This document shows positions 1-64,000 of a stretch of DNA of 64,000 bases, piece after piece. The stretch is from the NCBI GenBank assembly GCA_038064675.1, contig JBBTSM010000002.1, positions 6,507 through 70,506 on the forward strand, in the 5' to 3' direction. The position numbers were made by a program, and so were the translations under genes. Positions within the stretch are counted from its first letter, which is position 1. Each line of letters begins with the position of its first letter. The notes under the pieces were generated by a model. It had not been told where the DNA came from, searched no databases, and was given only the letters and a program-made list of their open reading frames with translations. The stretch is from Patescibacteria group bacterium (GTDB lineage Bacteria > Patescibacteriota > Patescibacteriia > UBA9934).

Positions 1-1
1 C

Positions 2-592
2 GACGTGTTGTCTGGAATGAGCGTCTCCCATCGAATCGACGTCGGATTGCACTCCTCGATTTCGATTGCCGCGCGAGTCCATGCCAATGCATCGCTTTCA
101 ATTTTTGTTATCGGCGATGTCGCATCCGATTGTGTGATCGATCGTGCAATCTCAGTAATCGGCGATTCCGCGTCTATTGAGCTTTCATCGTCGATCCGCA
201 CAAAAGGAAATACGCGATGCGCTATTTCCGATGATGTCGATATTGCCGCGAATGATTCGCGATGCGTTATTGACAATCGAGTGGTGGCGCACGATGCATC
301 TCGCGCTGTTATCCGTGAGCGAGTCGTCGTTCACCAGTCGGTAAACAGTGGAAGTATTGCGACAACAATTCGAGGAATGCTCATCGGAGAATCAGCGAGC
401 ATTCGTGCGATTCCTGAACTTGATATTGCAACGAATATGGTAAGTGCCAAGCACGCGGTAAGCATCGCTCGACCAAGCGCGCTGGCATTGGCATACTGCG
501 CATCACGGGGAATTGATCGCGAGAATGCGATGACGATGATTGCGGACGGCCTCTTATGCCCAGCAGGGTCGATGACTGATACAAAACTATGA
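2..592 (+). CDS. SufB/SufD family Fe-S cluster assembly protein (C-terminal part, 5' end outside window)
   Basis: Beta-helix style repeats are followed by the family C-terminal motif ...ALAYCASRGIDRENAMTMIADGL. It is directly upstream of and co-oriented with sufS/sufU/sufC. Confidence 0.6.
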   Translation, partial: DVLSGMSVSHRIDVGLHSSISIAARVHANASLSIFVIGDVASDCVIDRAISVIGDSASIELSSSIRTKGNTRCAISDDVDIAANDSRCVIDNRVVAHDASRAVIRERVVVHQSVNSGSIATTIRGMLIGESASIRAIPELDIATNMVSAKHAVSIARPSALALAYCASRGIDRENAMTMIADGLLCPAGSMTDTKL

Positions 593-1764
593 CGAACGAT
601 ATTGAAAACATCCGCGCTCAATTTCCAGGCCTTCGTCGAGACGTGGCGTATTTGGATAATGCGGCAACAACGCAAATGCATCAGTCCGCGATAAATGCGA
701 TGAATGCATATATTGTCGGAGGGCGATCGAATGTTGGTCGCGGACTGTACCCGATGGCGGAGGAAACGATGAGCCAGTACAACGCTGCGCGATTGGCGGT
801 TGCGAACTTCGTTGGAGCCGATGGTGGACGATGCGTTTTTACGAAAAGTGTCACCGAAGGACTGAATGTGATCGCGTTCGGATTGCGAGATCGATTACAG
901 CCGGGCGACGAGATTCTTGTTTCCGTCTTTGAACATCACGCGAATCTTTTACCGTGGCGATGTATTGCAAAGGAGCGCGGCGCGATTGTGAAAACGATGC
1001 CAATGCTCGCAGATTTTACGCTCGATCTTGAACGCGCAAAAGCGATGATGAATGATCGAACGAAGATTGTTGCGGTGACGATGATGTCGAATGTTCTTGG
1101 AGCAATGTTGCCGATCGCGGAACTCGCTCGTTGTGCACACGAGGTCGGCGCAATCATTGTCGTCGACGCTGCGCAGGCTGCTGCGCATCTTCCAATTGAT
1201 GTCGTTGATCTTGGCGTCGATGCTCTCGTCTTCGGATCACACAAATGTTACGGCCCAGCGGGAATCGCGGCGATGATTCTCTCGCTCGACCTCATCGATT
1301 CGATGGAACCGATGACTGTTGGCGGTGGAATGGTGGATCGTGTTACCGCCGATGGCGCAACGTGGCGACAAGGAATCGAAAAATTCGAAGGCGGCTCCCC
1401 AAACGTAGAAGGCGCGATCGGTTTTGCCGCGGCACTTGATTCGATTTCTTTCCCCGATGAGAAGCTTCGTTCTCGTCTTGTCGCCGATCTGAAATCGATC
1501 TCGGGTGTTACGGTTTTTGATCCTCCGGGTGCAGTCGGGATTGTCTCCTTCACTGTCAACGGCATGCATCCGCACGATGTTGCCGACATGCTCGGGCAAC
1601 GTGGCGTTTGTGTTCGTGCCGGGAATCATTGCGCCGCACCACTCGTGGAAAAGCTTTCTTCAACCGGAACGTTGCGTGCGAGTTTAGCGATGTATACCGA
1701 TGAACGAGATATCGAAGCACTCATCAGCAACCTCAAAGAGATTGTAAAGAAGGGGAAGGTGTAA
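589..1764 (+). CDS. sufS: cysteine desulfurase SufS (aminotransferase class V)
   Basis: The N-terminal motif FPGL..VAYLDNAATTQ is present. The PLP lysine motif SHKCYGPAGI is present. The catalytic Cys region near the C-terminus (RAGNHCAAPL) is present. Confidence 0.85.
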   Translation: MTNDIENIRAQFPGLRRDVAYLDNAATTQMHQSAINAMNAYIVGGRSNVGRGLYPMAEETMSQYNAARLAVANFVGADGGRCVFTKSVTEGLNVIAFGLRDRLQPGDEILVSVFEHHANLLPWRCIAKERGAIVKTMPMLADFTLDLERAKAMMNDRTKIVAVTMMSNVLGAMLPIAELARCAHEVGAIIVVDAAQAAAHLPIDVVDLGVDALVFGSHKCYGPAGIAAMILSLDLIDSMEPMTVGGGMVDRVTADGATWRQGIEKFEGGSPNVEGAIGFAAALDSISFPDEKLRSRLVADLKSISGVTVFDPPGAVGIVSFTVNGMHPHDVADMLGQRGVCVRAGNHCAAPLVEKLSSTGTLRASLAMYTDERDIEALISNLKEIVKKGKV

Positions 1765-1766
1765 CT

Positions 1767-2126
1767 ATGCTGCTTGAATACGAAAATCTTCTCGCACTTG
1801 CGAACCGTCAGAGCCGTCGAGGATTGATGGCTGATTTTTCTACATCGGCGACTGCGGTGAACGCGTCGTGCGGTGACGAATGTACCGTGTGGCTGAAGAT
1901 TGCGGACGACGAGATCGTCGATGTGTCGTTTGAAACAAAGGGTTGTGTGATTAGCCGAGCATCGGCTGCGGCGATTTCCGATGCAGTTATCGGTCCTATT
2001 GGTCAAATAGGACTTATGAATGGGAACAGCATCCGGTCGCTCCTTGGCGTTGCCGTGAGCCCGCTTCGTGAACGCTGTTTGACGACACCGTTGAAGGCAC
2101 TGCAAGATGCCATTTCTAAACTATGA
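1767..2126 (+). CDS. sufU: SufU/IscU-like Fe-S scaffold protein
   Basis: It has the NASCGDE motif and a second Cys in ETKGCVISRAS. Size and position after sufS fit a SufU. Confidence 0.7.
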   Translation: MLLEYENLLALANRQSRRGLMADFSTSATAVNASCGDECTVWLKIADDEIVDVSFETKGCVISRASAAAISDAVIGPIGQIGLMNGNSIRSLLGVAVSPLRERCLTTPLKALQDAISKL

Positions 2127-2770
2127 GTCTTGTTGTTGAGCATCTTTCAATTTCACGAAACGGGAAAGAAATTCTTTCCGATATTTCTTTTGCTTGCGCT
2201 CCTGGCGAACTTGTCGTGATTCGTGGAAAGAACGGAGCGGGGAAGAGTTCACTCTTCGTGGCATTGATGGCGTTGCCTGGTGTTGAAATCACTTCGGGGG
2301 ACTTTACGATCGGAGATAGGTCCTATTTGTCCAATAAGACCTATGAAATTGCGCGGGCGGGACTTTTTCTCGCGCACCAAGAGCCGCCAGCGATCGATGG
2401 TGTCTCTCTCGGCGTTGTTGCTCGTGCTGCGCTCGAAACCATGTGCGGCATTACCGAAGTTCCGGAAGCGCAACAGCGTATCCGTGAAATACTCGCCGAA
2501 CTTGGCTTGCCTGAAGACTTCGCGCATAAAACATTGCACTCTTCGATGTCTGGCGGCGAAAAGAAACGCGCTGAACTTTTTCAGCTTGTTCTCTTGAAGC
2601 CTAAATTCGCTTTGCTCGACGAAATCGACTCCGGTCTCGACTCTGCATCGTGCTCGATCGCGGCAACGGCGATCGCGAAGCTCCGATCAGAAGGTACAGG
2701 CTTCATCATTGTCACGCACTCGGATAGTTTCGCCGAGATTTTGAATCCAACGCGAGTCGTCGAGTTATAA
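2123..2770 (+). CDS. sufC: Fe-S cluster assembly ATPase SufC
   Basis: It has Walker A GKNGAGKSS. It has the ABC signature LSGGEKKR and Walker B LALLDEIDSGLD. It has the H-loop VTHS. Confidence 0.85.
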   Translation: MSLVVEHLSISRNGKEILSDISFACAPGELVVIRGKNGAGKSSLFVALMALPGVEITSGDFTIGDRSYLSNKTYEIARAGLFLAHQEPPAIDGVSLGVVARAALETMCGITEVPEAQQRIREILAELGLPEDFAHKTLHSSMSGGEKKRAELFQLVLLKPKFALLDEIDSGLDSASCSIAATAIAKLRSEGTGFIIVTHSDSFAEILNPTRVVEL

Positions 2771-2839
2771 AAACGAAAACCCGTCACGCCGACGACTTCC
2801 ATCGCCAGCGGCGGATGGGTTTCGTGAATGACGGGGGCG

Positions 2840-3435
2840 TTACGTGCTCCGAGTTCGTTCTTCCAGGGCCGCGAGCATCTCGAGGAGCCCAGGGTGCGTG
2901 ATGTTCGATCGTGTGAAAGCATTGAATTCTTCCGGGCGCGATGTGTGTCCCTGTTCTGCGTAGCAGACACCCTGCATGGCGCACTCGAGCTTATCGAGAT
3001 CAGCGAGAACTCGTGCTCCCTCCGATGTTCCGTCTTCGTACTCGAGCCAGAGCGCGTAGCACTCCGCGCCGAATTCGCCATGTGGCAAGAAGATATCGCG
3101 CATCACCGCGTCTTCGAGTACACGTTTTCCGCCTTGGCCTGCTTTCGCACTTCGGGTGGAAATGTGGCAGTTACGGCGTCCCCAGTGATGCATTCCGCGA
3201 CGTCGTGTACGAGTGCCATCGTTACCATTTTTTTGACGTCGAGCCTCAGCTTCGAAGCGATGACGAAGGCGAACATCGCGAGGGACCAGCTGTGGTCTGC
3301 GACGCTCTCCGCTTCCGGGACCGTGCGTGCCTGGAACGTGTCGCCCGGTCCGGGTTTTTTGTTCCAGCCAGTTCGTGCGGTTCGCTTGAGCCCCTCGAGG
3401 CGCATCATGAGTGCGAGAATTTCGACCATAGGCAC
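2840..3435 (-). CDS. HD-domain phosphohydrolase (YfbR-like 5'-deoxynucleotidase family); apparent frameshift
   Basis: The upstream ORF 3103..3435 carries the HD motifs ([20 protein letters not shown]). The downstream ORF 2840..3193 continues the family ([10 protein letters not shown]) in another frame. Together they are about 198 aa. Confidence 0.55.
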
Positions 3436-3463
3436 AGCCCTCTACCCCGAAATCTACCAGCTC

Positions 3464-3490
3464 TTAGCACTCTTCACAAGAGACTGCTAA
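3464..3490. promoter_or_regulatory. CIRCE-like inverted repeat (candidate HrcA operator) 20 bp upstream of clpP
   Basis: The sequence is TTAGCACTC-N9-GACTGCTAA. The consensus is TTAGCACTC-N9-GAGTGCTAA, so there is one mismatch. Confidence 0.45.
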
Positions 3491-3510
3491 GTTGGTACTA
3501 TTGTTTTACT

Positions 3511-4104
3511 ATGTCTGACATCCAATCCAACTACCTCATCCCATCGGTGATCGAGAAAACGAGTTATGGCGAGCGGTCGTACGATATTTATTCGCGATTG
3601 CTGAAAGATCGGATTGTGTTCCTTGGAACCGAGATTGACGACGGCGTGGCAAACGCGGTGATCGCCCAACTTTTGTTCTTGGAAAGCCAGGATAAAGAGA
3701 AGGAGATTACGCTCTACATCAATTCTCCAGGAGGATCGGTAACAGCCGGATTGGCGATTTACGACACCATGCAATATATCCAGCCAAAGGTGTCCACGAT
3801 TTGTATTGGGATGGCGGCGAGCATGGGCGCCGTGCTATTGGCCGCTGGAGCCCCTGGGAAGCGTTTTGCGCTCCCAAATGCTGAAGTGATGATTCATCAG
3901 GTGCTTGGTGGCGTGAAGGGCCAGGCAACGGATATTAAGATCCATGCCGACCGTATTTTGGCTGTTCGAGACAGTTTGAACGAAATCCTGTCAAAACACA
4001 CCGGAAAACCAATGAAAATTGTGGCGAATGACACCGAGCGCGACAACTTCATGACCGCGAAAGAGGCCCAGAAATATGGGCTTATTGACAAAGTGATCGC
4101 GTAA
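3511..4104 (+). CDS. clpP: ATP-dependent Clp protease proteolytic subunit
   Basis: It has a full-length ClpP signature. The catalytic Ser context is GMAASMGA. The His/Asp region is MIHQ. Confidence 0.9.
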
Positions 4105-4237
4105 AAGGTACAACGTGACTTCCTCCTACACTTTCTCCTGCGGTCACGACAAGCATGGGGATACAAGATTTTTGAGCACTTTGGCTTCGGCTGAACTGTT
4201 TCAATACTTTTATCTTCTTGACCGCAGAATAAAGGGT

Positions 4238-4359
4238 GGGAGGTTTTTATTTGGGCAATTTTGGGCTTGCAGTATCGAAAATTTTTTCAACGTACGATGA
4301 GTACGTCTCAAAAGTTTTTCTCACTGCGCACCCAAACTTGCCGCAAATAAAAACCTCCC
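4238..4359. repeat. structured inverted-repeat element (16-bp perfect arms GGGAGGTTTTTATTTG / CAAATAAAAACCTCCC, about 90-nt spacer with nested palindromes)
   Basis: The arms were read directly from the sequence. Nested IRs CGTAC-GATGA-GTACG and GAAAATTTTTTC lie inside. The region is non-coding and sits between convergent genes. Confidence 0.4.
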
Positions 4360-4396
4360 ACAATCGTAGTTAGGGCGTTCGATTTCGGTTCAAATC

Positions 4397-4436
4397 AAAA
4401 ACCCTCCGATTCCCTAGTAGTTTCGGAAGGTTTTTT
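4397..4436. terminator. bidirectional hairpin terminator between clpP and the convergent membrane-protein gene
   Basis: AAAAACCCTCCGA...TCGGAAGGTTTTTT has a stem with T/A runs on both sides. Confidence 0.5.
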
Positions 4437-4450
4437 GTTTGCTGTGTGGC

Positions 4451-6007
4451 TTAGCGGAGGTCGATGAGGTGTATCTCGGTTGGGCTGAAGGAACCATGGA
4501 TCTCACTGTCTACGCCGTGGGCGAAGAGCAGCCATTTGCCGTCGGTGCTGACCGTGATCGAAGCATCGCGACCGATATCGATTCCTTGTGGAGCATCGAA
4601 GATTTTCTTCTCGCCAACATATAGATCTGAGCAGAACATCGGCGCGCCGTTCCAAAGATCAACTCTCTGATCGGGGGTCATTGGCGGATCGGTCTGTAAT
4701 GCGTCTGTTGGGAAGTAGTGGCACCAGATGTTCACAATACTCGTCGACGAAGAGAAGCTCACGGTGTCTTCGATCCTTGATGTTATGTTGTACGAATCGA
4801 CGGATGCAATATTCGATATCGTAAAGACATGGTTGGGATACTGTTGGATTTCGAATGTACCACCAAGATCGGGATTGGAGAGGTGGTAGCTGAAGACGTT
4901 TTGAGATATGCGATTGAGGTATTTTGCCATTCCGTATAGCGGTCCAAGTTCCTGACGCTCGACCCGTTCGGAAATTGAAATATTCGGGAGATCAGACCAT
5001 GAGACGGAGAGTGTGCTTACCGTTGGCGGGAATGCAATGAGCGTGATGGTGTATACCGTTACTGCAAGCCAAGCCCATGGGAATGGTGTTGCGATCTTTT
5101 TCGCGCGGTCTCGGATCGCGAGTCCGACGAAGTACGCGCCAATCATTGCCACACCGCAGAAAATAATGCCCGTAATCCAGACAGTTGTCACTGGAGGGAT
5201 GATGTCTGAAAGGGTATTTGAGACGGTGAAGAGCCGATCAATGATCCATCGGAGCTCCGGAAGCCATCGAAGCTGTTGAATGGTTGGGTTATGTTGTGCG
5301 ATCGTTGAAAGGATGACGAAGACGGTGAAGATAATGGCGCTAACATTGAGCGGCGTGGATGATACCTTTCGTTCCGGATGTTTTTTCATGCTTTTTTCGA
5401 TCGCGGCTTTTTTGAGGAGATATCGTGTAGCGATGATCCCTGCGGTGATATTGATCAAACCAGCAAGGATGCTCGTGATGAGAAGATATGGTTTGTCGCT
5501 TGCACCGACGGTTGCATCGAACGCGGTAACGACTGAATAGACGAACGGAATGGTGATGATGAGGAAGGGGACTCCCGTCGCAATCGCGGTGATGGTTCGT
5601 GCCATTCGTCCACTTTCGATATGTCGGAAGATTGGTGCTAATGCATGAATGTACAGCGCGAGAAGAATCGCATACACCGGAACCGATACAGGTGTTGCGA
5701 TGATAAAAAATATCGTTGCAACAAACACAATCGGAGACGCGAGGAGTCCGACGCCGATAGCGTGGAGAACGAACGCTTGTGGCGATGTATATGTCATAGC
5801 GTGGCGGAATTCTTGGAGAATAAGTTTTGGTGAACCCAGATCGGCAAGCGCCTGTTCTTCTGCGATGGTTTCGGATTTCCCTTCGAGCGCACCAAAGTAC
5901 ACGGCATCTTCAAGGTGCGCGGAAAGTTCTTCTTGGAGGCGGAGCCCCCACACGTCGGCCGGAAGCTCTTCGGTTAAGACGTCGAAGAACGCGGTACGTT
6001 GGTTCAT
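4451..6007 (-). CDS. membrane protein (multi-pass core, C-terminal extracytoplasmic domain), co-transcribed with PadR regulator
   Basis: Hydrophobic helices run from about residue 80 to 290. There is no recognisable catalytic motif. There is a 4-bp overlap with the upstream padR-like gene. Confidence 0.5.
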   Translation of the reverse strand: MNQRTAFFDVLTEELPADVWGLRLQEELSAHLEDAVYFGALEGKSETIAEEQALADLGSPKLILQEFRHAMTYTSPQAFVLHAIGVGLLASPIVFVATIFFIIATPVSVPVYAILLALYIHALAPIFRHIESGRMARTITAIATGVPFLIITIPFVYSVVTAFDATVGASDKPYLLITSILAGLINITAGIIATRYLLKKAAIEKSMKKHPERKVSSTPLNVSAIIFTVFVILSTIAQHNPTIQQLRWLPELRWIIDRLFTVSNTLSDIIPPVTTVWITGIIFCGVAMIGAYFVGLAIRDRAKKIATPFPWAWLAVTVYTITLIAFPPTVSTLSVSWSDLPNISISERVERQELGPLYGMAKYLNRISQNVFSYHLSNPDLGGTFEIQQYPNHVFTISNIASVDSYNITSRIEDTVSFSSSTSIVNIWCHYFPTDALQTDPPMTPDQRVDLWNGAPMFCSDLYVGEKKIFDAPQGIDIGRDASITVSTDGKWLLFAHGVDSEIHGSFSPTEIHLIDLR

Positions 6008-6339
6008 ACGGCAAGATCGAGTGCGGTTGAGAGGCCTTGAACAAAGGCTCCAAGCTCGGCACGTCGATCCTTCAGTGCAGCTGCCCCAGGCTTTGTGATG
6101 CTGTAGTAGCGACGCTTTTTTCCGGTTGGCGACGACTTTTCCGTGCTTTCAACGAATCCGCGCGCCTCAAGACGATAGAGTAGGGGATACAGCGTACCCT
6201 CTTGGAATTCGAAGACGTTGTTGCTGCTTTCTGCAATCGATCGGACGAGCTCGTATCCATACGATTCCCCGTTCTTGGCGAGAATCTGAAGCACGAGCAG
6301 CTCTGCGGTCCCTTTAAGGAGTTCTGATGAGAATTTCAT
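6004..6339 (-). CDS. PadR family transcriptional regulator
   Basis: It has a winged-helix PadR signature: ELLVLQILAKNGESYGYELVRSI...EGTLYPLLYRLEARGFVES...RRYYSITKPG. Confidence 0.8.
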   Translation of the reverse strand: MKFSSELLKGTAELLVLQILAKNGESYGYELVRSIAESSNNVFEFQEGTLYPLLYRLEARGFVESTEKSSPTGKKRRYYSITKPGAAALKDRRAELGAFVQGLSTALDLAV

Positions 6340-6443
6340 AATGAGACGTTATGCATGACGTTACATACTTTGTATCACATAGTATTGAAGAGGTCAAATC
6401 CGGACCGGCAGAATCGTGGATTTACGCGATTAGGGTAGAATGT

Positions 6444-7103
6444 TGGTATATGACCGACGAGGATCGAATAGCACGGCAGGAGAGTGTCGAGGGGAACGAC
6501 CTTCCGGATGCTGCAATTGCTGAAGTTTTTGATGCGTACGAACGAGTGATTCCTTTGCCGAAAGCTCCTGGGGTAAAGCCCTGGATATTGTGTGTTGTGG
6601 GACTCGTGGGCGCCGGAAAGACTACAGTGGTGAAGCCGGTGAGCGAGCGTCTTGGCCTGGCGCGAGTTTCAAGTGATGAGTTGCGTGTTCTTCTTCGTGA
6701 TCGCGGCTACAATTTTTTGAGAACGCGCGAATTGGCAAAGATGCTCATCGAGAAATATCTCCGGCAAGGATTCGGTGTTTCTATCGACGCAGACAATGTC
6801 GATCCAGAACATCAGGCGATTTTGCAGAAGGCTGCCGACGCTGCTCAGATTCCCATTATTCGCATCCATATCAATCCGCCCGAGGCATTCATTCTTGATA
6901 AGCTACAAAATCGCATTCAATACGTGCCATCGGGAATTTTGGAGAACGCCGACGCTGCCATCGCGAACTATTTCCGTCGAAAACCTTTGCATGAGAAATA
7001 TCTTTCGCTCATCACATTCGATTGGGTTTTTGATACCTCAAAAGATAATCTTGCTCGGCAGATCGACGATTTCGTGACCGCGATGCACGGTCGGGGATTC
7101 TAA
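6444..7103 (+). CDS. P-loop NTPase / predicted kinase (AAA_33-like)
   Basis: It has Walker A GLVGAGKTT. The start is taken at MTDEDR because the longer ORF would abut the divergent padR start. Confidence 0.55.
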   Translation, partial: WYMTDEDRIARQESVEGNDLPDAAIAEVFDAYERVIPLPKAPGVKPWILCVVGLVGAGKTTVVKPVSERLGLARVSSDELRVLLRDRGYNFLRTRELAKMLIEKYLRQGFGVSIDADNVDPEHQAILQKAADAAQIPIIRIHINPPEAFILDKLQNRIQYVPSGILENADAAIANYFRRKPLHEKYLSLITFDWVFDTSKDNLARQIDDFVTAMHGRGF

Positions 7104-7133
7104 AACCTAAGATTCAAGACCTGATCCCTTCTG

Positions 7134-8993
7134 TTACTGCGAAATGACTTCGTCTGTTGGTGCGGTCGTGCTCGTGGCCTTGCCAACAAGGCAGGTTTCC
7201 GGAAGTGCGCGGTAGGTTGAGAGGTATGGGGTAACTTTGGTGGTGCCGTCGGCGTAGAGGACGGTGTAATCAAACGTGGCAACGGCTCCGGGGAAACCGT
7301 TTTGGCATTGTTCAACGCCTGGCGCAAGCGTGTCGGTTTCTTTGACCACTTTGGCTCCCATTGAGGTCCGCGAAAGAACGGTTGGCGGGTTGTAGCTTCC
7401 GGACCGGCCGTCTTTTGTGCCCCAGAACGTAAAGGTTACTGCGTTCAGTTCATCGTCGAATGATGTCACGAGGAGTGTGTACGTTGGCATGTCATTTTTG
7501 AACTTAAAGTCTGGTGCAGGGTCGTACAGCGTTGCGTCGGTTCCTGGATTGTCGTTGGTTACATCGTTGTAATAAGAAATAGCGAGGGAGTGGTTTCGTC
7601 GCTCCACCACCTCGAGCCCTGCATGCATCACGGCACGGAATGCCGTGGTGCCAAGCTGACAGAGCCCGCCGCCGACCTCCGGTTTAATCTCGTCGCCTTT
7701 AATAACGAGTTCGGAGAAATAGCCATCGTCAAGCGTAAAAGGACGAAGGTGCTCAAGCAGGGAGACGGTTTCGCCTGGGGCGATAAGAATGCCGTTGAGC
7801 TTTTCTGCTCCGTGCTTAATGTTTGCCTTTCGATTGGCGGTTGGGTGGGAGAATGTTGTGGTGGCCTCTCCAACAATCTCGCTAATACCAAGTCCGTTCG
7901 CGTCTTCCGTGCTGATACTTGGCATTTCTGTTCGTGTCGCGATGACGATCGGCGCATCGTCGGATGTCGCGGTTCCAAGTGCGGCTTCGAATGCCGCAAA
8001 AAATGCGTCGTCGTCCACAACGGTTCCATTTTTGCTTCCTTGGAATTCGTTTACCTTTCCGCCATCCAGGGTGAATCGAGCATTCTGCGCGCTGATGTCG
8101 ATGGTTTCGTGAAGTTCAGTGAGGAAATCCACCATTTTTTCCGGCTCAAGGCCAATCACCAGTCCTTGGTCCATGTCTTCGGTTGGGAAAATCCAGTCGG
8201 CGATAGTGCGCGTACTGACAGTCCACGTTTGTGGTTCGCCGCTCGCGTCGGTTCCGGCGATGGTGTATGGCGCCGCGGTGATTGCTGCAGAGGCAAGAGG
8301 GATGAGCGACGTTGCGTCCGATGCGGTCATGTATGGCGTGACCGGCATGGTGGCGACTGAGACAGGTTTGAGCGCAAGATCTTTTGCATCGGCAGCGATG
8401 CTCGTCATTGTGGATCCAAAGTTGAGCGTTTGGCCATTGGTTCCTTCGGTGACGGTGATGACAGGATCCTTGCCACGGGGGAGTGATACGTCAAAATCGG
8501 TGGCCGTGGCCTGGGTTTGCGCATCTGGGAATGCGGCGGCGATTGCTTCTTTCAGCCGATCTTCATTAACGATGACCGTTGCTGCAAACGACTTCTGACC
8601 GAAGAGTTGGAAGTACAGCGTCAGGATGCTGTCGATGGCCGGGTTACTGTTGTGGCCAACGGTAAGCGCCTCTTGTGCGGCAGCGCTCGGATCCCAATCT
8701 ACGAGATTGTACGCGACGTCGCTACCGTTTGAGCTAAAGAGATCGATGGTTTTTGTATCGTCACCAACCACGACGGGAAGGCCGGAGCTAATCATGGCAT
8801 CGTATGCTTTCTGGAGCGTTGATGTTGCGGCCAGTGCGTCCATGCCGGAAAGATTGATACCGGCTACAAAAATATTTTGTGCCACGCGACCTTTGTATGC
8901 GGCATGGGCATTCATGGCGAACATCGTCGTGGTAAAAAGCCCCGCAAGGAGGATGGTCAGGGCGATCAGGAGGGCTGCATGGACCTTTTTCAT
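7134..8993 (-). CDS. VanW family protein with N-terminal signal/anchor
   Basis: The N-terminal hydrophobic segment is MKKVHAALLIALTILLAGL. The VanW-type motif GGGLCQLGTTAFRAVMHAGLEVVERRNHS is present. Confidence 0.65.
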   Translation of the reverse strand: MKKVHAALLIALTILLAGLFTTTMFAMNAHAAYKGRVAQNIFVAGINLSGMDALAATSTLQKAYDAMISSGLPVVVGDDTKTIDLFSSNGSDVAYNLVDWDPSAAAQEALTVGHNSNPAIDSILTLYFQLFGQKSFAATVIVNEDRLKEAIAAAFPDAQTQATATDFDVSLPRGKDPVITVTEGTNGQTLNFGSTMTSIAADAKDLALKPVSVATMPVTPYMTASDATSLIPLASAAITAAPYTIAGTDASGEPQTWTVSTRTIADWIFPTEDMDQGLVIGLEPEKMVDFLTELHETIDISAQNARFTLDGGKVNEFQGSKNGTVVDDDAFFAAFEAALGTATSDDAPIVIATRTEMPSISTEDANGLGISEIVGEATTTFSHPTANRKANIKHGAEKLNGILIAPGETVSLLEHLRPFTLDDGYFSELVIKGDEIKPEVGGGLCQLGTTAFRAVMHAGLEVVERRNHSLAISYYNDVTNDNPGTDATLYDPAPDFKFKNDMPTYTLLVTSFDDELNAVTFTFWGTKDGRSGSYNPPTVLSRTSMGAKVVKETDTLAPGVEQCQNGFPGAVATFDYTVLYADGTTKVTPYLSTYRALPETCLVGKATSTTAPTDEVISQ

Positions 8994-9415
8994 ACGGACA
9001 GTTCGTTGCGGACTGGGAGATGAACGTCTCCGCGAGCTTTATTGAGGGTAATGGTGAGAATGCCGTTCTTGAGGCTTGCATCGGCGTCGTCTGGTGTAAT
9101 ACGGCAGGGAAGGATGATGGATCGTGAGAATGCGCCCCAGAAACATTCTTCGTAATGTACCGTGGCATTCAGGGGGAGTTTCGCGATGGACCGTTCGCCA
9201 CGTATCGTGACCATGTCTTCGTTGATGGTGATATGCAGGTCGTCCTCTGACACTCCAGCGATCGCGGATCGGATGATGACACGATCTGGTGTTTCGATGA
9301 CATCTACCGCCAATTGACCCTCAGTTCGTGCGAAATCAAATTCATCACCGACGCTTGTCGTATCGCGCTTCTTCGAAAACATATTGCTTGTATTGTACGG
9401 TATTTTTTTCTTCAC
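8990..9415 (-). CDS. Hsp20/alpha-crystallin family small heat shock protein
   Basis: It has an alpha-crystallin domain: AVDVIETPD...AIAGVSEDDLHITI..., GILTITLNKA. Confidence 0.8.
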   Translation of the reverse strand: MKKKIPYNTSNMFSKKRDTTSVGDEFDFARTEGQLAVDVIETPDRVIIRSAIAGVSEDDLHITINEDMVTIRGERSIAKLPLNATVHYEECFWGAFSRSIILPCRITPDDADASLKNGILTITLNKARGDVHLPVRNELSV

Positions 9416-9471
9416 GTCTCTTCATTGTTATGTGGATTGTTTGAAAGGTGATTTTGTGGTGAAATAGGCCT

Positions 9472-9831
9472 ATGAAATTTCTTCCCCGATGGATTGCGTC
9501 GGTGCTGACAATAGGCGTCGTTCTCACGCTTTCGTTTTGCGGCGCGATGGCGGCGACTGCAGCATCCTCCATGGCGACGCATGACGTGACGATAACTGAC
9601 GCGATGCATTGTTCTACCGATTCATGTCCGACATCTCCGGTGCCTTGTGTTACACAGTGTCTCCAAAAGCTTGATAGCGCACAGCAGCGAGCGCTTGTTG
9701 AGATCGTTGTCATTTTTAGCTTTCCAATTATTGCTTTGGTATTTTTTCGTCAATCTCGATCTCCTGAGTGGGTACAGACATTTTCGGCACCACCATGGCG
9801 GAGTCATCGGCTTTTTTCATTTCGAGAGTAA
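9472..9831 (+). CDS. small secreted/membrane-anchored Cys/His/Met-rich protein (possible metal-binding)
   Basis: It has a signal-like N-terminus. The MATHDVTITDAMHCSTDSCPTSPVPCVTQC segment follows. A C-terminal hydrophobic helix is present. It lies immediately upstream of the copper genes. Confidence 0.35.
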   Translation: MKFLPRWIASVLTIGVVLTLSFCGAMAATAASSMATHDVTITDAMHCSTDSCPTSPVPCVTQCLQKLDSAQQRALVEIVVIFSFPIIALVFFRQSRSPEWVQTFSAPPWRSHRLFSFRE

Positions 9832-9942
9832 GACGGTTAATCGACCTCGCCAGGCTCGGTCTTGGTGAAGACAGTTATCCAGTGTTTTTGATGAACGTTT
9901 AACCGCTTTAACCGAGGGGTGATCCCCGATTAACCTTTTAGT

Positions 9943-11265
9943 ATGCCAAATATTTTTCACTTTGCTGTTGCGGGGACACATTGTGCGAGTTGCGAGATTG
10001 TGATTGAGCGTGAGCTGAAGAAGCTTCCAGGCGTAGTGAAGGTTCACGCGTCGGCTGGTGCGAATACGGTTGATGTGACGATGCAGGACGGGAAGTCGAT
10101 CTCCGCTGATGAATGCACGAAGGTTCTGAAGCAGCACGGGTACACGTTCTCGGCATCGTCGACCTCAGCGAGGCCTTTTACGTGGGACCGAACGATTCTT
10201 GCAGCTGTAGCGATCGGCGTCATTTACTACCTTTTTACATCTACAGGAATCCTGAACTACGCTCCGGAAGAAGCAACGGGGAAGGGCTTGATCGCCGTGC
10301 TGCTCGTTGGCATTGTCGCGTCGTTCTCGTCGTGTACTGCGGTCGTTAGTGGATTTCTCGTCGCACTTTCATCAAAGGCTGCACAATCGAACGCTGCGCA
10401 GTCGTTTGTGACGAAGATGCGGCCACACTTCGCATTCAATATCGGTCGCATTGTCGGATTTGCTGGGTTTGGTGCATTGGTCGGTGCAATCGGAAGCCAG
10501 CTCGCACTGTCATCCACAATGAATGGCGTATTGATTGTTGCAATCGCACTCCTGATGATCGGCATCGGAGTGGATCTCTTGAATGTTCTTCCCGCGGGAC
10601 TCGCGATTCGTCCACCAAAGTTCTTATCTCATCGTATTCACGCGATTGTTGAGAGCAGGAGCCCATTCGCTCCAGCGATTCTTGGTGCGCTGACGTTTTT
10701 CTTGCCGTGCGGCTTTACGCAATCGATGCAGCTGTATGCATTATCGACCGGATCACCGATGCAAGCGGCACTGATTATGACCACGTTCGCTATTGGAACC
10801 CTTCCGGCATTGATCGGCTTTGGTGCAGCCACGTCGGCGTTCCGAGGAAAAGCGCTTGAACGTTTAACATTTAGTGTTGGCGCATTCGTTGTTGCGCTTG
10901 GTATTGCGAATGTTGGAAACGGCGCAACGCTTCTCGGGTGGCAGGGATTTTCGTTCGCAAGTTCAGCAACGACCGTTGCTGCTCCGGTGCTTATTGATGG
11001 AAAGCAACTTGTCATGATGGAGGCGTCGGCGTTTGGATACAATCCTGACGTCATTACCGTTCGGAAGGGATATCCTGTGGATTGGGAGATTTATGGCGGG
11101 AAGAATCTTGGCTGTGCGAGCTCGTTGATCCTTAACGCATTTGGTGTACAATCGACTATTCGTCCAGGCGAAAACACTGTCGCATTTACGCCAACAAAGG
11201 TGGGCACGTTCCCGTTTAGTTGTTCGATGGGAATGGTGCGCGGCACGATGGTCGTAATAGAATAA
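9943..11265 (+). CDS. HMA-domain membrane protein with C-terminal cupredoxin-like domain
   Basis: The N-terminal heavy-metal-associated motif is GTHCASCEIVIE. There are about 6 TM helices with a conserved LPCG motif. The C-terminal beta domain ends ...FSCSMGMVRGTMVV. Confidence 0.6.
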   Translation: MPNIFHFAVAGTHCASCEIVIERELKKLPGVVKVHASAGANTVDVTMQDGKSISADECTKVLKQHGYTFSASSTSARPFTWDRTILAAVAIGVIYYLFTSTGILNYAPEEATGKGLIAVLLVGIVASFSSCTAVVSGFLVALSSKAAQSNAAQSFVTKMRPHFAFNIGRIVGFAGFGALVGAIGSQLALSSTMNGVLIVAIALLMIGIGVDLLNVLPAGLAIRPPKFLSHRIHAIVESRSPFAPAILGALTFFLPCGFTQSMQLYALSTGSPMQAALIMTTFAIGTLPALIGFGAATSAFRGKALERLTFSVGAFVVALGIANVGNGATLLGWQGFSFASSATTVAAPVLIDGKQLVMMEASAFGYNPDVITVRKGYPVDWEIYGGKNLGCASSLILNAFGVQSTIRPGENTVAFTPTKVGTFPFSCSMGMVRGTMVVIE

Positions 11266-11266
11266 T

Positions 11267-13429
11267 ATGAAATCTACTTTTCCAGTTTCTGGCATGCACT
11301 GTGCTTCCTGTGCGGTCAGTATTGCTGGTTCGCTGAAAGAGGTTCCTGGAGTAACTGATGCTGGAGTGAACTTTGCAACAGGGAAGGCGACGGTGGAGTA
11401 CGACGAGGCAAAAGCGACGATGGCGCATTTACATAGGGCTGTTGCTGACGCTGGGTATTCGGTGCCGATGCAGAGTCATGAGGGAATGGGCCAGGATTCC
11501 ATGAACATGGAACACGAACACGGCGGCGTTCTCGCTGTCGCGCGTCGTCGGGCGCTTTGGGCGTCGGCGCTTGCTGTGCCGGTATTGATTCTTGCGATGA
11601 TGGGTTCTTCAATTTCGTTTGCGCCGGACGTCGAAGCAGTGTTCGCAACGGTCGTTGTTCTGGTTTTTGGTGCATCGTTTCATGTAACGACGCTGAAGCT
11701 TTTGAAACGTGGTCGTGCGAACATGGATACATTGGTGTCGCTTGGAACGATTGCTGCCCTTGGTTTGAGCTGGTTTGAATTGTTCCGTGGTGGTGACTTG
11801 TACTTTGAGGCAGCTGCAGTGATTACTGCTTTCATTTTGCTTGGTCGTTGGGCAGAAGCAAAGAGCCGCGGCCGGGCAAGTGAGGCGATGACGAAGCTGT
11901 TGTCGCTCGCGCCAAAGACGGCGCGCCGCGTGGTTGGCGATGGCGTTGAAGAAGTCGCGATTGATACGTTAAAGATTGGTGATGTTGTGGTGGTCAAGCC
12001 TGGAGAAAAAATTCCACTGGATGGCAAAATCATTCAAGGCTCAACAACGGTTGATGAGTCGATGGTAACGGGGGAGAGCGTTCCGGCACGTCGAGTGGAA
12101 GGCGATGAGGTGATTGGCGGAACAGTGAATATTGACGGTGCATTGCGAGTTTCGATCACGAAAACGATGGATCAGTCTCTCCTCGCGCAGATTGTGAAGA
12201 TGGTCGAGGACGCACAGACAAAGAAAGCGCCAATTGAGAAACTCGCCGATCGGATCTCCGGTGTTTTTGTGCCGATCGTCATTGTGCTGGCAGTTCTCGC
12301 GCTTGTTGGCATGATCGTTTCTGGTGCATCGATCGACGCCGCGGTGATTTGTGCGGTCTCAATTCTCGTCATCGCTTGTCCTTGCGCGCTTGGTCTCGCG
12401 ACCCCGATAGCCGTATTGGTCGGAACTGGTGCCGGAGCTGAACGCGGAGTGCTTGTGAAAGACGGAACGGCACTTGAGCATGCTTCGAGAGTTACTCGAG
12501 TGTTCTTCGACAAAACAGGGACGCTGACTGAGGGAAAGCCGGTCGTAACCGACGTGCTTCCGTTTGGATTAGCGACGAAGGACGACGTGCTTACAAAAGC
12601 TGCTGACCTTGAATCGCTTTCGGAACATCCATTGGCCGCAGCGATCGTTCTCGCGGTCGGAGATAAGACTAATAGGACCAATCCGACCAATGTTCTCGTT
12701 ACCCCAGGAGAAGGCATCTTCGGATCCGTCGATGGAATGGACGTTGCCGTCGGCACAGAGTCGTTCTTGCGCGGTCGAGGAATGACGTTGTCCGACCTGG
12801 CATCGGCATTCGCACTCCGATCGGAAGGGAAGACCGTGGTGTTTGTTGGTACGAACAAAGAGTGTATCGGTGCCATTGCGCTTCGTGATGAGCCGCGCGA
12901 AGGTGCAGTCGAGGCGATTGCTGATCTGAAGAAGATGGGGATTTCCGCGACGATGGTCACCGGCGACCATGCAGATGCGGCGAAGGCGATTGCGAAGCGT
13001 GTGGGAATTGATGACGTTGTTGCCGAGGTAAAGCCGGGGGAGAAGCGGAATGTGGTGATGAAAGCACAGGAAAAGGGGGAAGTAGTGGCGTTTGTAGGGG
13101 ATGGAATTAACGATGCTCCGGCACTTTCTCAGGCAGATTTGGGGATTGCGATGGGTTCTGGGACGGATATTGCCATCGAGGCTGGTCATGTGGTCGTTCT
13201 CTCCGGCGGTCCAACGGCGGTTGTGGATGCTTTGCGGTTAACTCGGGCAACGTATCAGATTATCCGTCAAAACCTTTTTTGGGCGTTTGCGTACAACATT
13301 ATCGGGATTCCCCTTGCAATGCTTGGGTTTTTGACGCCAATGCTCGCTGGAGGGGCCATGGCGTTCTCCTCGGTTTCCGTGGTCTTGAACGCCCTTCGCT
13401 TGAGGAAGTATGGAAAGAAGGTTGCATGA
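11267..13429 (+). CDS. copA: copper-translocating P-type ATPase
   Basis: HMA GMHCASCA is present. The TM6 CPC motif (IACPCALGLATP) is present. The phosphorylation site DKTGTLT is present. The hinge motif GDGINDAP is present. Confidence 0.9.
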   Translation: MKSTFPVSGMHCASCAVSIAGSLKEVPGVTDAGVNFATGKATVEYDEAKATMAHLHRAVADAGYSVPMQSHEGMGQDSMNMEHEHGGVLAVARRRALWASALAVPVLILAMMGSSISFAPDVEAVFATVVVLVFGASFHVTTLKLLKRGRANMDTLVSLGTIAALGLSWFELFRGGDLYFEAAAVITAFILLGRWAEAKSRGRASEAMTKLLSLAPKTARRVVGDGVEEVAIDTLKIGDVVVVKPGEKIPLDGKIIQGSTTVDESMVTGESVPARRVEGDEVIGGTVNIDGALRVSITKTMDQSLLAQIVKMVEDAQTKKAPIEKLADRISGVFVPIVIVLAVLALVGMIVSGASIDAAVICAVSILVIACPCALGLATPIAVLVGTGAGAERGVLVKDGTALEHASRVTRVFFDKTGTLTEGKPVVTDVLPFGLATKDDVLTKAADLESLSEHPLAAAIVLAVGDKTNRTNPTNVLVTPGEGIFGSVDGMDVAVGTESFLRGRGMTLSDLASAFALRSEGKTVVFVGTNKECIGAIALRDEPREGAVEAIADLKKMGISATMVTGDHADAAKAIAKRVGIDDVVAEVKPGEKRNVVMKAQEKGEVVAFVGDGINDAPALSQADLGIAMGSGTDIAIEAGHVVVLSGGPTAVVDALRLTRATYQIIRQNLFWAFAYNIIGIPLAMLGFLTPMLAGGAMAFSSVSVVLNALRLRKYGKKVA

Positions 13430-13476
13430 AAAGTGGATTTGTGCTATAGTATCGTCGCTAAGCATCCGTGACGTCA

Positions 13477-13519
13477 TTACTTCTCCGTGAGGAGCAGGGA
13501 ACGGCACTGGAGAAGTAAC
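13477..13519 (+). promoter_or_regulatory. 5'-UTR stem-loop (10-bp perfect IR TTACTTCTCC...GGAGAAGTAA) immediately before the RRM gene start
   Basis: Read from the sequence. The stem ends 9 nt before the ATG. Confidence 0.3.
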
Positions 13520-13528
13520 TAAGCCATT

Positions 13529-13786
13529 ATGGCAGACAACGCACGCGTTTTCGTAGGCGGCATCCCGTATGCAGCTACCGAAGATGAACTCAAGGCACTT
13601 TTCAGCGCAGCAGGTACAGTGGTTTCCGTTTTCCTCCCAATCGAGAAGGAAACTGGCCGCAAGCGTGGATTCGGCTTCGTCGAATTCAATACACCTGAAG
13701 AGCAGGAAAATGCAGTGAAGATGTTCGACCAGACCGATTTCGGTGGTCGCACGATCTCCGTTTCCCAGGCTCGCCCACGCGATTAA
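13529..13786 (+). CDS. RRM-domain RNA-binding protein
   Basis: RNP2 VFVGGI is present. RNP1 RGFGFVEF is present. Confidence 0.8.
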   Translation: MADNARVFVGGIPYAATEDELKALFSAAGTVVSVFLPIEKETGRKRGFGFVEFNTPEEQENAVKMFDQTDFGGRTISVSQARPRD

Positions 13787-13814
13787 TTCGCAAGGCGAAC
13801 TGGTGCGGAATCCA

Positions 13815-13839
13815 AAAATCTCCCGCGAGGGAGATTTTT
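13815..13839 (+). terminator. rho-independent terminator after RRM gene
   Basis: AAAATCTCCC-gcga-GGGAGATTTT is followed by a T run. Confidence 0.55.
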
Positions 13840-13853
13840 GTTATACTCACGAT

Positions 13854-14903
13854 ATGGAAAAATCTTTTGGGCATCAAAACATCGCGAAGTGGTTCTTTCT
13901 CCTGCTGTTCGCTGGGGTTGGTTTTCTCTTTTGGAAAGTATTAGAGCCTTTTGTTCTCGTTCTGATGACAGCGGCGATTGTGGCGATTATCGTTACGCCA
14001 GTGGAGCGTCATGTGCGCCAGTGGGTAGGACATCCAAGGATTTCCGCACTCATTATGCTGGTACTGGTGCTCGCGATTGTTGTTATTCCTCTTGCGACGA
14101 TTGCGCTTCTTGCAGCAAACCAGGCGGTGCAGATCATTCAAGATACGGTTGCGAATCCGGTGTGGGTGCAGTCGTTTGACATTTCTTCTTTGCCACTCAT
14201 TCAGGCGCTTCCGAATGTATTAGTGGCACAGATTGCCGCAATTGATCTTGCAGAGGTTTTGCGAGGCGTTGCGACGTGGATTGTGAAGAACATTGGAACA
14301 ATTTTCGCGAGCTCTGCGGATATTATTTTCCAAACGTTCATCTTCTTCGTTGCGCTGTACTTTTTCCTGGTGGATCGTGAAAAGATTCACGCGGAGTTGT
14401 TGGCGCTAAGTCCTCTGAAGAACACCATCGATGAAAGTATTGCGAAACGGATGGTGATGACGGTACGTGGTGTGGTGTTTGGTTCGCTGATTATTGCGGT
14501 GATTCAAGGGTTTATTGCTGCGATTGGGCTCACAATCTTCGGTGTTCCTGGTCCGTTAATTTGGGCTGGACTTGTGGTGATTGCGGCACAGGTACCAATG
14601 CTTGGAACGTCGGTGATTATGTTGCCCGCTGTTGGTTATCTTGCACTTTCTGGACAGACTCCGCAGGCCATTGGTCTCCTGATTTGGTCGATGCTCGCGG
14701 TTGGTCTGGTTGATAATCTTCTTCAGCCGCTTGTTGTCGGGAGCAGAACGCGCATGCACGCACTTCTCATCCTGCTTTCCATGCTCGGAGGATTGAGCGC
14801 GTTTGGTCCAATCGGATTTATTTTCGGCCCGACAATTCTTGCCGCCTTCCTGGTGCTTCTCGAGCTCTACAAATCCGGAATTCTTGAAAAGACTCGCGTG
14901 TGA
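13854..14903 (+). CDS. AI-2E family transporter (PerM/UPF0118-like permease)
   Basis: It has 8 TM topology and family-like segments. The start is moved to the ATG after the terminator. Confidence 0.65.
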   Translation: MEKSFGHQNIAKWFFLLLFAGVGFLFWKVLEPFVLVLMTAAIVAIIVTPVERHVRQWVGHPRISALIMLVLVLAIVVIPLATIALLAANQAVQIIQDTVANPVWVQSFDISSLPLIQALPNVLVAQIAAIDLAEVLRGVATWIVKNIGTIFASSADIIFQTFIFFVALYFFLVDREKIHAELLALSPLKNTIDESIAKRMVMTVRGVVFGSLIIAVIQGFIAAIGLTIFGVPGPLIWAGLVVIAAQVPMLGTSVIMLPAVGYLALSGQTPQAIGLLIWSMLAVGLVDNLLQPLVVGSRTRMHALLILLSMLGGLSAFGPIGFIFGPTILAAFLVLLELYKSGILEKTRV

Positions 14904-15709
14904 CAACGGAAATAGTGATTTTTGGCGTTGGAATGATGGTTGCGGTGATCGTTTTGCTTTGGTTCCTTATCTGGCATTTCGTTACAAAATACAGTAAGCA
15001 ATTTCAACCTGTTTCTTCGTTGCAAATGAGCAAGAAGCAGATTCGTATGAGGCAGTTGAATACGGAAGTTCTTTTGACGGAGGAGGAAAAGCAGGCAATG
15101 AAAAAGCGAATGTGGCGGGTTGGAGCGATTGCTGGTGGTATTATTCTTCTTCTCATCAGCATCGCGGCTTGGGATTATTGGCGGTTTGTAGTGAGTGGTG
15201 AATCTGTGCAAGCAACGATCACGAGCGTGAGTAAACATCGATCATCCGGCAGACGTCATCGAACAACTTACACATATACGCTTCGCGCGGATATGGACGG
15301 TGTAGTCGTTTCGGATTTGTATAGTGCAGGAAGCTATGGCAGCTATACGGTCGGAGAAACGATAGACGCGTACGCGAATACATTCGGGACGCATACCGAT
15401 CTTGCGATTGCGAACATCGTTCGAGCTGAGCCTCTTACTGCTGGGGGCATGGCCGCCGTGGCAGTTGTCATTGTTGGTGTTGGGCTATTTGGACAGGAAA
15501 AATGCATTCGAACCGGTCGGGCTCGTATCGCCAACCTTCCCGCACGATTCCGTACAGCGCGACTTGCAGGTTTGCCGACAGCTTCAGGATCATCGACTAC
15601 TTCATCAGTCTCGGCTACTCCTGCGCTCACGACGCCAGACGGATTGCCGATGTATAATATCGGCGGTACTCGCGAGCTCCCAAAAGATGATTTTCCTAAA
15701 GATTCTTGA
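14900..15709 (+). CDS. membrane protein (DUF3592-like core between two TM helices)
   Basis: Two TM helices flank a segment ...TITSVSKHRSSGRRHRTTYTYTLRAD.... Confidence 0.4.
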   Translation: MTTEIVIFGVGMMVAVIVLLWFLIWHFVTKYSKQFQPVSSLQMSKKQIRMRQLNTEVLLTEEEKQAMKKRMWRVGAIAGGIILLLISIAAWDYWRFVVSGESVQATITSVSKHRSSGRRHRTTYTYTLRADMDGVVVSDLYSAGSYGSYTVGETIDAYANTFGTHTDLAIANIVRAEPLTAGGMAAVAVVIVGVGLFGQEKCIRTGRARIANLPARFRTARLAGLPTASGSSTTSSVSATPALTTPDGLPMYNIGGTRELPKDDFPKDS

Positions 15710-15849
15710 GTGAACGATGTAACTCGAATGAAAGTAGACATCTTGATGACCACCGAACAGATTGTACAAATATCCTTTGCCGGTGTCGGTGGTGCGGCTC
15801 CGCTCTGAGCCCAAAGCTGGTTTCAGGAGATTGGAGAACTTCAGTTGTT

Positions 15850-15877
15850 TTGACGAAATGAGCATTTTTGGTACACT
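15850..15877 (+). promoter_or_regulatory. sigma70-like promoter for tRNA-Glu
   Basis: TTGACG-N16-TACACT lies about 18 bp before the tRNA 5' end. Confidence 0.35.
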
Positions 15878-15894
15878 ACTCCCGTTCAAAAGAC

Positions 15895-15969
15895 GGCTCC
15901 ATCGTCTAATGGTTAGGACACGGGCTTTTCAAGCCTGTAACCGGGGTTCGACTCCCCGTGGAGTCACCA
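15895..15969 (+). tRNA. tRNA-Glu (anticodon UUC), CCA encoded
   Basis: A cloverleaf was folded by hand. The acceptor is GGCTCCA/TGGAGTC. The anticodon loop is TTTTCAA. The T-loop is GGTTCGACTCC. Confidence 0.8.
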
Positions 15970-17449
15970 AATGCGACTCACCCACAAGGTGAGCCGTTTT
16001 TGTTTGTAAGATAAGCGCTTTTTTGGCGGTTCCAAATTGTCCGTCTGCGAATGGCAAACCTTCGGGAAAAAGTAAGCTTTGGAACCGTAATTTATGGGTG
16101 AGTGAAAACGCTTCCCACGCAACGCGAGGGTTACGCATGATGTTGATACCGTACTCGACAACATGTCCGATTTCATCGGACGTGCGCGGGATTAGCACGA
16201 GCTCTTGCTCGCACTCGGTTATGGCCTTTTTCGTCTTTGCAACGAGGTCGCGGGTGGTATCATCGTCGAGTACTTGCGCGAAGTTTTTACGAGCAAAATG
16301 CTCCTGCTCACCTTTCAAAGAGAGGATTTGTTTCTCCAACTCCTGCCGCCGTTTTTCATTTGCCGTTCCCGCCGCCTTCCAATTTTCCTCAATCGCAATG
16401 CGCAGAAGAACAGCAAGCCCTTCGTCCATACACGACTGCTCCAAAATTGTCATAAATGCTTTTTCAATTTCCGCTTTCGCCACGTTTGACTTCGGGCAGA
16501 TGTTGCAGCGATAAAATGGGTAGCGCTGCCCGCTCCGTCCTTTTGATAGCGACGCGGTAAACCGATGGCCCTTCGGACAGGTAGCGAATCGTCGCAAAGG
16601 AAAATCAGCTCGTTGTTTTTGGTACTTCGGTGCGCATTTGTTCTGGCGAGCGAGTATCGCCTGCACGCGATCAAACAATTCTTCGCTCACAATTGGCTCA
16701 AACGTCCCTTTTACGGGTTTACCGTACTCCTTTGCGAACGCCCGAATGTAACCCTTGTATACGGGATTATGTAGGATTTTGTTCCAGTATTTTATGCAAA
16801 CAGATTTGCCGTTCAACCTCGTAAAGCCCTCTCCTGTGAGTACTGCGAGCGCTTCCGTTTGCGTATAGCCGTGCTCGACGAGCTCGAACCCGTGACGGAT
16901 ATGTCCTGCGTAGGGCTCATGTGGTGCGACAGTCGCCTTATTGAGTACACGCACCCGTATGAATCCAAGCGTCGGCCTCGAAATATACCTACCTTCTCCA
17001 ACGGCACTGACCATGCCATTACGCGATTTCAGTGCACGCAATTCATTATCGAGCTGCGCCATGCCAACGTACATGTTCTCAAAAAATCTTCCTTCTGGTG
17101 TGTCATCAGTGGGTTGGGTTACAGAAACACAGCGGACGCCCAATCGCTTGAAAAAAGCTCGCAGAACATGGAAATCGGCGCTGTCACGCGTGAAGCGCGA
17201 AAAGTCGTAGAAATATACGGTAGAAACCTCGTGCTTATGCGCCTCAACGTACTGCATCATCTTTCGAAGCTCGGTGCGGTCGATGGTTTTTGCGCTCTCA
17301 CCACGATCAATAAAAATACTTTCAGGAAGTACGGTTTCTCCCGCCGTAGTTGCTAATTTGCGACCCTCTTTTTCTTGAAAATCCAAACTCGTCCCTTTCT
17401 CGGCCTGACGAACGGTTGAGACGCGGTTATAGAGGACGGCAATTGGCAT
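15929..17449 (-). CDS. large serine recombinase (resolvase/invertase N-domain + recombinase/zinc-ribbon C-domain)
   Basis: The N-terminal catalytic region is AVLYNRVSTVRQ...GESAKT. It is about 506 aa. The last about 13 codons are encoded opposite the tRNA-Glu 3' half. Confidence 0.85.
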   Translation of the reverse strand: MPIAVLYNRVSTVRQAEKGTSLDFQEKEGRKLATTAGETVLPESIFIDRGESAKTIDRTELRKMMQYVEAHKHEVSTVYFYDFSRFTRDSADFHVLRAFFKRLGVRCVSVTQPTDDTPEGRFFENMYVGMAQLDNELRALKSRNGMVSAVGEGRYISRPTLGFIRVRVLNKATVAPHEPYAGHIRHGFELVEHGYTQTEALAVLTGEGFTRLNGKSVCIKYWNKILHNPVYKGYIRAFAKEYGKPVKGTFEPIVSEELFDRVQAILARQNKCAPKYQKQRADFPLRRFATCPKGHRFTASLSKGRSGQRYPFYRCNICPKSNVAKAEIEKAFMTILEQSCMDEGLAVLLRIAIEENWKAAGTANEKRRQELEKQILSLKGEQEHFARKNFAQVLDDDTTRDLVAKTKKAITECEQELVLIPRTSDEIGHVVEYGINIMRNPRVAWEAFSLTHKLRFQSLLFPEGLPFADGQFGTAKKALILQTKTAHLVGESHLVTPRGVEPRLQA

Positions 17450-17472
17450 AGCTGTTTTGCGAAACGAACTTA

Positions 17473-17985
17473 TTATATCGTTCTGCGGCCATTACGAAGC
17501 TCCCGCAACTCACGCATAGCGCGGAGCATACGGTTCTCCACGTTCGTCTCGTATCGTGCGTAGATGCCGTACAGGCGTTCCATTGCCTCCGCTCCTACCT
17601 TTGGGGTGTATCCCGCACGTTCGACGACTTCCTCGCTCCACACCAACTCCTCGAATCCTGAAAAACCCTCCTTTGTTTTCGTGACGACAACACGGGGATC
17701 GAGGACGGACTGCACGAACTCACGCTCCGCCTTGGTGATGCGATTGAGTTTCACATAATGCACAGCGATGCGTTCGAGTAGGATGCTTTCCAGTGCGTTT
17801 TGTGGGGAGAACTCGACCCGAAGCTCGGTGAGTACGCCGAGCTCCGCATCCTTCTCATATTCGGTAAGTGTATCGCGCAACATGCCGTGTGTCGTCGCGT
17901 TATAGCGCGTCGCGGCCTTGCCTTCATCGGTTTGCGGGCCTCCGCCGTGCGTGGCCTGTTGTTTGTTATTGTCCATATACTTCAA
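17473..17985 (-). CDS. hypothetical protein (island cargo)
   Basis: The ORF is 170 aa and co-oriented. No motif was recognised. Confidence 0.4.
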   Translation of the reverse strand: MKYMDNNKQQATHGGGPQTDEGKAATRYNATTHGMLRDTLTEYEKDAELGVLTELRVEFSPQNALESILLERIAVHYVKLNRITKAEREFVQSVLDPRVVVTKTKEGFSGFEELVWSEEVVERAGYTPKVGAEAMERLYGIYARYETNVENRMLRAMRELRELRNGRRTI

Positions 17986-18231
17986 TGAAAAGTTTTGCGA
18001 AGCGGTTCACCTCGGCGGTGATGTTGTCGCGCGTATCCTCGTCTCTAATTTCCAAACGGTCGAACTCCTTACGGAGTTTGGCCTTCAAGGCCTCGTGCTC
18101 GACCATATCCAAATGCGGCGACTGTGCGCCACATTCGGTTCAAGGAGCTCTCGATGCCGAATGACAAAAGTTGTTTATTTATTATGGCTGCACACGTCGA
18201 GGATCTCTCGATCACGCATAGCCATACTGCC

Positions 18232-19068
18232 TTACGCTTTCTGTACTATCTCGCTCTCACACGTCACCATTTTTCCGCCCTGTACGAATATCGTAACCTT
18301 TTGATAATCGTGCGCCTTGATCGCATCGGTGATGTCTTTGGGGGACAGATCGCCGCGCTCTCGCTTCGTTCCTCGAAACGTAGTCACGTTGCCGTTCTTC
18401 AAGGCCACTTCTATCTTCTCGAAGTCACCAGAACGCATTACTTCAAGCACGTCTTTTTCTTCCTTACTCACGCTTCCTCCGCCAAGGAGCACTTCGCTGC
18501 ACACTTTGAACATTGGGCCGTAGTCGATGGAACCCTTCGTTCCGAGTTTGCCAAGGAGCTCGTTGACGAACTCGTGCAAGTTGATGCAAGTGAATGATTT
18601 TCCGCCCATGCCGCCGTAAAGGTTGATGGACACGGGATCGTAAAAATCCGCGCCAAGGTCTGGGGAGTATTTCAGGATGATGGGGATGCCGAGGAATGCA
18701 TAGCCGATTGCCTTTGCCGACAATCCCCTCGGCTCGGCAACAATGCCGCCCATTCGTGGGATACCTTCGTCCTTTTCTCCTTTGAAAAATGCTTTGTAAA
18801 GCGGGAGAAGCTGTTTGTTTGTAAATCCGTTTCGTTTGAGCTCCTGTGTTACAGCAAGGAAAATAAGCTCATTGAAAGAAAACTTGCGCCATTTGCCCTC
18901 GTCCTCCTGCGCGTCGAGGATGCCGTCTTTGCTCAAAAGGTGGATCTGCCGATAGGTGAGCGACGTATCGGAAACCCGAAAGTTTGGTTTGTTGATGAAC
19001 TCCAAGATATTCATTTTGGCGTCCATTCGTATCAAGTTGAGTTCTGCTGCATCGGAAAAATAGAGCAT
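18232..19068 (-). CDS. hypothetical protein (island cargo)
   Basis: The ORF is 278 aa. No motif was recognised. Confidence 0.4.
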   Translation of the reverse strand: MLYFSDAAELNLIRMDAKMNILEFINKPNFRVSDTSLTYRQIHLLSKDGILDAQEDEGKWRKFSFNELIFLAVTQELKRNGFTNKQLLPLYKAFFKGEKDEGIPRMGGIVAEPRGLSAKAIGYAFLGIPIILKYSPDLGADFYDPVSINLYGGMGGKSFTCINLHEFVNELLGKLGTKGSIDYGPMFKVCSEVLLGGGSVSKEEKDVLEVMRSGDFEKIEVALKNGNVTTFRGTKRERGDLSPKDITDAIKAHDYQKVTIFVQGGKMVTCESEIVQKA

Positions 19069-19201
19069 ATCGCTCTGTAGTGTAGCACTATGAATCGAAC
19101 GAGCAAGTTCGTTTTATGCACAGCACTTGAAATAGAACACACCCGCCGAGACGCAGGTACACGACGGGCGTGTTCCTTTGTCTCGTACGGGTGTACGAGT
19201 G

Positions 19202-19738
19202 CTACCGCTGCGGTTCGCCGCGATAGCTACGGCGGTGATCTTCCTCGCAGGACCGCGCCTCCGCCTCGCTGGCGCACGCGAAGGCGTAGCTATCGCCCCG
19301 CAGGTCGGTAGGGCCACCTCCGACTTTGACCCTGAACGGCGCGGGGTTGTTACCGCGGTAGAGGGAGACGAAGCCGAACTTGTCCGCCATCTCCTCACTG
19401 ACCGTGACCCAGTTCCTGCCGCATTCGACGATCCACGCCTTCGTCTCCTCGACGAGGGCGAGAGCGCCATCGCGGGTCTTGGTGCTGTAGTGCCCTTGCA
19501 ACCGCATGCCGTCCCCAGTCCTGATCTCGATGCGATAGATCTCCAACGGCGCGTACTGCCCGCCGCTGATCGAGAGGATCGCGGCGCTGACGATCTGCTT
19601 CTTGGAGCGAGGACAGGTGGCGGGCGGGTTCTCCATCATCAGGGTGAAGTGGTGGGTGTGTCCCTGAAAGAAGAAGAGATCGCCGATCAGATCGCTCTTG
19701 CTCGGTCCCGCGATGATGCGGAACGTTGTGGTAGCCAT
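19202..19738 (-). CDS. hypothetical protein in GC-rich patch
   Basis: The patch is about 62% GC against a 50% background. The minus-strand ORF has a balanced composition. The overlapping plus ORF is Arg/Ala/Leu-rich and looks antisense. Confidence 0.35.
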   Translation of the reverse strand: MATTTFRIIAGPSKSDLIGDLFFFQGHTHHFTLMMENPPATCPRSKKQIVSAAILSISGGQYAPLEIYRIEIRTGDGMRLQGHYSTKTRDGALALVEETKAWIVECGRNWVTVSEEMADKFGFVSLYRGNNPAPFRVKVGGGPTDLRGDSYAFACASEAEARSCEEDHRRSYRGEPQR

Positions 19739-19958
19739 AACGGCTCCTTCTGTGTTGAACACCTTCGTCGTTGAGAGTGAAGGTAAGCTCCGTTACGCCG
19801 CATCGCTGCCGCGCCACCTGACCATAACGGACAGGGATTTTCGAGCGTGTGCCCGTCGGCAGCCACGACTTTCGTCATGCTCACCGAAGGACACAGCTCC
19901 ACTATAACGTCATATTATACCAGAAAATGGATACTTTGTCAATAAAATATCTCGTAAA

Positions 19959-19978
19959 TACGGCTAGTATTAGCCGTA
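19959..19978. repeat. perfect inverted repeat TACGGCTA-gtat-TAGCCGTA just downstream of recombinase 2
   Basis: Read from the sequence. Confidence 0.35.
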
Positions 19979-19997
19979 TAATCTTCCGCACCTCTGC

Positions 19998-21665
19998 TTA
20001 TACAAATACCCGTGTTTCACCCCTTATTGGTAGTACTATACGCCCGCATATTGGGGTTTTCTTGCCTCCATTCCGATGGCATATAGCTGTTTTAGCTCTC
20101 CCACGAGCTGGTTCCAAAACTCTACCGATTGGCTCACCAAAAGCTTCTCCGTCGAATATGACGGGGATGTTTTTGTTATGGACGAATTCTTTGCAGAGAT
20201 AATCAAGCGGAGCATTGAGAATGGCCTTGTAAAGTTTGCCGTCGCGCACGATGAGGTCTTTGAAGACGATGGCGAGGATCTGACGCTTCAACGGCTCAGG
20301 AGCCCGTTTGTAGGCCTTAGGGAGATCACGAATGAACGCCACTGCTCGCTCCAGAATTTGAATGGCCGATTGGATCATTGTTTGGTTCGCCTCCAGCCGC
20401 GCTTTGCAGCGAGCCCGATCGGAAGAAACTTCTTCACGGATGGTTTCGTAAATTTCCTCACTGAGTTTATTTTCCAGATACTTGTTCACGAGCGCCCGCT
20501 CTTTAGCGTCCAGCTCTTCAATCTTTCGCGTAAGCTCCCGACGCTCTTTCGTCACGGACGTCTGTTCTCGCTCGTGGATTTCTTGCAGCTTCTTCTCAAT
20601 GCGCCCAACGATGCGTGCGGGCAAACGCACCACTTTCAACGCTTTCAAAACTTCGCCCTCCAGCTGGGTCGTTTCAACGTAGGACTGCGAGCAGAAGACG
20701 GGGTGACCTTCCCGTTTCTTGGAGCAGCGGTAATAAGAAATTACTCGACCCGAGGAAGTCGTCTGTTTTTCGTAAGTAATACCACCGCCACACTCCCCAC
20801 AAATCATAATCCCGCGAAGCAGAAAAGCGTTCTTTCGTTTCTTGCTGCGTCCATGCACTCGATCTTCCAAAGCAAACTGGACGCGCTGAAAAAGTTCTCG
20901 GGAAATGAGAGGCACGTGCGATCCCTTCGCTTCAACGCCATTCCAGCGGATGGAACCGATGTAGAAGGGATTTTTGAGCATGCGGCAGATAACCGAACCG
21001 GATAGCGGCTTATCGACACGCCCCTGCCGAATGCCCTGCGAGTAGAGCCACTTGGTCAACTCGATCGCTGTGTATTGTCCGGTCGCAAACATTTCAAAGA
21101 CCTTTACCGCAAGGTCGCGCGTCTTCGGATCGGGGGCGACATACTTTCTTTCGATGCCGTCGGAGTCGATCTCCTTCACGTTTTTGTAGCCAAATCCAGC
21201 TTTGGTATTCCAAAGTCCCTGCTGGGCACGCTGGTTCATGCCCTTGAGCACGTCTCGGCCAAGGTTGAGTGACTGGTACTCCGCCATTGCAGCAAGAATG
21301 CCCTCTGTGAATTTTCCCTCCGGTGTCTCGTCGATGTTTTCCGTGGCAGAAATGAGCTTGATCTTCTTTTTGCGGAGAGTTCCGACAATGGCCGCATGGT
21401 CGATGGTGTTACGCGCAAGACGGCTGACTTGGTGAACGTATACCGCGTCGATACCGCCCTGTCTGCAGCGATCTAATAGCGCCTGAAGACCCGGCCGAGC
21501 GTCAGTACGCGCAGATTCTCCCTCGTCACGAAATATGTGCCCAATCTCGTAGCCATCAGCGGCGGCACGCGTTTTGCAGACCTCCTCCTGCGCGGGCAAG
21601 GAAAATCCCCGCTCGGCTTGCCGGTCGGTTGAAACACGTAAATAGAGAAGTGCTATTTTACTCAT
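19998..21665 (-). CDS. large serine recombinase (second copy, different sequence)
   Basis: It has ALLYLRVSTDRQ...GESART... and is 555 aa. Confidence 0.85.
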   Translation of the reverse strand: MSKIALLYLRVSTDRQAERGFSLPAQEEVCKTRAAADGYEIGHIFRDEGESARTDARPGLQALLDRCRQGGIDAVYVHQVSRLARNTIDHAAIVGTLRKKKIKLISATENIDETPEGKFTEGILAAMAEYQSLNLGRDVLKGMNQRAQQGLWNTKAGFGYKNVKEIDSDGIERKYVAPDPKTRDLAVKVFEMFATGQYTAIELTKWLYSQGIRQGRVDKPLSGSVICRMLKNPFYIGSIRWNGVEAKGSHVPLISRELFQRVQFALEDRVHGRSKKRKNAFLLRGIMICGECGGGITYEKQTTSSGRVISYYRCSKKREGHPVFCSQSYVETTQLEGEVLKALKVVRLPARIVGRIEKKLQEIHEREQTSVTKERRELTRKIEELDAKERALVNKYLENKLSEEIYETIREEVSSDRARCKARLEANQTMIQSAIQILERAVAFIRDLPKAYKRAPEPLKRQILAIVFKDLIVRDGKLYKAILNAPLDYLCKEFVHNKNIPVIFDGEAFGEPIGRVLEPARGRAKTAICHRNGGKKTPICGRIVLPIRGETRVFV

Positions 21666-21714
21666 ACGTTATTGGGTGAATTATGCGGTTATTTTTGAAT
21701 TCACGAAAGCCACG

Positions 21715-21840
21715 TTTTTCACTGCGGAAATTCCCGAGAAATCACTGCATAATCTCCGGCCATTTCACTCCAAAAATCACTGGAAGAATGTCCTTTCGAC
21801 AAAAAGAAAATCGCATAAGTAAGCCATGAAAATCACTTTT
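21715..21840. repeat. iteron-like direct repeats (A/T)AATCACT(G) x3 plus two TTTCACT variants upstream of recombinase 2
   Basis: AAATCACTG is at 21739. AAATCACTG is at 21774. AAATCACTT is at 21829. TTTCACTG is at 21718. TTTCACTC is at 21763. Confidence 0.4.
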
Positions 21841-21865
21841 CCCCTTATCCAACTTTCTGGAGTTT

Positions 21866-22459
21866 TCAATCAGGAGTTTCTGCAGTGCCCGCAGAAAAGT
21901 TTCCGCAGTCCCGAGTGTCGGTTATTGCGGCACGTCGTGCCTCGGCTCCTATGAGATTTTTATAGGTGAATTTTTCATCATCCCCGCCTCCATATGCGAC
22001 CCATCGCTTCTGATGGGGGACAAAAAGAATCACCTTGCCGTCAGGGAGAGCTTTTGCCGGATCCTTTCCAAAACGTAAACCTCCTTTGTTTACATATTTC
22101 TTATTCACTACATCTTGTTTGTATTCGCCCTGCCGAAGGGGAGGTACTCGCTCACCCGAATACCCCCCTTCGCCCTGCCGAATGGGTGTATGAGGAAAAA
22201 CATATCGGTTCACATGACCGGCTGTACGGGCCACACTCAGCCACCCTGCCTTTTCTAGCTTTATGACTGACTCGTAGAGGCATGTGAGGCCAATTTTATT
22301 CTTCGTCTTCTTGCGGAGTGCTGCATTGGAAGGATTGCATTGCCCAGTTCTGCCATTACGAAAAGATTGCAAAACCCCATATACCCAGTAATCTCGAAAG
22401 CTGAGATCTGGGTCGAGGGCTATGCCGTGAGGGTTCATTGAAAATCCTTTATTCTCCAT
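21866..22459 (-). CDS. hypothetical protein (island cargo)
   Basis: The ORF is 197 aa. No motif was recognised. Confidence 0.35.
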   Translation of the reverse strand: MENKGFSMNPHGIALDPDLSFRDYWVYGVLQSFRNGRTGQCNPSNAALRKKTKNKIGLTCLYESVIKLEKAGWLSVARTAGHVNRYVFPHTPIRQGEGGYSGERVPPLRQGEYKQDVVNKKYVNKGGLRFGKDPAKALPDGKVILFVPHQKRWVAYGGGDDEKFTYKNLIGAEARRAAITDTRDCGNFSAGTAETPD

Positions 22460-22469
22460 ATTCTTCTGC

Positions 22470-22742
22470 TCAAATTCCGTCGTAGAGGATGGACTTCAAC
22501 CGCTTAATCGCATTTACAAATGCAGGAGCGTGAACCAGCGCGTCGTGCCCAAGAGTAAACTCATTAGTCAGACGTCTTACATCGCCATCGTCCGCAAAAA
22601 TAAACGTCGCTCGGCTACCGTCTCGCTCGCAGTTCACGATGCGCTTACCGTGGGCAAGGAGATATGCCGCGAGGTAAAAATTACTCGTTGGAAACTCCAC
22701 GATCTCTGTTTTCATACGTATTCTGATCCGGCTGCCGTGCAA
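22470..22742 (-). CDS. small hypothetical protein (island cargo)
   Basis: The ORF is about 80-90 aa. Its true start is probably MKTEIVEF. Confidence 0.35.
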   Translation of the reverse strand: MHGSRIRIRMKTEIVEFPTSNFYLAAYLLAHGKRIVNCERDGSRATFIFADDGDVRRLTNEFTLGHDALVHAPAFVNAIKRLKSILYDGI

Positions 22743-22820
22743 TCAAATAAAGCGCCTCGGCGAGTTGCTCGATGAGCTGGTCTTCGGCGCTTTGTTGTGC
22801 GGCATCTGGCTTGAACATAA

Positions 22821-22844
22821 GGGCTACTCAACAAAGAGTAGCCC
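22821..22844 (-). terminator. hairpin downstream of the 22881..23576 gene
   Basis: GGGCTACTC-aacaaa-GAGTAGCCC. Confidence 0.4.
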
Positions 22845-22880
22845 TATGCCTCCTATGACTGGTTTCACCAATTCACGAAA

Positions 22881-23576
22881 TTAGTGAAACCGCTTTTTTG
22901 CACGATGTTTTTGCAGCTTTATGCGTTTGACCTCGGCATCCTCCTTTGCCTTTGAAGGAAATTCGTCGTCTACGTTCATCTGGGCGGCGATGTCGCGATT
23001 GGTTTTGATCATTGCTATCGGTTCGCCCGTATCGCTGTCGATGCCGTTGATGACGCCCTTTTGATGATGTAGCTTGAGAACTTTGGCATTTTCTTCGGCA
23101 TTGGGTCGACTTCTTGGGCTTTTATGCCCCATAGCTTCGTGAATGTCTTTTACGAGCTTATCACGCAGGCGCTTCTCTCCAGTTGCGAGTGGCATATCTT
23201 CAGCGTGTTCAATACGTTTTGAACCGGCGGTGATAGTGACGGAAAAGTTTCCCGGAATATGGCGGATCTTATTTAGCACGAGAAAATACCGCACTGCATC
23301 GTGATAGTTTTCAGCGAGCTTTAACTTCTCCAGCATGACGCGGATAGCGCATTTCAGTTCCATGTGCCGACGCGCTACATCGGCCATTGGGATTCCGTCT
23401 GGGCGAAGCCAAACGGCAGCGGCTGGTGCCGTTTCAAAACCCTCAGCGGGTATGCCAATACTCGTGCGCAGCTTCTGTGCAATCGCATCTCCATTACAGT
23501 AAGCCAACCGCTCAACAAAACGTTGGCGGTTTATTTCCGTGGCCTTTTCAGCCAATTCTAAATCCTTATTCTTCAT
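22881..23576 (-). CDS. hypothetical protein (island cargo)
   Basis: The ORF is 231 aa. It has a basic C-terminus. Confidence 0.4.
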   Translation of the reverse strand: MKNKDLELAEKATEINRQRFVERLAYCNGDAIAQKLRTSIGIPAEGFETAPAAAVWLRPDGIPMADVARRHMELKCAIRVMLEKLKLAENYHDAVRYFLVLNKIRHIPGNFSVTITAGSKRIEHAEDMPLATGEKRLRDKLVKDIHEAMGHKSPRSRPNAEENAKVLKLHHQKGVINGIDSDTGEPIAMIKTNRDIAAQMNVDDEFPSKAKEDAEVKRIKLQKHRAKKRFH

Positions 23577-23661
23577 ATTCTCGCCCTTGCTTACCAGTGT
23601 AATTCCTGTAAACTATCCTTACAATCTGCCTAAACCGGCTTCGGCCGGCATGGCACTAAAT

Positions 23662-23813
23662 CCACGCAAATAGAGACGGTCTCGTGACCGGCCCATTTGC
23701 GTGGTTCGTATTCGAAAGAATACGAGGCGGCTCCGAAAGGTGTCCGTCGCCGGCTCGCGGAACCTTTTGTGTTCCGCGACCCCAAGAAAATAATTCGTAA
23801 AACCACGCAAATA
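23662..23813. promoter_or_regulatory. three copies of CACGCAAAT(A) motif (two direct, one inverted) in divergent intergenic region
   Basis: CCACGCAAATA is at 23662. The inverted copy ATTTGCGTGG is at 23695. CCACGCAAATA is at 23803 and overlaps the ATG of the downstream ORF. Confidence 0.4.
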
Positions 23814-24313
23814 TGTCAGACGCAACGAGACCGATCTACCGAATGTGGTGGTTCTGGGTCGCGGCAGTGTTCGTTTTTCTAATGATCGTCGGCGCGATGT
23901 CGGGTGGATCCACGCCAACCAACGACAGCACGTCACAAGAGGCCACAACCCCGATAGTGAACGGCGAGCATTTGCTCGGGTTGACGATTGACGAGGTGCG
24001 CGAGGAGATGGGAATCCCTGATGACGAGAGCACCATGGACCCGACCGCGCAGCAGCTAGCGCTTGGTGGCACGAGTACGTGGACGAACCAGTACACGGTC
24101 AGCGATCACACTATCGTGCTCGATTTCGATATGAAGTCGCGGCAGGTCACCGGCTTCTTCATTGGCACCGACGAGAAAGACGGGATTACGCGCGACTGGA
24201 AGGCACTGCTCCCGCTTAGTGGTCTTTCTGAGGACGCGCAGGGATACTCCATCAAGCCAATCGGTGCGCTCAAGAGTCCCGGCTTCTACACCGGAGTGCA
24301 GGCGACGGAATAG
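23813..24313 (+). CDS. membrane-anchored hypothetical protein
   Basis: One N-terminal TM (WWFWVAAVFVFLMIVGA) is followed by a soluble domain. Confidence 0.4.
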   Translation: MSDATRPIYRMWWFWVAAVFVFLMIVGAMSGGSTPTNDSTSQEATTPIVNGEHLLGLTIDEVREEMGIPDDESTMDPTAQQLALGGTSTWTNQYTVSDHTIVLDFDMKSRQVTGFFIGTDEKDGITRDWKALLPLSGLSEDAQGYSIKPIGALKSPGFYTGVQATE

Positions 24314-24333
24314 TGAAAACACTGCTTAAATCC

Positions 24334-25767
24334 CTACATGATCAAGTGATCAAATTTGGCTTTTAACTTTTCAAATAATGCCTGATCTCCACCCTGTTGC
24401 TTAGCTTTAACAAGCTCAAAAACATCCTCATCATCAAGCGGAATCATAAACCCGCGGTCATCAACCGCAGTATCCTTGCAACGCTGCAAAAGGAGAGTTT
24501 TGTTTTCAATTTTTCTACAAACAAGAAAACCAAACTTTCCCCGACTAGGACCAAACCGGCCAGACAGTTGGTCGATCTCTGGATTGGCCGGATCGTCCGA
24601 ATAGTTTTTACATTCAACAAAAACCATTTGAGCGGGGTAGTGACTACCAAGCCAGTGAAAGAATCCGTTACTCATCACATTAACATAGCTGATGTCGATT
24701 CTCTTTCTACCGCTGTGGAGCTCGTGCTGAACATGTGGGTTGGTGAGTGCAGGATAAAATAAGGCCGAAAGCAAAGCTTCTATGGCTTTTTCGTACCGAT
24801 CTGCTTCCGCATTGCCGACCTGTGTCTGTTGTACCTCGCCGATTAGAGCATCCCAGTCCGGCAAAACTGATCCTTCAATAGCGGCAAGCTCAGAATGACT
24901 CAATGGAGGCGAAATATGTCGCTTCACTTCTTCTCGATACCGTTTCAGGATCGCGGGGTTCCTCAGAGTTTCCCGCGCGTTTACTGCCTTGCCAAACCCA
25001 TATTTTTCTTTTACCGATTTTTTGGTGACTCTTACACCACCCTTTTTAAGTACCTGTACCAATGAAGAGTTGGCAGAGATTTCTTCACGTTGCAGGTGTG
25101 GAATGATGTAATCGCGAAAATACTTATCAGGATTGTAGTTCAAGTCCTGACGTACAATCCCTTTTGGCACAAGAAGAAGCCGACCATCGTTCACCGTTGG
25201 TAGCCGAGCGTATTCAACTTTCCATGAACGACTCGCAGGATCCCACAATGGGCCAGAAACCACGTCGTCCGTAAGGGGTATTCCGTAAGTTTCGCACATT
25301 TCCTGTGTGTAGCGAATCAGGAAAGGCCTAATAAGGTTCGTTGTTATGTCGGAGACGATGTCAACGTCAATTCCAGGTACCATCAAAACGGTTTCTTCGA
25401 GATCTTCCAATAACCCTGTTTTAGCCGCTTCACTTTTGCTTAAAGCATCCCAAACAGTTCCCGCTAAAAGGTTGCCCATCCCTCGGCCGTGCGAAACTCC
25501 AACCGAAAGCCCAAGATGTGTTTCATTAGGTTCCCCCAGTGAAGAAAGCAAGCGCCTTGCGTTTTCATGATCACCGCTCTGGATAGAAGAAATGACGGCC
25601 TTAAAAAAGTTCTGGATGATGGAGATGCACTCGCTTGCCCATACCGAGGAGAGGAGCTTCAAAGAAAGCGGGTCAACAAAAAGAGGGGTGTCATTGACGA
25701 CATCCACGTCCACGAAATCAAGGGTTGGTTGACTTCGACCTAAAGAAAAATGCTCAGAAATTCTCAT
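24334..25767 (-). CDS. PD-(D/E)xK nuclease-fold protein (C-terminal), unknown N-terminal domain; defence candidate
   Basis: The C-terminal GRKRIDISYVN...QMVFVECKNYS...EIDQLSGR matches the D...(E)xK core arrangement of restriction-endonuclease-like folds. Confidence 0.45.
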   Translation of the reverse strand: MRISEHFSLGRSQPTLDFVDVDVVNDTPLFVDPLSLKLLSSVWASECISIIQNFFKAVISSIQSGDHENARRLLSSLGEPNETHLGLSVGVSHGRGMGNLLAGTVWDALSKSEAAKTGLLEDLEETVLMVPGIDVDIVSDITTNLIRPFLIRYTQEMCETYGIPLTDDVVSGPLWDPASRSWKVEYARLPTVNDGRLLLVPKGIVRQDLNYNPDKYFRDYIIPHLQREEISANSSLVQVLKKGGVRVTKKSVKEKYGFGKAVNARETLRNPAILKRYREEVKRHISPPLSHSELAAIEGSVLPDWDALIGEVQQTQVGNAEADRYEKAIEALLSALFYPALTNPHVQHELHSGRKRIDISYVNVMSNGFFHWLGSHYPAQMVFVECKNYSDDPANPEIDQLSGRFGPSRGKFGFLVCRKIENKTLLLQRCKDTAVDDRGFMIPLDDEDVFELVKAKQQGGDQALFEKLKAKFDHLIM

Positions 25768-25814
25768 GCTTATTCTTAGTTCGGCGAACCTAGTTTTTTG
25801 GGAATCCGCAGTCC

Positions 25815-26648
25815 CTACGCTTGCGGAGGTTGGTACCCCAGCTTATAGAGCGCTCCATTGAGCGACCCCTTATGCCCCGCAATTTTTTCTTGCCAAGCTT
25901 TTATCAGGGAATCATCTAAAGATTTCATGAACTCAGTGCGGATTTGTTCGTTCCCCCACTCGACATAATTGAGAATCTTTTCTTCAGTTAGATTGGAAAA
26001 GATCTTTGATCTCGCGTAGACAAAGAGTGGCCCATCGTTCGCGGAAATCGCTCCTCTCGCGCTATTGAAAGTTCTAATTTTGCCTCGTAGCTCTAGGTCT
26101 ATTTGGCTCCCTTTGGCTAGCGCCTCGTCAGCAATCTTTTTGAACTCCAAAAGGCGATAGAGAAGCATCGAGTCGCTGGGCTCTGCGGCCTTTGTGATGT
26201 TCTCAATATGCTTCAGTACAAGATTATAAACTCGGTTAATCGGCGTTCCGTGAAGATAGAAGGTGGCCCCTTCACTTTCGTCCATGACCCATGGCGTGGC
26301 TCCTTTGCTCAACTCCATCTGGAATTCTGGCTCGAAGACGGACTTAATCCAGCTATGTGCTTCTCTAGCGGCTCTAATTCTTTCGACGTTAACGGCGAAG
26401 AGATGTTGAATAAGAATCATTGCCAAGGAGACGAACAGGGTGACGAATCCGGCACCAATCAACTCGATAATCAAGGATTCTCGAAAGGAGCTTGAAAGTG
26501 ACGTCCCTCTTCCAAGGAAGTAGACGATTGTCGTTAAAAACAAAACGAATCCAACGATCAGTAAAGTGATTTTTGTTTTCTCTCCAACTTTCATAGCAGC
26601 TTTACTCAAAACTGCCTTTATTCTCTCATAAAATCTAGGAAATTTCAA
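25815..26648 (-). CDS. 2-TM membrane protein with cytoplasmic C-terminal domain (partner of the nuclease-fold gene)
   Basis: Two hydrophobic helices lie within residues 26-82. It is co-oriented with and 47 bp upstream of 24334..25767. Confidence 0.45.
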   Translation of the reverse strand: MKFPRFYERIKAVLSKAAMKVGEKTKITLLIVGFVLFLTTIVYFLGRGTSLSSSFRESLIIELIGAGFVTLFVSLAMILIQHLFAVNVERIRAAREAHSWIKSVFEPEFQMELSKGATPWVMDESEGATFYLHGTPINRVYNLVLKHIENITKAAEPSDSMLLYRLLEFKKIADEALAKGSQIDLELRGKIRTFNSARGAISANDGPLFVYARSKIFSNLTEEKILNYVEWGNEQIRTEFMKSLDDSLIKAWQEKIAGHKGSLNGALYKLGYQPPQA

Positions 26649-26790
26649 TCATGGGTGCGTTGTGTTAACAACAAACCCCGCGTCGAGAACGACACGAGCG
26701 CGCCGTCCTCGAGGGGAGCGGGGCTTGTCGTCTCACGCGGGGCGAGAGAAGGGTACGCGTTGTCACACTGCACCCGAGGTGCGAGGCCGA

Positions 26791-27312
26791 TCACCACACG
26801 TTCGCGTCTCGCATGGCGGCGATCTGGTCGCGGAGGCCTTCGTTGTTGCTGGCCGCGATGATGCGCTCGACCAGCTCGTCGTCCATCAGGCCGAGCTCCC
26901 TCGCCGCGAGCACGCACACGGCCTCGTCCTCCTCCTCGCTGAACCCGGAGAAGGAGAAGATCATGTCGTCCGCGAGGGCGATCGCGCCGCCGTAGGCGCG
27001 GTCACGCTTGTCGGGCGCGGTCACGTCGCGGGTCTGGAAGCTGGAGACGTGGTCGGGGTGGCGCGACAGGCGCTCGGCCTTCTCGAGGGCGTGGTGGGCG
27101 TACTTGCGCACCTGCTCCCCGGAGGGGCGACGCACCTCGAAGCAGATGACGCACGGGATCTCCCCGCGTCGCCAGTAGGCGAAGAAGCCGCCCGTACGGG
27201 TACGGTCACGGATCGCGACGAGAGGGCCGATGCGTCCTGCGGCGTGGAGAACGGCGAGATCGAGCCGTCCTGCGGCTTCGGAACGGGAACAGGCGCGGAG
27301 AGGGAGTTCCAA
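26791..27312 (-). CDS. hypothetical protein in GC-rich patch
   Basis: The patch is about 65% GC. The minus ORF is more protein-like than the overlapping plus ORFs. Confidence 0.35.
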   Translation of the reverse strand: MELPLRACSRSEAAGRLDLAVLHAAGRIGPLVAIRDRTRTGGFFAYWRRGEIPCVICFEVRRPSGEQVRKYAHHALEKAERLSRHPDHVSSFQTRDVTAPDKRDRAYGGAIALADDMIFSFSGFSEEEDEAVCVLAARELGLMDDELVERIIAASNNEGLRDQIAAMRDANVW

Positions 27313-27499
27313 GAGTCCTCCAGAATCGGAAGAGGGTGGATGCCATTCGCCCCAAGACAGGGCTATTGCGAGCGCAAGTTAGCAAAAAGTCGCCGTTTTG
27401 TCTACACGACGATAGCAAGGGAATCAAAATTAAACCGCAGCAGCAGGAGCTTTTCCTTGTTTTTCAGGAGGTATTCGGTTAACGATGCTTTAGGTTCAC

Positions 27500-27537
27500 C
27501 ACAAGAAAACCACCCTTTATTGGGTGGTTTTCTTGTG
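27500..27537. terminator. 16-bp perfect palindrome CACAAGAAAACCACCC-tttatt-GGGTGGTTTTCTTGTG (bidirectional terminator-like; near island right edge)
   Basis: Read from the sequence. Confidence 0.45.
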
Positions 27538-27640
27538 TGTATAAAGGATAAAACCGATCGTGTTAGGGGACTCTAAAAGCAATAGCTCCTTTAAACATTT
27601 GTCCATTTATCCACCGTGCTCATTGGTGTGGTTTGGTAGG

Positions 27641-28396
27641 ATGTTTCCCAATATGTCAGCTGATCTCCTTTCGCTGCTTACTGCAGCCACCTTTACTCCG
27701 TCTGAAGCGAAAACGTATCTTACCGGCCTTGAGCTTGGGAGCGCGACGCTTTCGGATATTGTGAAGCGTGGAGGGATTTCGAAAACTTCGGCGTTTGAAG
27801 CGCTTGAATCGTTAAAGGATCGAAAGCTCGTGCGTGCAACCCGCCAAAAGGGTCGGGTCATTTATCGAGTCGCTGATGCAGGGAAAGTGGTGGACGTGTT
27901 ACGCGCGAAAATTGCAGAACAGTCCACGACGATCGATGACGTGGTGCGTGCATTGCCGTTATTTACCGCGCTGCAAGGTGGCACACAGCCTTCGACGATG
28001 ATTTACGAAGGCATTGATGCGGTTCATGGATATTTTGCGCATTTAGAAAAAGTTCAGCCCGATACACTGGATGAAATCGCGAATGGTGATGATATTTATA
28101 CGTGGATAGACCCTGAAGAAATTCGCAAAGCAAGGAAGTTATATCGATGGATTCCAAAACACCCAAGGACGCTGTATGTTGGTACGCCAAAAAACTGGAA
28201 TCCAAAATTTGCGCACCGCGTATTGAACAAGGCGTGGGGGACGTTCCGCGGGAATTTGGCGATTTACGGAAATTTTGTCTCCGTACTAACGTACACCACT
28301 CGACCGATTACGATTATCATCGAAGCAAAGGCGCTCGCAGATTCGCTTCGACTGTTGTTCGGAATCGCATGGCGAGCGAGTGACGACCCGAAATAA
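27641..28396 (+). CDS. TrmB-like winged-helix transcriptional regulator
   Basis: There is an N-terminal wHTH (TPSEAKTYLTGLELGSATLSDIVKRGGISKTSAFEALESL). There is a C-terminal domain of about 250 aa. Confidence 0.55.
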   Translation: MFPNMSADLLSLLTAATFTPSEAKTYLTGLELGSATLSDIVKRGGISKTSAFEALESLKDRKLVRATRQKGRVIYRVADAGKVVDVLRAKIAEQSTTIDDVVRALPLFTALQGGTQPSTMIYEGIDAVHGYFAHLEKVQPDTLDEIANGDDIYTWIDPEEIRKARKLYRWIPKHPRTLYVGTPKNWNPKFAHRVLNKAWGTFRGNLAIYGNFVSVLTYTTRPITIIIEAKALADSLRLLFGIAWRASDDPK

Positions 28397-28427
28397 AAAA
28401 CAACCGGCTGTATGCCGGTTGTTTTTA
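28396..28427. terminator. bidirectional terminator between TrmB-like gene and sod
   Basis: AAAAACAACCGGC-tgtat-GCCGGTTGTTTTT. Confidence 0.5.
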
Positions 28428-28430
28428 TGG

Positions 28431-29006
28431 TTATGCCATGAATCGTACCTCCGCCGCCGCCCAGTTGAGGTTGGCGAACACGGCGTTCACGTAGTCTGCG
28501 CGTTGTGCCGGCACGTAGTCGAGGAGATACGCATGCTCCCACACATCGAGGGCAAAGAGGACTTCGCAACCGGCGAGGTGGCCGACTTCGTGATCGGATA
28601 CCCAAATGTTGCGCAATGTATTTGTGGTGCGATCGAGCACTAAAAGTACCCACCCAATTCCACGCATCATCGCCATGGCTTTTACTTCATTCTTCCAGCT
28701 ATCGATCGATCCGTAGTATCCAGCAATCGCATCGGCGAGCGGGCCGGTCATTGATCCATCGCCACCAAGGCTCGCGAAGTAGATCTCGTGCAAACGCATG
28801 CCGTTCCATTCGAATGCGTATCGACGAGTAAGCTCGGAAAGCGCAATCGCGTTTGCCTCTGAATCCTTTTTGTATTCATCGATTTTTGCTATGACCGCAT
28901 TTACGTTCTTCACATATCCTGCGTACAGCTTGAGGTGCGCTTCGATCTGTTTCGCAGACAATCCTGTCATCTCTGGAAGGTTGAACCTTGCTTCTGAGTA
29001 AGGCAT
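28431..29006 (-). CDS. sod: Fe/Mn superoxide dismutase
   Basis: DVWEHAYY-type motif is present (LDVWEHAYLLDY). The metal ligands His and Asp are present. Confidence 0.9.
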   Translation of the reverse strand: MPYSEARFNLPEMTGLSAKQIEAHLKLYAGYVKNVNAVIAKIDEYKKDSEANAIALSELTRRYAFEWNGMRLHEIYFASLGGDGSMTGPLADAIAGYYGSIDSWKNEVKAMAMMRGIGWVLLVLDRTTNTLRNIWVSDHEVGHLAGCEVLFALDVWEHAYLLDYVPAQRADYVNAVFANLNWAAAEVRFMA

Positions 29007-29056
29007 AATGAGGCTTAAGAATAGAGAGATGGTAGCACGGGTGTGCTTGCAAAGCT

Positions 29057-30061
29057 ATGCGGATTTTTGCCATTGAAAGTAGCTGTGACGAGACCGCTGT
29101 GGCGATTCTGAACGGAGTCGATGGCGTTCTTTGCGTTGAGTCATCGCTGATCCGATCGCAGATTGATATTCACACCATATATGGCGGAGTGGTTCCAGAA
29201 GTTGGAGCTCGTCAGCATCTCGAGATGATCTCGCCGATGATCGCAAGGATGGTTCGTCCGGATGGTGCGGGTATTGATGCGATTGCGGTGACGGCGGGTC
29301 CTGGTCTTGCTCCGGCCCTACGGGTTGGTGTGGAGGTCGCAAAAACGTTAGCGTGGGCGTGGAGGAAGCCGCTTATCCCGGTTTGTCATCTCGAGGGGCA
29401 CATTTACGCAAACTGGATCGATAGTGTTCCGGAGTTTCCTGTGCTTGCATTGATCGTTTCCGGTGGACATACGGAGCTCGTTCTTATGCGTGATCACGGA
29501 AACTTTGAACGGCTTGGTGAGACGCTCGACGATGCCGCGGGAGAAGCATTCGATAAAGTCGCGAGGATGATGGGGCTTCCATATCCGGGCGGCCCGGCTG
29601 TTGATCGGCTTGCGGTGCAGGGCAACCCGAAGGCTTTCACATTTCCAAGACCGATGATGAATCGAGACGACGCAATGTTCAGTTTCTCCGGTTTAAAGAC
29701 TGCGGTGTTGTATGAGCTGAGGAAGAATGAATCTCGAATGGCGGACGAATCGTTCCGTGCCGACATCGCCGCATCGTTTCAAGAAGCGATCGTCGAGACG
29801 CTCGTCGAAAAAACGATGCGTACGGCGTGGAAGTGCATGCCAAAGAGTATTATTCTCGCGGGCGGTGTTGCGGCGAATGCGCAATTGCGAGATCGGCTGA
29901 AGACGGCAACGGAAGATCGGGGCATGACGATGCATTTGCCGCCGTTTCAATACTCTCTTGATAACGCGGCAATGATCGGTGCTGCGGGATATTTTCGAGC
30001 CGTGCGTGGCATCAGTGCCGATCCGCTGACGTTGGTTGTGGATCCGAACCAGGACATATGA
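29057..30061 (+). CDS. tsaD: tRNA N6-threonylcarbamoyladenosine synthase TsaD (Kae1/Gcp)
   Basis: It begins MRIFAIESSCDETAVAIL. It has HxxH metal motifs. Confidence 0.9.
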   Translation: MRIFAIESSCDETAVAILNGVDGVLCVESSLIRSQIDIHTIYGGVVPEVGARQHLEMISPMIARMVRPDGAGIDAIAVTAGPGLAPALRVGVEVAKTLAWAWRKPLIPVCHLEGHIYANWIDSVPEFPVLALIVSGGHTELVLMRDHGNFERLGETLDDAAGEAFDKVARMMGLPYPGGPAVDRLAVQGNPKAFTFPRPMMNRDDAMFSFSGLKTAVLYELRKNESRMADESFRADIAASFQEAIVETLVEKTMRTAWKCMPKSIILAGGVAANAQLRDRLKTATEDRGMTMHLPPFQYSLDNAAMIGAAGYFRAVRGISADPLTLVVDPNQDI

Positions 30062-30498
30062 CCGATACGACCTATAAGACCAATGCTCCTGAAGAAACTC
30101 AGGCGGTCGCCGCCGAGCTTGCGCAACATCTTGTTGGTGGTGAGTTCATTGCGTTGATCGGCGATCTTGGTGCGGGGAAGACCACGTTTACCCAAGGGCT
30201 TGTTGCCGCGATTGGATCGACAGCCCGCGTAAAATCGCCGACGTTTACCGTCATGAATGAATACGCAGTCTCGAGTCACCCAACAATTCGTCGAGTGGTC
30301 CATTGCGATTTCTATCGATTCACAAAGGCAGAAGAACTCGGCGCTCTCGAGCTTGATGAGTATCGGCGGCTTGATACGGTGATTATTGCTGAATGGCCCG
30401 ACGTGTTGCCTACCGTGGCATGGGAACCGACATATACGGTCAGGATCGAACATGAAGATGAGCAATCTCGGACGATTACGATTGAAGAGGGGATGTGA
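30058..30498 (+). CDS. tsaE: t6A ATPase TsaE (YjeE)
   Basis: It has the P-loop GDLGAGKTTFTQGL. It overlaps tsaD by 4 bp. Confidence 0.8.
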   Translation: MTDTTYKTNAPEETQAVAAELAQHLVGGEFIALIGDLGAGKTTFTQGLVAAIGSTARVKSPTFTVMNEYAVSSHPTIRRVVHCDFYRFTKAEELGALELDEYRRLDTVIIAEWPDVLPTVAWEPTYTVRIEHEDEQSRTITIEEGM

Positions 30499-30660
30499 TA
30501 GGGTGATATTATGTTCACCGAATGGAGTTATCGACTAGGACTTTTCCATTTTAGACCAGTTTCGATGAACGATGAGAAATCTTCCGAGGTGTACTTCGTG
30601 GTACATTGAGGAAGATTTCGATATCGTGAGTCGAAAATGGGCAAAATGGGGAAGTCCTAT

Positions 30661-31377
30661 ATGAGAACAGCGCGTTTTTTTGTCCCCGCAGATTGGATTG
30701 CGCAAAGCGCGCAGGCCTTTTCGATTCCGGCGGGTTCGATACACAAACAGATTGTTTCCGTGCTTCGGATGAAGCCATCGGATCATATCAGTCTGTGCCC
30801 GAACGACGGAACAGAAATTGATTGTGAAATTACGGAGATTACCAAGGCAGCAATCCTCGGAAAGATTGTTGGATCTCGAACGGCCGAGCCGTTGCGCCCA
30901 TCAATCACTGTGTGTGCGGCGATCACGAAGCGCGACACGTTCGAGTGGACGTTGCAGAAATGCACAGAGATTGGTGCGACGGCGTTTATTCCGATGATCA
31001 CCGACCGCGTGATTAAAAAGACGAAGGAGGTTCCGGCGCGATGGATGGATATTCTTCGTGAGGCGAGCGAGCAGTCTGGCCGGACGACACTTCCAATGAT
31101 CCACGATCCGTCATCGCTGAAGTCGGCAATTGAACAGACGGCGAAGTTCGATCGAATCGTTCTTCACGAGTCGGTTGGAAAGGTTGCGCCAATGCCAAAG
31201 GTTCGCGTGATGGACCACGTTGCGCTATTTATCGGACCAGAAGGGGGATTTTCCGATACCGAGATCGAAGAGCTGCGATCGGCGGGATCGACGATCGTTC
31301 AGATCGGCGACCTGGTGATGCGCGCCGAAACCGCGGCCACGGTTGCAACGGCGCTTATTCGATTTGGGGCAATATAG
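30661..31377 (+). CDS. rsmE: 16S rRNA (uracil1498-N3)-methyltransferase RsmE
   Basis: It has an N-terminal PUA-like domain plus a SPOUT domain (GPEGGFS). The start is chosen at MRTARFFVP. Confidence 0.8.
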   Translation: MRTARFFVPADWIAQSAQAFSIPAGSIHKQIVSVLRMKPSDHISLCPNDGTEIDCEITEITKAAILGKIVGSRTAEPLRPSITVCAAITKRDTFEWTLQKCTEIGATAFIPMITDRVIKKTKEVPARWMDILREASEQSGRTTLPMIHDPSSLKSAIEQTAKFDRIVLHESVGKVAPMPKVRVMDHVALFIGPEGGFSDTEIEELRSAGSTIVQIGDLVMRAETAATVATALIRFGAI

Positions 31378-31460
31378 TCAGAAAGTTGTTCTTTTTTGGA
31401 ATTTTTGTTAGGATTTTCTGTCCCGAGCATCTCGCTCGGTGGCAGCCACACAGGTGATTC

Positions 31461-32627
31461 GTGGATTCTCCTCTCTCCATCGCCGTTCGCCGCGGTCTCG
31501 TTCGCGAGCTTGTCCAATATCCGCTCTCCTACGAGGAGATCGGGCAGGTGCTCGGCTTCGATGTCAGTACGATTGCGAACGACATCAGTGCGCTCCGGCG
31601 GGCAGGCGATCCGATCGCTCGCTCGAAGCCGTCGTACGCCGTACGACTCGCGGTCTACGTGCAGACCCTCAACGCGGAATCGCTGGATCTGAGTCCGGAG
31701 ATCACGATCGAGGTGCAAAAAGCGCTCCATTTCGGCCTCAACCTCGACGGGTTCGAAGTGGTGACGCGTGCCATGATCGATGGCATCAACATGGCCCGTG
31801 CGCCGAAGATTCCGCCCCATCTCTGGAACACCCAGCGGCTGGTGCACGCCATCTTCGGCTATGCCGCGCCCATCGACCAGTTCCTTTTCCGGCCGTGGGA
31901 TCCGCGTTTCAACGGACGCAAGATCGATCTTGCGGACGAAATGGCACGGCAGTGGTATCCACGGATGCTCTCGAGCGGCGTCGATCTCGTGAGCACGGTG
32001 AAGAATCATGTGGATCTCGCCCGCCAGTTCGTGGCGTTCCACGTGTACGAAGGGCAAGTGATGGAGCACCATATCGCTCCCATCAATCCGGATCGTCCGG
32101 CCAGCTGCCGCGCGGACGTGGTGGTGGGCAACGCCGTCAAGGAGCGGCTGGACAATGCGCTGGCCGCGCTGAGCAGTCGTTATCGTGAAGTGCTGCGCCT
32201 TCGTTACCCGGAAGACGGGAGTGAGGGGGAAGAGCTGTCCAAGATCGGGAAGCGCATGGAGCTCAGCCGCGAGCGCATCCGGCAGATCGAAGCCGAGGCT
32301 CTGAAAGAGATGCGAACGTTCCTCGTGGCGGACGACGTTGACATCCATCCGGTGTCCACGTTCGCCGCCGTGGTTGCGAATGTTCGGAATCTGGCCAGGC
32401 GCTACACCCCCGAGAATCCTGCCGATCTCTACCTTACCGGTTCCATCGCCGAACTCAATCTCTCGCCTCGTGCACAGGCGGTGATCGAGGAGCTCGGTTT
32501 GAGTCGGGTCTTTGAACTTCGCGGGGAAGGCTCTGGAAATATTCTCCATGCGGTGAACGGGGGGCGGAGTGTGGCCGATGAAGTGAAGTCGGCGCTCGAT
32601 AGGATCGAGGCTCGCTCGAAATGCTGA
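31461..32627 (+). CDS. sigma-70 region-4-containing protein with C-terminal HhH (alpha-CTD-like) segment; atypical architecture; GC-rich insert
   Basis: The region 4 HTH is LSSRYREVLRLRY...EELSKIGKRMELSRERIRQIEAEAL. The C-terminal segment is LSPRAQAVIEELGLSRVFEL. The region is about 60% GC. Confidence 0.5.
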   Translation: MDSPLSIAVRRGLVRELVQYPLSYEEIGQVLGFDVSTIANDISALRRAGDPIARSKPSYAVRLAVYVQTLNAESLDLSPEITIEVQKALHFGLNLDGFEVVTRAMIDGINMARAPKIPPHLWNTQRLVHAIFGYAAPIDQFLFRPWDPRFNGRKIDLADEMARQWYPRMLSSGVDLVSTVKNHVDLARQFVAFHVYEGQVMEHHIAPINPDRPASCRADVVVGNAVKERLDNALAALSSRYREVLRLRYPEDGSEGEELSKIGKRMELSRERIRQIEAEALKEMRTFLVADDVDIHPVSTFAAVVANVRNLARRYTPENPADLYLTGSIAELNLSPRAQAVIEELGLSRVFELRGEGSGNILHAVNGGRSVADEVKSALDRIEARSKC

Positions 32628-32687
32628 TCTCTAGCTTCGACGAGATCTGATCGGCAACAGAACGGGTTCTGGGTACAACGCCCGCGT

Positions 32688-32720
32688 GGGCCGCCTTCAG
32701 GGGCGGCCCACTTTCTTTTC
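32688..32720 (+). terminator. rho-independent terminator after sigma-like gene
   Basis: GGGCCGCC-ttcag-GGGCGGCCC is followed by ACTTTCTTTTC. Confidence 0.5.
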
Positions 32721-32741
32721 GAATGATTTCTTAAACCATAG

Positions 32742-32825
32742 GAGCGATTTGGCGATCTCGTGATGCGCGCTGAGACTGTGGCCATCATCGGCACGGCGCT
32801 GATCCGATTCTCCACAATAGGCTAG
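32742..32825 (+). pseudogene. duplicated, diverged 3' fragment of rsmE (ERFGDLVMRAETVAIIGTALIRFSTIG*)
   Basis: It is about 75% nt and 70% aa identical to the rsmE C-terminus at 31306..31377 (IGDLVMRAETAATVATALIRFGAI*). It is a stand-alone in-frame remnant. Confidence 0.55.
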
Positions 32826-32827
32826 GG

Positions 32828-33226
32828 TTGATCATGGTAGAATATTTTACCATTTCATGGGGTGCTTTCATGCTCGGAGTTTACCTGAAGCCTGTCGATC
32901 GTGCGGAACTTACTGCCCTTCTGCAGGCCAGATCCAATCGGCCCGAGCGGTACAGGCTTTTTCGGGAAGTACATCGACTCGTTGATGTGCTTGAGTTCTT
33001 GCGCGCGCAAGCAAATACCGTGCAAGACCTTCGTGACCTTACCACTCGCTTCCCGGGAAATCCGGAGCTGAACAACCCCGCCGATACGCGGCCGGTGAGT
33101 CGTGTGGTCCGTTGGATGGAAAGCCATGGTGTCGTGAAGCGCAGGATGCTTGGCTACCAGCTTTGCTGGGAATCTGAAGATGCTTTCGGAATGCACGTTC
33201 TCGATCTCGTGTGGGGTCGGCGATAG
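32828..33226 (+). CDS. hypothetical protein
   Basis: The ORF is 132 aa. No motif was recognised. Confidence 0.3.
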   Translation: MIMVEYFTISWGAFMLGVYLKPVDRAELTALLQARSNRPERYRLFREVHRLVDVLEFLRAQANTVQDLRDLTTRFPGNPELNNPADTRPVSRVVRWMESHGVVKRRMLGYQLCWESEDAFGMHVLDLVWGRR

Positions 33227-33436
33227 CGCATTGGAATCGCATACGCTCTCGAGCCACCAAACGGTGTGGCTCGTTGCTGTTTTTGTTGAGTTCTTTTGAG
33301 AATTATGCTAGGGTTCTTGGTCATTATCCATGACGCCAATTTTAGAGTTCGTACAAAAATGGGAGGAATCTAGAGGGATTTCACGAGTATGAATTCTTGG
33401 GCGACGCGCTTCTTCCGAATGGTGGAGCGCGTCGTT

Positions 33437-35308
33437 TTATAATCCGAGGTTCCGTTTTACTTCTTCAATCGACGTGATGCCGTCAACTGCCTTCAAGAGA
33501 CCATCTTGGGTCATGGTTACCATGCCCTGTACTTTACCAAGTTCTCGCATGTCGTACTCACTGATAGTGCCTTTTTCGATGATCGTCTTTTCAAGATCCA
33601 CGGTTTTGATCAGAATCTCGTACGCACCAACGCGGCCTTTGTAGCCGGTGTTATTACATTTGTCGCAGCCTTTTGGCCCGTAGAATTTAAGATTTGCGGT
33701 ATCCACCTTCGCTTCGCCGGATGCTTCCGGAATTTCGTCCAGATGTTTTTTGACGTCCACGAGTGTTTCCGTGTCGATTTCCACGATCTGTTTACACTCT
33801 TTGCAGAGTTTGCGTAGCAGACGCTGACCCATGATTGCGTTTAACGCTGGAGCAAGAAGATGCGGTGCGAGTCCCATCGATAAGAATCGCGGAATGGCTC
33901 CGGCGGCATCGTTGGTGTGAATTGTTGAAAGGAGAAGGTGACCGGTGAGTGCGGCCTGAACAGCAATCTCGGCAGTGTCGAGATCGCGAATTTCTCCAAC
34001 CATCACGATGTCTGGATCTTGACGGAGAATCGAGCGCAGACCTTTCGCAAAGGTGTAGTCCTTACTGTAGTCAATTTGGCTCTGGTTGATGCCTTCGACT
34101 TTATATTCCACCGGATCTTCGAGGGTGATGATTTTCACGTCTGACGTGTTGAGCTTGCGGAGAATAGCGTACAGCGTGGTGGTTTTACCGCTTCCCGTTG
34201 GTCCGGTGGTAATAATCATGCCGTTTGGCTTTTCGATTTCTTTCTGGAGTTTCTTCAACGATGCTGGGCGGAAGCCGAGTGCTTCGAATTCGACGGCGAT
34301 CGAATCTGGATTGAGCAAACGCATAACCACAGATTCTCCGAAGGATGTCGGGATCGTTGAAACACGAACGTCAATTTCTTTGTTTTTTTGGTAAATCGTA
34401 AATCGACCGTCCTGTGCTTGGTCGTTCACGTTAATTTTTAAGCTCGAGATGAGTTTGATGCGTCCGATAATCTTTTTCCATTGGTCTGCGGCCAGTTTCG
34501 CGACATCCTGAAGGATGCCGTCTACCCGGAAACGCACGGCAATACCCTTCTCTTCGGCTTCGATGTGGATGTCGGAGGATCCGAGTTTGAGCGACGCAGC
34601 GATGACGACGGCAATGACATCAGTAACGTTGGAATGCTCCAGAACGCCGGCGATAGACGAGAAATCCGTCATCTGCGCTTGGAACTTCACAATTTCCTCT
34701 TCCGTAATTTGTACGCCTTTGACGATTGGCTTGATCTTCGGCAGCGCATCGTACATCTTGATACCTTGTACGAAGCTTTCTTCGCTCATGATGTACACTG
34801 CGGTGTTGGTTTTGTGCCGTTCGCCAAGCTCGAATGCAAGTTCTTTGATACGGGGATCTTCCGGTTGCGTAGATCCAATGCGAAGTTCCGGGCCGGTGAA
34901 CAGAAACGAAATCGCTTTAAGTTGCTTTGCCTGCTCCTCCGGAATGAGCACGAGTGCATCTGGACTAATTGGGAATCCCTTGAGGTTGATGTAGGGAATC
35001 TTTTTGGTTTGCGATGCACGCTCTACCTCTGTTTCCCGTTCGCGAAGCGAGATGTTCTGCATTTTTTCCGTCAACTTGGACGATGTTTCGTTGCCGCCAA
35101 TGATGATGGATGCTTTCGCGGTAGGTGGGGGAGTCGCTGGTGCTTCAACGACGGAGGCCGGTGCTGAAGTGGTTGGGCCTGGCGTTTGTGTTGCGGTTGG
35201 GATTGTCGCGGGTTCGGTTGAAGTTTGTGCAACCGTAACTGGAGCCGGTGTGCTATCGGCGGTTTTCTTTTTCAACAGGTCTGCAATGGATGGAAGGTTT
35301 CCTGGCAT
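33437..35308 (-). CDS. pilB: type IV pilus / type II secretion assembly ATPase (PilB/GspE family)
   Basis: Walker A GPTGSGKTT is present. Asp box, Walker B and His box are present. The C-terminal CxxC...CxxC (CKEC...CDKC) is present. Confidence 0.85.
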   Translation of the reverse strand: MPGNLPSIADLLKKKTADSTPAPVTVAQTSTEPATIPTATQTPGPTTSAPASVVEAPATPPPTAKASIIIGGNETSSKLTEKMQNISLRERETEVERASQTKKIPYINLKGFPISPDALVLIPEEQAKQLKAISFLFTGPELRIGSTQPEDPRIKELAFELGERHKTNTAVYIMSEESFVQGIKMYDALPKIKPIVKGVQITEEEIVKFQAQMTDFSSIAGVLEHSNVTDVIAVVIAASLKLGSSDIHIEAEEKGIAVRFRVDGILQDVAKLAADQWKKIIGRIKLISSLKINVNDQAQDGRFTIYQKNKEIDVRVSTIPTSFGESVVMRLLNPDSIAVEFEALGFRPASLKKLQKEIEKPNGMIITTGPTGSGKTTTLYAILRKLNTSDVKIITLEDPVEYKVEGINQSQIDYSKDYTFAKGLRSILRQDPDIVMVGEIRDLDTAEIAVQAALTGHLLLSTIHTNDAAGAIPRFLSMGLAPHLLAPALNAIMGQRLLRKLCKECKQIVEIDTETLVDVKKHLDEIPEASGEAKVDTANLKFYGPKGCDKCNNTGYKGRVGAYEILIKTVDLEKTIIEKGTISEYDMRELGKVQGMVTMTQDGLLKAVDGITSIEEVKRNLGL

Positions 35309-35310
35309 GG

Positions 35311-36333
35311 TTATCGAGAGAGCGCGCGGCGTGTGTGATGATGGAATCGTGAAGCAAACGGTGCGCGGTCCAGATACTCAGCGAGTAATGTCCACACGGC
35401 GTACGTAAATGTGGTCATGAATCCGGCCATGCAGACGGTAAACACCATGGCGGCGAACGTTCCAATGAGCGCAATGCCAATCATGATGCCGAGTGATCCC
35501 TGCGCGAGTGCTTCAGCAAAAAGGAATCCGGTTGGGAGTGCAAGGACTGTCAGGCCAAAGAAGAATGCAATCGTGAGCACGAGGTTTGCGGCAAAGACAA
35601 GGAGCGCCACTTCACACGCCACCAATGGGTGCCGCATGAATCGCGCGCAGCCTTCCCGAATTCCATCGAGGATAGAGACGTGTTCTTCGCCAACCGCGAT
35701 TAACGTGAGCATGGCAATGACATTTAGGACGAATGCAACAAAGAGCGTTGCCGCAGCGAGGAGAATTGCTGTTGCGCCGCCCGCAGGAATGTTGGTTGGA
35801 AGCTCGCGGATCAATGCTCCTCCGCCACCAAGTACGATGAAGATCGCAACATGGAAAAGGAGGTCGACGCCGAGAATACGGAGGAAGTGATGATGATGGA
35901 GCGCGCGAAGGAGGTCGCGACCGGTGAGGCGCTTTTTTCGGTGTACTGATCGGTGCATTGCTACAAGGAGGAGCTGTTGGCACAGCGTCACGATGAATGA
36001 TCCACCAAGAATAACAGCGCAAATACCGAGTGTAGCGGTAATGATATGCGCGGTGCCAGAAGACAATACAAGCCCGGCGTAGCTGCGGATGAATGTTGCG
36101 AAGTCTCCGCCGATAATGTTCACCACATCAATGCCTGGCGTGAGCGCAATCTCGGCTTGTTGCAACAGGTCGTTCACCACAACGCCGGTGCCAGCCAAGC
36201 CAGCAAGAACGGCAAAGGGCCAAAGCTCTTTGTGTTCCCACGCGGTTTGCAATGCACGCCAAAGCATTGGTCGGTAAATTGGACTTTCACTTTTCATTTT
36301 CATACTCCTCCGAGAATGAGCAAAGTATACCAC
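35311..36333 (-). CDS. polytopic membrane protein (function unknown)
   Basis: It has about 8 TM helices. It lacks PilC signature repeats. Its end is adjacent to the pilB start. Confidence 0.45.
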   Translation of the reverse strand: MVYFAHSRRSMKMKSESPIYRPMLWRALQTAWEHKELWPFAVLAGLAGTGVVVNDLLQQAEIALTPGIDVVNIIGGDFATFIRSYAGLVLSSGTAHIITATLGICAVILGGSFIVTLCQQLLLVAMHRSVHRKKRLTGRDLLRALHHHHFLRILGVDLLFHVAIFIVLGGGGALIRELPTNIPAGGATAILLAAATLFVAFVLNVIAMLTLIAVGEEHVSILDGIREGCARFMRHPLVACEVALLVFAANLVLTIAFFFGLTVLALPTGFLFAEALAQGSLGIMIGIALIGTFAAMVFTVCMAGFMTTFTYAVWTLLAEYLDRAPFASRFHHHTRRALSR

Positions 36334-36375
36334 TCAAAAACAAAACCACGATCGCGAGGATCGTGGTTTTTGTCA

Positions 36376-38247
36376 CTAGCCCTGTACTGGAAGTGGTACA
36401 AGAGTTTCCGCTTTTACTGCTGGACCGATGAGGGCAATGAATTCCTCCTTCTCGATGGTTTCCTTTTCAAGCAAGTGCTTCACGATAGCGTCCATTTGCG
36501 TGCGTTGCTTGCGGATAATTCCGCGAGCAGTTTCCTTTGCGGCATTGAGGAGCACGTTGATTTCGTCGTCGATGCGTTCTGCAATCTTTTCCGAATATCC
36601 GCGCTGCTCATTCATCTGCTTTCCAAGGAAAATCATCTCGTCTTGTCCGCCGTATGTGCGAGGGCCAAGCGCGTCGCTCATGCCGTACTGGGTAACGAGT
36701 TCACGAGCGAGATTCGTTGCACGTTGAAGATCGTTTGACGCTCCTGTTGTCAGATCCCCGAAGATTTCCTGTTCGGCAACGTAGCCGCCGAGCATCATCG
36801 CAAGTTCGTCTACGAATTCACGGCGTGAGTGCATCTTCTTGTCCTCGTCTGGAATGCTCATGGTGTATCCAGCAGCACGACCACGAGAGATAATGGAGAC
36901 TTTGTGCACGTCGTCGCAGTGCGGAAGCATGTGGCCAACAATGGCGTGGCCAGATTCGTGATACGCCGTAATGCTTCGTTCAATAGGGGAGAGCATGTGG
37001 CTCTTGCGTTCTGGCCCGAGCAATACCTTCTCGATGCTATTGAGCAAATCTTCTTGCATGATGGTTTTGCGATTGCGGCGCGCAGCGAAGATTGCGGCTT
37101 CGTTCATGATGTTCATGAGGTCGGCTCCAGAAAGTCCGGTGGTGCGTTCTGCGACGCGCTTCAAATCCGCGCTTGCATCAAGTGGCTTGCCTTCGGCGTG
37201 GATTTTGAGAATCGCCTCGCGATCCTTCAAGTCTGGACGATCAAGCGTGACGCGACGATCGAAGCGTCCTGGACGAAGCAATGCGGAATCGAGGACGTCT
37301 GGGCGGTTTGTTGCAGCAATCACGATGACGCCAAGGTTCGGCTCGAAGCCGTCCATTTCCACAAGAATCTGGTTGAGCGTTTGCTCGCGCTCGTCGTGTC
37401 CGCCCCCAAGGCCAGCACCACGCTGACGACCAACCGCATCGATTTCGTCGATGAAGACGATGCACGGCGCAGCTTTCTTTGCCTTTGCAAACAAGTCACG
37501 GACGCGGCTTGCGCCAACACCCACAAACATTTCAACGAATTCGGATCCAGAGATATGGAAGAACGGCACTTCGGCCTCGCCAGCAACGGCGCGAGCAATG
37601 AGGGTTTTACCGGTTCCTGGAGGGCCCATGAGGAGCACGCCTTTTGGAATTTTTGCGCCGAGGTCGGCGAATTTCTTTGGGGTTTTAAGGAATTCAACAA
37701 TTTCAGAAAGCTCTTCCTTCGCCTCAGGATTTCCTGCAACGTCGGCAAATGTAAGCTTGTTCTTTTTGTTCGTCACTTCGCGTGCGCCGCTTTGGCCGAA
37801 TGTCATGGCTTTGCTGTTCGCGCCTTGCATTTGGCGAAGCAAAAACCACAGCACCACGGAAAGAACGATGACGATTGCTGCCGTCGGCAAGACGTTTCGC
37901 GCAAAGGTGACCGCTGCGCTTGGTTCGTCGATTTGCACCGTAAGGCCGGAGCGAATTTCCGAGCTGACGTTGTCGCTGTCCAACAGATCGTTAAACGACT
38001 GGCCAGGTTCTTTTCGCGCAACAAACACCGTGTTGTCCGTGCTGGTTGCGGTGACAGTGTCTTCAACGACGGTTACTTTTGTGATTTCTTTACTCTCGAT
38101 TTTATCCATGAGCGCCGAAATGCTTACCGATTCCGTTTTGGTTTGCGACGGGATGGTTGCATTGGCGAAAATGACACCGAGGACGACGAGCACAAGAAGG
38201 AATCCGATGGCATTTTTTGATAATGGTTTCATAGGAAATTGAAGCAT
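36376..38247 (-). CDS. ftsH: ATP-dependent zinc metalloprotease FtsH
   Basis: The AAA Walker A is GPPGTGKT. The SRH is present. The zinc site is HESGHAIVG. Confidence 0.9.
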
Positions 38248-38345
38248 CAATGTTTCGAAATGATGACAGAAAAAAGCCCAAAAAGCAAACGAGCCGCCCT
38301 TGCGTGGGGCGACCCGTCGTGCCTGATGAATGTGTGCTCTGGTTG

Positions 38346-39500
38346 CTACACCAGGGCGAGGATCTGCCGACCGACCGTGTCGTTGCTGCTGCTTCGCAGC
38401 CGGTAGCCTCCGCAGTCGTCGAGGACGCCACGTTCTGCGAGCCAGCGAATGGCGCGCTCGACGAGCCGTTCCGCGACGCGCTGTGTGTCGCCGACCATGC
38501 AGCGCATCCGGTAGACGATGATCGCCATCGTCAGCGGTGTACTTTCAGTCTTCATGACCTTGAGCACTCCGGCGACTCCCTGGGCGACGGATTTCGTCTG
38601 ATTGGGGAGGTGCGCCTGTAGCGCCTCCGCGAGCGTTCTCGGTGCCGGAATCTCCGGCCGAGGCAGCGCGATGATCGCGACCGCCTCCTTGAATGCGGGG
38701 GCGGCGATCGGTGGAGCGGCTGCCGGCGTGTGCCTTGGCTTGAACCCGCGCGTGAGGTGCTTCTCCTGACGGAGGAGGTTCCCTGCGACGGTGCGAAAGT
38801 TCTTTTTTCTTCCGTTCTTCCGCCAGCAATCCAGTACGGCTTCGAATTGCGGATGCGCCAGCATCGCGAGCGCGTTGGCCGGGCTACGGAGGTCGTCCGC
38901 AAGCAATGCTCGGTGCTGGAGCAGCTCCACGAAGACGACTTGCGCTTCGCGCGGCTGCGCGAGGAACACTCGCACCGTGGAGAGCGCGACTTCGAGGGGG
39001 ACGCCCTGAGAGCGGAAGGCATGAGCAGCGTGCGCAGCTTCCTTCGCATTCTGTTTTCCGTCGGGCATCAGGCACCAGCAGCCGAACGCCACAGGCCACC
39101 ACGTGGTGGCGGTTGCTGCACCATGTCCGTGGAAGAATCGCGCCTTGCGGTCGTGGAGCATGTGCTCACCTTTCCAGATTTGGAAGGCGAAGAAGTTTGG
39201 GTTCATCTCGCAGCATGACGTCAGGACGATGTCTGCCATGGCGGCTACCCTCGCGAGGTCGTTCGAGCGGCCACCCATGTCCAACACCAGGAACGCGGTG
39301 ACGTCGATGCCATCGTGGCTCGAGTGTCGGGTGGCCATCTGGAAGAAGGTGGTCAGCGCGTCGATGACTTCTGCCATTGCGCGGATACCGAAGAGGGGAG
39401 GGGCGACGTCGATCTCTTGCATTGAAAAACCCTTGCCGGCAGCGCGGTATGCGCTTTGGGCAGAGAAGTATTCCCATACTTTCACGGTTTCGTCAATCAA
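38346..39500 (-). CDS. hypothetical protein, GC-rich patch between ftsH and rpsA
   Basis: The patch is about 62% GC. The ORF is 384 aa. It is followed by a GC hairpin with an ACGCAA loop at 38283..38310. The start is uncertain (TTG or internal). Confidence 0.4.
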   Translation of the reverse strand: MIDETVKVWEYFSAQSAYRAAGKGFSMQEIDVAPPLFGIRAMAEVIDALTTFFQMATRHSSHDGIDVTAFLVLDMGGRSNDLARVAAMADIVLTSCCEMNPNFFAFQIWKGEHMLHDRKARFFHGHGAATATTWWPVAFGCWCLMPDGKQNAKEAAHAAHAFRSQGVPLEVALSTVRVFLAQPREAQVVFVELLQHRALLADDLRSPANALAMLAHPQFEAVLDCWRKNGRKKNFRTVAGNLLRQEKHLTRGFKPRHTPAAAPPIAAPAFKEAVAIIALPRPEIPAPRTLAEALQAHLPNQTKSVAQGVAGVLKVMKTESTPLTMAIIVYRMRCMVGDTQRVAERLVERAIRWLAERGVLDDCGGYRLRSSSNDTVGRQILALV

Positions 39501-39527
39501 AAAACCGCCAACACTGGCGGTTTTTTG
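39499..39527 (-). terminator. rho-independent terminator of rpsA
   Basis: AAAAAACCGCC-aacact-GGCGGTTTTTT. Confidence 0.5.
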
Positions 39528-39542
39528 TGACGTAGCGAATGA

Positions 39543-40703
39543 TTACGCTTTGTCTTCGGTCTTTTCAGTTTTCTCAGTCTTTGCTGCGCCTTCTTCCTTG
39601 AGGGAGAGGCCGAGGCGGTGTTCGTCTGGTTCAACGGAGACGATGCGGAACTTCATGACATCGCCTGGTTTTGCCAACTTTGTTGGGTCTTCCACTGGCT
39701 TGTCGGAAAGCTCGGAAACGTGTGCGAGGCCCTGAATGTCGGCGTCGAGTTCAACGAAGAAACCAAATGGGTTTACTTTGATGATTTTGCCTTCTACCCA
39801 GCTGCCAACCTTGTATCGCTTTGCGACGGTCTTCCAAGGGTCTTCAGTAAGCTTTTTGATGGACAAGAAAATCTTGCTTCCTTCAATACCGATGATTTCT
39901 GCACGGACGCTGTCGCCCATCTTGAGTACGTCGCGTGGGTGATCAATACGCTGCCATGCAATTTCCGAGATGTGAACCAATCCTTCGAGTGGGGTGGTGC
40001 TTCCGGTTGGGAAGAACTTCACGAATGCGCCGAAGTCTGCAACTGCAGACACGTCGCCAGCAACGATGTCGCCAACGCGGCACTGCGCGATGATGTTCTT
40101 CTGTTCCTCTTCCCAAACTGCCTTTTCAGACACGATCAGTTTTCCATCATCCTCATGAACGTCCAATACGCGAACACGCATGGTTTCGCCAATAAAGCTG
40201 CGGAGCTTCTCGAAAATCTTCTGCTTATCGCCACCGGCAACACGTGGGTAGTGTTCTGGAGCAAGTTGCGACACTGGCAAGAAGCCCTGAACGTGGTTCA
40301 CGCGAACGATGAGCCCGCCCTTGTTTGCGTCCAATACCTTTACTGGGATTGGTTCGCCAGAGGTGGAGAGTTCGCTCAAATCTTTCCATGCGCGCTGCTG
40401 ACCAGCGTAACGGAATGAAAGCTCAACTTCGCCGTTCTCGTTTTCCATGTCGACCACGGTTGCTTCAACTTCGTCACCGTCTTTGAGGTTCTTGTAGGCT
40501 TCCGCTTCCGCATACAATTCGCGACCACGAACAACACCAGTGGTAAGGCCAAGAATGTCGATGCGGATTTCACGACCCTTTGTAGAAAGCACCTTGCCCT
40601 TAATGGTGTCGCCAAGCTTTGGGATGGTGAACAATCCCTCTTCCTTCAAGAGCTCGTCGAGCTTGCTTGATGTGACTACCGCTGCCTTTTTCGCTTCTTT
40701 CAT
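39543..40703 (-). CDS. rpsA: 30S ribosomal protein S1 (four S1 domains)
   Basis: It has a repeated S1 fold pattern: G..V.G.V......G..V. Confidence 0.85.
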   Translation of the reverse strand: MKEAKKAAVVTSSKLDELLKEEGLFTIPKLGDTIKGKVLSTKGREIRIDILGLTTGVVRGRELYAEAEAYKNLKDGDEVEATVVDMENENGEVELSFRYAGQQRAWKDLSELSTSGEPIPVKVLDANKGGLIVRVNHVQGFLPVSQLAPEHYPRVAGGDKQKIFEKLRSFIGETMRVRVLDVHEDDGKLIVSEKAVWEEEQKNIIAQCRVGDIVAGDVSAVADFGAFVKFFPTGSTTPLEGLVHISEIAWQRIDHPRDVLKMGDSVRAEIIGIEGSKIFLSIKKLTEDPWKTVAKRYKVGSWVEGKIIKVNPFGFFVELDADIQGLAHVSELSDKPVEDPTKLAKPGDVMKFRIVSVEPDEHRLGLSLKEEGAAKTEKTEKTEDKA

Positions 40704-40879
40704 AAAGAAAATATCCTGATCGAGCTACGGGCCAAATGGCCGATAGGCGCTCAGGGGCTAAGAATGAAGAAGTGGCAAAAGAGTACAGGGCTTAGCGAAA
40801 ATCGGCAAGTGTTGCGCCGTGGGCAAAGAGAATCGTATTGTGATATACATAATGTAAGAATCATCTCACCCAATGTCCT

Positions 40880-41347
40880 ATGACTGTTGGAGAATTGATG
40901 AAGACTGATGTGATTACGGTTTCGCCGTCGTTAAGCTGGCGAGAGGCTGCAGAATTGCTACTCGCTCGGGGCATTTCTGCCGCGCCCGTGGTTGATGACT
41001 CCGGCCATTTAGTAGGGATTTTGAGTGAGAAGGACCTGTTTCGTGGATTGTTTCCGAGTTTTAAAGATTGGGTACAGACGCCGGAGAATTACCTCGACTT
41101 CGATGCTATGGAGCATCATGCGGCTGATGCGATGGGAAAGAAGGTGTCCGACGTGATGAGTACGCGGGTGATTACTGCGGAACCACACACGCCTATTTTG
41201 AAGGTTGGGGCGCTGATGGTTTCATCCGGAATCCACCACATTCCCGTCGTTGAACACGATATTCTCGTCGGCATTGTCGGCCGTGGTGATATGTATCGGG
41301 CGATTATGAAACAGTATTTTGGGATGGGGAAATCTGACGCGACATAG
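40880..41347 (+). CDS. CBS-pair domain protein
   Basis: It has two CBS motifs. Confidence 0.75.
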   Translation: MTVGELMKTDVITVSPSLSWREAAELLLARGISAAPVVDDSGHLVGILSEKDLFRGLFPSFKDWVQTPENYLDFDAMEHHAADAMGKKVSDVMSTRVITAEPHTPILKVGALMVSSGIHHIPVVEHDILVGIVGRGDMYRAIMKQYFGMGKSDAT

Positions 41348-41453
41348 AGTGTGGAAATTGATACGATGGAAGCAATCCCCGGTGACTGTTGTTTATACTC
41401 GTAGCCTTGAGGCGTGGAGGGATCGCCCAGGTGGTCTGCGTAGCATATTTTTT

Positions 41454-41801
41454 ATGCTTGATACACAGGATATTCAGGTACTTCGTGAGATCTTCGGTGA
41501 GATGCTTGGGAAGAATAATGTGATTCTTCGAGACGAAATGTTTGCTGTTCGAGATGAGATGATCGGTCGGATAGACGGCGCTCGAGATGAGATGATCGGC
41601 AGAATTGACGGTACTCGTGACGAGATGACGGGTCGAATTGATGGGATGAAAGGCTGGATGGAGACATTACTCCAAAAGGAACTTCGTTCTGTTCGCGACG
41701 ACATCATCGAAGTCATTAATGACGGTGTACTGCCGCAGATTGATCGATTGAATATTCGTGTGACGCGGTTGGAGCGTATGCAGCGACAGGGATCGTTTTA
41801 A
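41454..41801 (+). CDS. small coiled-coil protein with 3 x 33-bp in-frame tandem repeat (RDEM(I/T)GRIDG(A/T))
   Basis: The nucleotide repeats cgagatgagatgatcggtcggatagacggcgct / cgagatgagatgatcggcagaattgacggtact / cgtgacgagatgacgggtcgaattgatgggatg run from about 41545 to 41643. Confidence 0.45.
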   Translation: MLDTQDIQVLREIFGEMLGKNNVILRDEMFAVRDEMIGRIDGARDEMIGRIDGTRDEMTGRIDGMKGWMETLLQKELRSVRDDIIEVINDGVLPQIDRLNIRVTRLERMQRQGSF

Positions 41802-41817
41802 TTTCCTTCTTCGATTT

Positions 41818-41856
41818 GAAGACCCACCCAACGCAATGGGTGGGTCTTCGCGTTTT
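41818..41856 (+). terminator. rho-independent terminator
   Basis: GAAGACCCACCC-aacgcaa-TGGGTGGGTCTTC is followed by GCGTTTT. Confidence 0.55.
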
Positions 41857-42279
41857 ATGAACTGGATCTGAACTGACCTTGGAGGGGGTTGTGATGGGAG
41901 GGCGGCGAGAGGCATCATCGGCGAGCTGGGGTATTCGATTTTAAAAAGGGTGTTTTGGTAATGCGAATCATTCGCAGAAAGAAATCGCTATTCGATATTT
42001 ACAACCTTCGAGGTCGGCGATGACGTCGTTTACGCTCGGCGATCGCGCATTTCCGAAATCGATCTCACTTTTCATCGATTTCAGGCTCAGAATGTATTCT
42101 GCTGCCCAGTTTTAAAACCCCAAAAAACGAGGGTATCGTTTTCTGCCGCAGCACCTCATACTCCCAGGCTTCGCGCCGTCTCGTCCCAACCCTCAAAGGT
42201 TCAGGTCAGATAGATCGGTTAGGCGTTCTCCACAGTACTTCTGCCTTTTTTATTGCGTTGTCGTTACACTACCAACACT

Positions 42280-42975
42280 ATGGCACACCCAAACGGAGAG
42301 ATGGTGCAGGATTTTCGGAAAGCGGTTGGGCGGTTAGTGCCGCTCGCACCAAAGACGATTCGTGATGAAGCAATGCGGCTTGCTGACGATTTGGAGCAGA
42401 ACGAATCATCAACGGTTGAGCAGATCCGCCAAGCATTGGTGTATGTTGGAAAAAAAGAATTTCCGTATCGAAAGGCGTACCAAGAGTTGTGTGCTGGCGA
42501 CGAGGAAGCGCGCTTGCAAGAGTTCGTCCTCGGAAAGCTCGACGCATCGTTAAAAGGAAAGATGGAGCCGGTGGTGAAGTACGGCGTGCACATTTTGGAT
42601 TTTGTGAAGAGTTCACAGTTCGAATCAGAGCTCACCGATGACGAGCGATCGCGGGTCGACCGTGAAATTCTTGCTGCACACGACGTGCTCGACCGGCAGT
42701 GCGACGAACGTGCGGCGGCTCGGCGGGGAACATACGACGAACTTGTTGCGCGATGGTCGGCAACACAGGAACACATCCAACAGATGATTGAGGTATTGCG
42801 CGGCATGGCGGATCGCGATCCGGAATATCATGATGATATTTTGGCGCGTGTCCAGCAATTCGAAGACGGATGGTCTATGGTGGAAACTGATCCGACGGTG
42901 GATGACGTGCAGAAAGAAATTACGTATTGGACCGGTGTGCTGAGTGAGGATGAAGAGGATGGTGCCTCGGAGTAA
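42280..42975 (+). CDS. hypothetical acidic protein
   Basis: The ORF starts at MAHPNGEMV. No motif was recognised. Confidence 0.4.
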   Translation: MAHPNGEMVQDFRKAVGRLVPLAPKTIRDEAMRLADDLEQNESSTVEQIRQALVYVGKKEFPYRKAYQELCAGDEEARLQEFVLGKLDASLKGKMEPVVKYGVHILDFVKSSQFESELTDDERSRVDREILAAHDVLDRQCDERAAARRGTYDELVARWSATQEHIQQMIEVLRGMADRDPEYHDDILARVQQFEDGWSMVETDPTVDDVQKEITYWTGVLSEDEEDGASE

Positions 42976-43009
42976 CTTGTGTTACCGTACTGACGAATTC
43001 GAGCCGATT

Positions 43010-43660
43010 ATGAATATTACCTGGAACGGTGCGGGAAGTATTGTTTTGACGGCAAAGCCTGGTCAAACAGAAGTGTCGTTGGTGACAAATCCGTTTTTTG
43101 CAGAAGGTTCGATGAAATTTCCAAAGCAGATCGAAGCATCAATGATTGCGCGAACGCACGATGATGATTCGACGGGAAACATGCAGGCAATTATTGCGGA
43201 GCATGACGGCGGTTCAACGCCTTTTGTTGTCGATCACGCTGGTGAATACGAAGTGCGCGGATTATTTGCCACGGGAATTTCGGCGCCAAAGAAGGACGGC
43301 ACACCACACACGATTTATCGATTCGACGTTGAAGGAATGCATGTTGGATTCCTTGGCGCGATTGATCGCGCGCTGACAGCAAAGGAGCAAGAAGCACTTG
43401 GCGCCGTGGATATTCTTTTGATCCCTGCCGGTGGAGGAAGCGTTCTTGGTGCGTCTGCCGCGGCTGAGCTCGTTACGCAGATCGAGCCACGCGTCGTTAT
43501 CCCAATATACGTGAACGCTTTTGAGGGCGACGGATATGCGGAAAGTGCGGCGTTTGTGCGGGAAATCGGTGCTCCGTCCGAAACTCTGACGAAGTACAAG
43601 ATGACGCGTGCAGGTCTTCCGGAAGAAGACATGGCGGTAGTCGTTCTTGCCCGTGGGTAG
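43010..43660 (+). CDS. MBL-fold metallo-hydrolase (lactamase_B_3-like)
   Basis: It has His/Asp-rich motifs (VVDHAGEYE, GAVDILLIPAGGG). It is about 216 aa. Confidence 0.55.
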   Translation: MNITWNGAGSIVLTAKPGQTEVSLVTNPFFAEGSMKFPKQIEASMIARTHDDDSTGNMQAIIAEHDGGSTPFVVDHAGEYEVRGLFATGISAPKKDGTPHTIYRFDVEGMHVGFLGAIDRALTAKEQEALGAVDILLIPAGGGSVLGASAAAELVTQIEPRVVIPIYVNAFEGDGYAESAAFVREIGAPSETLTKYKMTRAGLPEEDMAVVVLARG

Positions 43661-43663
43661 CAT

Positions 43664-43939
43664 ATGGATACCCCACGTATCGTCATTCCCAAGCGGCGAT
43701 TCCTTGTTGGGAAAACAGCGTGGATTGTTGCGGTGATTGCGGGCGTTGTGCTCGTTGGCACAGTGATCCAGATGCGCATGACCTGGACGCGAGAACGAAC
43801 ACGCGGGGTAACGAGTGACGCCGTTGATCTCTTAAACACCGTGAAGACAGAGCTCGGAACGGTTCTTCCTCCGGCGAGTGTGCTTGCACCAATTACCGAC
43901 GCGTTTACGTCAGACTCTTCCACTTCTTCCTCCAACTAA
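43664..43939 (+). CDS. small membrane protein
   Basis: It has one TM helix ([16 protein letters not shown]). Confidence 0.3.
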
Positions 43940-43944
43940 CCTGT

Positions 43945-46470
43945 ATGGCAAAAGCAAACGACACCACCGAAGTTCTTCCAGAAGATCCAGGTCTCGTCCC
44001 TGTTGGCGGGCTCATTCAACAAAGCATCACGGAAGAAATGCGTCATGCATACTTGGACTATGCCATGTCCGTGATTGTTGCTCGCGCACTTCCAGACGTT
44101 CGTGACGGTATGAAGCCGGTGCATCGCCGTATTTTGTATGCCATGTGGGATATCGGTTTGCGCGCGAATGCAAAGTTCCGAAAGTCTGCAACCATCGTTG
44201 GAGAGGTGCTTGGTAAATATCACCCGCACGGCGATATTTCCGTGTACGACTCCATGGTTCGCATGGCTCAAGACTTCTCGTTCCGCTATCCACTCGTTAC
44301 TGGTCAGGGAAACTTTGGTTCTATGGACGGCGACGGCGCCGCTGCGTATCGATACACCGAGGCAAAGCTTTCCCCGATTGCCGAAGAGATGCTTATCGAT
44401 ATTGAAAAAAACACGGTGAACTTTGTACCGAACTACGATGGTAGTCACGATGAACCAGCAGTGCTTCCAGCAAAACTTCCAAACTTGTTGCTCAACGGCA
44501 TGATTGGTATTGCTGTGGGTATGGCGACGAATATTCCCCCACATAACGTGAAGGAAATCAGCACAGCCATTTTGAAGCTCATCGACAATCCGGACACGAC
44601 GATCGATGAGATTGTTGGAGTGATGCCTGGTCCAGATTTTCCAACCGGCGGAATTGTCTATGGCACCAACGATCTTCGTGCGGCATATGCAACGGGTCGT
44701 GGGGGAGTCGTCGTTCGCGCAAAGACCGATATTATCGAAGGGAAAAAAGATACTGCGGTTATTATTGTCTCGGAAATTCCATACCTCGTGAACAAGAGTT
44801 CGCTTATTGAAAAGATTGCGGATCTTGTGCGTGAAAAGAAGCTTGAGGGCATTCGCGATATTCGTGATGAATCGAACAAAGAAGGTGTTCGTATTGTTAT
44901 CGAGCTCAAGAAAGACGCGTATCCACGAAAAGTGTTGAATCGTTTGTATCAATCAACACAGCTTCAGACGACGTTCCACTACAACATGCTCGCGCTTGTT
45001 GATGGAATTCAGCCTCGGGTGCTAAATGTGAAACAAATTCTTGAAGAGCACATTAAACACCGCAAAGAAGTGGTGAAGCGTCGTACGGAATACGATTTGG
45101 CACGTATTGATGACCGTTTGCACATTTTGGATGGCTTGCGTATTGCGCTTGCGAATATCGACAAGGTAATTGCCACCATCAAGAAATCGAAGGACAAGGA
45201 CGAAGCACGCGTGAATTTGATGAAGCAGTTTTCCATGAGCGAGCGTCAGGCGATCGCGATTCTGGAAATGCGGTTGCAGGCTTTGGCGAACCTTGAGCAG
45301 TTGCGCATTGAGCAGGAGTACGCCGAGAAGATGAAAATCAAGGAGGCGTTGGAAGCGATTTTGAAGAGCGAAAAGAAGTTGCTTGCGGTGCTCCGCGGCG
45401 AGCTTGTTGAGCTTGCAGAAAAGTTTGGCGACGAGCGACGCACAAAGATTGTGAAGGCTGGCGTGAAGGAATTCTCAATGGAGGATATTATTGCGGACGT
45501 TCCAGCCGTCGTCATGATGACGAAAGATGGTTACATCAAGCGCTTAGCGCCAGATACATTTACGCAGCAGGGTCGTGGCGGAAAGGGCGTTATTGGATTA
45601 ACAACAAAGGAGGAGGATATTGTTGAGGCGATGTATTCGGCGACGACGCATGACGACATGATGTTCTTCACGTCGCGCGGCCGCGTGTTCCGTTTGAAGG
45701 CGTACGAAATTCCAGAAGCGTCGCGTACGGCAAAGGGTCAGGCGATTGTGAACTTCCTCGAACTTGGACCTGGCGAGAAAGTCTCATCGGTGCTCGTTGG
45801 AAACTTGAAGAAACAGCTTGGTGCGAAGTTCATCATGATGGTGACGAACCGCGGAACGATTAAAAAGACAAAGCTCGAAGATTTTGAGAATGTCCGTAAG
45901 TCGGGATTGATCGCGATCAAACTCAACGACGGCGACAACTTGCAGTGGGTACGAACATCCACCGGGAAAGATCAGGTGATGTTGGCTACGATGAACGGTA
46001 TGTCGATTCGTTTTAACGAGGACGATGTTCGCGCGATGGGCCGTGTTGCTGCGGGTGTTCGCGGAATGAAGCTGAAGGGTGACGACGAAATTATCGGCAT
46101 GGAAGTGATTAGTGCGGAAGCGCAGAAAGAAGGTCGACAGCTTCTGACTATTATGGGAAATGGGTACGGAAAACGCACCGACATCGAAGAGTACGGCATT
46201 CAGGGTCGCGGCGGATCTGGAATCAAGACCGCGCAGATTACCGCGAAAACAGGAAAGCTCGTGTGCGCATATGTGACAGAGATGAAAGATTCGCGCGACT
46301 TGCTCATCATGTCGCAAGGCGGACAGATCATTCGTACATCAGTGACATCGGTTTCTGTCATCGGTCGCGCAACACAAGGCGTTCGTGTGATGCGTTTCAA
46401 ACAGGCAGGTGATATGGTTGCAACAGCAACAGTTGTTGCGGGAGCGGTGGAAGAGAAGGAGGAAAAGTAG
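43945..46470 (+). CDS. gyrA: DNA gyrase subunit A
   Basis: The active-site region AAMRYTE-like is [11 protein letters not shown]. The QRDR-like segment is [12 protein letters not shown]. There is a C-terminal beta-pinwheel. Confidence 0.9.
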
Positions 46471-46551
46471 AGGCGGCCCGCTGGGTCGTCTCAAACAAAA
46501 CACGTCGCGCAGTGCGGCGTGTTTTTGTATCATGGTAAAATGTGCCCAAGT

Positions 46552-49341
46552 ATGTCAAACGAAAAGATTCCGGATAAAGAAGAACAAAATGGGTCTCTTC
46601 CTAAAAAACAAGACGGAGGTACGCTTGGGCGTGATGTTTTCGGTGTATTGTCCGATGAAGATATTCAACCATACGATTTGGATGAGTCTGACGGGTCTCA
46701 AATCGAGCCTGGAATGACGGTGCAAACAAATATTCCTGCGATTCCTGGGGCTATAAGCTCCTACAGTTCCCCCCTGGGTCAGGGTTCTGATAATGCTTCG
46801 TTGGCAGGTGTTTCTGCGCTTGAACTGGAGAATAGAGCGAAGGAGGGGCACGCAATGACCCACGAACGGCTTGTAGAGACCGAAGCATTGTCCTTGAAAC
46901 ATTTGGTTTCCAGAACGCGAGCAACATTACAAAAAGAAGTTGACGCGCGACCGGCTCTTACAAACGTCGTTGAACTTATTGATGGTTTAGAAATACAGCT
47001 TGCTGGTCTGATTGAGGAGCTTGAAGATAATGCTGCGGATTGCGATGGGGTGCATATCGATGCATCTCGATACTCCCTGATGCCCATTGATACGCTAGTA
47101 GCGGCGATCGCAGAAGATCTTGCTCGAGTTTCAGAATTTGTTGGTCGAGATAGTAAAAATGGCTATTTAGGATCTACGTATACTGCTTCTGCAAAGACAT
47201 ATATTACAGAGCGGCTTCGCTATGAATCGCTGAGAGAATATTTACTCGTAAGCGCGAAACAGCAGGAGGGAAACCTCGGACAAGAAGGCGTGTCATCGCA
47301 TCGCCAACATCCGTCTGAGGTTCCTACGACGGATATTGTCGATGAGTTTCGACGAGCCCAGATTTTGGACGACGCGCGCAACATCGTTGGCGTTGATGCA
47401 CTCGCGACTCGATTGCGCATTATCGTCGCATTCTTTGACCGCTCTGCCGAGCTTCTCGCTCAGGAGAAAAATGCAGCCATTGCGCTACGGAAAAGGACGA
47501 AATTGACTTTGAATCGCGATCTGCTTCTTCGCGAAATTGATAGGCGCCTTGCGGACTCGATACAGACGCTTGGAATATCCGAATCCGCATCGGATCAAGG
47601 TATTCGTTCCGCGTATGAAAAACGAATGACTGAACTTGAGAAGAGGCATTCCAGTATAAACACGGAAGAGTATGCCCATCTGGTGGCAGAGCTCGAACAC
47701 GCTCGCGATATGCTTCTAGGGAGGAGCGCGCAGATGCAATCTGAGGCTCGTGCTGTGCTTGGAATTGACGAAACAGCTTCAGAGTCGGAAATTTTGTCGA
47801 TGTATACCCAGCGCGTGAACGCTGTAAACAGAGGAAAGACACACCTTTCTTCGATGGATGTTGAATTGATAGTAGGAGAACTCCGCCGATGCGTAGACAG
47901 CCTTATTTCGCCAGCGCGCCAAGGGCTTTTAAGAGACATTGCAACGCTTCGTATTTCGGAAGCGGCTTCGATGGAAGAAATACTTTCCGCATACGATCAT
48001 CGTATTGCCGCTCTTGAGAGTGGGGGCAAACATGCGACTTCACGTGGAATCACCGAAAAGCGTACGGAGCTTGTGTTGGCTCGCGATAGAATGCTTTTAT
48101 ACAGAAAGGGACAGCAACAGCGAGAGATGGAGGCACTCGCCGCGAAGAATCCTCATGTGTTATTTGGCATTCCAGAAGATGCGACGCGTATGCAGATTGA
48201 GCAAGCGTTTGCTGCACATATGCAGGTTTTAGACTTTGATCGTGCGGAAGATCGAAGGGAAATAGCGGATCTTCAGCGCGCGCGGGAGCGATTGTTGGTT
48301 CGTGCTGAAGCTCGGGAAAAGGAAGAGACATTTCGTCGTGCAGAAGAGAATCGAGAGGCTCAAGAAGAAGCGGATCGGGCGCATTATGCCTGGCTTACAA
48401 GACCGATGGTTTTCCCGGAAGTTCAGAAGCAGGTTCCTGAGCAGAGGCGAGAGGTATCTGAAGGCCTCTTAACGAAGTTGGCCCGTATTCCTGGGCGATG
48501 GATTCGTGGATTAGTCCTCAGCGGAACCGCTTTTGCTGCTATTGGCGAATCCGCGGAGCATCAGAAGGAGATTGAGCAGGCGGCGGAATCTGCGCGCGCT
48601 GCTGAAACGTTGCGAAGTGATCAAGGAGGGGTAGACGTGGATCAGGATAGGAATACTGAGGATTCGGTGGCTACTCGAATCCTGCCTGTTGAAGTTCCAA
48701 ATACCGACCATGTCGTTGCGGATCGTGAGACCTTGTGGAAAGTTCTGAGCGATGAAATTCGCAATCGCGATTTGCGTGTCACGAACGAAAAGATTGTGAC
48801 ATTGAAACATTACGCCGATTTGGAAAATCCGGGAGTCGATTGGGAAAAGCTTCAGGTTGGGCAGGTTATTCATTTGAAGCAGGTGGAGGGCATGCTCGAT
48901 CAAATGGAAGGGAAGCCGACGCCGCTCCCAGAATCCGGATTCCGTGCGGTGCTCACAGACGAATCCATTGCTGAGGACAATATTCCTGCATCAACCTTCG
49001 GTAAGGAAGTTCAACGAATCAATCATGTTATTGATAGAGGAATGACTCCGGAATTCGCAGAAGCTAAGGCGTATAGCGACATTCCTCGCAACGGACACGA
49101 AAAACACGCGATGGTGAAAGGGGAATGGATTTACAAGATTATTCACCTCATGCTTGGTGAGAGCGGCTTCAACTGGAGTGTGCCACGCATGACGCGATTG
49201 AAAAACATGACACTGCAGGAGAATGGATTATCGGAAGCTCAGGCCGCGAAGCTTCCGCCCGGTGCGATTGTTTCATTCAATAGCGTGCTTCAAGAAATTC
49301 AAGCAATGAAAGCGGCAAAGGAAAAGACGAAAAAGAAGTAG
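46552..49341 (+). CDS. large hypothetical protein with four J-domain-like helical repeats and a C-terminal LysM-like segment
   Basis: The repeats are LGISESASDQGIRSAYEKRM, LGIDETASESEILSMYTQRV, LRISEAASMEEILSAYDHRI, FGIPEDATRMQIEQAFAAHM. The C-terminal segment is KHYADLENPGVDWEKLQVGQVIHLKQ. Confidence 0.5.
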   Translation: MSNEKIPDKEEQNGSLPKKQDGGTLGRDVFGVLSDEDIQPYDLDESDGSQIEPGMTVQTNIPAIPGAISSYSSPLGQGSDNASLAGVSALELENRAKEGHAMTHERLVETEALSLKHLVSRTRATLQKEVDARPALTNVVELIDGLEIQLAGLIEELEDNAADCDGVHIDASRYSLMPIDTLVAAIAEDLARVSEFVGRDSKNGYLGSTYTASAKTYITERLRYESLREYLLVSAKQQEGNLGQEGVSSHRQHPSEVPTTDIVDEFRRAQILDDARNIVGVDALATRLRIIVAFFDRSAELLAQEKNAAIALRKRTKLTLNRDLLLREIDRRLADSIQTLGISESASDQGIRSAYEKRMTELEKRHSSINTEEYAHLVAELEHARDMLLGRSAQMQSEARAVLGIDETASESEILSMYTQRVNAVNRGKTHLSSMDVELIVGELRRCVDSLISPARQGLLRDIATLRISEAASMEEILSAYDHRIAALESGGKHATSRGITEKRTELVLARDRMLLYRKGQQQREMEALAAKNPHVLFGIPEDATRMQIEQAFAAHMQVLDFDRAEDRREIADLQRARERLLVRAEAREKEETFRRAEENREAQEEADRAHYAWLTRPMVFPEVQKQVPEQRREVSEGLLTKLARIPGRWIRGLVLSGTAFAAIGESAEHQKEIEQAAESARAAETLRSDQGGVDVDQDRNTEDSVATRILPVEVPNTDHVVADRETLWKVLSDEIRNRDLRVTNEKIVTLKHYADLENPGVDWEKLQVGQVIHLKQVEGMLDQMEGKPTPLPESGFRAVLTDESIAEDNIPASTFGKEVQRINHVIDRGMTPEFAEAKAYSDIPRNGHEKHAMVKGEWIYKIIHLMLGESGFNWSVPRMTRLKNMTLQENGLSEAQAAKLPPGAIVSFNSVLQEIQAMKAAKEKTKKK

Positions 49342-49402
49342 AGACGCATGACGGCCGGCTTCCCGAGGGATGCCGGCCGTTCGTGTTGGTGACGTGTTCG
49401 TC

Positions 49403-50704
49403 CTACGCCGCGCTGAGCGCGTGATCGAAGCGCCGCTCGATTTCTCGCAGCCCGTCGGCTCTGTCGTCTCCCCGGTGGGCGACGCCGCGAATGAGATCCG
49501 TGATTTCACCCATCTCGCGGAGATGGTAGGGCTGGACCCAGGGGGCGCAGTCCATCATCCATTGCAGGCCCGCCTCACGGAAGCGTTGCAGCGCGTCAAT
49601 GTCTCCGCTGTTCACCATCTGGATGGCCGCCGAGAGTTGGTCGCGGAGCGCGACGGCCTTCAGGAACGCAGCCGCCCGACGAGCATTGCTCGCGATGCGG
49701 TTGTACTGCCTCGCTTCGAAGCCGTCGATCATTTCCTGTACTGCGGCGTGCGCGAATGCCGTCCAGGGAAGGATCGGGTTGATGAAGCTCCGTTTGAGCT
49801 CGTCGCGGTACCCCTTGAGTCGCTTGACGAAGTTGGTCACGCGCTGCTCGCTGACACCCAGCGGAAGCTCGGTGGTGATACCGAGCCACCACGACTTCTT
49901 GTCGTCGAGCTCTGTCGCCATCCGGCTACAGCGCTGGACCACGCGACCGATCCACTCCTCGATGTCGCGGCCACTGTACGTGACGGCCTCGAGCACATCG
50001 TGCTGGTCCGCGGTGAGCGCTTCCGCGCGGCGTTGAATGGCACGAACGATGAGCACGTAGCGGTACACATTCCGGCGGTTGATGGAATCGAGGGGATTCT
50101 CCATGCTCGCGAGGAATGCGCGGATCTCCTTAGCAAGCTTCGCGTTGGAATGCACGAAATTCTTGAGGAAGCGGATGTTCTCGCGGTGCGTCTCTGCATC
50201 GATCCGACGCTTGAGGCGGGTCTTCAGTGCGAACCCAAGCTTTTCGTCGCTCATCACGACGAGCGTGCGGAGAAGGACGATTTCGTTCTTCACTCGGCTT
50301 GCCGCACGACGCATGGCGCGGTTCACGCCGAACACCCCTGCTTCGAAGCCGGAGACGATCGGAAGGCGCTTCAGCTTGGTGGGATCGTCGGCTCCGTAGA
50401 TTTTGCTGCCCGGGGCGAAGATCACTTCGCGATCCACCTTCGTGAACCGCTGGAACACCTGGAAGCTCTGGGGGCCGCTCGTCATGCCCCACACCGATCC
50501 TTCGGAGAGACACGCGGCTTCGCCTTCAATGATGCGTCCGATGTGGCCGGAACCGTCCGGAGTGATGACGCCCTCGTGATTGACGAAGAGCATCAGTGCG
50601 AGCACGTGGACGAGGGGGAGGGTCGGGATGGGCTTGTCGCCAAGGGGGCTGATCACGATATTTTCCGGTCTGAGTGTGATACTGGCACGGGTGTGCCGGC
50701 GCAA
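49403..50704 (-). CDS. hypothetical protein, GC-rich patch
   Basis: The patch is about 62% GC. The ORF is 433 aa. A GC hairpin plus a GTTGGTGACGT box lie downstream at about 49350..49400. The start is uncertain. Confidence 0.4.
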   Translation of the reverse strand: MRRHTRASITLRPENIVISPLGDKPIPTLPLVHVLALMLFVNHEGVITPDGSGHIGRIIEGEAACLSEGSVWGMTSGPQSFQVFQRFTKVDREVIFAPGSKIYGADDPTKLKRLPIVSGFEAGVFGVNRAMRRAASRVKNEIVLLRTLVVMSDEKLGFALKTRLKRRIDAETHRENIRFLKNFVHSNAKLAKEIRAFLASMENPLDSINRRNVYRYVLIVRAIQRRAEALTADQHDVLEAVTYSGRDIEEWIGRVVQRCSRMATELDDKKSWWLGITTELPLGVSEQRVTNFVKRLKGYRDELKRSFINPILPWTAFAHAAVQEMIDGFEARQYNRIASNARRAAAFLKAVALRDQLSAAIQMVNSGDIDALQRFREAGLQWMMDCAPWVQPYHLREMGEITDLIRGVAHRGDDRADGLREIERRFDHALSAA

Positions 50705-50726
50705 GAGAATAGCCAGGTTTGTGGCT

Positions 50727-50756
50727 TGACGTCAAAGGGGTATTTCGCTATCCTTT
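50727..50756 (+). promoter_or_regulatory. candidate promoter of rpmF
   Basis: TTGACG-N17-TATCCT. Confidence 0.3.
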
Positions 50757-50777
50757 GCGCATTCTTCAATTCTCCCT

Positions 50778-51065
50778 ATGCCATTGCCGTCATTCCGAAG
50801 CTCACGTTCAAAGGTTCGCCGACGCCGTTCCCACCACGCGTTGAAGGCCCAGCAGGTCGCGGTTTGCGCAAAGTGTGAGGCAATTCTTTTGCCACACCGC
50901 GCATGTAAGAACTGCGGAGCATACGGCGATCGCAACGTTGCAAAGAAAGGCGCTGCAGAGGTAAAGAAGGCTATCGCGAAGACGGTCAAGAAGGCTCCAG
51001 CAAAGAAGGTTGCGGCAAAGAAGACGTCCAGCCAGCCTGGCCACGAAGGTCATAACCACGAGTAA
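50778..51065 (+). CDS. rpmF: 50S ribosomal protein L32 with Lys/Ala-rich C-terminal tail
   Basis: It has ...RRRSHHALKAQQVAVCAKCEAILLPHRACKNCGAY (L32 CxxC...CxxC). Confidence 0.7.
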   Translation: MPLPSFRSSRSKVRRRRSHHALKAQQVAVCAKCEAILLPHRACKNCGAYGDRNVAKKGAAEVKKAIAKTVKKAPAKKVAAKKTSSQPGHEGHNHE

Positions 51066-51127
51066 ATTCCAACACAATGCCTGCCGTTTGGCGGGCGTTG
51101 TTGTTTTCGGTATACTCTCAGCAATCT

Positions 51128-51634
51128 ATGTCGAATCGCCACCTGGCTCGTACAATGGCCATGCAAGTTCTTTACGAATGGGATTTTCGCGGAAAGGAGG
51201 CGGTACGGCTTCCGGAAGTTGTTGCGTTGGTTCGCGAAGAATTTGCACCGAAGTTCGATGATGGTGGCTACGTGGAGCAGCAGGTTGGTGAAATCATCAA
51301 TCATCTTCCAGCGATCGACACCATGATTAATACGTTCATGCCGAACTGGACAGTGGATTCGATCACGATTATTGATCGAAACATTCTCCGACTTGGTGTG
51401 TACGAGCTGCGTTTCGATCAATCAATTCCGTCAAAGGTCGCCATCAACGAAGCGATCGAGCTTGGAAAGAAATTCGGTGGGGAAGCATCAGGAAAGTTCG
51501 TGAACGGCGTACTTGGTGCGATTTTGAAGGATATGGCCGCAAAGGGGGAGAAGAAAGAAGCCGATGTGGAACGGGAGAAACGTGGAGACGTTGCCGATGG
51601 CGCGTCTCCAGAAGAATCGATCAAAGAAAAATAG
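51128..51634 (+). CDS. nusB: transcription antitermination factor NusB
   Basis: It has ARTMAMQVLYEWDF... and the conserved helices. Confidence 0.8.
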   Translation: MSNRHLARTMAMQVLYEWDFRGKEAVRLPEVVALVREEFAPKFDDGGYVEQQVGEIINHLPAIDTMINTFMPNWTVDSITIIDRNILRLGVYELRFDQSIPSKVAINEAIELGKKFGGEASGKFVNGVLGAILKDMAAKGEKKEADVEREKRGDVADGASPEESIKEK

Positions 51635-51635
51635 T

Positions 51636-52328
51636 ATGCAGAAAGATATTGAGGCACTCGCAAAAATCTTGAATATTCCTTTGAAACCCGGCGGTCACCT
51701 TGAACAGGCCGTTGTTCATCGTTCCTATTTGAACGAACATCCGGATTTTCCATTGGCACACAATGAGCGCTTGGAGTTTCTTGGCGACGCCGTCCTCGAG
51801 CTCGTTGTTACTGAGCATCTCTATAACACGTACGAGAATCCGGAAGGCGAGCTGACAACGTGGCGATCGTCGATTGTGAATGGAGACAGTCTTGCTGTCA
51901 TCGGTCACGAAATTGGCATCGAGCCATACTTGTATCTTTCACGAGGTGAGGAAAAGGATTCGAACTCAAAGGCGCGTCGCTACATTCTTGCAAACGCGAT
52001 GGAAGCGATTATCGGCGCCATCTACTTGGATTTTGGATGGGATCTCTCGAAGGAGTTTATTCTCAAACACGTTGTCTCGAAACTTGGCGACATCATCGCA
52101 GAACGTTCGTACATCGACCCAAAGAGTAAGTTTCAGGAAGCGGCGCAATCGCGGTTGTCCGTTACGCCGAGTTACAAGGTTCTTGAGGAATCCGGACCAG
52201 ACCATCAAAAGACATTCATCATGGGTGCATATCTTGGCAAAGATTTGATTGCGAAGGGGGAGGGAACAAGTAAGCAAGAAGCGCAGATTTCGGCCGCCGC
52301 GAATGCGTTGAAAGAAAAGGGGTGGTAA
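51636..52328 (+). CDS. rnc: ribonuclease III
   Basis: The RNase III signature is ERLEFLGDAVLELVV. The C-terminal dsRBD is present. Confidence 0.85.
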   Translation: MQKDIEALAKILNIPLKPGGHLEQAVVHRSYLNEHPDFPLAHNERLEFLGDAVLELVVTEHLYNTYENPEGELTTWRSSIVNGDSLAVIGHEIGIEPYLYLSRGEEKDSNSKARRYILANAMEAIIGAIYLDFGWDLSKEFILKHVVSKLGDIIAERSYIDPKSKFQEAAQSRLSVTPSYKVLEESGPDHQKTFIMGAYLGKDLIAKGEGTSKQEAQISAAANALKEKGW

Positions 52329-52375
52329 GAATCGGGCACAAATAAAACGAGGAACCGATGTGGTTCCTCGTTTTA

Positions 52376-52452
52376 TGGTGCGAGCAGAGGGACTCGAACC
52401 CCCGACCCTTTGGTTCGAAGCCAAATGCTCTATCCAACTGAGCTATGCCCGC
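52376..52452 (-). tRNA. tRNA-Arg (anticodon UCG), CCA encoded
   Basis: A cloverleaf was folded by hand. The acceptor is GCGGGCA. The anticodon loop is CTTCGAA. The T-loop is GGTTCGAGTCC. Confidence 0.8.
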
Positions 52453-52525
52453 ATATCCACTGAACGTCGCAATAGTACTCGTTTTCTTGACCCTGGTCAA
52501 AAAATTGTGCATCATACAGCCGTTC

Positions 52526-52600
52526 GCATCGGTAGCTCAGCGGTAGAGCAGGTGACTCTTAATCACTTGGTCGTGGGTTCGAATCCCGCCCGGTGCACCA
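52526..52600 (+). tRNA. tRNA-Lys (anticodon CUU), CCA encoded
   Basis: The acceptor is GCATCGG/CCGGTGC. The anticodon loop is CTCTTAA. The T-loop is GGTTCGAATCC. Confidence 0.8.
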
Positions 52601-52655
52601 GAACACGATCTCCCATTTGGGAGGTCGTTTTCTTTTTTGCTATACTGTACGCAAT

Positions 52656-52862
52656 ATGTCCATGCTTCTTCTTGCCGGCATTGTATTGACCGGCTTTCCG
52701 CTCCTGCTCATTATCGGCTTTGCGAGCTATATCTTCTTTGGCTTCATCAACGACGACAAGGACGCACGAGCCGTCCTGAACGTGGTTCTTGCAGTGATGG
52801 GTATCGGCATCGTCCTCATTCTTGCCTATTTCGCTACAAAGATCTTCGTCATCACGCCGTAA
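52656..52862 (+). CDS. small membrane protein (2 TM)
   Basis: It begins MSMLLLAGIVLTGFPLLLIIGF... Confidence 0.3.
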   Translation: MSMLLLAGIVLTGFPLLLIIGFASYIFFGFINDDKDARAVLNVVLAVMGIGIVLILAYFATKIFVITP

Positions 52863-52884
52863 GCGGCGAAATCGATTCCAAACA

Positions 52885-52911
52885 AAAGGCGCCCCTTTCG
52901 GAGCGCTTTTT
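52885..52911 (-). terminator. terminator of hup
   Basis: GCGCUCC-gaaa-GGGGCGC lies on the minus strand and is followed by a U run. Confidence 0.5.
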
Positions 52912-52913
52912 GA

Positions 52914-53204
52914 TTAGCTGACCAACTTGCCTTTGAGCGCATCCTTCAAGGCCTTTCCGGCTTTGAACTTTGGCACGCGAACGGCAGGAACTTGGATCTT
53001 TTCGCTTGGGTTTCGTGGATTTACTCCCATACGAGCGGATCGAGTTCGGGCAGAGAACGTGCCGAATCCTGCGATGGTGACCTCGTCGCCATTCATGAGG
53101 GCAGCCGTTACGATTGCCTCGAAGGCTTCTACGATATCCTCAGCGGATTTCTTTGGCACCCCAAGCTTTTCTGAAAGACGAAGCGCGAGTTCTGCCTTAT
53201 TCAT
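52914..53204 (-). CDS. hup: DNA-binding protein HU
   Basis: It has MNKAEL...GFGTFSARTR..RNPSE. It is a full-length HU. Confidence 0.85.
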   Translation of the reverse strand: MNKAELALRLSEKLGVPKKSAEDIVEAFEAIVTAALMNGDEVTIAGFGTFSARTRSARMGVNPRNPSEKIQVPAVRVPKFKAGKALKDALKGKLVS

Positions 53205-53271
53205 AGAAAACGTAAGGTCAAATGAATGCGCTTATCTTAGCGGAATTTCTGATGGGCGTCAAGCATTTCAC

Positions 53272-54861
53272 TTATCTGGCGTATTCGGTGACTCGAGTTT
53301 CGCGGATAATCGTTACGCGAACTTCTCCGGGGTAGGTAAGGTCTGCCTCAATCTTCTTGGCGATATCGCGGGCAAGATTGTGGGCAGAAAGATCGTCCAC
53401 AACGCCTGGTTGCACGAAGACACGAACCTCACGACCAGCCTGGATGGCGTACACTTTTTCGACGCCCGGGAATCCAGATGCGGTCATTTCAAGATCCTGA
53501 AGACGTTGCAGATACTCTTCGAGACTGTTTCGTCGAGCGCCCGGTCGAGCTCCCGATATCGCATCAGCTGCCTTCACGATAACGCCTTCCAGCGTTCGCG
53601 GCTTGTCCTCGTGGTGAGCGATGGATTGGTAACAAAGTTCTTCAGGGAACCCAAACTTCTTCATGATGTTGTACCCAATCTGTGGGTGCGCGCCCTGCAT
53701 GTCGTGATCCACCGCCTTTCCGATGTCGTGGAAGAGCCCTCCCTTTTTACAGATCATCGCATCGGCACCAAGTTCTTCCGCCATCATGCCGGAGAGACGA
53801 GCGACTTCGATGGAATGTTGAAGCACGTTTTGTCCGTAGCTTGTACGGAATTTCAAGCGGCCAAGAATGGCGACGAGTTTTGGATCGATGCTTGGGACTG
53901 GGATGCCGAGTTCGTACAGCGCGTCTTCGCCGGCCTTGCGCATGTCCTTCGCGAGTTCCTGCTTTGCGGCGTTGATCGCTTCTTCAATCTTCGCAGGTTG
54001 AATACGTCCGTCCTTCAATAATGCTTCCAGTGCGCGCTTGGCAACCTGACGACGAACAGGGGAGAACCCGCTGATCGTGATGGAATTTGGCGTGTCGTCG
54101 ATGATGAGCTCACAGCCGGTGAGATGCTCAAGTGTTTTGATGTTGCGACCTTCTTTTCCAATGATGCGTCCCTTCATGTCGTCGCTAGGAAGATCCACGA
54201 ACGTCGTGGTTGCATCAACTACTTGGCTACTCGCAAACTTACTGATGGCCAATGAAAGCACGTTGCGTGCCTTGGCCTCTACGGCGTCTTCGCTGATCTG
54301 ATCCATCTTTCGGATGCGCGAGAGCATCGCGTCGGTTTCTGTTTCCTCGATGCGCTTGAAAAGCACTTCAGCTGCAGCTTCTTTTGTCATTCCTGCTACA
54401 GATTGGAGCTTCGTAAACGCCTCGTCGTGGAGCTTTGCGACGTCGGTTTTTGCGACGACAAGTTTCTCCTTTTCTTCCTCGAGCTTTGTCTTTTTGTTTT
54501 CGAAGTCGAGGAGCGTTTCATCAAAACGACGCTCGCGATCTGCGATTCGAGTCTGCGCCTCCTTGAGTCCGGTTTCGTGGAATGCGAGTTCGCGTTTTCC
54601 ATCCTCAACAATCTTCATCGCCCGTTCTTTGGCATCAAGCAAAAGTTGCTGCTCCGTGGTGCGAGCGGCTTGAACGATATTCTGCTCTCGAGATTTTGCG
54701 TCTTGCGCGATGCGATCTTCTTCAGCTCGCGCCTTTTTGAGGATTTCTTCTGCACGAGCTTCGGCATTTCCGGCAATCTGTTTTCCGCGAACGTCACGAA
54801 CGAAGTATCCAATGGCGCCTCCTGCAGCAATCGCGAGAAGGGCGGTGATAAGAGTAGGCAT
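53272..54861 (-). CDS. rny: ribonuclease Y
   Basis: It has an N-terminal TM and a coiled coil. The KH domain GRIIGKEGRNI is present. The HD domain HHEDKP is present. Confidence 0.85.
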   Translation of the reverse strand: MPTLITALLAIAAGGAIGYFVRDVRGKQIAGNAEARAEEILKKARAEEDRIAQDAKSREQNIVQAARTTEQQLLLDAKERAMKIVEDGKRELAFHETGLKEAQTRIADRERRFDETLLDFENKKTKLEEEKEKLVVAKTDVAKLHDEAFTKLQSVAGMTKEAAAEVLFKRIEETETDAMLSRIRKMDQISEDAVEAKARNVLSLAISKFASSQVVDATTTFVDLPSDDMKGRIIGKEGRNIKTLEHLTGCELIIDDTPNSITISGFSPVRRQVAKRALEALLKDGRIQPAKIEEAINAAKQELAKDMRKAGEDALYELGIPVPSIDPKLVAILGRLKFRTSYGQNVLQHSIEVARLSGMMAEELGADAMICKKGGLFHDIGKAVDHDMQGAHPQIGYNIMKKFGFPEELCYQSIAHHEDKPRTLEGVIVKAADAISGARPGARRNSLEEYLQRLQDLEMTASGFPGVEKVYAIQAGREVRVFVQPGVVDDLSAHNLARDIAKKIEADLTYPGEVRVTIIRETRVTEYAR

Positions 54862-54983
54862 ACGGAATCACCCGGCCGAATTCCGAAAACAAAGGGGGAG
54901 GATTGTTCAAAAACATCAAGAGTAAACCCAGATTTGTGCCACCGGAACTGGACGAGTTCAACAAGATTTACGCCTCGAGCGTA

Positions 54984-55709
54984 TCACGGTACCAGCTTTT
55001 TCGCCAACGATGCCCAATTTTCAGGGGTAATATCGCTGAGCGGGGTTGTGGAATCGATTCCGTACGGTCCGATAGCCGATCGGCGGAGCTGGGTAAGGTA
55101 TCCAGCCGTCCCAAGATTCTCGCCGAGATCTCGAGCGATGGCTCGAATATAGGTTCCCGATGAGCAGTCGATGACGACGGGGAGGTTTAGGGGGAGAATG
55201 AGCGATCGTTGCGTTTGAGCGACCGGCGGATTACCACCTTGAGCGAATTGAGCGTCCTGAATTACAAATCGGGAAATCTTTACCGGCCGTGGTGGTCGGT
55301 CAATTTCGATACCTTTACGGGCGAGGTCGTAGAGTTTCTGTCCACCGATCTTGATCGCGGAATGCATCGGGGGAATCTGAAGAATGTCGCCCGTGAGACT
55401 TTTCATCGCCGTTTCGATCGCTTCCAAGGTTAGATCGGCTCCACCGACCGCAACGATCTCGCCTTCTGGATCAAGCGTCGTCGAGCTTTCGCCTAGTCGG
55501 ATGATCGCTTCATACGTCTTTCCCATGCCAAGGAATGTATTCAAATGCTTCGTCGATTCTCGTCCAACGCCAAGAATCAACATCCCCGTTGCAAACGGAT
55601 CCAACGTACCGGCATGGCCAACGGTGCGCTCGCCGGTAATTTTGCGAACCCGGTCCACGACGTCGTGGCTGGTGATGCCTGCGGGTTTGTCGATGAGGAG
55701 GAATGGCAT
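54984..55709 (-). CDS. truB: tRNA pseudouridine(55) synthase
   Basis: It has LIDKPAGITSHDVV...GHAGTLDP. Confidence 0.85.
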   Translation of the reverse strand: MPFLLIDKPAGITSHDVVDRVRKITGERTVGHAGTLDPFATGMLILGVGRESTKHLNTFLGMGKTYEAIIRLGESSTTLDPEGEIVAVGGADLTLEAIETAMKSLTGDILQIPPMHSAIKIGGQKLYDLARKGIEIDRPPRPVKISRFVIQDAQFAQGGNPPVAQTQRSLILPLNLPVVIDCSSGTYIRAIARDLGENLGTAGYLTQLRRSAIGPYGIDSTTPLSDITPENWASLAKKLVP

Positions 55710-55730
55710 AGATCGATGTGCCGATTCTTG

Positions 55731-56288
55731 TTACTTGGTTTCATTCTGCGCTTGAACCGTTACCCCAATATTCTGGAGCGCATGTTGTACCGCGAGCACC
55801 TCTTTTTCATCGATAGAGCTCAGGAGGAGCGTTGTGTTCTCATTGAACGTACAGGAAAACGTCCACTGGATATAATTTCCTCCTCCTCCGTGTCTGTACC
55901 GTCGGAGACGGTTTGTGAGAGAGACCTGGATTTGTGTAAAGGAGACAGGCTCTGCACCTGTGAATGTTCCGTAAACGGTGCGAATATTTTTTCCAGACGG
56001 ATTCCACTCAGAGACGATGTCGGTTGGGATTGGACCCCGATATATCCTTCTGGGTAAGAGAATGCACACGAGAGCGATGGCATAGACTATCCCAATGGTG
56101 AGGGCGTTATTGTGCAAAAGACTCGATTCCGAATAGCCGATAGAAAAAAAGAGAAAACCAAATACGATGAGTGGAATAATCAAAAATTGAAATACTCGAG
56201 TCCAAGGTCCGTATGTGTGGATGACGAGCGTATTCTCTTGCTGCGTTACGCGACCCCATTGATTATGTGCGATTACCTCTGCCTTCAT
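55731..56288 (-). CDS. membrane protein (hypothetical)
   Basis: It has two TM helices. The longer track ORF would overlap adk. The start is trimmed to MKAEVIAHN. Confidence 0.4.
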   Translation of the reverse strand: MKAEVIAHNQWGRVTQQENTLVIHTYGPWTRVFQFLIIPLIVFGFLFFSIGYSESSLLHNNALTIGIVYAIALVCILLPRRIYRGPIPTDIVSEWNPSGKNIRTVYGTFTGAEPVSFTQIQVSLTNRLRRYRHGGGGNYIQWTFSCTFNENTTLLLSSIDEKEVLAVQHALQNIGVTVQAQNETK

Positions 56289-56333
56289 AGGTTGTTTTCT
56301 ATTCTGTAAGTATGTCATACACTGTGCACATCT

Positions 56334-56918
56334 ATGAACCAACCGCTCAAAATTATCTTGTGTGGGCCGCCAGGATCTGGAAAGGATACGCATGCCGCAG
56401 TGCTTTCGGCAACGTTTGGTATCCCGACGATTTCCATGGGTGGACTCTTGCGATCCGAAATTGTGAAGCAAACCGCGGATGGTATTACTGCGGCTGGCTA
56501 CATGTCGCGCGGCGAAATGGTGCCGGAGGAGATTGTGACGCGGTTGGTGAAAGAACGGCTGGCGGACGAGAGTTGCAAGAATGGTTACATCTTGAACGGA
56601 TACACGCGGTCGCTCGACAAGCTCGAGACCTATCTTTCTTTCGATCACCCAACGCACGTTGTCCATTTATTGCTTGCCGACGACGACGTTCGCGATCGTT
56701 TAAAGGTTCGTGGGAGGCATGATGATCAGGCCCACGTTGTTGATGCGCGTTTGAAACTGTATCACGAGTCGGAAACGCTGGTGTGCGAGTTTTGGAAGAA
56801 CGATCCGTCCGTTTGGTATAAAGAAATTTGGACGAACCGCGTACCGATTGACATTACCAAGGACATCATCGATTTCATGCACGCTTCCATGCACATGCAA
56901 AATAGGTTCACCAAATAA
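56334..56918 (+). CDS. adk: adenylate kinase
   Basis: It has the P-loop GPPGSGKDT. It has the NMP-binding and LID segments. Confidence 0.85.
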   Translation: MNQPLKIILCGPPGSGKDTHAAVLSATFGIPTISMGGLLRSEIVKQTADGITAAGYMSRGEMVPEEIVTRLVKERLADESCKNGYILNGYTRSLDKLETYLSFDHPTHVVHLLLADDDVRDRLKVRGRHDDQAHVVDARLKLYHESETLVCEFWKNDPSVWYKEIWTNRVPIDITKDIIDFMHASMHMQNRFTK

Positions 56919-56926
56919 ACGAACGA

Positions 56927-56952
56927 CCGCGGCTCCTGCGTAGGAGCCGCGG
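56927..56952. terminator. GC hairpin CCGCGGCTCC-tgcgta-GGAGCCGCGG (first of four family members; shared by adk and cassette A)
   Basis: Read from the sequence. Related copies are at 57273..57297, 57811..57835 and 58229..58254. Confidence 0.5.
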
Positions 56953-56992
56953 CGCGTTGGCGACGTAGGCAGAGTGCCGAGATGTGGCGCGG

Positions 56993-57202
56993 TCAGTAGT
57001 CACCATCGTCGTCTTCGTCCCCGTCTGGGTTTTCGTTATCGAGATCGTCTTGGATGATCCACCGGTCTTGGCTGCCCGAATTCTCCGGTGCAACGTCGGT
57101 ACCGGCCGACAGAACCCAGATGAACGGGGCTTGAGGCTCGGCGGGACGAGCCCTGCCGCTACAGGTGGGACACGTTTCTTTTGAGCATGTACAGCGGATC
57201 AT
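56993..57202 (-). CDS. small Cys-motif acidic protein, cassette A (69 aa)
   Basis: The sequence is MIRCTCSKETCPTCSGRARPAEPQ...DGDEDDDGDY. An RBS AAGGAGG lies 8 nt upstream. It is a paralogue of cassette C. Confidence 0.5.
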   Translation of the reverse strand: MIRCTCSKETCPTCSGRARPAEPQAPFIWVLSAGTDVAPENSGSQDRWIIQDDLDNENPDGDEDDDGDY

Positions 57203-57238
57203 CCAAGGGTGCCTCCTTTGTGCCTGTACACAATGTAA

Positions 57239-57301
57239 GGCTTTTGAAAATTTTCCGCAATAAATGCAGCCGCCGCGACTCCTGCGTGGAGCCGCGGCGC
57301 G
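57239..57301. repeat. 63-bp perfect direct repeat, copy 1 (promoter-like TTGCGG-N17-TACATT region + terminator hairpin)
   Basis: It is identical to 57777..57839. Confidence 0.6.
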
Positions 57302-57345
57302 TGTTCGGGGAATCGTGTGTGGTGCGCTTGGTGTCAGAAGCGCCC

Positions 57346-57744
57346 TCAGGGATCGAGCGGCCCTCCGGGCCCGCGGCCGAGCCCTCGGGTCTGTCGTGCG
57401 CCTTCCACCGCTGCCCGACCGAGCTCGGGTCCAGTCATCTTGAACACGCGATCGAATGCCCCGCGCGTTTCCGGTCGTTGCTGATCGTTCACGATCGCTT
57501 CGGCCGTGGTTTCTTCGAACACGGCGTCGGCACCGGCCTTGGACGCGATGTCCGCGCCACGCTCGGCGACCCGCGCGTCCCAGTCGGCGAAGCAGGCAGC
57601 TTCGTCTCTCGGATCGATCCACGGAACCTCAGCGTCGGGCGGCAGAGGCGGACCGTGCATCGTCCGGAGCTCGACGGGCTTGTTGGGGTGAAGCGGACAG
57701 ATCCGTCCGGTGTGTTGTCCGCAGACGCAGGTATTCTCGGCCAT
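57346..57744 (-). CDS. small Cys-motif protein, cassette B (132 aa)
   Basis: The sequence is MAENTCVCGQHTGRICPLHP.... An RBS GAGGA is present. Confidence 0.45.
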   Translation of the reverse strand: MAENTCVCGQHTGRICPLHPNKPVELRTMHGPPLPPDAEVPWIDPRDEAACFADWDARVAERGADIASKAGADAVFEETTAEAIVNDQQRPETRGAFDRVFKMTGPELGRAAVEGARQTRGLGRGPGGPLDP

Positions 57745-57776
57745 CGGCAATCCTCACGGGTGTGCTTGAAATGTAC

Positions 57777-57839
57777 GGCTTTTGAAAATTTTCCGCAATA
57801 AATGCAGCCGCCGCGACTCCTGCGTGGAGCCGCGGCGCG
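57777..57839. repeat. 63-bp perfect direct repeat, copy 2
   Basis: It is identical to 57239..57301. Confidence 0.6.
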
Positions 57840-57871
57840 TTGGCGACGTAGGGTGCCGAGATGTGGAGCGG

Positions 57872-58090
57872 TCAGCAGTCACCTTCATCGTCATCCCCAT
57901 CTGGGCCTCCGCCAATCACCTCGTCATCGATGTTGTCGCCCCACCAGTCTTTGTTGCCCGAATCCTCCGGTGCAACGTCGGTACCGACCGACGGAACCTG
58001 GCCGAGCGACGTTTGAGGCCTGGCGGGACGAGCCCTGTCACTGCAGGTGGGACACGTTTCTTGTGAACAGCGACAAAGAATGTCTTCCAT
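57872..58090 (-). CDS. small Cys-motif acidic protein, cassette C (72 aa), paralogue of A
   Basis: The sequence is MEDILCRCSQETCPTCSDRARPARPQ...GTDVAPEDSG...DGDDDEGDC. Confidence 0.5.
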   Translation of the reverse strand: MEDILCRCSQETCPTCSDRARPARPQTSLGQVPSVGTDVAPEDSGNKDWWGDNIDDEVIGGGPDGDDDEGDC

Positions 58091-58286
58091 GAATGCCTCG
58101 GTGTGCGTATTTAATGTACGGCTCCGGAGTATTTTACGCAATTCCGAACGAACGTTTGAACATGAGCATTTCCACAGATATCATCCGATCGGATGGTATT
58201 TTCGGAAGAAAAGAACACGAAACGAACAACCGCGACCCCTTGCGTGGAGCCGCGGCGCGTGTTCGGTGATTTGGTCGTCGTCGCCT

Positions 58287-58526
58287 TCAGGAAGAGCCGG
58301 TGTGCGCTTCGCACGGAGAGCCGGGTCGGCAGTGCGGGCAGTCTGGCGCCCGCGTGGCGGTCGCTCGGCGTTCGGAGTCGGGGACTTGTCCAGTCATTCG
58401 ACCCCAAAGTGCCTCGTATTGTCCATCGTCGAGAGCCTCCTTCGGATTGGGCAGTTCCGCCCTTGCTCGAGGGTATCCCATGATCGGTACTCTTGTTTTG
58501 TGATTGTTTTCGTGTTCGGAAACCAA
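58287..58526 (-). CDS. small protein with C-terminal CPHC..C motif, cassette D
   Basis: It has ...APDCPHCRPGSPCEAHTGSS. The start is uncertain (TTG at 58526 or ATG giving 64 aa). Confidence 0.35.
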   Translation of the reverse strand: MVSEHENNHKTRVPIMGYPRARAELPNPKEALDDGQYEALWGRMTGQVPDSERRATATRAPDCPHCRPGSPCEAHTGSS

Positions 58527-58609
58527 AAGAAGGGTAGCTCCCGGGAAAGATTATCGCAATCCTCAGTCATTTCTTGCCCCAAAGCCGTTCGTCGAGTACA
58601 CTCTTGGCC

Positions 58610-60643
58610 ATGAACATCTCTGAACTTGCCCGCCGGTTGCGGGTTTCTACTGAAGAATTGCGTTCCAAGCTGCCGGAGCTTGGTTTCGATATTGGTGGCA
58701 AGGCCATCAAAATTCCAGATCGCGACGCTGGCCGCATCATGAATGCATGGCAAGACTACAAAAAGCGCCAATACCTCCAGCAAAAAATGGAGAACCAGAA
58801 GGCACAGATGCTTCTCAAGGAGAAGGTAAAGTCTGGCGACGCGCCAAAGGTAAAGATCCCACCAACGCTTTCCGTGCGTGAATTTGCGGTTGCACTGAAC
58901 ATGCCGGTGGCGAAAGTCATGCAGGAACTCATGAAGGCCGGTATTTTGGCCAGCTTGAACGAACGTATTGACTACGAAACGGCGTCGATCGTGTCTGAGG
59001 ATCTTGGGTTCATCACCGAACCGATGGAATCAGCCGACGAGTCTGTTGATGCTCACGCGGCGGATCGTATGGCCGAGGTGAAGGAAGAGGAATCGCATCA
59101 TACGGAAAATCTTGTTGCTCGTCCGCCGGTTATTGTTGTTATGGGACACGTGGACCACGGTAAGACGCTTATTTTGGACACTATTCGAAAGACTCGCGTT
59201 ATCGACACGGAAGCTGGAGGAATTACGCAGCACATCGGTGCATATCAGGTGGAAAAGAACGGAAAGATGCTTACGTTTATTGATACTCCTGGCCACGAGG
59301 CGTTTACCGTGATGCGTTCGCGTGGTGCGAAGGTTGCGGACGTGGCGATTCTCGTTATTGCTGCAGACGACGGCATGCGCCCGCAGACTCGCGAGGCGAT
59401 CGACATCATTAAGGCTGCAAAACTCCCGTTTGTTGTTGCGATTAACAAGATGGATAAGCCGGGCGCAAACATCGAGCTTGTGAAGAGCCAGCTTGGTGAA
59501 CTTGGATTAACGCCAGAAGACTGGGGAGGGAAGACGATTTGTGTGCCGGTGTCTGCAAAGACTGGCGCAAACATCGATCAACTCCTCGATATGGTGTTGT
59601 TGGTTGCTGATCTTGAGAAAGAACACATCGTCGCAAATCCAAACCGCCACGCCGTTGGAACAATTATTGAATCGCACGTGGACAAGGGCCAGGGCCCTGT
59701 TGCGACGATCATCGTCCAAACCGGAACATTGCACGCCTCGGATATTCTTTCTGTGCAGGGCGTGAACTACGGTAAGGTTCGGGCAATGAAGTCGTTTGAC
59801 GGTAAAGCGATTAAAGAAGCGCCTCCTTCAACGCCGGTGATGATTCTTGGCTTTAAGGAAGCGCCTTCCGTTGGGGATATTTTGGAAGTTCCGGAAAACG
59901 CCGACGAATTGCAGACCATCAAGTCGCAGGCCACAAAGAAGAGTGCTGTTGGACAGATGACGGTAAAGACGACTAATCAAACAGAAGAGGAAGTGGAAGA
60001 GGACGGCAGCAAGGCGGTGCTTAATGTGTTCGTGAAGGCCGACATGCTTGGATCGCTCGAGGCAATTATCGGTATGTTGGAAAAGATCGACAACCCATAT
60101 GTTGGTTTGACGATTGTGGGAAAAGGTCTCGGAAACGTGACCGATGCAGAAGTTTTGCGTGCAGAGGCTGCGAACGCCGTGGTGCTTGCGTTCAATGTGA
60201 AGCCAACGCCGGCCGCGCACGAACTCGCTCGTGATAAGCATATCGCCGTCGAAGAATATTCGGTTATTTATAAGCTCTTCGAAAATACGGTCGAGCGACT
60301 GAAGAAGCTCATTCCTTCTGAAAAGATCCATACTGAAGTTGGTGTTGCCGAAGTGCTCGCGCTCTTCAAGAAGACTGACAAGGGCCATATCGTTGGCGCA
60401 AAGGTGAAGAAGGGCAAGCTTATTCCAGGTGCCATCGTTCGCGTGCTCCGCGAAGGAAAGATTGTGGGAGAGGGAAAGATTGAAGCGCTTCAGAGTGGGA
60501 AATCTGCAGTAAAGGATGTGCTTGCGGGCCAAGACTGTGGATTAAGTTTTGTGGGCAAGACAAAAATTGAAATCGGCGATATCCTTGAGGCCTACACCGA
60601 AGAGCTTCATGCCCGTACATTGAGTGTAGAGGGTGCAAAGTAG
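58610..60643 (+). CDS. infB: translation initiation factor IF-2
   Basis: It has a GTPase with G1 GHVDHGKTL, DTPGH and NKMD. Confidence 0.9.
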   Translation: MNISELARRLRVSTEELRSKLPELGFDIGGKAIKIPDRDAGRIMNAWQDYKKRQYLQQKMENQKAQMLLKEKVKSGDAPKVKIPPTLSVREFAVALNMPVAKVMQELMKAGILASLNERIDYETASIVSEDLGFITEPMESADESVDAHAADRMAEVKEEESHHTENLVARPPVIVVMGHVDHGKTLILDTIRKTRVIDTEAGGITQHIGAYQVEKNGKMLTFIDTPGHEAFTVMRSRGAKVADVAILVIAADDGMRPQTREAIDIIKAAKLPFVVAINKMDKPGANIELVKSQLGELGLTPEDWGGKTICVPVSAKTGANIDQLLDMVLLVADLEKEHIVANPNRHAVGTIIESHVDKGQGPVATIIVQTGTLHASDILSVQGVNYGKVRAMKSFDGKAIKEAPPSTPVMILGFKEAPSVGDILEVPENADELQTIKSQATKKSAVGQMTVKTTNQTEEEVEEDGSKAVLNVFVKADMLGSLEAIIGMLEKIDNPYVGLTIVGKGLGNVTDAEVLRAEAANAVVLAFNVKPTPAAHELARDKHIAVEEYSVIYKLFENTVERLKKLIPSEKIHTEVGVAEVLALFKKTDKGHIVGAKVKKGKLIPGAIVRVLREGKIVGEGKIEALQSGKSAVKDVLAGQDCGLSFVGKTKIEIGDILEAYTEELHARTLSVEGAK

Positions 60644-60661
60644 TCATCGATAATTTTTTCT

Positions 60662-60973
60662 ATGCAAGAACTCAATTCATCGAACTTTGATGCAGTGGTG
60701 TTGCAGTCGTCGTCACCGGTGCTGATTGATTTCTGGGCGCCGTGGTGCGGTCCATGCAAGATGATGGCTCCAACGATTGAGGTATACGGCAATGAGCATC
60801 CAGAAATTCTCGTCGTTAAGGTGAATGTGGACGACGCACCAGACTTGGCACAGCGCTACAATGTGCTCTCCATCCCAACATTCATGGTGATGAAGGGTGG
60901 GGCAGTGGTTGAGCAGTTTGCCGGAGCAATGACGAAAGACGTTCTCGCAGAACGCGTTGCACGACATCTCTAG
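60662..60973 (+). CDS. trxA: thioredoxin
   Basis: It has the active site WCGPC. Confidence 0.85.
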   Translation: MQELNSSNFDAVVLQSSSPVLIDFWAPWCGPCKMMAPTIEVYGNEHPEILVVKVNVDDAPDLAQRYNVLSIPTFMVMKGGAVVEQFAGAMTKDVLAERVARHL

Positions 60974-61064
60974 GAAGTAAAAGTGAGGGCAGAGGGCAAT
61001 GAGCAAGGGAATTTCCATTGCCTCTGTCCTTCGCCCTCATTTTTCTGTTAAAATTTCCCCAACT

Positions 61065-61988
61065 ATGGAAACCCAAAACGTCGTGATTATCGGTTCTGGT
61101 CCTGCGGGCTACACTGCAGCAATTTATGCGGCACGCGCCAATCTTTCGCCAACGATGATCGCGGGTTTACAGCCTGGTGGACAGCTCACGCTTACATCCG
61201 ACGTGGAGAATTGGCCAGGCGAGGCTGACGGCGTTCTTGGGCCGGAACTGATGGAGAAGCTCAAGAAGCAGGCACTTCGTTTTGGTACCGAATTCATCGA
61301 CGATGTGGTAACTGAAGTCGTCGGAACTTCATCACCGTTTACGATCAAAACTGCAACGCGATCGATTCAATCGAAAGCCGTCATCATCGCGACCGGTGCG
61401 TCGGCGATGTGGCTTGGTGTTCCTGGGGAAGAACGATTGCAGGGTAAGGGTGTTTCCGCGTGCGCAACGTGCGATGGATTTTTCTTCCGCGGAAAAGAAA
61501 TCGTTGTGGTTGGCGGGGGAGACACGGCGATGGAAGAAGCGACGTTCTTGACTCGCTTCGCAAACAAGGTGACTATCGTTCACCGTCGCGAAGAGTTCCG
61601 TGCATCAAAAATCATGATCGATAAGGCCAAGAATAACCCAAAAATCGAGCTCGTGATGAACACGACAATTGAAGAAATTCTCGGCGACGATCACGTGACG
61701 AGCCTTCGAACACGAAATGTCGTCAGCGGCGAAGTTGGCGAGATCGTATGTGATGGAATCTTTATGGCCATCGGTCACAAGCCGAATACCGCAATCTTTA
61801 AAGGCCTCATCGATCTCGATGAAAAGGGTTATATCGTCACGAATCCTCGATCAACGGCGACGAATATTCCCGGAATTTTTGCTTGCGGCGACGTCGCGGA
61901 CCACGTCTATCGCCAGGCTGTTACCGCCGCCGGAACCGGATGCATGGCCGCGCTTGATGCTGAGCGATGGATTGAATCTCAGGAGTAA
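61065..61988 (+). CDS. trxB: thioredoxin-disulfide reductase
   Basis: FAD GSGPAGYTAA is present. The redox CATC is present. NADPH GGGDTAME is present. Confidence 0.85.
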   Translation: METQNVVIIGSGPAGYTAAIYAARANLSPTMIAGLQPGGQLTLTSDVENWPGEADGVLGPELMEKLKKQALRFGTEFIDDVVTEVVGTSSPFTIKTATRSIQSKAVIIATGASAMWLGVPGEERLQGKGVSACATCDGFFFRGKEIVVVGGGDTAMEEATFLTRFANKVTIVHRREEFRASKIMIDKAKNNPKIELVMNTTIEEILGDDHVTSLRTRNVVSGEVGEIVCDGIFMAIGHKPNTAIFKGLIDLDEKGYIVTNPRSTATNIPGIFACGDVADHVYRQAVTAAGTGCMAALDAERWIESQE

Positions 61989-62761
61989 TCCTGGACGTTT
62001 TTCAGATTTTCGAGTATATTCTTACCGCTGTCCGCTTCGGTTGATCTCCCGGTATTCCAATTCCGTCCGTATTGGTTCGCTGAATGGAGCTTCGAAAGCG
62101 GACACCCTCCTCCTGACGACGAACGACCCGCACCCGTTCCGGCCGTCGTCGTGCACGAGCGCATTGCATTGTCGTAGTCTCGCGACGCCGATGACGCAGT
62201 GTGTCCCTATGGCGGGAGAGGCGCTATTGCTGGTGTGCCGATCAGAATTTCGTGCACCCCTTTGACGCCTTTCCCGTCATTCCCTTCCTTGAGTTCAGCG
62301 TTTCCACAATGATCGGAGCTCTTCCGCCTCAGATTGCTGAGCTACCGGATCACGGAAATGTTGGACTCACCCCTTATCCCTTGCGTTCAAGTTTTCTATT
62401 GAACATCGTTGCAACCTCAACCTCAAGTTGTTGTCAGCCCTGCACACTGAATGCAGCGTTTTTCGCAGAGATCGTGAACGTAGGGGGTTTCTTCCACTCG
62501 GCTGACGTCGAGTACACGCTTTGTTGAGCTTCGTGATGATGGTGCTGAGGGTCTCCGCATGTCCTTGGTTCCTCCGGATCTCGAAGTTCAACAAACTCTG
62601 CCCAGCGATGGGCACACGGTTCGGCCACTCCGGGGGTTCGCCTCGTTTGAGTGCTGGATAGTTCGGCGCGTTCTGTTGGTTCATCGCCTGGAGACTGATG
62701 GATTGATGGAACGCGCCGTTTTCGTTTTTTTGACACGTCCATTTCTGATATCATTCTCCAT

Positions 62762-64000
62762 ATGTCTGATGTCGGAGAACAAGTTTTCGAGAAAAACTAC
62801 ACCACCACACAACTCCTTCGAGATGTGTGGCATTTTCTTTCGCCGTATAAAGGCAAAGTGATTTTTGCGACGATTGCGCGATTGCTTGGCGACTTGGCAT
62901 GGCTGTATCCGGCGTGGGCGCTTGCGTTAACTATCGCATTCTGTGCAGGTTGGAAATCTGGTGATTCGTTGGGTCCAATTTGGATGATTTTTGGCTTATG
63001 GATTCTTGCCACTGTTACTCGATTGGTCGGTCAGTTTTGCGCAAGAATTTTCGGTTTTGCGGCCGGAGAGCGTGCCGCCCTTGATGCGCAGGCGCAATTT
63101 ATTAAACAGCTTTTCGCGCTCGACATGTCGTGGCACGAGCGCGAGAACGCTGGGAATAAAATGAAGCGCATTGAGCGGGGGAGCGATGCGATTGATCGGC
63201 TTTTACGTATTTGGATTAATAGCGCTATTGAAGTCGGCGTAAACCTTATTGGAACTGTCGTGATCATTGCGTTTGTTGATAGGACGATTGGGGTGATTAC
63301 TGGAATCTTTATTGGTGTATATAGCGTAATGTCGTGGTATTTGCTGAAGAAGGCTCGTGCTGCTGCGCAACAGGTGAACGCAAAAGAAGAAGAGTTGAGT
63401 GGAGCAATGTTTGAAGGCGCGAATAACATTCGCACGGTAAAGGTTCTTGGGATGTCGTCGTCGATCACGACGAAAATTCATCGAATCACCGCGGAAGTTT
63501 TTGATCGTGTGAAACATCGAATCTTCCGTTTTCAGACGCGGACGATTGTGTTGGGATCATGGTCCAATGGATTCAAGCTTGCGGTACTTCTCGCGATCGT
63601 ATTTGGGATTACTCGCGGATACTACGGCGTGAGTTTTTTAATTGTGTTTAACATGTACTTTGGTCGGGTGAACGAATCCGTTTCCGAGCTTTCGGATAAC
63701 GTTCAGGACTTTATTCTCGCGAAGCTCGCCATAGCGCGGATGCAGGAGGTGCTCAACGTGCCATCGTTTCCGGATGGTGAGCATGCAACACGAGCATTTC
63801 CTGCAAACTGGCAAACAATTTCCGTTCGCAATCTCTCGTTCTCTTATGGCGGGGATGAAGTACTTCATAATGTTTCGTTTGATCTTCGCCGTGGCGAGCG
63901 TATTGGTTTGGTTGGATTATCCGGAGCAGGGAAATCGACGCTCTTCAAGCTGTTGCTGAAGGAAAACGAAAATTATACGGGCGAGATTTTGGTGGACGAC
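62762..64000 (+). CDS. ABC transporter permease/ATP-binding fusion (exporter type), 3' end outside window
   Basis: It has a six-TM exporter domain. The NBD starts with Walker A GLSGAGKST at the window edge. Confidence 0.7.
   Translation, partial: MSDVGEQVFEKNYTTTQLLRDVWHFLSPYKGKVIFATIARLLGDLAWLYPAWALALTIAFCAGWKSGDSLGPIWMIFGLWILATVTRLVGQFCARIFGFAAGERAALDAQAQFIKQLFALDMSWHERENAGNKMKRIERGSDAIDRLLRIWINSAIEVGVNLIGTVVIIAFVDRTIGVITGIFIGVYSVMSWYLLKKARAAAQQVNAKEEELSGAMFEGANNIRTVKVLGMSSSITTKIHRITAEVFDRVKHRIFRFQTRTIVLGSWSNGFKLAVLLAIVFGITRGYYGVSFLIVFNMYFGRVNESVSELSDNVQDFILAKLAIARMQEVLNVPSFPDGEHATRAFPANWQTISVRNLSFSYGGDEVLHNVSFDLRRGERIGLVGLSGAGKSTLFKLLLKENENYTGEILVDD

Follow-up and report, generated by a model that had tools for sequence, protein, structure and literature searches.

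The analysed window, a 64,000-nucleotide stretch of DNA from a Patescibacteria group bacterium, carries a tRNA-Glu(UUC) gene whose 3' end is overlapped antisense over 41 nt by the ORF of a large serine recombinase (LSR1), with a C-terminus ending in HLVTPRGVEPRLQA before the stop codon (Table 1). A second large serine recombinase, LSR2, lies further on. Pfam recognised Resolvase (9e-24) and Recombinase (PF07508, 2e-09) domains in LSR1, and Resolvase (9e-35), Recombinase (PF07508, 8e-13) and Zn_ribbon_recom (PF13408, 1e-11) in LSR2. For LSR1 no zinc ribbon was matched in Pfam, but cysteines occur in the pattern CP...C..C, and PF13408 is found in many homologs. In recombinase alignments R9, S11 and Q15 are invariant or nearly so. 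An earlier note, made from the sequence alone, had reported the overlap of about 41 nt with a 506-aa recombinase, a second and different recombinase of 555 aa, and core genes from about 27.6 kb onwards. The overlap was confirmed from ARAGORN, Rfam and Pfam results, the two recombinases share 27% protein identity, and TrmB-like, sod, tsaD and tsaE genes were identified beyond the island. Both recombinase ORFs, for which the earlier note had considered degeneration, are intact.

Genes carried by the island

The island consists of a tandem pair, element 1 at ~15972-20133 (4.2 kb) and element 2 at ~20142-27495 (7.4 kb). Both have backbone genes that recur in related elements, and in element 2 these form an operon of a 197-aa gene (weak matches to HTH_36 and to replication initiators), a DUF5659 gene (22470-22742), a 45-aa gene and a 231-aa gene (22881-23576). 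Divergent from this operon is a LOOT RNA, which was found in 16 related elements, on the island side every time. The two GC-rich patches noticed earlier correspond to the 186-aa and 173-aa cargo ORFs; the former gave no Pfam, PADLOC, PHROG or significant Rfam match, and the latter no family or Rfam match. Likewise, the 277-aa protein next to the PDC-M36A protein had no family match in Pfam, PADLOC or PHROG. The earlier description of all cargo as hypothetical did not hold, as Rfam, PADLOC and PHROG matches exist for some of it.

Table 1. Features of the tRNA-Glu island, with positions in the window.
Feature	Position	Strand	Evidence or remark
tRNA-Glu(UUC), integration target	15895..15969	+	ARAGORN tRNA-Glu(ttc) call; Rfam tRNA 63 bits
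LSR1, integrated-state form, 506 aa	15929..17449	-	last ~12 codons (below ~15964) are antisense host tRNA
att core copy 1 TCACCAAA, attL of element 1	15964..15971	+	identical 8-mer at 20134; L117 homology begins here
tRNA terminator hairpin and T-run borne by element 1, antisense in LSR1 coding end	15977..16003	+	terminator scan; dG -15.1, z -3.8
Element 1 backbone gene, 170 aa	17473..17985	-	adjoins LSR in 9 related loci, 30-62% identity
Element 1 backbone gene, 278 aa, weakly MerR/HTH-like	18232..19068	-	in 12 related loci including circular L107; weak MerR_1 match
Element 1 cargo ORF, 186 aa, first GC-rich patch	19202..19762	-	GC3 = 0.83 on this strand
Detached LSR1 C-terminal exon, 31 codons and stop, SQSVEFWNQLVGELKQLYAIGMEARKPQYAGV	20036..20133	-	in-frame rejoining; tail HMM 14.9 bits
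att core copy 2 TCACCAAA, attR of element 1 and attL of element 2	20134..20141	+	8-mer repeat
LSR2 body, 510 aa	20134..21665	-	annotated 555-aa ORF 19998..21665 adds 45 read-through codons from element 1 far end
tRNA terminator hairpin borne by element 2, antisense in LSR2 coding end	20146..20177	+	terminator scan; dG -20.7, z -3.7
Element 2 backbone operon	21866..23576	-	same module in L113-L116
LOOT RNA (Rfam RF03000)	23627..23744	+	73.6 bits vs gathering score 46.4
Cargo membrane protein, 166 aa, weakly superinfection-exclusion-like	23813..24313	+	phrog_8545, 9e-06
Cargo candidate defence protein, 477 aa	24334..25767	-	PADLOC PDC-M36A 1.8e-42; phrog_27295 5e-138; Pfam DUF8370
Cargo membrane protein, 277 aa	25815..26648	-	65%-identical homolog in L113 element, beside other cargo
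Cargo ORF, 173 aa, second GC-rich patch	26791..27312	-	GC3 = 0.88
Predicted detached LSR2 3' end, PKASLTEYLLKNKEKLLLLRFNFDSLAIVV and stop	27402..27495	-	in-frame rejoining gives 541 aa
att core copy 3 TCACCA, attR of element 2, island right boundary	27496..27501	+	L114 far end analogous
Native tRNA-Glu terminator hairpin, now 11.5 kb from tRNA	27500..27537	+	16-bp perfect inverted repeat; dG -29.6, z -7.1

Att cores and element boundaries

Three copies of the tRNA acceptor end bound the two elements (TCACCAAA, TCACCAAA and TCACCA), and each of them has a terminator hairpin after it. A hairpin equivalent to that of element 1 is present in relatives, and that of element 2 is found immediately 3' of tRNA-Glu in the related loci L113-L116. 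The host/element boundary was located by alignment with L117, a relative of element 1 (84-86% identical DNA) that resides at a tRNA-Glu(CTC) of a different host in an unrelated genomic context. Homology begins exactly at TCACCAAATGCG; left of TCACC the L117 tRNA, being the CTC isoacceptor, differs, while the element side is highly similar. The tRNA-Glu(UUC) body is thus host-derived, and its last few nucleotides and CCA fall in the recombination core. At the other side of the island, the far core of element 2 is short (6 nt only); in L114, the corresponding far end shows a tRNA repeat of 21 nt and then a similar trailer beginning with CACAAAGAAA.

The att cores and element boundaries bear out the integrative island with two different recombinases that had been proposed at this tRNA. 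The earlier note had found no distal copy of the tRNA 3' end, which is correct for a long copy within the window but overlooked the short acceptor-end repeats at 20134 and 27496. It had expected short att cores for serine recombinases, in line with the 8-nt and 6-nt repeats, and its approximate right boundary near 27.5 kb could be narrowed to 27496-27501, with the native tRNA terminator next to it. Of the nested or tandem arrangement that it had left open, the tandem one applies, with element 1 between the tRNA and a probably older element 2. The 555-aa ORF of the second recombinase does exist, but its last 45 codons are read-through into the far end of element 1.

In tyrosine-integrase islands of the standard type (PMC4383910), a tRNA 3'-half copy belongs to the element, which encloses the entire recombinase ORF, and a displaced tRNA fragment lies at the far end. 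Identity blocks of 16-21 nt in some relatives would fit such a design. It is nevertheless highly improbable here and already contradicted, as the window holds no second 3'-half copy, the identity blocks are just 8 and 6 nt, and the L117 tRNA mismatches left of TCACC next to a highly similar element side. Furthermore, across 23 attL/attR pairs the stretch common to all identity blocks is tRNA positions ~71-73 only, which sets an upper bound on the crossover position.

We also considered that ~15972-27495 is one composite element that moves as a unit with two recombinases acting together. The protein P0126 shares 62-65% identity with LSR2 and, like LSR2 in the window, runs on into the far end of an LSR1-type element; the pairing of LSR1 and LSR2 types therefore recurs. 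On the other hand, LSR2-type elements occur alone directly at tRNA-Glu (L113-L116), and LSR1-type elements occur alone as islands of ~5 kb (L006, L008) and at the tRNA of another host (L117/L118). Each element type comes with a separate set of backbone genes, such sites often hold tandem arrays (L055, L034, L009), and excision as a unit would leave LSR1 with a 3-codon junk end. A composite element is consequently very unlikely.

Recombinase genes probably split at the core

The att core of each element lies inside its recombinase gene, and therefore integration cuts the gene; the 41-nt overlap with the tRNA arises because the core falls inside the recombinase ORF. When the LSR1 ORF was rejoined across the core, an in-frame protein of 527 aa was obtained, with FWNQLVGELKQLYAIG in its terminal part and the core ~31-32 codons upstream of the excised-state stop codon. 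The detached exon also holds an attP-type P arm with the T-loop mimic GGTTCCA, at the 5-bp motif offset described below. It sits within the apparent tail of LSR2, and this position follows from the insertion of element 1 at the junction of the tRNA with element 2.

For LSR2, fusing the body to the tRNA gave a protein of 529 aa ending in AFGDSTGSRTPVTGLKSPCPNH, which matches in length and sequence the relative P0273 (530 aa, ending in AFGDPTGSRTPVTSLKSSCPNH). Its predicted detached end no more than loosely resembles the short P0275 and P0121 ends, and the ends after the core are short and poorly conserved in this subfamily.

Taken together, we favour two independent small integrative elements in tandem at the tRNA-Glu 3' end, each with the core inside its recombinase ORF and cut on integration (probability about 0.85). 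The observations behind this reading are the att cores and boundaries, the conserved in-frame tail of LSR1, the half-site geometry of attB and attP, and full-length relatives that are circular. Each LSR gene lies at the tRNA-proximal edge of its own element and is transcribed toward the tRNA, and the recombination core takes in the discriminator and CCA together with the final acceptor-stem bases. In the proposed mechanism, integration would keep the tRNA body intact, the element donating the extreme 3' end and a terminator hairpin, and would move the last recombinase codons to the far end of the element. The LSR1 body would then stay by the tRNA and read antisense tRNA to a stop in the anticodon loop, producing the 41-nt overlap. 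Element 2 probably came first, followed by element 1 at the regenerated tRNA/element-2 junction. In a locus without elements, tRNA-Glu would be expected to precede CAAGAAAACCACCC and then the TrmB-like gene.

The split layout across the family

The layout of element 1, in which integration detaches a conserved recombinase tail, occurs across many bacterial phyla, in no fewer than 560 species-representative genomes. The tRNA-antisense peptide forms the protein end in 83 of 117 full-length homologs; the ORF stop lies inside the antisense tRNA in 52 of 80 related genomic loci, and about 8 more overlap a tRNA. At tRNA-Glu loci the overlap was 41 nt without exception. As regards chance, a 13-codon open stretch alone is not improbable, and the fixed register in the 52 of 80 relatives is the significant part. 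Direct repeats of the tRNA acceptor end are present at the far ends of related islands. Among 19 scored pairs, 16, with that of the window among them, have a GGTTC motif whose distance from the core is 5 bp greater in the P arm than in the tRNA arm. This agrees with the published offset of the zinc-ribbon-domain (ZD) motif, which lies 5 bp nearer the centre of the site in attB than in attP (PMC3783163).

Rejoining the ORF across the core restored a tail of the form xxWNQ[ILFV]xx[EW]L... in many lineages. An HMM of this tail, built from uninterrupted proteins only, gave 13 matches of at least 8 bits, all on the island side and the LSR strand, while the opposite strand and the host side reached at most 2.1 bits; the LSR1 exon ranked third (14.9 bits, against at most 2.1 bits in controls). 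An in-frame tail was present at the island far end in about 27 of 54 loci and in none of the controls, and about half of the loci had no tail within 10 kb. Uninterrupted homologs were found on tRNA-free contigs of 5.6-10.3 kb. They include the circular relatives L107, L108 and L109, whose contig ends overlap by 30, 24 and 17 nt, and the conserved tail is present in circular excised relatives.

In the population of the window, all samples and assemblies show the integrated state only. No empty site or excised circle of either element was found, all public contigs of the population being identical to the window; the reconstructed excised-state proteins were absent from a collection of 15 billion proteins, and a search for a genome closely related to that of the host found none. 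The exclusively integrated state would suit elements that are fixed, immobile remnants in this lineage, with recombinase genes that persist only through recent insertion, as would the 45-codon junk tail of LSR2 and the loss of its direct tRNA junction. We regard this as rather unlikely, since the bodies and the detached ends of the two recombinases have all stayed intact and in frame, another host carries a close variant of element 1, and there are circular relatives.

Comparison with known systems

The recombinases resemble A118/LI Int, TP901-1, phiC31, Bxb1 and SPbeta SprA in having a resolvase catalytic domain, a recombinase domain, a zinc ribbon with coiled-coil insertion and short att sites, and share with phage and ICE large serine integrases an attB half-site motif that is shifted 5 bp towards the centre relative to attP. 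Unlike in those integrases, the target here is the extreme tRNA 3' end, attP lies within the recombinase ORF and the enzyme loses a conserved C-terminal helix upon integration. Similarity to solved LSRs was weak (best E = 7e-09, in the catalytic domain), and no recombination directionality factor (RDF) was identified in the present elements.

The attB of the myxophage Mx8 likewise lies at a tRNA gene. According to the account in PMC4701971, the Mx8 integrase, a tyrosine recombinase, has attP inside its gene; integration swaps its C-terminal 112 aa for 13 aa, and the prophage form is reportedly less active. Going by this account, the att core inside the integrase ORF and the altered C-terminus are as in the present LSRs, whereas the enzyme belongs to an unrelated family with another mechanism, and the portion of the protein that is replaced is far larger. 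Streptococcal ICE serine integrases at rumA have att in their own 3' end with direct repeats of 2-21 bp, and integration exchanges the 3' parts and thereby alters the integrase C-terminus (Ambroset et al. 2016, PMC4701971). That att lies within a serine integrase gene whose C-terminus changes on integration is as found here; however, the rumA target is protein-coding, and a conserved detachable tail, supply of a tRNA terminator or a family-wide survey is not described for it.

Serine integrases have been stated not to be known to target tRNA genes (PMC4383910). Islander-type tyrosine-integrase islands share with the present elements a tRNA target, a regenerated tRNA, a displaced fragment at the far end and tandem arrays (PMC4383910), but use another enzyme family, and the present elements duplicate only ~6-20 nt of the acceptor end. 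Compared by description, published LSR-bearing integrative elements beside tRNA genes, with tRNA-Glu prominent, resemble ours; tRNA targeting was proposed there from adjacency, with no att mapping, ORF/tRNA overlap or split gene. There are thus scattered precedents for tRNA targeting by LSRs and for att sites inside integrase genes, while the family-wide combination of a tRNA target, a split LSR gene and a detached tail appears undescribed in the searched literature.

Possible meaning of the detached tail

By analogy with the phage Mx8 integrase, the recombinase may exist as two isoforms, one with a tethered amphipathic helix in the excised state and one lacking it in the integrated state, with different activity or direction. 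We tentatively propose that the gene split on integration is a built-in directionality switch and that the orphan LOOT RNA is a functional component of Patescibacteria elements, both of which are possible though doubtful. The full-length LSR of the circular element would, through the tethered helix at its C-terminus, set attP x attB integration, and the tail-less LSR of the integrated element would have another competence, e.g. RDF-independent excision or enforced quiescence.

It is similarly conceivable, at a comparably modest likelihood, that the same architecture has no regulatory meaning: attP would overlap the gene 3' end for compactness, the tail being dispensable and constrained as P-arm DNA. 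The W-N-Q tail codons are the antisense of the P-arm GGTTCCA motif, and because the W-N codons coincide with this motif, part of the tail conservation is at the DNA level. In an AlphaFold2 model of the homolog P0013, with beta strands at 283-318 and then long helices at 343-418, the tail helix was undocked and of low confidence (pLDDT ~60), and the short, poorly conserved ends of the LSR2 subfamily point the same way. Against a dispensable tail, conservation with an amphipathic pattern reaches at least 14 codons past the half-site of ~25 bp, and codon differences beyond it show an excess of synonymous change (45 synonymous, 62 non-synonymous). Moreover, Bacteroidota homologs without a tRNA at the gene end carry the same tail, and the tail HMM matches in frame on the LSR strand only. 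If the proposed switch is true, a sizeable serine integrase family of many phyla would control the direction of recombination by the topology of its own gene, without a separate directionality factor.

Recombinase genes ending in tRNA genes

Based on comparison of the window with homologous proteins and related loci, we discovered two tandem elements at tRNA-Glu, together with their cores (shared repeats), the geometry of the half-sites, a split recombinase gene, a conserved tail of LSR1 (the recombinase of element 1) and circular relatives with the full-length gene. LSR1 and LSR2 (the recombinase of element 2) are only 27% identical, and both contain Pfam Resolvase and Recombinase domains, with Zn_ribbon_recom in addition in LSR2. 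The LSR1 ORF ends in ...HLVTPRGVEPRLQA and a stop; this peptide is read from the antisense strand of the acceptor stem, the T-arm and part of the anticodon arm. The earlier note had claimed that this ORF overlaps the 3' end of tRNA-Glu, and this was borne out, with the last 41 nt of the tRNA being overlapped.

Homologs of LSR1 (30-50% identity) mostly carry C-terminal peptides like LASPTGFEPVLPP, LVTPRGVEPRLQA and GPPGLEPGTSAL, which correspond to the antisense T-arm translated in one fixed register (83 of 117 full-length homologs). These entries, about 70% of the full-length proteins among public entries P0001-P0120, represent the integrated state, with 8-25 terminal residues translated from antisense tRNA; the deposited C-termini of the family are thereby misstated, which is a systematic annotation artefact. 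Relatives of LSR1 are encoded in at least 560 species-representative genomes, and the host range covers Patescibacteria, Saccharibacteria, Acidobacteriota, Verrucomicrobiota (including Akkermansia), Myxococcota, Nitrospira, Omnitrophota, Bacteroidota and others. For locus retrieval, a query alignment of 40 diverse homologs proved too divergent, and 12 more closely related ones were used instead. The ORF stop was located inside the antisense tRNA in 52 of the 80 loci fetched, and in about eight further loci the tRNA was overlapped but the ORF read through or its frame was broken. The overlap was always 41 nt for tRNA-Glu (TTC or CTC) in these 80 loci; further targets were tRNA-Ala, Lys, Val, Tyr, Arg, Ile, Leu and Asn. 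Some relatives were found on IMG/VR viral contigs, ending at tRNA-Arg, Ala or His.

Attachment sites and the tail of the split gene

In many loci the island side showed a direct repeat of the 3'-terminal 6-18 nt of the tRNA at a distance of 4-10 kb upstream; this far-end repeat was sometimes present in several copies, which points to tandem arrays. In L055 (Omnitrophota), L034 (an Akkermansia muciniphila MAG) and L009, at least three successive copies of core and tail exon were observed upstream of a single recombinase gene; as in the window, such copies represent either tandem arrays or what is left of several integrations into one tRNA. In 23 attL/attR pairs (the junctions of the integrated state), aligned in the recombinase frame, the identity blocks intersected only at tRNA positions ~71-73, the last acceptor-stem bases and the discriminator. 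Therefore, the tRNA body is host-derived, and its outermost 3' nucleotides and the trailer come from the element. The far end carries a T-loop mimic, ...CTGGTTCCAA..., on its element side, and in 16 of 19 scored pairs the distance from this mimic to the core exceeded that of GGTTC in the tRNA by exactly 5 bp; the three exceptions were pattern-matching artefacts and also showed 5 bp by eye. The published offset between the attB and attP motifs of serine integrases is 5 bp (PMC3783163), and the offset is independent evidence for genuine attachment sites of large serine recombinases. For LSR1, no convincing common motif was seen when the right-hand arms (P' and B') were checked by eye for symmetry. 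An 18-nt repeat at 3249 in L043 was rejected as far end, since it yields a 4-codon end and the true tail-bearing end lies ~200 nt away.

The core lies within the ORF. When the ORF was continued across the core into the sequence after the far-end copy, a conserved tail followed in frame: ...FWNQLVEELKQLHAIGFE in L009, ...DWNQVLAWLKQLESLKDL in L048, ...NWNQITSWLQEVKSF in L034 and, each with its stop, ...SWNQIINWLKEMETLRQVAA in L058, ...SWNQVDRWLRELLELQKAAVA in L071 and ...SWNQIVPWLSQLDGLRRAG in L074. The same tail forms the C-terminus of homologs without a tRNA at the gene end. An HMM of the tail, built from 11 uninterrupted proteins only, gave 13 matches scoring 8 bits or more on the recombinase strand of the island side, with controls reaching at most 2.1 bits on the opposite strand (0.50 M residues) and at most 1.0 bit on the host side (0.93 M residues); recognisable tails were present in about 27 of 54 loci. 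When codon differences among related tails were pooled for the part past the ~25-bp half-site, 45 were synonymous and 62 non-synonymous, which indicates that the constraint acts on the protein and not on the DNA alone.

In a Bacteroidota subgroup (Chitinophagaceae, Mucilaginibacter; L035, L040, L052, L054, L062, L063, L066, L079, L080 and L083) the gene ended without a tRNA, and the C-terminus was longer and uninterrupted with a related tail, even on chromosomes. As this subgroup keeps the tail without the tRNA, the tail seems to have belonged to the protein ancestrally, and the target or att position of these enzymes is a different one.

Three uninterrupted homologs were encoded on small contigs without tRNA and with overlapping termini, namely L107 (6,602 bp, overlap of 30 nt, which is k-1 for an assembler with k = 31), L108 (10,324 bp, 24 nt) and L109 (5,590 bp, 17 nt). 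These contigs are excised circles, with the full-length gene running through attP. The start of the recombinase gene on these contigs is overlapped by a small ORF (51-64 aa), which may encode an accessory or directionality factor. The AlphaFold2 model of P0013, the homolog from one of the circles, had a mean pLDDT of 88.7, with the core-encoded residues 490-501 as a low-confidence linker and the tail as a helix (501-515, pLDDT about 60). In this model the tail looks like a tethered amphipathic helix that is undocked in the monomer.

Order of insertion and boundaries in the window

The core TCACCAAA was present twice in the window, and a TCACCA copy was found further on. A second copy of the tRNA 3' half was absent, as a search allowing up to 3 mismatches in 29 nt gave none; the earlier note had likewise reported no second copy of the 3' end at the distal side. 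A decayed full-length tRNA remnant at 20066-20185 was rejected, because its gapped local alignment score of 37 was inside the shuffle range of 30-46; the actual signal there is the P arm and the 8-nt core.

Rejoined across the two cores, LSR1 has 527 aa and ends in ...GESHLVSQSVEFWNQLVGELKQLYAIGMEARKPQYAGV and a stop, and its tail was the third-best match to the tail HMM overall (14.9 bits). This tail sits in another frame within the apparent tail of LSR2, and therefore the last 45 codons of the annotated 555-aa ORF are read-through. The C-terminus of proteins closely related to LSR2 (59-66% identity) is ...FDGEAFGDPTGSRTPVTSLKSSCPNH followed by a stop, again antisense tRNA-Glu but read in a different frame. 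Fused directly to the tRNA of the window, the LSR2 body gave 529 aa ending in ...FDGEAFGDSTGSRTPVTGLKSPCPNH and a stop, which resembles the relative P0273 (530 aa), so element 2 once adjoined the tRNA and element 1 was inserted later into the junction. The tRNA arm is thus the critical half-site for LSR1, and the insertion of element 1 into the element 2 junction implies that this arm (T-arm and acceptor) alone would be enough as half-attB, with any right arm. P0273 had been suspected on contig L031 beside an LSR1-type gene, which on checking was not so. In P0126, a fragment 62-65% identical to LSR2, the reading frame likewise passes from an LSR2-type body to a far end of the LSR1 type (FGEPPSRNVEPHSRRAETALCSANRG...); another genome thus shows the two element types in the same tandem order. 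The geometry in the LSR2 subfamily is the same as that of LSR1, but a conserved tail was sought among LSR2 relatives and was not demonstrated.

A terminator-like hairpin on the tRNA strand follows each of the three core copies in the window, and hairpin 2 is kept directly after tRNA-Glu in L113-L116. At the far end of L114 a 21-nt tRNA-Glu repeat is followed by CACAAAGAAA... and a hairpin, much resembling the CACAAGAAAA... and hairpin of the window, and this likeness supports the right boundary. Recognisable core genes (TrmB-like, sod, tsaD) resume at ~27.6 kb, in agreement with the earlier note, and include tsaE as well. An element on L117/L118, from another groundwater project, is 84-86% identical to element 1 in DNA and 93% in protein, and is located at tRNA-Glu(CTC) in a gene context unrelated to the window. 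Its homology to the window starts exactly at TCACCAAATGCGACTCACC; this comparison fixes the left boundary and shows recent movement of element 1 between hosts.

The MAG that contains the window belongs to Patescibacteria and was obtained from groundwater at Hainich; public contigs of the same population were without exception identical to the window. Neither an excised form nor an empty site of its own two elements was found in public contigs or by protein look-up: the exact AI-2E transporter protein sought for the empty site was not on record, all contigs with the exact sod gene bore the island at 100% identity, and an exact look-up of four reconstructed junction-state proteins in a collection of 15 billion proteins gave none. 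A metagenome scan with LSR2 gave relatives of 26-29% identity only. The sequence of two short contigs, L004 and L005, which stem from other samples of this site, breaks off within the tRNA (window 15916 and 15912). These ends were rejected as an alternative junction, as the end of L004 is exactly one k = 55 word away from the tRNA/element junction; they probably reflect an assembly-graph branch at a tRNA common to several genomes.

Features of the two elements, reconstructed junctions, and LOOT RNA positions in related loci
Feature	Contig	Position	Strand	Details
tRNA-Glu(ttc)	window	15895-15969	+	Rfam tRNA, 63 bits
LSR1 ORF	window	15929-17449	-	506 aa
Core TCACCAAA	window	15964		tRNA end
Core TCACCAAA	window	20134		
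TCACCA copy	window	27496		
Element 1	window	~15972-20133		~4.2 kb; LSR1, 170-aa, 278-aa weakly MerR-like, GC3-rich 186-aa cargo ORF
Hairpin 1	window	15977-15993	+	inside LSR1 coding end; dG -15.1, z -3.8
GC-rich patch	window	19100-19800		
Promoter match	window	19914-19942	-	TTGACA, 17-nt spacer, TATAAT
LSR2 ORF	window	19998-21665	-	555 aa as annotated
LSR1 tail	window	20036-20133	-	
Element 2	window	~20142-27495		~7.4 kb; LSR2, conserved operon, LOOT RNA, variable cargo
Hairpin 2	window	20146-20167	+	inside LSR2 coding end; dG -20.7, z -3.7
LOOT RNA (RF03000)	window	23627-23744	+	73.6 bits; gathering score 46.4
477-aa protein	window	24334-25767	-	PADLOC PDC-M36A 1.8e-42; Pfam DUF8370; phrog_27295 5e-138
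277-aa protein	window	25815-26648	-	membrane protein
GC-rich patch	window	26650-27450		
Hairpin 3	window	27500-27537	+	native terminator; dG -29.6, z -7.1
attP1 (element 1 circle)				...CTACCGATTGGC-TCACCAAA-TGCGACTCACC...
attP2 (element 2 circle)				...GCTTTAGGT-TCACCA-AAAGCTTCTCC...
tRNA/element 2 junction				...GTGGAG-TCACCAAA-AGCTTCTCC...
Empty attB (host site)				...GTGGAG-TCACCA-CAAGAAAACCACCC...
LOOT RNA	L009	8680-8800		
LOOT RNA	L108	9072-9193		
LOOT RNA	L113	7551-7684		
LOOT RNA	L114	6458-6578		
LOOT RNA	L115	4053-4173		
LOOT RNA	L116	1150-1270		

Cargo and LOOT RNA

The backbone of element 1 is conserved, with the 170-aa gene in 9 related loci and the 278-aa gene in 12. The conserved operon of element 2 encodes a 197-aa weakly replication-initiator-like protein, DUF5659, and 45-aa and 231-aa products, and its cargo comprises a Sie-like 166-aa protein, the 477-aa PDC-M36A/DUF8370 candidate defence protein, the 277-aa membrane protein and a GC3-rich 173-aa ORF. 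At the same position, relatives carry other defence-like cargo, namely a KAP NTPase with a trypsin-like protease, SNase/NYN/DUF8371, DUF4145 or Hypoth_Ymh. The 477-aa and 277-aa genes had been put forward as a defence-like pair; this is only half supported, through the 477-aa candidate, as its neighbour had no match in PADLOC, PHROG or Pfam and the homolog of this neighbour in L113 accompanies the KAP NTPase and trypsin-like protease.

The two GC-rich patches are mutually unrelated, and gene callers disagree on their strand. Because their minus-strand GC3 is 0.83 and 0.88, they are best read as putative coding genes acquired from a GC-rich donor. As structured RNAs they were rejected, with no significant Rfam match (CrfA at 29 bits, below the gathering score of 38). 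A GC-rich patch was seen at the L114 far end too. A perfect sigma-70-type promoter match (12/12, extended -10 TG) was noted shortly after the stop codon of the LSR1 C-terminal exon, pointing towards the cargo ORF of element 1.

LOOT RNA was found in 16 related loci (the six in the table and L013, L018, L023, L024, L028, L030, L032, L037, L038 and L076), always on the island side and never on the host side; in 15 of 16 it lies on the strand opposite to the recombinase. In Patescibacteria and Saccharibacteria it recurs as a component of these elements, and in LSR2-type elements it lies between backbone operon and variable cargo. A function of LOOT RNA was not described in the literature searched.

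Discussion

By analogy with phage Mx8, the integrated and excised states would express two recombinase isoforms of different activity. According to PMC4701971, attP lies inside int of Mx8, integration replaces 112 residues by 13, and the prophage form of the integrase is less active. Mx8 is thus a precedent for isoform change by integration, although its enzyme is a tyrosine integrase. The same source describes streptococcal ICEs with att inside the serine integrase gene and an exchanged C-terminus, a feature shared with the LSR1 family, whereas their target is rumA.

According to a standard reference of 2015, serine integrases were not known to target tRNA genes (PMC4383910). Serine recombinases have been reported beside tRNA-Glu, Phe or Pro in Thermotogota proviruses, with tRNA targeting proposed, and large serine recombinases are present in 27 of 937 Prochlorococcus tycheposons and related cryptic elements. 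A broad family with the tRNA 3' end as target, a core in the ORF, a detached conserved helix and a supplied terminator was undescribed in the mostly non-subscription literature searched, and an earlier description may exist.

A large, phylogenetically broad serine-integrase family thus targets tRNA genes, now with mapped att sites, and tRNA-island tools built on tyrosine integrases alone will overlook these elements. The true C-terminus of truncated entries lies kilobases off, which affects annotation, phylogenies and mining of such recombinases for genome engineering; since integrated-state entries are truncated, an active integrase would need reconstruction across the att site. The orphan LOOT RNA gains a genomic context. 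As attB is the universal, highly conserved tRNA acceptor and T-arm, the enzymes could suit broad-host integration, and the split gene offers a testable hypothesis of direction control without a separate directionality factor.

Follow-up and report, generated by a model that had tools for sequence, protein, structure and literature searches.

GC-rich gene patches in an Uhrbacteria-like CPR genome: probably a flexible, lineage-restricted gene complement rather than the trace of a donor

GC-RICH PATCHES AND THEIR GENES

The window, by which we mean the whole 64,000-nucleotide stretch of DNA analyzed, comes from a metagenome-assembled genome (MAG) of an ultra-small, reduced-genome, Uhrbacteria-like member of the CPR (Patescibacteria), in keeping with a preliminary description that had suggested a reduced-genome symbiont. 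As that description had it, six patches stand out, with 58 to 64% GC versus a background of 52% (window mean, 0.521) (Table 1). Five of the six are coded on the minus strand, a count that agrees with the text of the preliminary description but is not significant by itself; the title of that description had placed all of them there, which is wrong because the gene at 31.4 to 32.7 kb is on the plus strand. Except for the sigma-like p31sig, the patch genes, including p19 and p26, have no match in Pfam, NCBIfam, PHROG, or PADLOC, which agrees with their earlier portrayal as lineage unrecognizable, and comparison with PHROGs and IMG/VR contigs gave no viral match.

Table 1. Patches, genes, and associated features in the window
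Feature	Position	Strand	Description
Patch	19.0-19.5 kb		GC 0.58 (500-nt windows)
Patch	26.5-27.5 kb		GC 0.57-0.62 (500-nt windows)
Patch	31.5-32.5 kb		GC 0.61-0.62 (500-nt windows)
Patch	38.5-39.5 kb		GC 0.64 and 0.59 (500-nt windows)
Patch	49.5-50.5 kb		GC 0.63 and 0.61 (500-nt windows)
Patch	57-58 kb		GC 0.61-0.64 (500-nt windows)
Prophage-like or integrative region	15929..27450	.	Holds p19 and p26
Large serine recombinase	15929..17449		Prophage-like region; abuts tRNA-Glu
Hairpin past p19 stop	19137..19162	-	T-rich tail
p19	19202..19762	-	GC-rich ORFan; GC 0.63, GC3 0.83
p19 promoter, predicted	19914..19942	-	Sigma-70 type, TTGACA-17-(TG)TATAAT; 12/12 match
Large serine recombinase	19998..21665		Prophage-like region; p19 neighbor
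phrog_27295 protein	24334..25767		Prophage-like region; match 5e-138
Terminator-like hairpin past p26	26677..26698	-	
p26	26791..27312	-	GC-rich ORFan, right edge of prophage-like region; GC 0.69, GC3 0.88
rsmE	30637..31377	+	
Direct repeat, left copy	31306..31364	+	Functional rsmE 3' end
p31sig	31461..32627	+	Divergent RpoD-like sigma factor gene; Sigma70_r4 1.2e-14; GC3 0.74
p31sig terminator, predicted	32686..32711	+	Strong intrinsic; 11-bp stem, 9 GC pairs, then TTTCTTTT
Direct repeat, right copy	32751..32809	+	rsmE 3' end remnant directly after p31sig unit
p38 terminator, predicted	38288..38318	-	Intrinsic; 12-bp stem, CACGCAA loop, T-rich tail
p38	38346..39500	-	GC-rich ORFan upstream of ftsH; GC3 0.77
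Variable gene before control hairpin	41319..41801		Not GC rich; GC 0.48
Control hairpin (o41)	41817..41850	+	ACGCAA loop, 13-14 bp
GC-stem hairpin past p49	49352..49379 (approx.)	-	No ACGCA loop; weak T tail
Box near p49 hairpin	49395-49385	-	ACGTCACCAAC
p49	49403..50704	-	GC-rich gene, 433-aa ORF; NCBI annotation 417 aa, start 50656
p57a terminator hairpin, predicted	56926..56953	-	Loop TACGCA
p57a	56993..57202	-	69 aa; CxC...CPTC cysteines, acidic tail; 61% identity to paralog p57b
Terminator-plus-promoter module, first copy	57232..57302	-	71 nt; hairpin 57299-57271, loop ACGCA, then TTGCGG-17-TACATT
p57c	57346..57744	-	132 aa; CVCG...CP(L/I)HP motif
Terminator-plus-promoter module, second copy	57770..57840	-	71 nt; hairpin 57837-57809
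p57b	57872..58090	-	72 aa; p57a paralog
p58 terminator hairpin, predicted	58229..58256	-	Loop ACGCAA
p58	58287..58481	-	64 aa; C-terminal CPHC...CxxH knuckle

Two of the patches lie in a prophage-like region that also encodes DUF5659 and has a backbone of ~50% GC or less. p19 likely starts at the ATG at 19738, with GAAGGAG ahead of it, and its predicted promoter is followed by a structured 171-nt leader (19908-19738; fold z = -2.96). For p26, the start codon of the ORF is uncertain and no promoter-like site was identified upstream.

The patch at 31.4 to 32.7 kb is a 1.45-kb insertion into the 3' end of rsmE, marked by a duplicated rsmE end, whose two copies are 76% identical and lie 1,445 nt apart. 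The encoded p31sig has an N-terminal HTH, sigma region 4, and an alpha-CTD-like C-terminal end; it also matches NCBIfam sigma models and is 28% identical to Listeria RpoD across residues 25-285. Relatives L001 and L002 have no copy, and window positions 31352-33453 correspond to 190 bp in L001. Among the six patches, only this one bears an integration footprint. p31sig may be of foreign origin, as may p19 and p26.

GENE FAMILIES RESIDENT IN CONSERVED SLOTS

The p49 gene sits between the genes for L32, NusB, and RNase III and those for a large DnaJ-like protein and GyrA. A HMMER search of 1.84 billion representative proteins returned just 19 matches to its family and no homolog outside the clade, and all matches with DNA examined occupy this same syntenic site in related Patescibacteria; the synteny is shared by L081, L083, L084, and L087 to L091. 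An AlphaFold model of p49 (pLDDT 81.5) has no fold match in the PDB. Among the genomes that carry the gene, GyrA is 85 to 99% identical and p49 29 to 43%; L087 and L089 exemplify this, with GyrA 99% and p49 40% identical.

Across seven genomes, the GC3 of the p49 family is 0.60 to 0.82 versus 0.37 to 0.56 for neighboring genes, an excess of +0.22 to +0.28 that corresponds to a logit offset of 0.9 to 1.3, or about +1. Moreover, p49 GC3 follows that of the genome in which the gene resides (r = 0.98; slope, 1.19), as the GC3 of a recent import would not. The large DnaJ-like gene beside p49 is equally hypervariable yet has a low GC3 of 0.45 to 0.50, so that the excess is not accounted for by variability as such. 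The GC excess of p49 is a maintained, gene-specific property that resides in synonymous sites and moves with host GC; it is not a donor signature.

Upstream of ftsH, p38 likely begins at M27 (position 39422). Homologs were found at 99, 65, and 59%, none of them outside the clade, and the same slot in L002 holds a homolog with 30% identity across the C-terminal half. The slot is also occupied in L092, where a single contig spans ftsH (GC3, 0.56) and a divergent p38 homolog with a GC3 of 0.84. The L001 slot matching window positions 38313-39499 is ~400 bp long and has no detectable p38 homolog.

The slot between the Adk and IF2 genes holds the p57/p58 array in the window and different genes in L083, L084, and L085. 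In L083, it includes a p57c ortholog whose promoter, TTGCGG-17-TACATT, matches that in the window and whose hairpin is related; a knuckle similar to that of p58 is encoded after this ortholog. The two terminator-plus-promoter modules in the window array are 99% identical. Judging from two to four genomes, p38, p57c, and a HAD-like gene of the relatives probably share the kind of maintained GC excess that p49 has.

These families also bear on whether the contig is a chimera that took in GC-rich reads of foreign organisms. The source is a MAG and the patch borders are sharp compositional steps, as such an artifact would produce, but the same gene families occur at the same junctions in independent NCBI, ENA, JGI, and Logan assemblies, and the L092 contig described above joins a p38 homolog to ftsH. 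We consider the probability of an artifact to be close to negligible.

COMPOSITION AND THE SINGLE-DONOR EXPLANATION

The five larger patch ORFs have a GC3 of 0.74 to 0.88, versus 0.54 (sd, 0.045) in core ORFs (n = 39), which places them 4 to 7 sd over the core mean. GC1 and GC2 rise by just ~0.08 to 0.09; the excess thus lies chiefly in synonymous sites, and amino acid composition alone, the alternative account named in the preliminary description, is insufficient to explain the shift. Relative to the core, codons change mostly from T3 to C3, and the proteins are enriched in Arg, Ala, and Pro and depleted in Lys, Ile, and Thr. Tetranucleotide frequencies of the patches correlate with those of the core at 0.48, versus 0.62±0.06 for core subsets.

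The preliminary description had proposed a common high-GC donor on the basis of a shared terminator dialect. All patches would then be recent transfers from one source, such as the host of the symbiont, that supplied the terminator style as well. The strong contrast in GC3 and codon usage is compatible with such a donor, as are an amino acid bias like that of GC-rich organisms, the slightly lower tetranucleotide correlation with the core, and presence/absence differences among relatives. Indeed, the earlier view of the patches as compositionally distinct accessory DNA is sound, as several are present, absent, or replaced in close relatives. However, the best-hit taxonomy of the patch genes is the same as that of the core genes. 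Taxonomy and codon usage were the comparisons that the preliminary description had named for refuting a donor; the first refutes it, and the second, in which patches and core clearly differ, does not. When the patch set is divided in two, the correlation between the halves is 0.28, below the value for patches versus core. The p49 family is known from a single syntenic site, always in related CPR genomes, and relatives likewise harbor the p38 and p57c families. Because the same families with the same GC excess occupy the same sites in relatives, a recent import from one high-GC donor does not account for them; for p49, p38, and p57c, it is largely refuted, and as an explanation of all patches it is improbable.

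HAIRPINS, BOX, AND PROMOTER-LIKE SITES

A hairpin lies past the stop codon of every patch gene, and the six minus-strand GC-stem hairpins of the preliminary description were found where it had placed them. The ACGCA or ACGCAA loop that they were said to share occurs in five of the six, the exception being that at 49.35 kb. The box GTTGG(C/T)GACGT (reverse complement, ACGTC(G/A)CCAAC), also reported earlier, occurs three times versus 0.09 expected, although two of these occurrences lie within a locally duplicated segment. Promoters assigned to the patches are consensus matches only, with match counts not above those of shuffled sequences.

The likeness of the hairpins can be ascribed to recent local duplication, as four of the ACGCA-type hairpins form one tandem array at 57 to 58 kb, and to terminator ancestry common to the clade. 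For instance, the p38 terminator and the control hairpin have orthologs in L002 (9933-9963 and 6872-6906, respectively), and a related hairpin follows p57c in L083. The same loop style also follows genes that are not GC rich, as the control hairpin and a loop of this type after gyrA in L001 exemplify. These observations argue further against a donor of the terminator style and suggest, from sequence, that the hairpins are native to the lineage and would work as ordinary intrinsic terminators.

Because each of the four short, same-orientation ORFs at 56.9 to 58.5 kb has a conserved imperfect palindrome behind it, the array also resembles integron cassettes, in which case the hairpins would be attC sites instead of terminators. 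This reading is disfavored and very improbable. The hairpins are just 28 to 30 nt long, lack the complementary R''/R' core sites (GTTRRRY/RYYYAAC), and are followed by T-rich tails. Integron cassettes are promoterless, whereas every ORF in this array comes with a promoter-like site. Furthermore, no tyrosine integrase was seen among the window ORFs scanned, and L083 has an ortholog of the p57c unit.

A PROPOSED FLEXIBLE PART OF THE GENOME

We propose, as the probable explanation, that the patches are lineage-restricted DNA forming the flexible portion of this Uhrbacteria-like CPR genome, that they are of three kinds, and that what makes them GC rich is not the fading signature of a donor. They are short units, mostly of one gene, each with a hairpin just past the stop codon and most with a promoter-like site upstream; some are flanked by conserved housekeeping genes, and the others belong to an integrated phage-like element. 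First, p19 and p26 would be moron-like cargo of the prophage-like element. Second, p31sig would be a discrete insertion. Third, p38, p49, and the small cysteine-knuckle array of p57/p58 would be slot-resident hypervariable genes whose alleles are either exchanged or evolve apart at extreme speed, whereas flanking genes stay 85 to 99% identical. Conflict or host-interaction roles may favor such diversification, and selection or biased repair acting on the patch genes may cause the GC3 excess.

Phage morons are independent promoter-gene-terminator units of atypical composition that lie between phage genes (PMC3594210). The patches resemble them in being single genes with their own hairpin and, mostly, a promoter-like site, in having a composition unlike that of their neighbors, and in lying between conserved genes; p19 and p26 even lie inside a prophage-like element. 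One might therefore regard all patches as cargo of the clade's mobile elements, morons or mobilizable islets from a GC-richer mobile gene pool that are redelivered again and again to the same sites. The two serine integrases, the phrog_27295 match, and the target-duplication footprint of p31sig fit this idea, which we nonetheless judge somewhat unlikely. Four of the six patches lie between chromosomal housekeeping genes, and the phage-like backbone is itself not GC rich. The patch genes lack PHROG and IMG/VR matches, p49 GC3 follows that of the host, and the GC-rich ORFan families are separate, each bound to its own slot across relatives, with none moving to a second.

Recombination offers another explanation. 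In many bacteria, recombining genes have a higher GC3, an effect strongest at synonymous sites that is discussed as GC-biased gene conversion (PMC4450053), and the patch genes could be recombination hot spots in which repeated exchange of alleles with GC-biased mismatch repair raises GC3. Allele replacement between L087 and L089, an excess that is largest at synonymous sites, and its constant logit offset with host GC3 are consistent with this view. Nevertheless, the large gene adjacent to p49 is replaced equally often and has a below-average GC3, and GC boundaries fall at ORF ends rather than in the conserved flanks where crossovers would be expected, which makes this explanation unlikely.

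Flexible or hypervariable islets under diversifying selection are usually AT richer than the core. The patches we propose to be flexible, lineage-restricted DNA share with such islets their ORFan content, the steep drop in protein identity from flank to interior, and replacement between near-identical genomes. They differ in being 10 to 12 points GC richer, with a GC3 that is persistently 0.22 to 0.28 higher, and, unlike surface-antigen or defense islets, have no detected defense or surface-protein family.

Groundwater CPR genomes contain islands, prophages, and individually transferred genes, and most of their exchange takes place within Patescibacteria (PMC12455944). The clade-restricted homologs found here fit such exchange, whereas small GC-rich single-gene units with a persistent GC3 offset are not described in that study, and just one patch here has an integration footprint. 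Further GC-rich genes, missing from the window, are carried by L001 and L002.

Organism and Composition of the GC-Rich Patches

The FtsH protein encoded in the window is 97% and 95% identical to the FtsH proteins of two MAGs, one of them labelled Candidatus Uhrbacteria, and every further match is from Patescibacteria. The only patch protein with a copy in the database bears the annotation [quoted passage not shown] and lies on a 236,793-bp contig. The preliminary description, which guessed at a reduced-genome symbiont, was therefore right on this point. A search of the E. coli genome with 5 kb of the window gave no match.

The six GC-rich patches lie where they were first described (near 19, 27, 31 to 33, 38 to 39, 49 to 51, and 57 to 58.5 kb), with a sliding GC content of 0.57 to 0.64 against a mean of 0.52. 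Because long ORFs occur on both strands of these stretches, the coding strand was assigned by three criteria, namely, the GC3 > GC1 > GC2 pattern (GC3 being GC at the third codon position), the sigma-factor domain, and protein conservation in relatives. Five of the six patches encode on the minus strand, as the text of the preliminary description had it; its title said "all," which does not hold, since the sigma-factor-like gene p31sig is on the plus strand. The larger patch genes are named by kb position, and the array of four small genes (p57a, p57c, p57b, and p58) occupies the slot between adk and infB.

Features of the window discussed in the text
Feature	Position	Strand	Remarks
tRNA-Glu	15895-15969		
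Large serine recombinase	15929..17449		phrog_95 integrase, 1e-65; stop overlaps tRNA-Glu
p19	19202..19762	-	larger patch gene
Large serine recombinase	19998..21665		phrog_95 integrase, 6e-100; near p19
DUF5659	22470..22742		
LOOT RNA	23627-23744	+	Rfam RF03000 full-length, 73.6 bits vs gathering score 46.4
166-aa ORF	23813-24313	+	GC 0.58, GC3 0.74
phrog_27295 protein	24334..25767		full-length match to phage family, 5e-138
p26	26791..27312	-	larger patch gene
p31sig	31461..32627	+	larger patch gene, sigma-factor domain
ftsH	36376..38250	-	
p38	38346..39500	-	larger patch gene
o41	41319-41801	+	variable 160-aa ORF
940-aa protein gene	46519-49341	+	beside gyrA
p49	49403..50704	-	larger patch gene
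Four small genes	56993..58481	-	array

Amino-acid composition alone does not account for the GC shift, as GC3 is 0.74 to 0.88 in the five larger patch genes and 0.54 ± 0.045 in 39 core ORFs, whereas GC1 and GC2 are raised by only about 0.08 to 0.09. According to the codon table, the third-position shift is chiefly from T3 to C3, with A3 halved. The codon usage and composition of the patches are unlike those of the recipient core, and their tetranucleotide signature departs only mildly from the norm (correlation with the core, r = 0.48, compared with 0.62 ± 0.06 for core subsets).

Searches of the patch genes against PHROGs, NCBIfam, Pfam, and PADLOC gave sigma-factor matches for p31sig only, and neither the array proteins nor the other patch proteins matched defence models. 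Scanning IMG/VR with p49 (as an alignment), p31sig, p38, and p19 found no relatives, and exact-sequence contig look-ups for p38 and the NCBI p49 protein returned no record.

Variable Slots among Relatives

From 28 to 49 kb, the window aligns collinearly with two close relatives, L001 and L002, at 76 to 90% nucleotide identity, and the alignment is interrupted at the patches. In place of window positions 31352 to 33453, L001 has about 190 bp and L002 about 650 bp; for positions 38313 to 39499, the lengths are about 400 bp and about 740 bp, respectively. Both relatives have GC-rich genes of their own at places where the window has none. Directly after ftsH, each carries a gene for a HAD-like hydrolase (46% identity between the two), and L001 also has a GC-rich 181-aa ORFan with no counterpart in the window. 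In the adk-infB slot, which holds four small GC-rich genes in the window, L083 has a single GC-rich gene of 132 aa, L084 a pair of AT-rich genes, and L085 fpg. Since slot content differs from genome to genome and alignments break at the patches, the patches belong to the variable part of the genome. The GC-rich ORFans form separate small families, each bound to its own slot, and no such family was found in two slots.

The p49 Family

A word-indexed search with p49 returned only p49 itself, and full HMMER searching, which covered 1.84 billion representatives, returned 19 proteins, 18 of them below 1e-10. Nine homologs come with DNA (L081, L082, L083, L084, and L087 to L091). Wherever the locus extends far enough, the homolog sits at the same position in related CPR genomes, convergent with the gene for a large DnaJ-like protein downstream of gyrA and divergent from rpmF-nusB-rnc.

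In seven genomes, GC3 is 0.60 to 0.82 in the p49 family and 0.37 to 0.56 in its neighbours, and the two vary together closely (r = 0.98, slope 1.19), with an offset of +0.22 to +0.28, or 0.9 to 1.3 on the logit scale. A recent import from one donor would ignore the composition of the recipient, and so this tracking of each host argues against such an event. An old import, in turn, would have lost the excess, which is retained; the GC3 excess of p49 is therefore being maintained.

The protein itself is poorly conserved. Among p49-bearing genomes, GyrA is 85 to 99% identical and p49 is 29 to 43% identical, and for L087 and L089, the figures are 99% for GyrA and 40% for p49, which points to allele replacement in a fixed slot and not to gradual drift. 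The p49 protein turns over extremely fast at one fixed slot. Its predicted model is confident (pLDDT 81.5, pTM 0.76) and combines a beta domain at the N terminus with a long helical one, and a comparison with the PDB found no match.

The gene beside gyrA encodes a 940-aa protein with faint DnaJ and RPT matches and counterparts in L001, L002, L081, and L087 to L089. It is as hypervariable as p49 (22 to 57% identity where GyrA is 85 to 99% identical) and is not GC-rich (GC3 of 0.45 to 0.50), forming a second hypervariable slot that adjoins the first.

p38 and the adk-infB Array

A search with p38 gave three matches only, all in the same gene context. Its homolog in L002 is 30% identical, with a GC content of 0.62 to 0.63, and that in L092 is 57 to 59% identical, with a GC3 of 0.84, and lies immediately upstream of an ftsH gene with a GC3 of 0.56. 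The predicted p38 model (pLDDT 45) is too poor to use. The p57c ortholog in L083, at only about 30% protein identity, keeps the CVCG...CP(I/L)HP motif, a TTGCGG-17-TACATT promoter-like site, and a related hairpin. Judging from these loci, p38 and p57c seem to follow the same pattern as p49, on fewer genomes.

The array proteins are 64 to 132 aa long and carry cysteine clusters of the form CxC...CxxC or CxxC...CxxH; two have strongly acidic tails, and two of the genes are paralogs with 84 to 87% nucleotide identity. In L083 (9534 to 9610, minus strand), the TGA of the p57c ortholog lies within a tandem 9-nt duplication (CCGGACTGA/CCGGACTGC). Past this TGA, the frame runs 20 codons more, with a CPNC...CxxH knuckle that resembles the C terminus of p58, suggesting an ancestral two-knuckle protein that was later split or truncated.

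A reading of the array as integron cassettes was rejected. Such arrays have attC sites with complementary R''/R' cores together with intI, and the array in the window has neither: its hairpins lack GTTRRRY/RYYYAAC pairs, and no tyrosine recombinase was found among the scanned window ORFs.

Terminators and Promoter-Like Sites

Hairpins are present where the preliminary description saw them, and five have an ACGCA or ACGCAA loop, but the hairpin at 49.35 kb does not. The box that it noted occurs three times against 0.09 expected, although two of the three belong to a single duplicated segment. Every patch stop codon is followed by a GC-stem hairpin at a distance of up to about 30 to 100 nt, mostly with a T-rich tail; the U-tract is weak in the 49.35-kb hairpin and in both copies of a 71-nt module (GCTGCATTTATT). 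The patch hairpins are best read as putative intrinsic (rho-independent) terminators.

The likeness of these hairpins had been taken as a terminator dialect that marks a common donor, which is not borne out. Four of the six hairpins are in one array, in which a 71-nt terminator-plus-promoter module is duplicated (copies 99% identical). An ortholog of the p38 hairpin occurs in L002 despite a gene-body identity of 30%. The ACGCAA loop also closes a 13- to 14-bp hairpin (41817 to 41850) after o41, a variable gene that is not GC-rich, and this hairpin has an ortholog in L002 too. In addition, gyrA in L001 is followed by a hairpin with a TACGCA loop, and the p57c ortholog in L083 by one with a TACGCCAA loop. 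Long-stem hairpins of the ACGCA type are nearly absent from about 1.2 Mb of more distant Patescibacteria loci, and the other strong terminators of the window have other loops. The hairpins are alike because of duplication within the array and a style native to the lineage, and they say nothing about a donor.

Upstream of the genes, p19 has a perfect sigma-70 promoter consensus match, p38 and p49 have 9/12 matches, and TTGCGN-17-TACATT precedes three array genes and the L083 p57c ortholog, while no promoter-like site was identified for p26. Promoter-match counts in the window are not above those of shuffles.

Origin of the GC Excess

An island recently received from a high-GC donor is characterized by closest homologs in the donor lineage, a composition independent of the host, absence from the site in relatives, and a footprint or mobility genes. 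The first feature does not apply to p49 and p38, nor the second to p49. Absence from the site is seen for p31sig (L001 and L002) and for p38 in L001; however, p49 is present in nine genomes, p38 in L002 and L092, and p57c in L083. As for the last feature, p31sig has a flanking rsmE repeat, and serine recombinases lie near p19; no integration footprint or mobility genes were found at p38, p49, or the 57- to 58-kb array. The common high-GC donor first proposed is thus not supported, given the syntenic p49 homologs in related CPR genomes, the host-tracking GC3, and the residence of p38 and p57c in relatives. Recent import from a donor can be ruled out for p49 and is improbable for p38 and p57c; for p19, p26, and p31sig, the origin is known with less certainty than for the remaining three patches. 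A GC-richer mobile pool as the source of the patches would fit p19, p26, and p31sig but is at odds with the host-tracking of p49.

Biased gene conversion would raise the GC3 of the patch genes; it fits the p49 family, in which signs of recombination accompany the raised GC3 and the logit offset stays constant across genomes. Recombining genes are GC3-richer in many bacteria (PMC4450053). Nevertheless, the GC steps match ORF ends, and the adjacent, equally hypervariable large gene has a below-average GC3, so the effect is not tract-wide.

Two other causes were considered and rejected. High expression with translational selection is made unlikely by HU, L32, S1, and IF-2, which lack the bias. 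Dual coding was raised by long antisense ORFs that span several patches; a sense GC3 of about 0.8 is expected to produce such ORFs, and the homolog in L081, whose GC is lower, does not conserve them.

An unlikely proposal, which we put forward tentatively, is that a localised and persistent GC-favouring force acts on hypervariable, clade-restricted accessory genes of Uhrbacteria-like CPR, bounded by the gene and constant in size. This size would be about +1 logit at synonymous sites, or roughly +25 GC3 points, across backgrounds of 0.37 to 0.56. The force could be a very strong gene-targeted biased repair or conversion; alternatively, selection could act on these genes as DNA or mRNA and favour, for instance, stable transcripts or a distinct codon set. 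If true, either would be an unusual bacterial way to mark or maintain conflict or accessory genes.

Insertion of the p31sig Unit

The p31sig product appears to be a divergent RpoD-like sigma factor. Its region 4 helix-turn-helix matches PF04545 at 1.2e-14, and TIGR02937 scores above its cutoff. Region 2, which serves core binding and recognition of the -10 element, has no Pfam match, and by tblastn, residues 25 to 285 align with Listeria RpoD at 28% identity. The protein also has an N-terminal HTH and a weak alpha-CTD-like C terminus, and the unit terminates in a strong predicted terminator (32686 to 32711).

A 59-nt direct repeat, with 76% identical copies 1445 nt apart, brackets p31sig. On the left, the repeat forms the functional 3' end of rsmE; on the right, it is a remnant immediately ahead of the next gene, which in L002 directly follows rsmE. 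The arrangement is a clean insertion footprint, and a search for flanking direct repeats at all patches and at the relatives' inserts found them only here. The insert carries no recombinase. Entry may have been by integration in trans or by homology-facilitated illegitimate recombination after DNA uptake.

Prophage-Like Region with p19 and p26

Two of the patch genes, p19 and p26, lie in a region (15.9 to 27.5 kb) that reads as a prophage-like or integrative element. Its two large serine recombinases, the tRNA-Glu overlap, the phrog_27295 protein, and DUF5659 suggest one or two integrated phage-like elements; the region also has a weak replication-initiator match. The element backbone is about 50% GC or less, and p19 and p26, each followed by a terminator hairpin, are 63 to 69% GC.

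Both genes are probably moron-like within this element. Morons, a known concept (PMC3594210), lie between two phage or prophage genes, which plausibly holds for p19 and p26; p31sig, p38, p49, and the array are instead between rsmE/pilB, rpsA/ftsH, the gyrA side/rpmF, and adk/infB. Morons also have a factor-independent terminator of their own, a feature that the patch units share, as read from sequence alone, and an upstream promoter, for which candidate sites exist at p19, p38, p49, and three array genes, with none at p26.

Further features of the region concern RNA and a small ORF. Upstream of p19 (19738 to 19942, minus strand), a GC-rich leader of 171 nt separates a perfect TTGACA-17-TGnTATAAT promoter match from the start codon. 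Its predicted folding is stronger than that of shuffled sequences (z = -2.96); it has no match in Rfam and could be a cis-regulatory RNA. A CrfA match in Rfam at 19127 to 19269 (29 bits, below the gathering score of 38) was taken as chance. The LOOT RNA lies between a 231-aa ORF and the GC3-rich 166-aa ORF, which has weak PHROG matches to superinfection exclusion (Sie-like, 8.7e-06) and may be a seventh, smaller GC3-rich unit absent from the original list.

Implications for CPR Accessory Genes

Atypical composition is routinely taken as a sign of recent foreign origin, and bacterial accessory DNA is usually AT-richer than the core. Here, in a reduced CPR genome, accessory genes are GC-richer than the core, and at least one family retains the same large excess of synonymous GC at a single slot in genomes that differ in GC content, despite extremely fast protein turnover. 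As transcription units, the patches are native to an Uhrbacteria-like clade; they are accessory, hypervariable, and for the most part ORFan, and they include one demonstrable insertion and two moron-like genes in a prophage-like element. Genomic islands and within-phylum exchange have already been described for Patescibacteria (PMC12455944). The unusual residue is the persistent, gene-bounded synonymous GC excess that tracks the host, which is not itself a new kind of system. Composition-based calls of horizontal transfer or of donors in CPR genomes can mislead, and the p49 slot offers a concrete, testable case for asking whether biased conversion or selection maintains gene-specific base composition in bacteria.

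Because near-identical genomes differ so extremely at these genes, the units look autonomous, and two patches have a phage-like setting, we infer that the patch genes may have roles in conflict or interaction with phages or host cells, in which diversification would be favoured. They are candidates for such functions in organisms with most of this biology uncharted: a divergent sigma factor on a 1.45-kb insert, small cysteine-knuckle proteins with acidic tails, and p49, a confidently folded 430-aa predicted model with no structural relative known.

Additional Observations

Base composition changes fast within the clade. Genomes L091, L081, and L084 have core proteins 84 to 95% identical to those of the window, yet genomic GC differs by ~8 to 10 points and GC3 by ~15 points. 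In L091, RNase III is 95% and NusB is 89% identical, and neighbour GC3 is 0.37, compared with 0.52 in the window.

At 58574 to 58610 in the window, the infB ORF, listed as 689 aa with a TTG start, is probably 12 codons too long, as most orthologs have 677 aa. Finally, o41 has short tandem "DEMIGRIDG"-like repeats and a terminator with an ACGCAA loop; L002 has a version with 60% identity, L001 has none, and distant homologs lie at another site, after leuS, in L083 and L084.

Follow-up and report, generated by a model that had tools for sequence, protein, structure and literature searches.

A question raised by this locus is whether two neighbouring genes, one for a protein with two transmembrane (TM) helices and one for a putative nuclease, belong together as a dedicated anti-phage system of two genes. 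The genes lie in a 64,000-nucleotide stretch of DNA from a Patescibacteria group bacterium (contig JBBTSM010000002.1), which is called the window below. Pairs of a TM protein and an enzyme are common among defence systems, and a sequence-only reading of the window had proposed such a module, in which the membrane protein would act as sensor or effector. The two co-oriented minus-strand ORFs on which that proposal was built (24334..25767 and 25815..26648) are present with a gap of exactly 47 bp, and homologue clusters were found for each, which shows that they are genuine genes rather than chance ORFs. With one start codon corrected, they are:

24334..25767, minus strand: gene for a DUF8370 / PDC-M36A-like protein, an ORF with an ATG start, 477 aa; cargo gene of a mobile element
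25815..26594, minus strand: gene for a 2-TM membrane protein, 259 aa, with corrected start; backbone gene flanking the cargo slot of that element

The correction concerns the membrane protein, which had been read as 277 aa long from a TTG at 26648. This start is wrong and the true one is the ATG at 26594, since residue M19 of the 277-aa reading is the invariant first residue in all homologues, the homologue in a sister element (L006) has stop codons immediately upstream of its start, and the NCBI gene call has the same length of 259 aa. The architecture proposed for the protein stands at this shorter length, as Kyte-Doolittle hydropathy and an AF2 model both predict two TM helices and, after them, a soluble domain of ~190 aa. 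No match to this protein was found in Pfam, NCBIfam, PADLOC, PHROG or PDB-fold searches. Its AF2 model is all-helical, with poor agreement among the five models (pLDDT from 84 to 51), and Foldseek returned generic helical bundles only (best E 0.11). The TTG previously taken for a start codon belongs to the −35 hexamer of a promoter-like site in front of the gene:

26620..26648, minus strand: promoter-like site TTGAAA-17 nt-GAGAAT, with TG; a consensus match only; such sites are no more numerous in the region than expected from shuffling

Some features of the locus itself are those expected of a two-gene system, in that the genes are co-oriented, both lie in a mobile element, and neither a terminator nor a promoter is predicted in the 47-bp gap, so that co-transcription of the nuclease and TM genes is possible in this element. 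The pairing is nevertheless absent elsewhere. No relative of the TM protein was found in any of 104 other DUF8370 loci, the closest DUF8370 relative (L014, 74% identity) lacks the TM gene, and none of the five other TM-protein loci, which represent three distinct sister elements, contains a DUF8370 gene; there the TM homologues lie beside unrelated cargo that is sometimes on the opposite strand. The two families also differ more than 400-fold in size. The membrane protein has five homologue clusters at 39-70% identity, for a family of 6 clusters in all, and a profile search added no new relatives, whereas the 477-aa protein has at least 2,481 homologue clusters, with E-values down to 1e-244. 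The two-gene system is thus largely refuted by lack of co-occurrence, an outcome that the sequence-only reading had itself named as refuting, we give it next to no chance of being correct, and the TM-plus-nuclease combination should not be pursued as a pair.

The reading that we prefer, with a probability of roughly 0.6, is that the 477-aa protein is a self-contained two-domain DUF8370 nuclease that is carried as single-gene defence cargo. It would act alone as an anti-phage or anti-plasmid nuclease, in the way of an abortive-infection effector or of a (Type IV-like) restriction enzyme that has no methyltransferase, with an N-terminal domain that may recognise a target or signal, or add a second catalytic activity, and thereby control DNA cleavage by the C-terminal domain. 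Sister elements keep the membrane protein and have other defence-type genes in the slot beside it. The analysis shows the family assignment, the conserved nuclease motif, the solitary occurrence, the defence-rich surroundings and the slot architecture; nuclease activity, a defence function and the role of the N-terminal domain are inferred from these.

The location of both genes inside a recombinase-bearing island, as earlier suggested, is borne out by the remaining features of the element:

19998..21665, minus strand: large serine recombinase (integrase), matching phrog_95 integrase at 6e-100
21866..22459, minus strand: 197-aa protein with a weak HTH and weak replication-initiator similarity (phrog_270, 7e-5)
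22470..22742, minus strand: DUF5659 protein, 90 aa, backbone (Pfam PF18903, 1.3e-9)
22881..23576, minus strand: 231-aa backbone protein, 38% identical to a syntenic 225-aa protein of L006
23627..23744, plus strand: LOOT RNA (Rfam RF03000), scoring 73.6 bits (gathering score 46.4)
23813..24313, plus strand: 166-aa protein that has a single TM helix at its N-terminus; its gene converges on the nuclease gene and forms the other border of the cargo slot

The element, ~7 kb long and found in Patescibacteria, therefore has the order large serine recombinase, 197-aa protein, DUF5659 protein, 231-aa protein, LOOT RNA, 166-aa protein, cargo slot and 259-aa membrane protein, and it is without virion genes. 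This backbone is common to elements in L005, L006 and L002-4. The recombinase is 60% identical to that of L005, which has Resolvase, Recombinase and Zn_ribbon_recom domains; DUF5659 homologues occur in all sister elements; and the LOOT RNA, a non-coding component conserved in the family, is found at the syntenic position in L002-L006 with 60-67 bits. The 166-aa protein is shared with L005 (67% identity) and has weak PHROG matches to Sie-like exclusion proteins that cover the TM segment only, and the HTH of the 197-aa protein is an HTH_36 match at 5e-3, under the Pfam cut-off. What changes among these elements is the cargo: in the sisters the slot holds an SNase-LTD protein, a KAP NTPase together with a trypsin-like protein, or unknowns. 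PADLOC matches of the sister slot genes are C3a212 SNc+LTD (1e-45), PDC-S45 (1e-20) and PDC-S20/PifA (2e-39 / 6e-30). All four homologue clusters of the TM protein with usable context lie in sister elements, each beside different cargo. The membrane protein is therefore part of the conserved backbone of the element family and not a partner of the nuclease, and the nuclease belongs to a set of cargo genes that replace one another beside it.

This architecture resembles the defence hotspots of P2-like phages and P4 satellites, in which backbone genes flank a slot with varying anti-phage genes (Rousset et al., 2022, PMC9122126), although the element in the window is a serine-recombinase element that lacks virion genes and only four distinct variants point to its being a hotspot. 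It illustrates in compact form how defence cargo can be swapped in CPR bacteria and ties LOOT, an RNA motif without an assigned function, to a mobile element. To our knowledge, the immune repertoire of CPR bacteria is poorly known.

The sequence-only reading could not place the pair in any named system, but the nuclease does match catalogued families. A protein 100% identical to it (P0001) carries the precomputed Pfam tag PF28123 (DUF8370), on which membership is based here, and all 120 homologues among the matches listed have the same tag. In PADLOC, the protein matches both models of PDC-M36A (PDLC04597, E 1.8e-42; PDLC04598, 9e-19), and phrog_27295 matches it over its full length (5e-138). 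Model searches of Pfam and NCBIfam returned no match for the 477-aa protein, and searches of PDB sequences with DUF8370 profiles, both close and divergent, gave nothing below E 0.3. The family forms 2,383 clusters at 50% identity, keeps an architecture of ~480 aa down to ~33% identity and spans at least eight phyla at ~55% identity. The gene in the window is a clean, undamaged member of this large family, which is known through catalogue entries. No paper mentioning DUF8370 or PDC-M36 was found in the literature. The AF2 model of the protein (pLDDT 86, pTM 0.85) and the alignment of 231 homologues plus the query (232 sequences) divide it as follows:

24337..24813, minus strand: PD-(D/E)xK (Mrr-like) nuclease domain, residues 319-477, from motif conservation and predicted topology
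24694-24696, minus strand: codon of catalytic D358, by codon mapping
24613-24615, minus strand: codon of catalytic E385, by codon mapping
24607-24609, minus strand: codon of catalytic K387, by codon mapping
24868..25767, minus strand: N-terminal domain, about residues 1-300, from conservation; no recognisable fold

A restriction-type nuclease fold had been proposed for the C-terminus from the strings GRKRIDISYVN, QMVFVECKNYS and EIDQLSGR, all of which are found in the 477-aa protein, and the D/(E)xK spacing seen in them is correct, as D358...E385-x-K387. Conservation of these residues among homologues, which had been named as a check on the proposal, is high (D358 97%, E385 98%, K387 97% across the 232 sequences), and the D...ExK motif is intact in the window copy. 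In the AF2 model, D358 precedes the strand at 359-363 and E385 and K387 lie within the strand at 381-387, and DSSP assigns an alpha-beta-beta-beta-alpha-beta core (H319-337, E341-346, E359-363, E381-387, H401-404, E412-417), a predicted topology that is canonical for the PD-(D/E)xK core. Mrr_cat (PF04471), the only Pfam family repeatedly matched by DUF8370 relatives, was hit by 21 of 50 at E<=1, sub-threshold even at its best (8e-4), and the window protein itself has no Mrr_cat match at E<=1. The top Foldseek matches in the PDB are FokI, VC1899, Nt.BspD6I, Can2, Cap4 and MunI, all of them restriction-type nucleases, and the top BFVD matches are 'Restriction endonuclease' entries. The PDB scores are weak (FokI best, E 4.8e-3, prob 0.77; TM-scores ~0.2) because the matches span only the small nuclease core. 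From motif conservation and the predicted model, the nuclease call for the C-terminal domain holds, and DNA cleavage is its probable activity.

These matches also bear on whether the protein serves as the endonuclease in a conventional restriction-modification (R-M) system of Type II, IIS or III, since FokI and then Nt.BspD6I are the best PDB fold matches and DNA methyltransferases are the commonest immediate neighbours of DUF8370 genes (MTase_III 6 of 150, MTase_II 4 of 150). However, there is no methyltransferase in the element, ~90% of DUF8370 loci have none adjacent, and where methyltransferases do occur, they are part of complete R-M systems that appear to have DUF8370 embedded in them. 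The latter arrangement matches the route by which PDC families were discovered, through genes lying inside BREX, DISARM and type I R-M systems (bioRxiv 10.1101/2024.01.29.577857). It is thus very improbable that the protein is a conventional R-M endonuclease. FokI and Nt.BspD6I do resemble DUF8370 proteins in having a large N-terminal module and a small C-terminal nuclease, but the structural match is confined to the nuclease core; the N domain of FokI-type enzymes serves in recognition, and that of DUF8370, which has no methyltransferase partner, is comparable to it in layout. The Mrr Type IV (modification-dependent) enzymes share with the window protein a D...ExK core, a stand-alone habit without a cognate methyltransferase and a location in defence islands; their N domain is a winged helix, whereas that of DUF8370 is larger, unrelated and marked by invariant acidic, Ser and Thr residues.

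That the N-terminal ~300 aa are unrecognisable, as first noted, still holds: no Pfam, PDB or BFVD match was found and no fold can be assigned. The predicted model of this domain is mostly helical, and residues D26, E79, D136, S139, D140, T154 and P201 are 99.6-100% conserved in the 232 sequences, which exceeds the conservation of the nuclease triad. The EPNET loop (residues 79-99) is invariant, and the prediction makes it flexible. This domain is therefore where new biochemistry could lie. By layout, DUF8370 can also be likened to Can2/Card1 (VC1899) and Cap4, which combine an N-terminal sensor with a C-terminal PD-(D/E)xK nuclease, but the CARF/SAVED sensor of those proteins was not found in DUF8370 by Pfam or PADLOC, and no cyclase, CRISPR or Cas10 genes were seen among the DUF8370 neighbours surveyed.

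If the protein belongs to PDC-M36A, it could be asked whether it is an orphan A component, that is, an incomplete or inactive remnant that lacks the partners it needs. PDC-M36 is a phage-defence candidate in PADLOC (Payne et al., bioRxiv 10.1101/2024.01.29.577857) and is defined as a three-gene cassette, FAM_01399>>FAM_00303>>FAM_00303, that was seen 90 times (source table, bioRxiv 10.1101/2024.01.29.577857). In the element, PADLOC detects component A, and neither FAM_00303 partner was found among the tested neighbours (the TM protein and the 166-, 197-, 231- and 173-aa ORFs), none of which has any PADLOC match; a flanking 278-aa TrmB-type gene has a weak Csa3 (HTH) match only (5.6e-4). The strong match to both models speaks for this explanation. 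The window protein and PDC-M36A belong to the same family over their full length, and many relatives lie in or next to R-M systems, as the founders do; the gene in the window and ~100 other DUF8370 loci are solitary, whereas PDC-M36 is a cassette. No recurrent partner gene was found in 102 surveyed DUF8370 loci from many phyla. The largest recurrent neighbour family, which appears to be HsdS, occurs in 11 of these 102 loci at varying positions, and no family of immediate neighbours exceeds 6 of 150. In addition, the window gene is undamaged and keeps every catalytic residue and every invariant residue of the N domain, and ~55% identity across phyla implies selection on a solitary DUF8370 gene. 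An incomplete or inactive remnant is therefore an improbable account of this gene.

DUF8370 is thus a solitary gene in defence-rich neighbourhoods. Its neighbours include GmrSD, type I R-M, RT with GmrSD-HNH, DEAD with T5orf172, TOPRIM with UvrD (Gabija-like), and McrBC, together with integrases, and in phiCTX/P2-like prophage contigs it adjoins the portal gene gpQ, on the side of the P2-like defence hotspot. Two DUF8370 proteins are fused to a PNP_UDP_1 domain. In one of the loci (L096), gpA was considered as the second border of a P2-type hotspot and rejected, since the 907-aa ORF at that place is not gpA. A conserved partner was likewise sought among the small genes that lie upstream of DUF8370 in L008-L010, but these are unrelated. 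The defence role first suggested for the 477-aa protein is plausible, and these neighbourhoods and the cargo slot support it as such.

Another explanation places the benefit with the mobile element, such that DUF8370 would be a selfish maintenance or competition factor (an addiction toxin, or a nuclease directed at rivals or the host) whose primary activity resides in the N domain. Family members are present on IMG/VR viral contigs and have their own PHROG, and, as described above, conservation of the N domain exceeds that of the nuclease triad. The N domain is also autonomous, since tiny plasmids encode, next to rep genes, a 288-318-aa protein that consists of it, and phrog_30194 shares only the N-terminal part of the 477-aa protein. 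In two Nocardiaceae plasmids, the N-only gene directly follows a conserved 138-aa gene labelled 'putative plasmid addiction protein', so the family could serve mobile-element maintenance instead of host defence. However, 'addiction' is a depositor's label, many chromosomal copies lie within R-M and other immune systems or adjoin them, and no match to DUF8370 was found in 50,697 deposited phage genomes. This explanation is unlikely, if less so than the other alternatives to single-gene cargo, and it overlaps with single-gene defence cargo because defence genes borne by prophages and other elements also protect the host. A role of the N domain as a plasmid Rep was considered as well and rejected, as a 4.5-kb B. 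cereus plasmid that carries it has its own RepL-like gene.

A broader view of the family is less likely than not. DUF8370 might be a very widespread single-protein immune nuclease, with an N domain that is a new sensing or catalytic module, also working alone on small plasmids, where it might be the toxin in an addiction pair; the element would then be the first described defence-cargo hotspot of a CPR integrative element family and would give the orphan LOOT motif a genomic home.

As for the ends of the element, its GC-rich flanks were considered as att duplications and rejected, because no similarity extends beyond a 13-nt match. Upstream of the membrane protein gene, one further feature was predicted:

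26677..26698, minus strand: terminator-like hairpin at a sharp shift in GC content, from about 0.69 to about 0.42

This hairpin and GC shift may represent the limit of the AT-richer core of the element.

The 477-aa protein is best read as a single-polypeptide nuclease that would be carried as mobile defence cargo, with a rough probability of 0.55-0.6 that its function is anti-phage. Its gene is one of two in the Patescibacteria MAG (locus tags AAB473_01115 and AAB473_01120) which the sequence-only reading had joined into a defence module, and whose position, orientation and exact 47-bp spacing were as it described:

24334-25767, minus strand: 477-aa protein, ATG start
25815-26594, minus strand: membrane protein, 259 aa

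As had been proposed, the membrane protein has two transmembrane segments, here by hydropathy; a soluble part of ~190 aa follows them. Its length, originally given as 277 aa, was corrected to 259 aa with a start at ATG 26594, because Met19 of the longer reading frame is the invariant residue 1 across all membrane-protein homologues, stop codons lie immediately upstream of the equivalent start in the sister-element locus L006, and the NCBI call is also 259 aa. In addition, the claimed 'TTG' start overlaps the -35 hexamer of a promoter-like site (TTGAAA-17-GAGAAT). Since no terminator was predicted in the 47-bp gap, transcription from the membrane gene's promoter may continue into the 477-aa gene of this element, which would be a purely local arrangement.

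The original model of a membrane protein working with a nuclease draws on this adjacency, and co-occurrence elsewhere bears on it directly. The 104 loci fetched for relatives of the 477-aa protein, which span genomes, metagenomes, plasmids and IMG/VR contigs, all lack any relative of the membrane protein, and the closest nuclease relative (L014, 74% identity) lies near a serine-recombinase remnant without the membrane gene. Sister elements also carry other cargo. The pair does not recur, an outcome that the sequence-only reading had itself named as refuting, and it is very likely not a system.

The membrane protein is itself rare, forming 6 clusters in a search of 5.8 billion proteins, beyond which a profile search found none. 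Context was usable for 4 homologue clusters (5 loci, L002-L006), and every one of them belongs to a sister copy of a single element family. With the window these copies share a large serine recombinase (60% identity), a DUF5659 protein (56-59%), a 231-aa protein (38%), a 166-aa protein (67%) and the membrane protein (65-70%). The genes that adjoin the membrane gene differ among these elements.

Genes adjoining the membrane gene
Window: the 477-aa gene
L005: a 350-aa SNase-type protein, opposite strand
L006: a trypsin-like protein and a KAP NTPase
L002-L004: three unknown genes

These alternative slot genes have PADLOC matches to C3a212 'SNc+LTD' (1.2e-45), PDC-S45 (1.2e-20) and PDC-S20 (2e-39) with PifA (6e-30). 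The membrane protein is thus a backbone gene at the edge of a cargo slot, of which the nuclease is one interchangeable occupant. The 166-aa gene (23813-24313, plus strand), 67% identical to its positional counterpart in L005, encodes one N-terminal transmembrane helix and has an unusually high GC3 (0.74); its weak PHROG matches to Sie-like superinfection-exclusion proteins are confined to the transmembrane segment.

The 477-aa protein matches PADLOC PDC-M36A (E 1.8e-42) and, end to end, phrog_27295 (5e-138), and PF28123 (DUF8370) is tagged on the identical database protein and on all homologues listed. Searched exhaustively, 1.84 billion representatives yielded 2,383 clusters at E<=1e-3, in which the ~480-aa architecture persists even at about 33% identity. 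Among the named sources are Patescibacteria, Acidobacteriota, Pyxidicoccus, Planctomicrobium, Paractinoplanes, Bacillus mycoides, Leptolyngbya and Methylobacterium; because identity across phyla is ~55%, the family has probably spread by frequent horizontal transfer. A PDC is a 'phage defence candidate', one of 145 such candidates, of one or several genes each, inferred from genes found inside BREX, DISARM and type I R-M systems (Payne et al., bioRxiv 10.1101/2024.01.29.577857). The finding is a new member of a catalogued candidate family, not a new system, and a literature search found no paper mentioning DUF8370 or PDC-M36. A rival explanation is that the gene is part of an incomplete PDC-M36 cassette: the tabulated cassette is FAM_01399>>FAM_00303>>FAM_00303 (Payne et al.), whereas the A component alone is present in the window.

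The C-terminus, in which the strings GRKRIDISYVN, QMVFVECKNYS and EIDQLSGR were recovered, bears out the proposed PD-(D/E)xK-type nuclease fold. When the query was aligned with 231 homologues (232 sequences in all), D358 (97%), E385 (98%), K387 (97%) and Q400 (96%) are conserved, and all four are intact in the window copy. A confident AlphaFold model (pLDDT 86, pTM 0.85) places D358 just before strand 359-363 and E385-x-K387 within strand 381-387, in an alpha-beta-beta-beta-alpha-beta core that is the canonical layout. Mrr_cat was the sole Pfam family matched repeatedly (21 of 50 divergent relatives, best E 8e-4), followed by HSDR_N_2 and NA-iREase1. Foldseek returned nothing below 1e-3; above this value its top PDB matches were FokI, VC1899, Nt.BspD6I, Can2, Cap4 and MunI, and its top BFVD matches were annotated 'Restriction endonuclease' (probabilities 0.98-0.99). 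The fold assignment is well supported and very likely correct, and from it we infer nuclease activity.

In the same 232 sequences, conservation is higher over residues 1 to ~300 than at the nuclease site, with D26, E79, D136, S139, D140, T154 and P201 at 99.6-100% and an invariant EPNET...G...G loop (residues 79-99) predicted to be flexible. This region, already described as unrecognised, had no match in Pfam, NCBIfam, PDB sequences, PDB folds or BFVD; its invariant acidic, Ser and Thr residues suggest that it may bind a ligand or metal, or be catalytic. It is a separable module, found alone as a 288-318-aa protein in about 49 plasmid records, for example on a 4.5-kb B. cereus plasmid where Rep is a separate RepL-like gene, and next to rep on a B. 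amyloliquefaciens plasmid. Rarely, a PNP_UDP_1 nucleoside-phosphorylase domain, an effector domain in defence systems such as Detocs, is fused to full-length DUF8370 (P0204, 751 aa, 5e-15; P0267, 1144 aa, 6e-20).

The plasmid records bear on another rival, that the 477-aa gene is a selfish addiction or competition factor. On two Nocardiaceae plasmids the N-domain-only gene directly follows a conserved 138-aa gene, and the N-terminus of the 138-aa protein, which we take to be similar to AbrB/MazE-type antitoxins, hints at a toxin-antitoxin-like pair. The 138-aa gene (L112 2876-3292, Rhodococcus ruber; L115 2924-3340, Prescottella equi) was labelled 'putative plasmid addiction protein' by one depositor; its products are 79% identical and lack a Pfam match.

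A further rival, a classical R-M endonuclease, can be weighed against gene neighbourhoods. When three genes either side of DUF8370 were clustered at 102 loci, the commonest family occurred at 11, in variable positions and with a motif resembling the type I specificity subunit HsdS, ahead of integrases at 7 loci and a DNA methyltransferase at 6. Among 150 immediate neighbours, each PADLOC or Pfam family occurs at most 6 times; the recurring ones are R-M parts (types III, II and I), ResIII, UvrD and DEAD helicases, integrases, phage portal proteins, reverse transcriptases and SieB.

Examples of individual DUF8370 contexts
GmrSD
Type I R-M system
Reverse transcriptase, EcoRI-type methylase and GmrSD-HNH
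DEAD and T5orf172
B. mycoides plasmid: TOPRIM and UvrD (Gabija-like) on one side, McrBC on the other

No DUF8370 relative was present in 50,697 deposited phage genomes. Two viral contigs (L096, L103) have the order terminase, portal protein (71% identical to gpQ of phiCTX), DUF8370, which compared with P2-like phages lies on the gpQ side of the cos-proximal region, a defence hotspot of these phages (Rousset et al., PMC9122126). Adjoining DUF8370 in L096, a phiCTX-like prophage contig, is a 907-aa hypothetical protein (9079-11802, minus strand) whose relatives are scattered over Leptospira phage LE1 (46% identity), a Ralstonia phage and gut phages; its gene may be another sporadic cargo.

In the single-polypeptide nuclease, nucleic acid would be cut by the C-terminal Mrr-like domain, and the N-terminal domain would recognise a target or signal, or add a second activity. 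The protein would need neither a methyltransferase nor any other partner, and in this it could be compared with Type IV restriction enzymes or abortive-infection nucleases.

The element also contains an RNA, and several features lie around it:

23627-23744, plus strand: LOOT RNA (Rfam RF03000), full-length match, 73.6 bits (gathering score 46.4), between the 231-aa and 166-aa genes
~27405-27539, minus-strand sense: conserved ~130-nt segment
19202-19762 and 26791-27312, minus strand: GC-rich ORFs (GC 0.63 and 0.69, GC3 0.83 and 0.88; window ~0.52)
15929-17449, minus strand: second large serine recombinase, 506 aa
15895-15969, plus strand: tRNA-Glu(TTC)
27560-28396, plus strand: TrmB-type HTH regulator (Pfam 2e-9)

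Because LOOT RNA recurs at the syntenic position in 5/5 sister loci at 60-67 bits (L002 9071-9200; L003 6501-6630; L004 4227-4356; L005 8708-8837; L006 9470-9603), it seems to be a constant part of this Patescibacteria serine-recombinase/DUF5659 element family; a literature search found no functional description. The ~130-nt segment, a terminator-like hairpin (AAAACCACCC...GGGTGGTTTT) followed by GTGGTGAACCTAAAGC-TCGTTAACCGAATA, has no Rfam match and is shared with otherwise different loci: L005 (3867-4031), 2 kb past the membrane gene with DUF5680, DUF4145 and 192-aa genes between, and L014 (5797-5883), directly upstream of DUF8370. It may be an element end or att flank; 26650-27400 would then form a second variable region.

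The GC-rich ORFs flank the element core, with sharp GC shifts at ~19900 and ~26690; they have no similarity to each other and no Pfam or PADLOC matches, and further GC-rich patches occur elsewhere in the window. The 506-aa recombinase is distant (26% identical to that of L005); since the 3' end of its gene overlaps tRNA-Glu(TTC) on the opposite strand and 170-aa and 278-aa genes follow, a second integrative element in tandem is suggested. The TrmB-type gene, just outside the element, adjoins superoxide dismutase-like (28431-29006) and tsaD/tsaE-like (29057-30498) genes, labels that come from reading translations.
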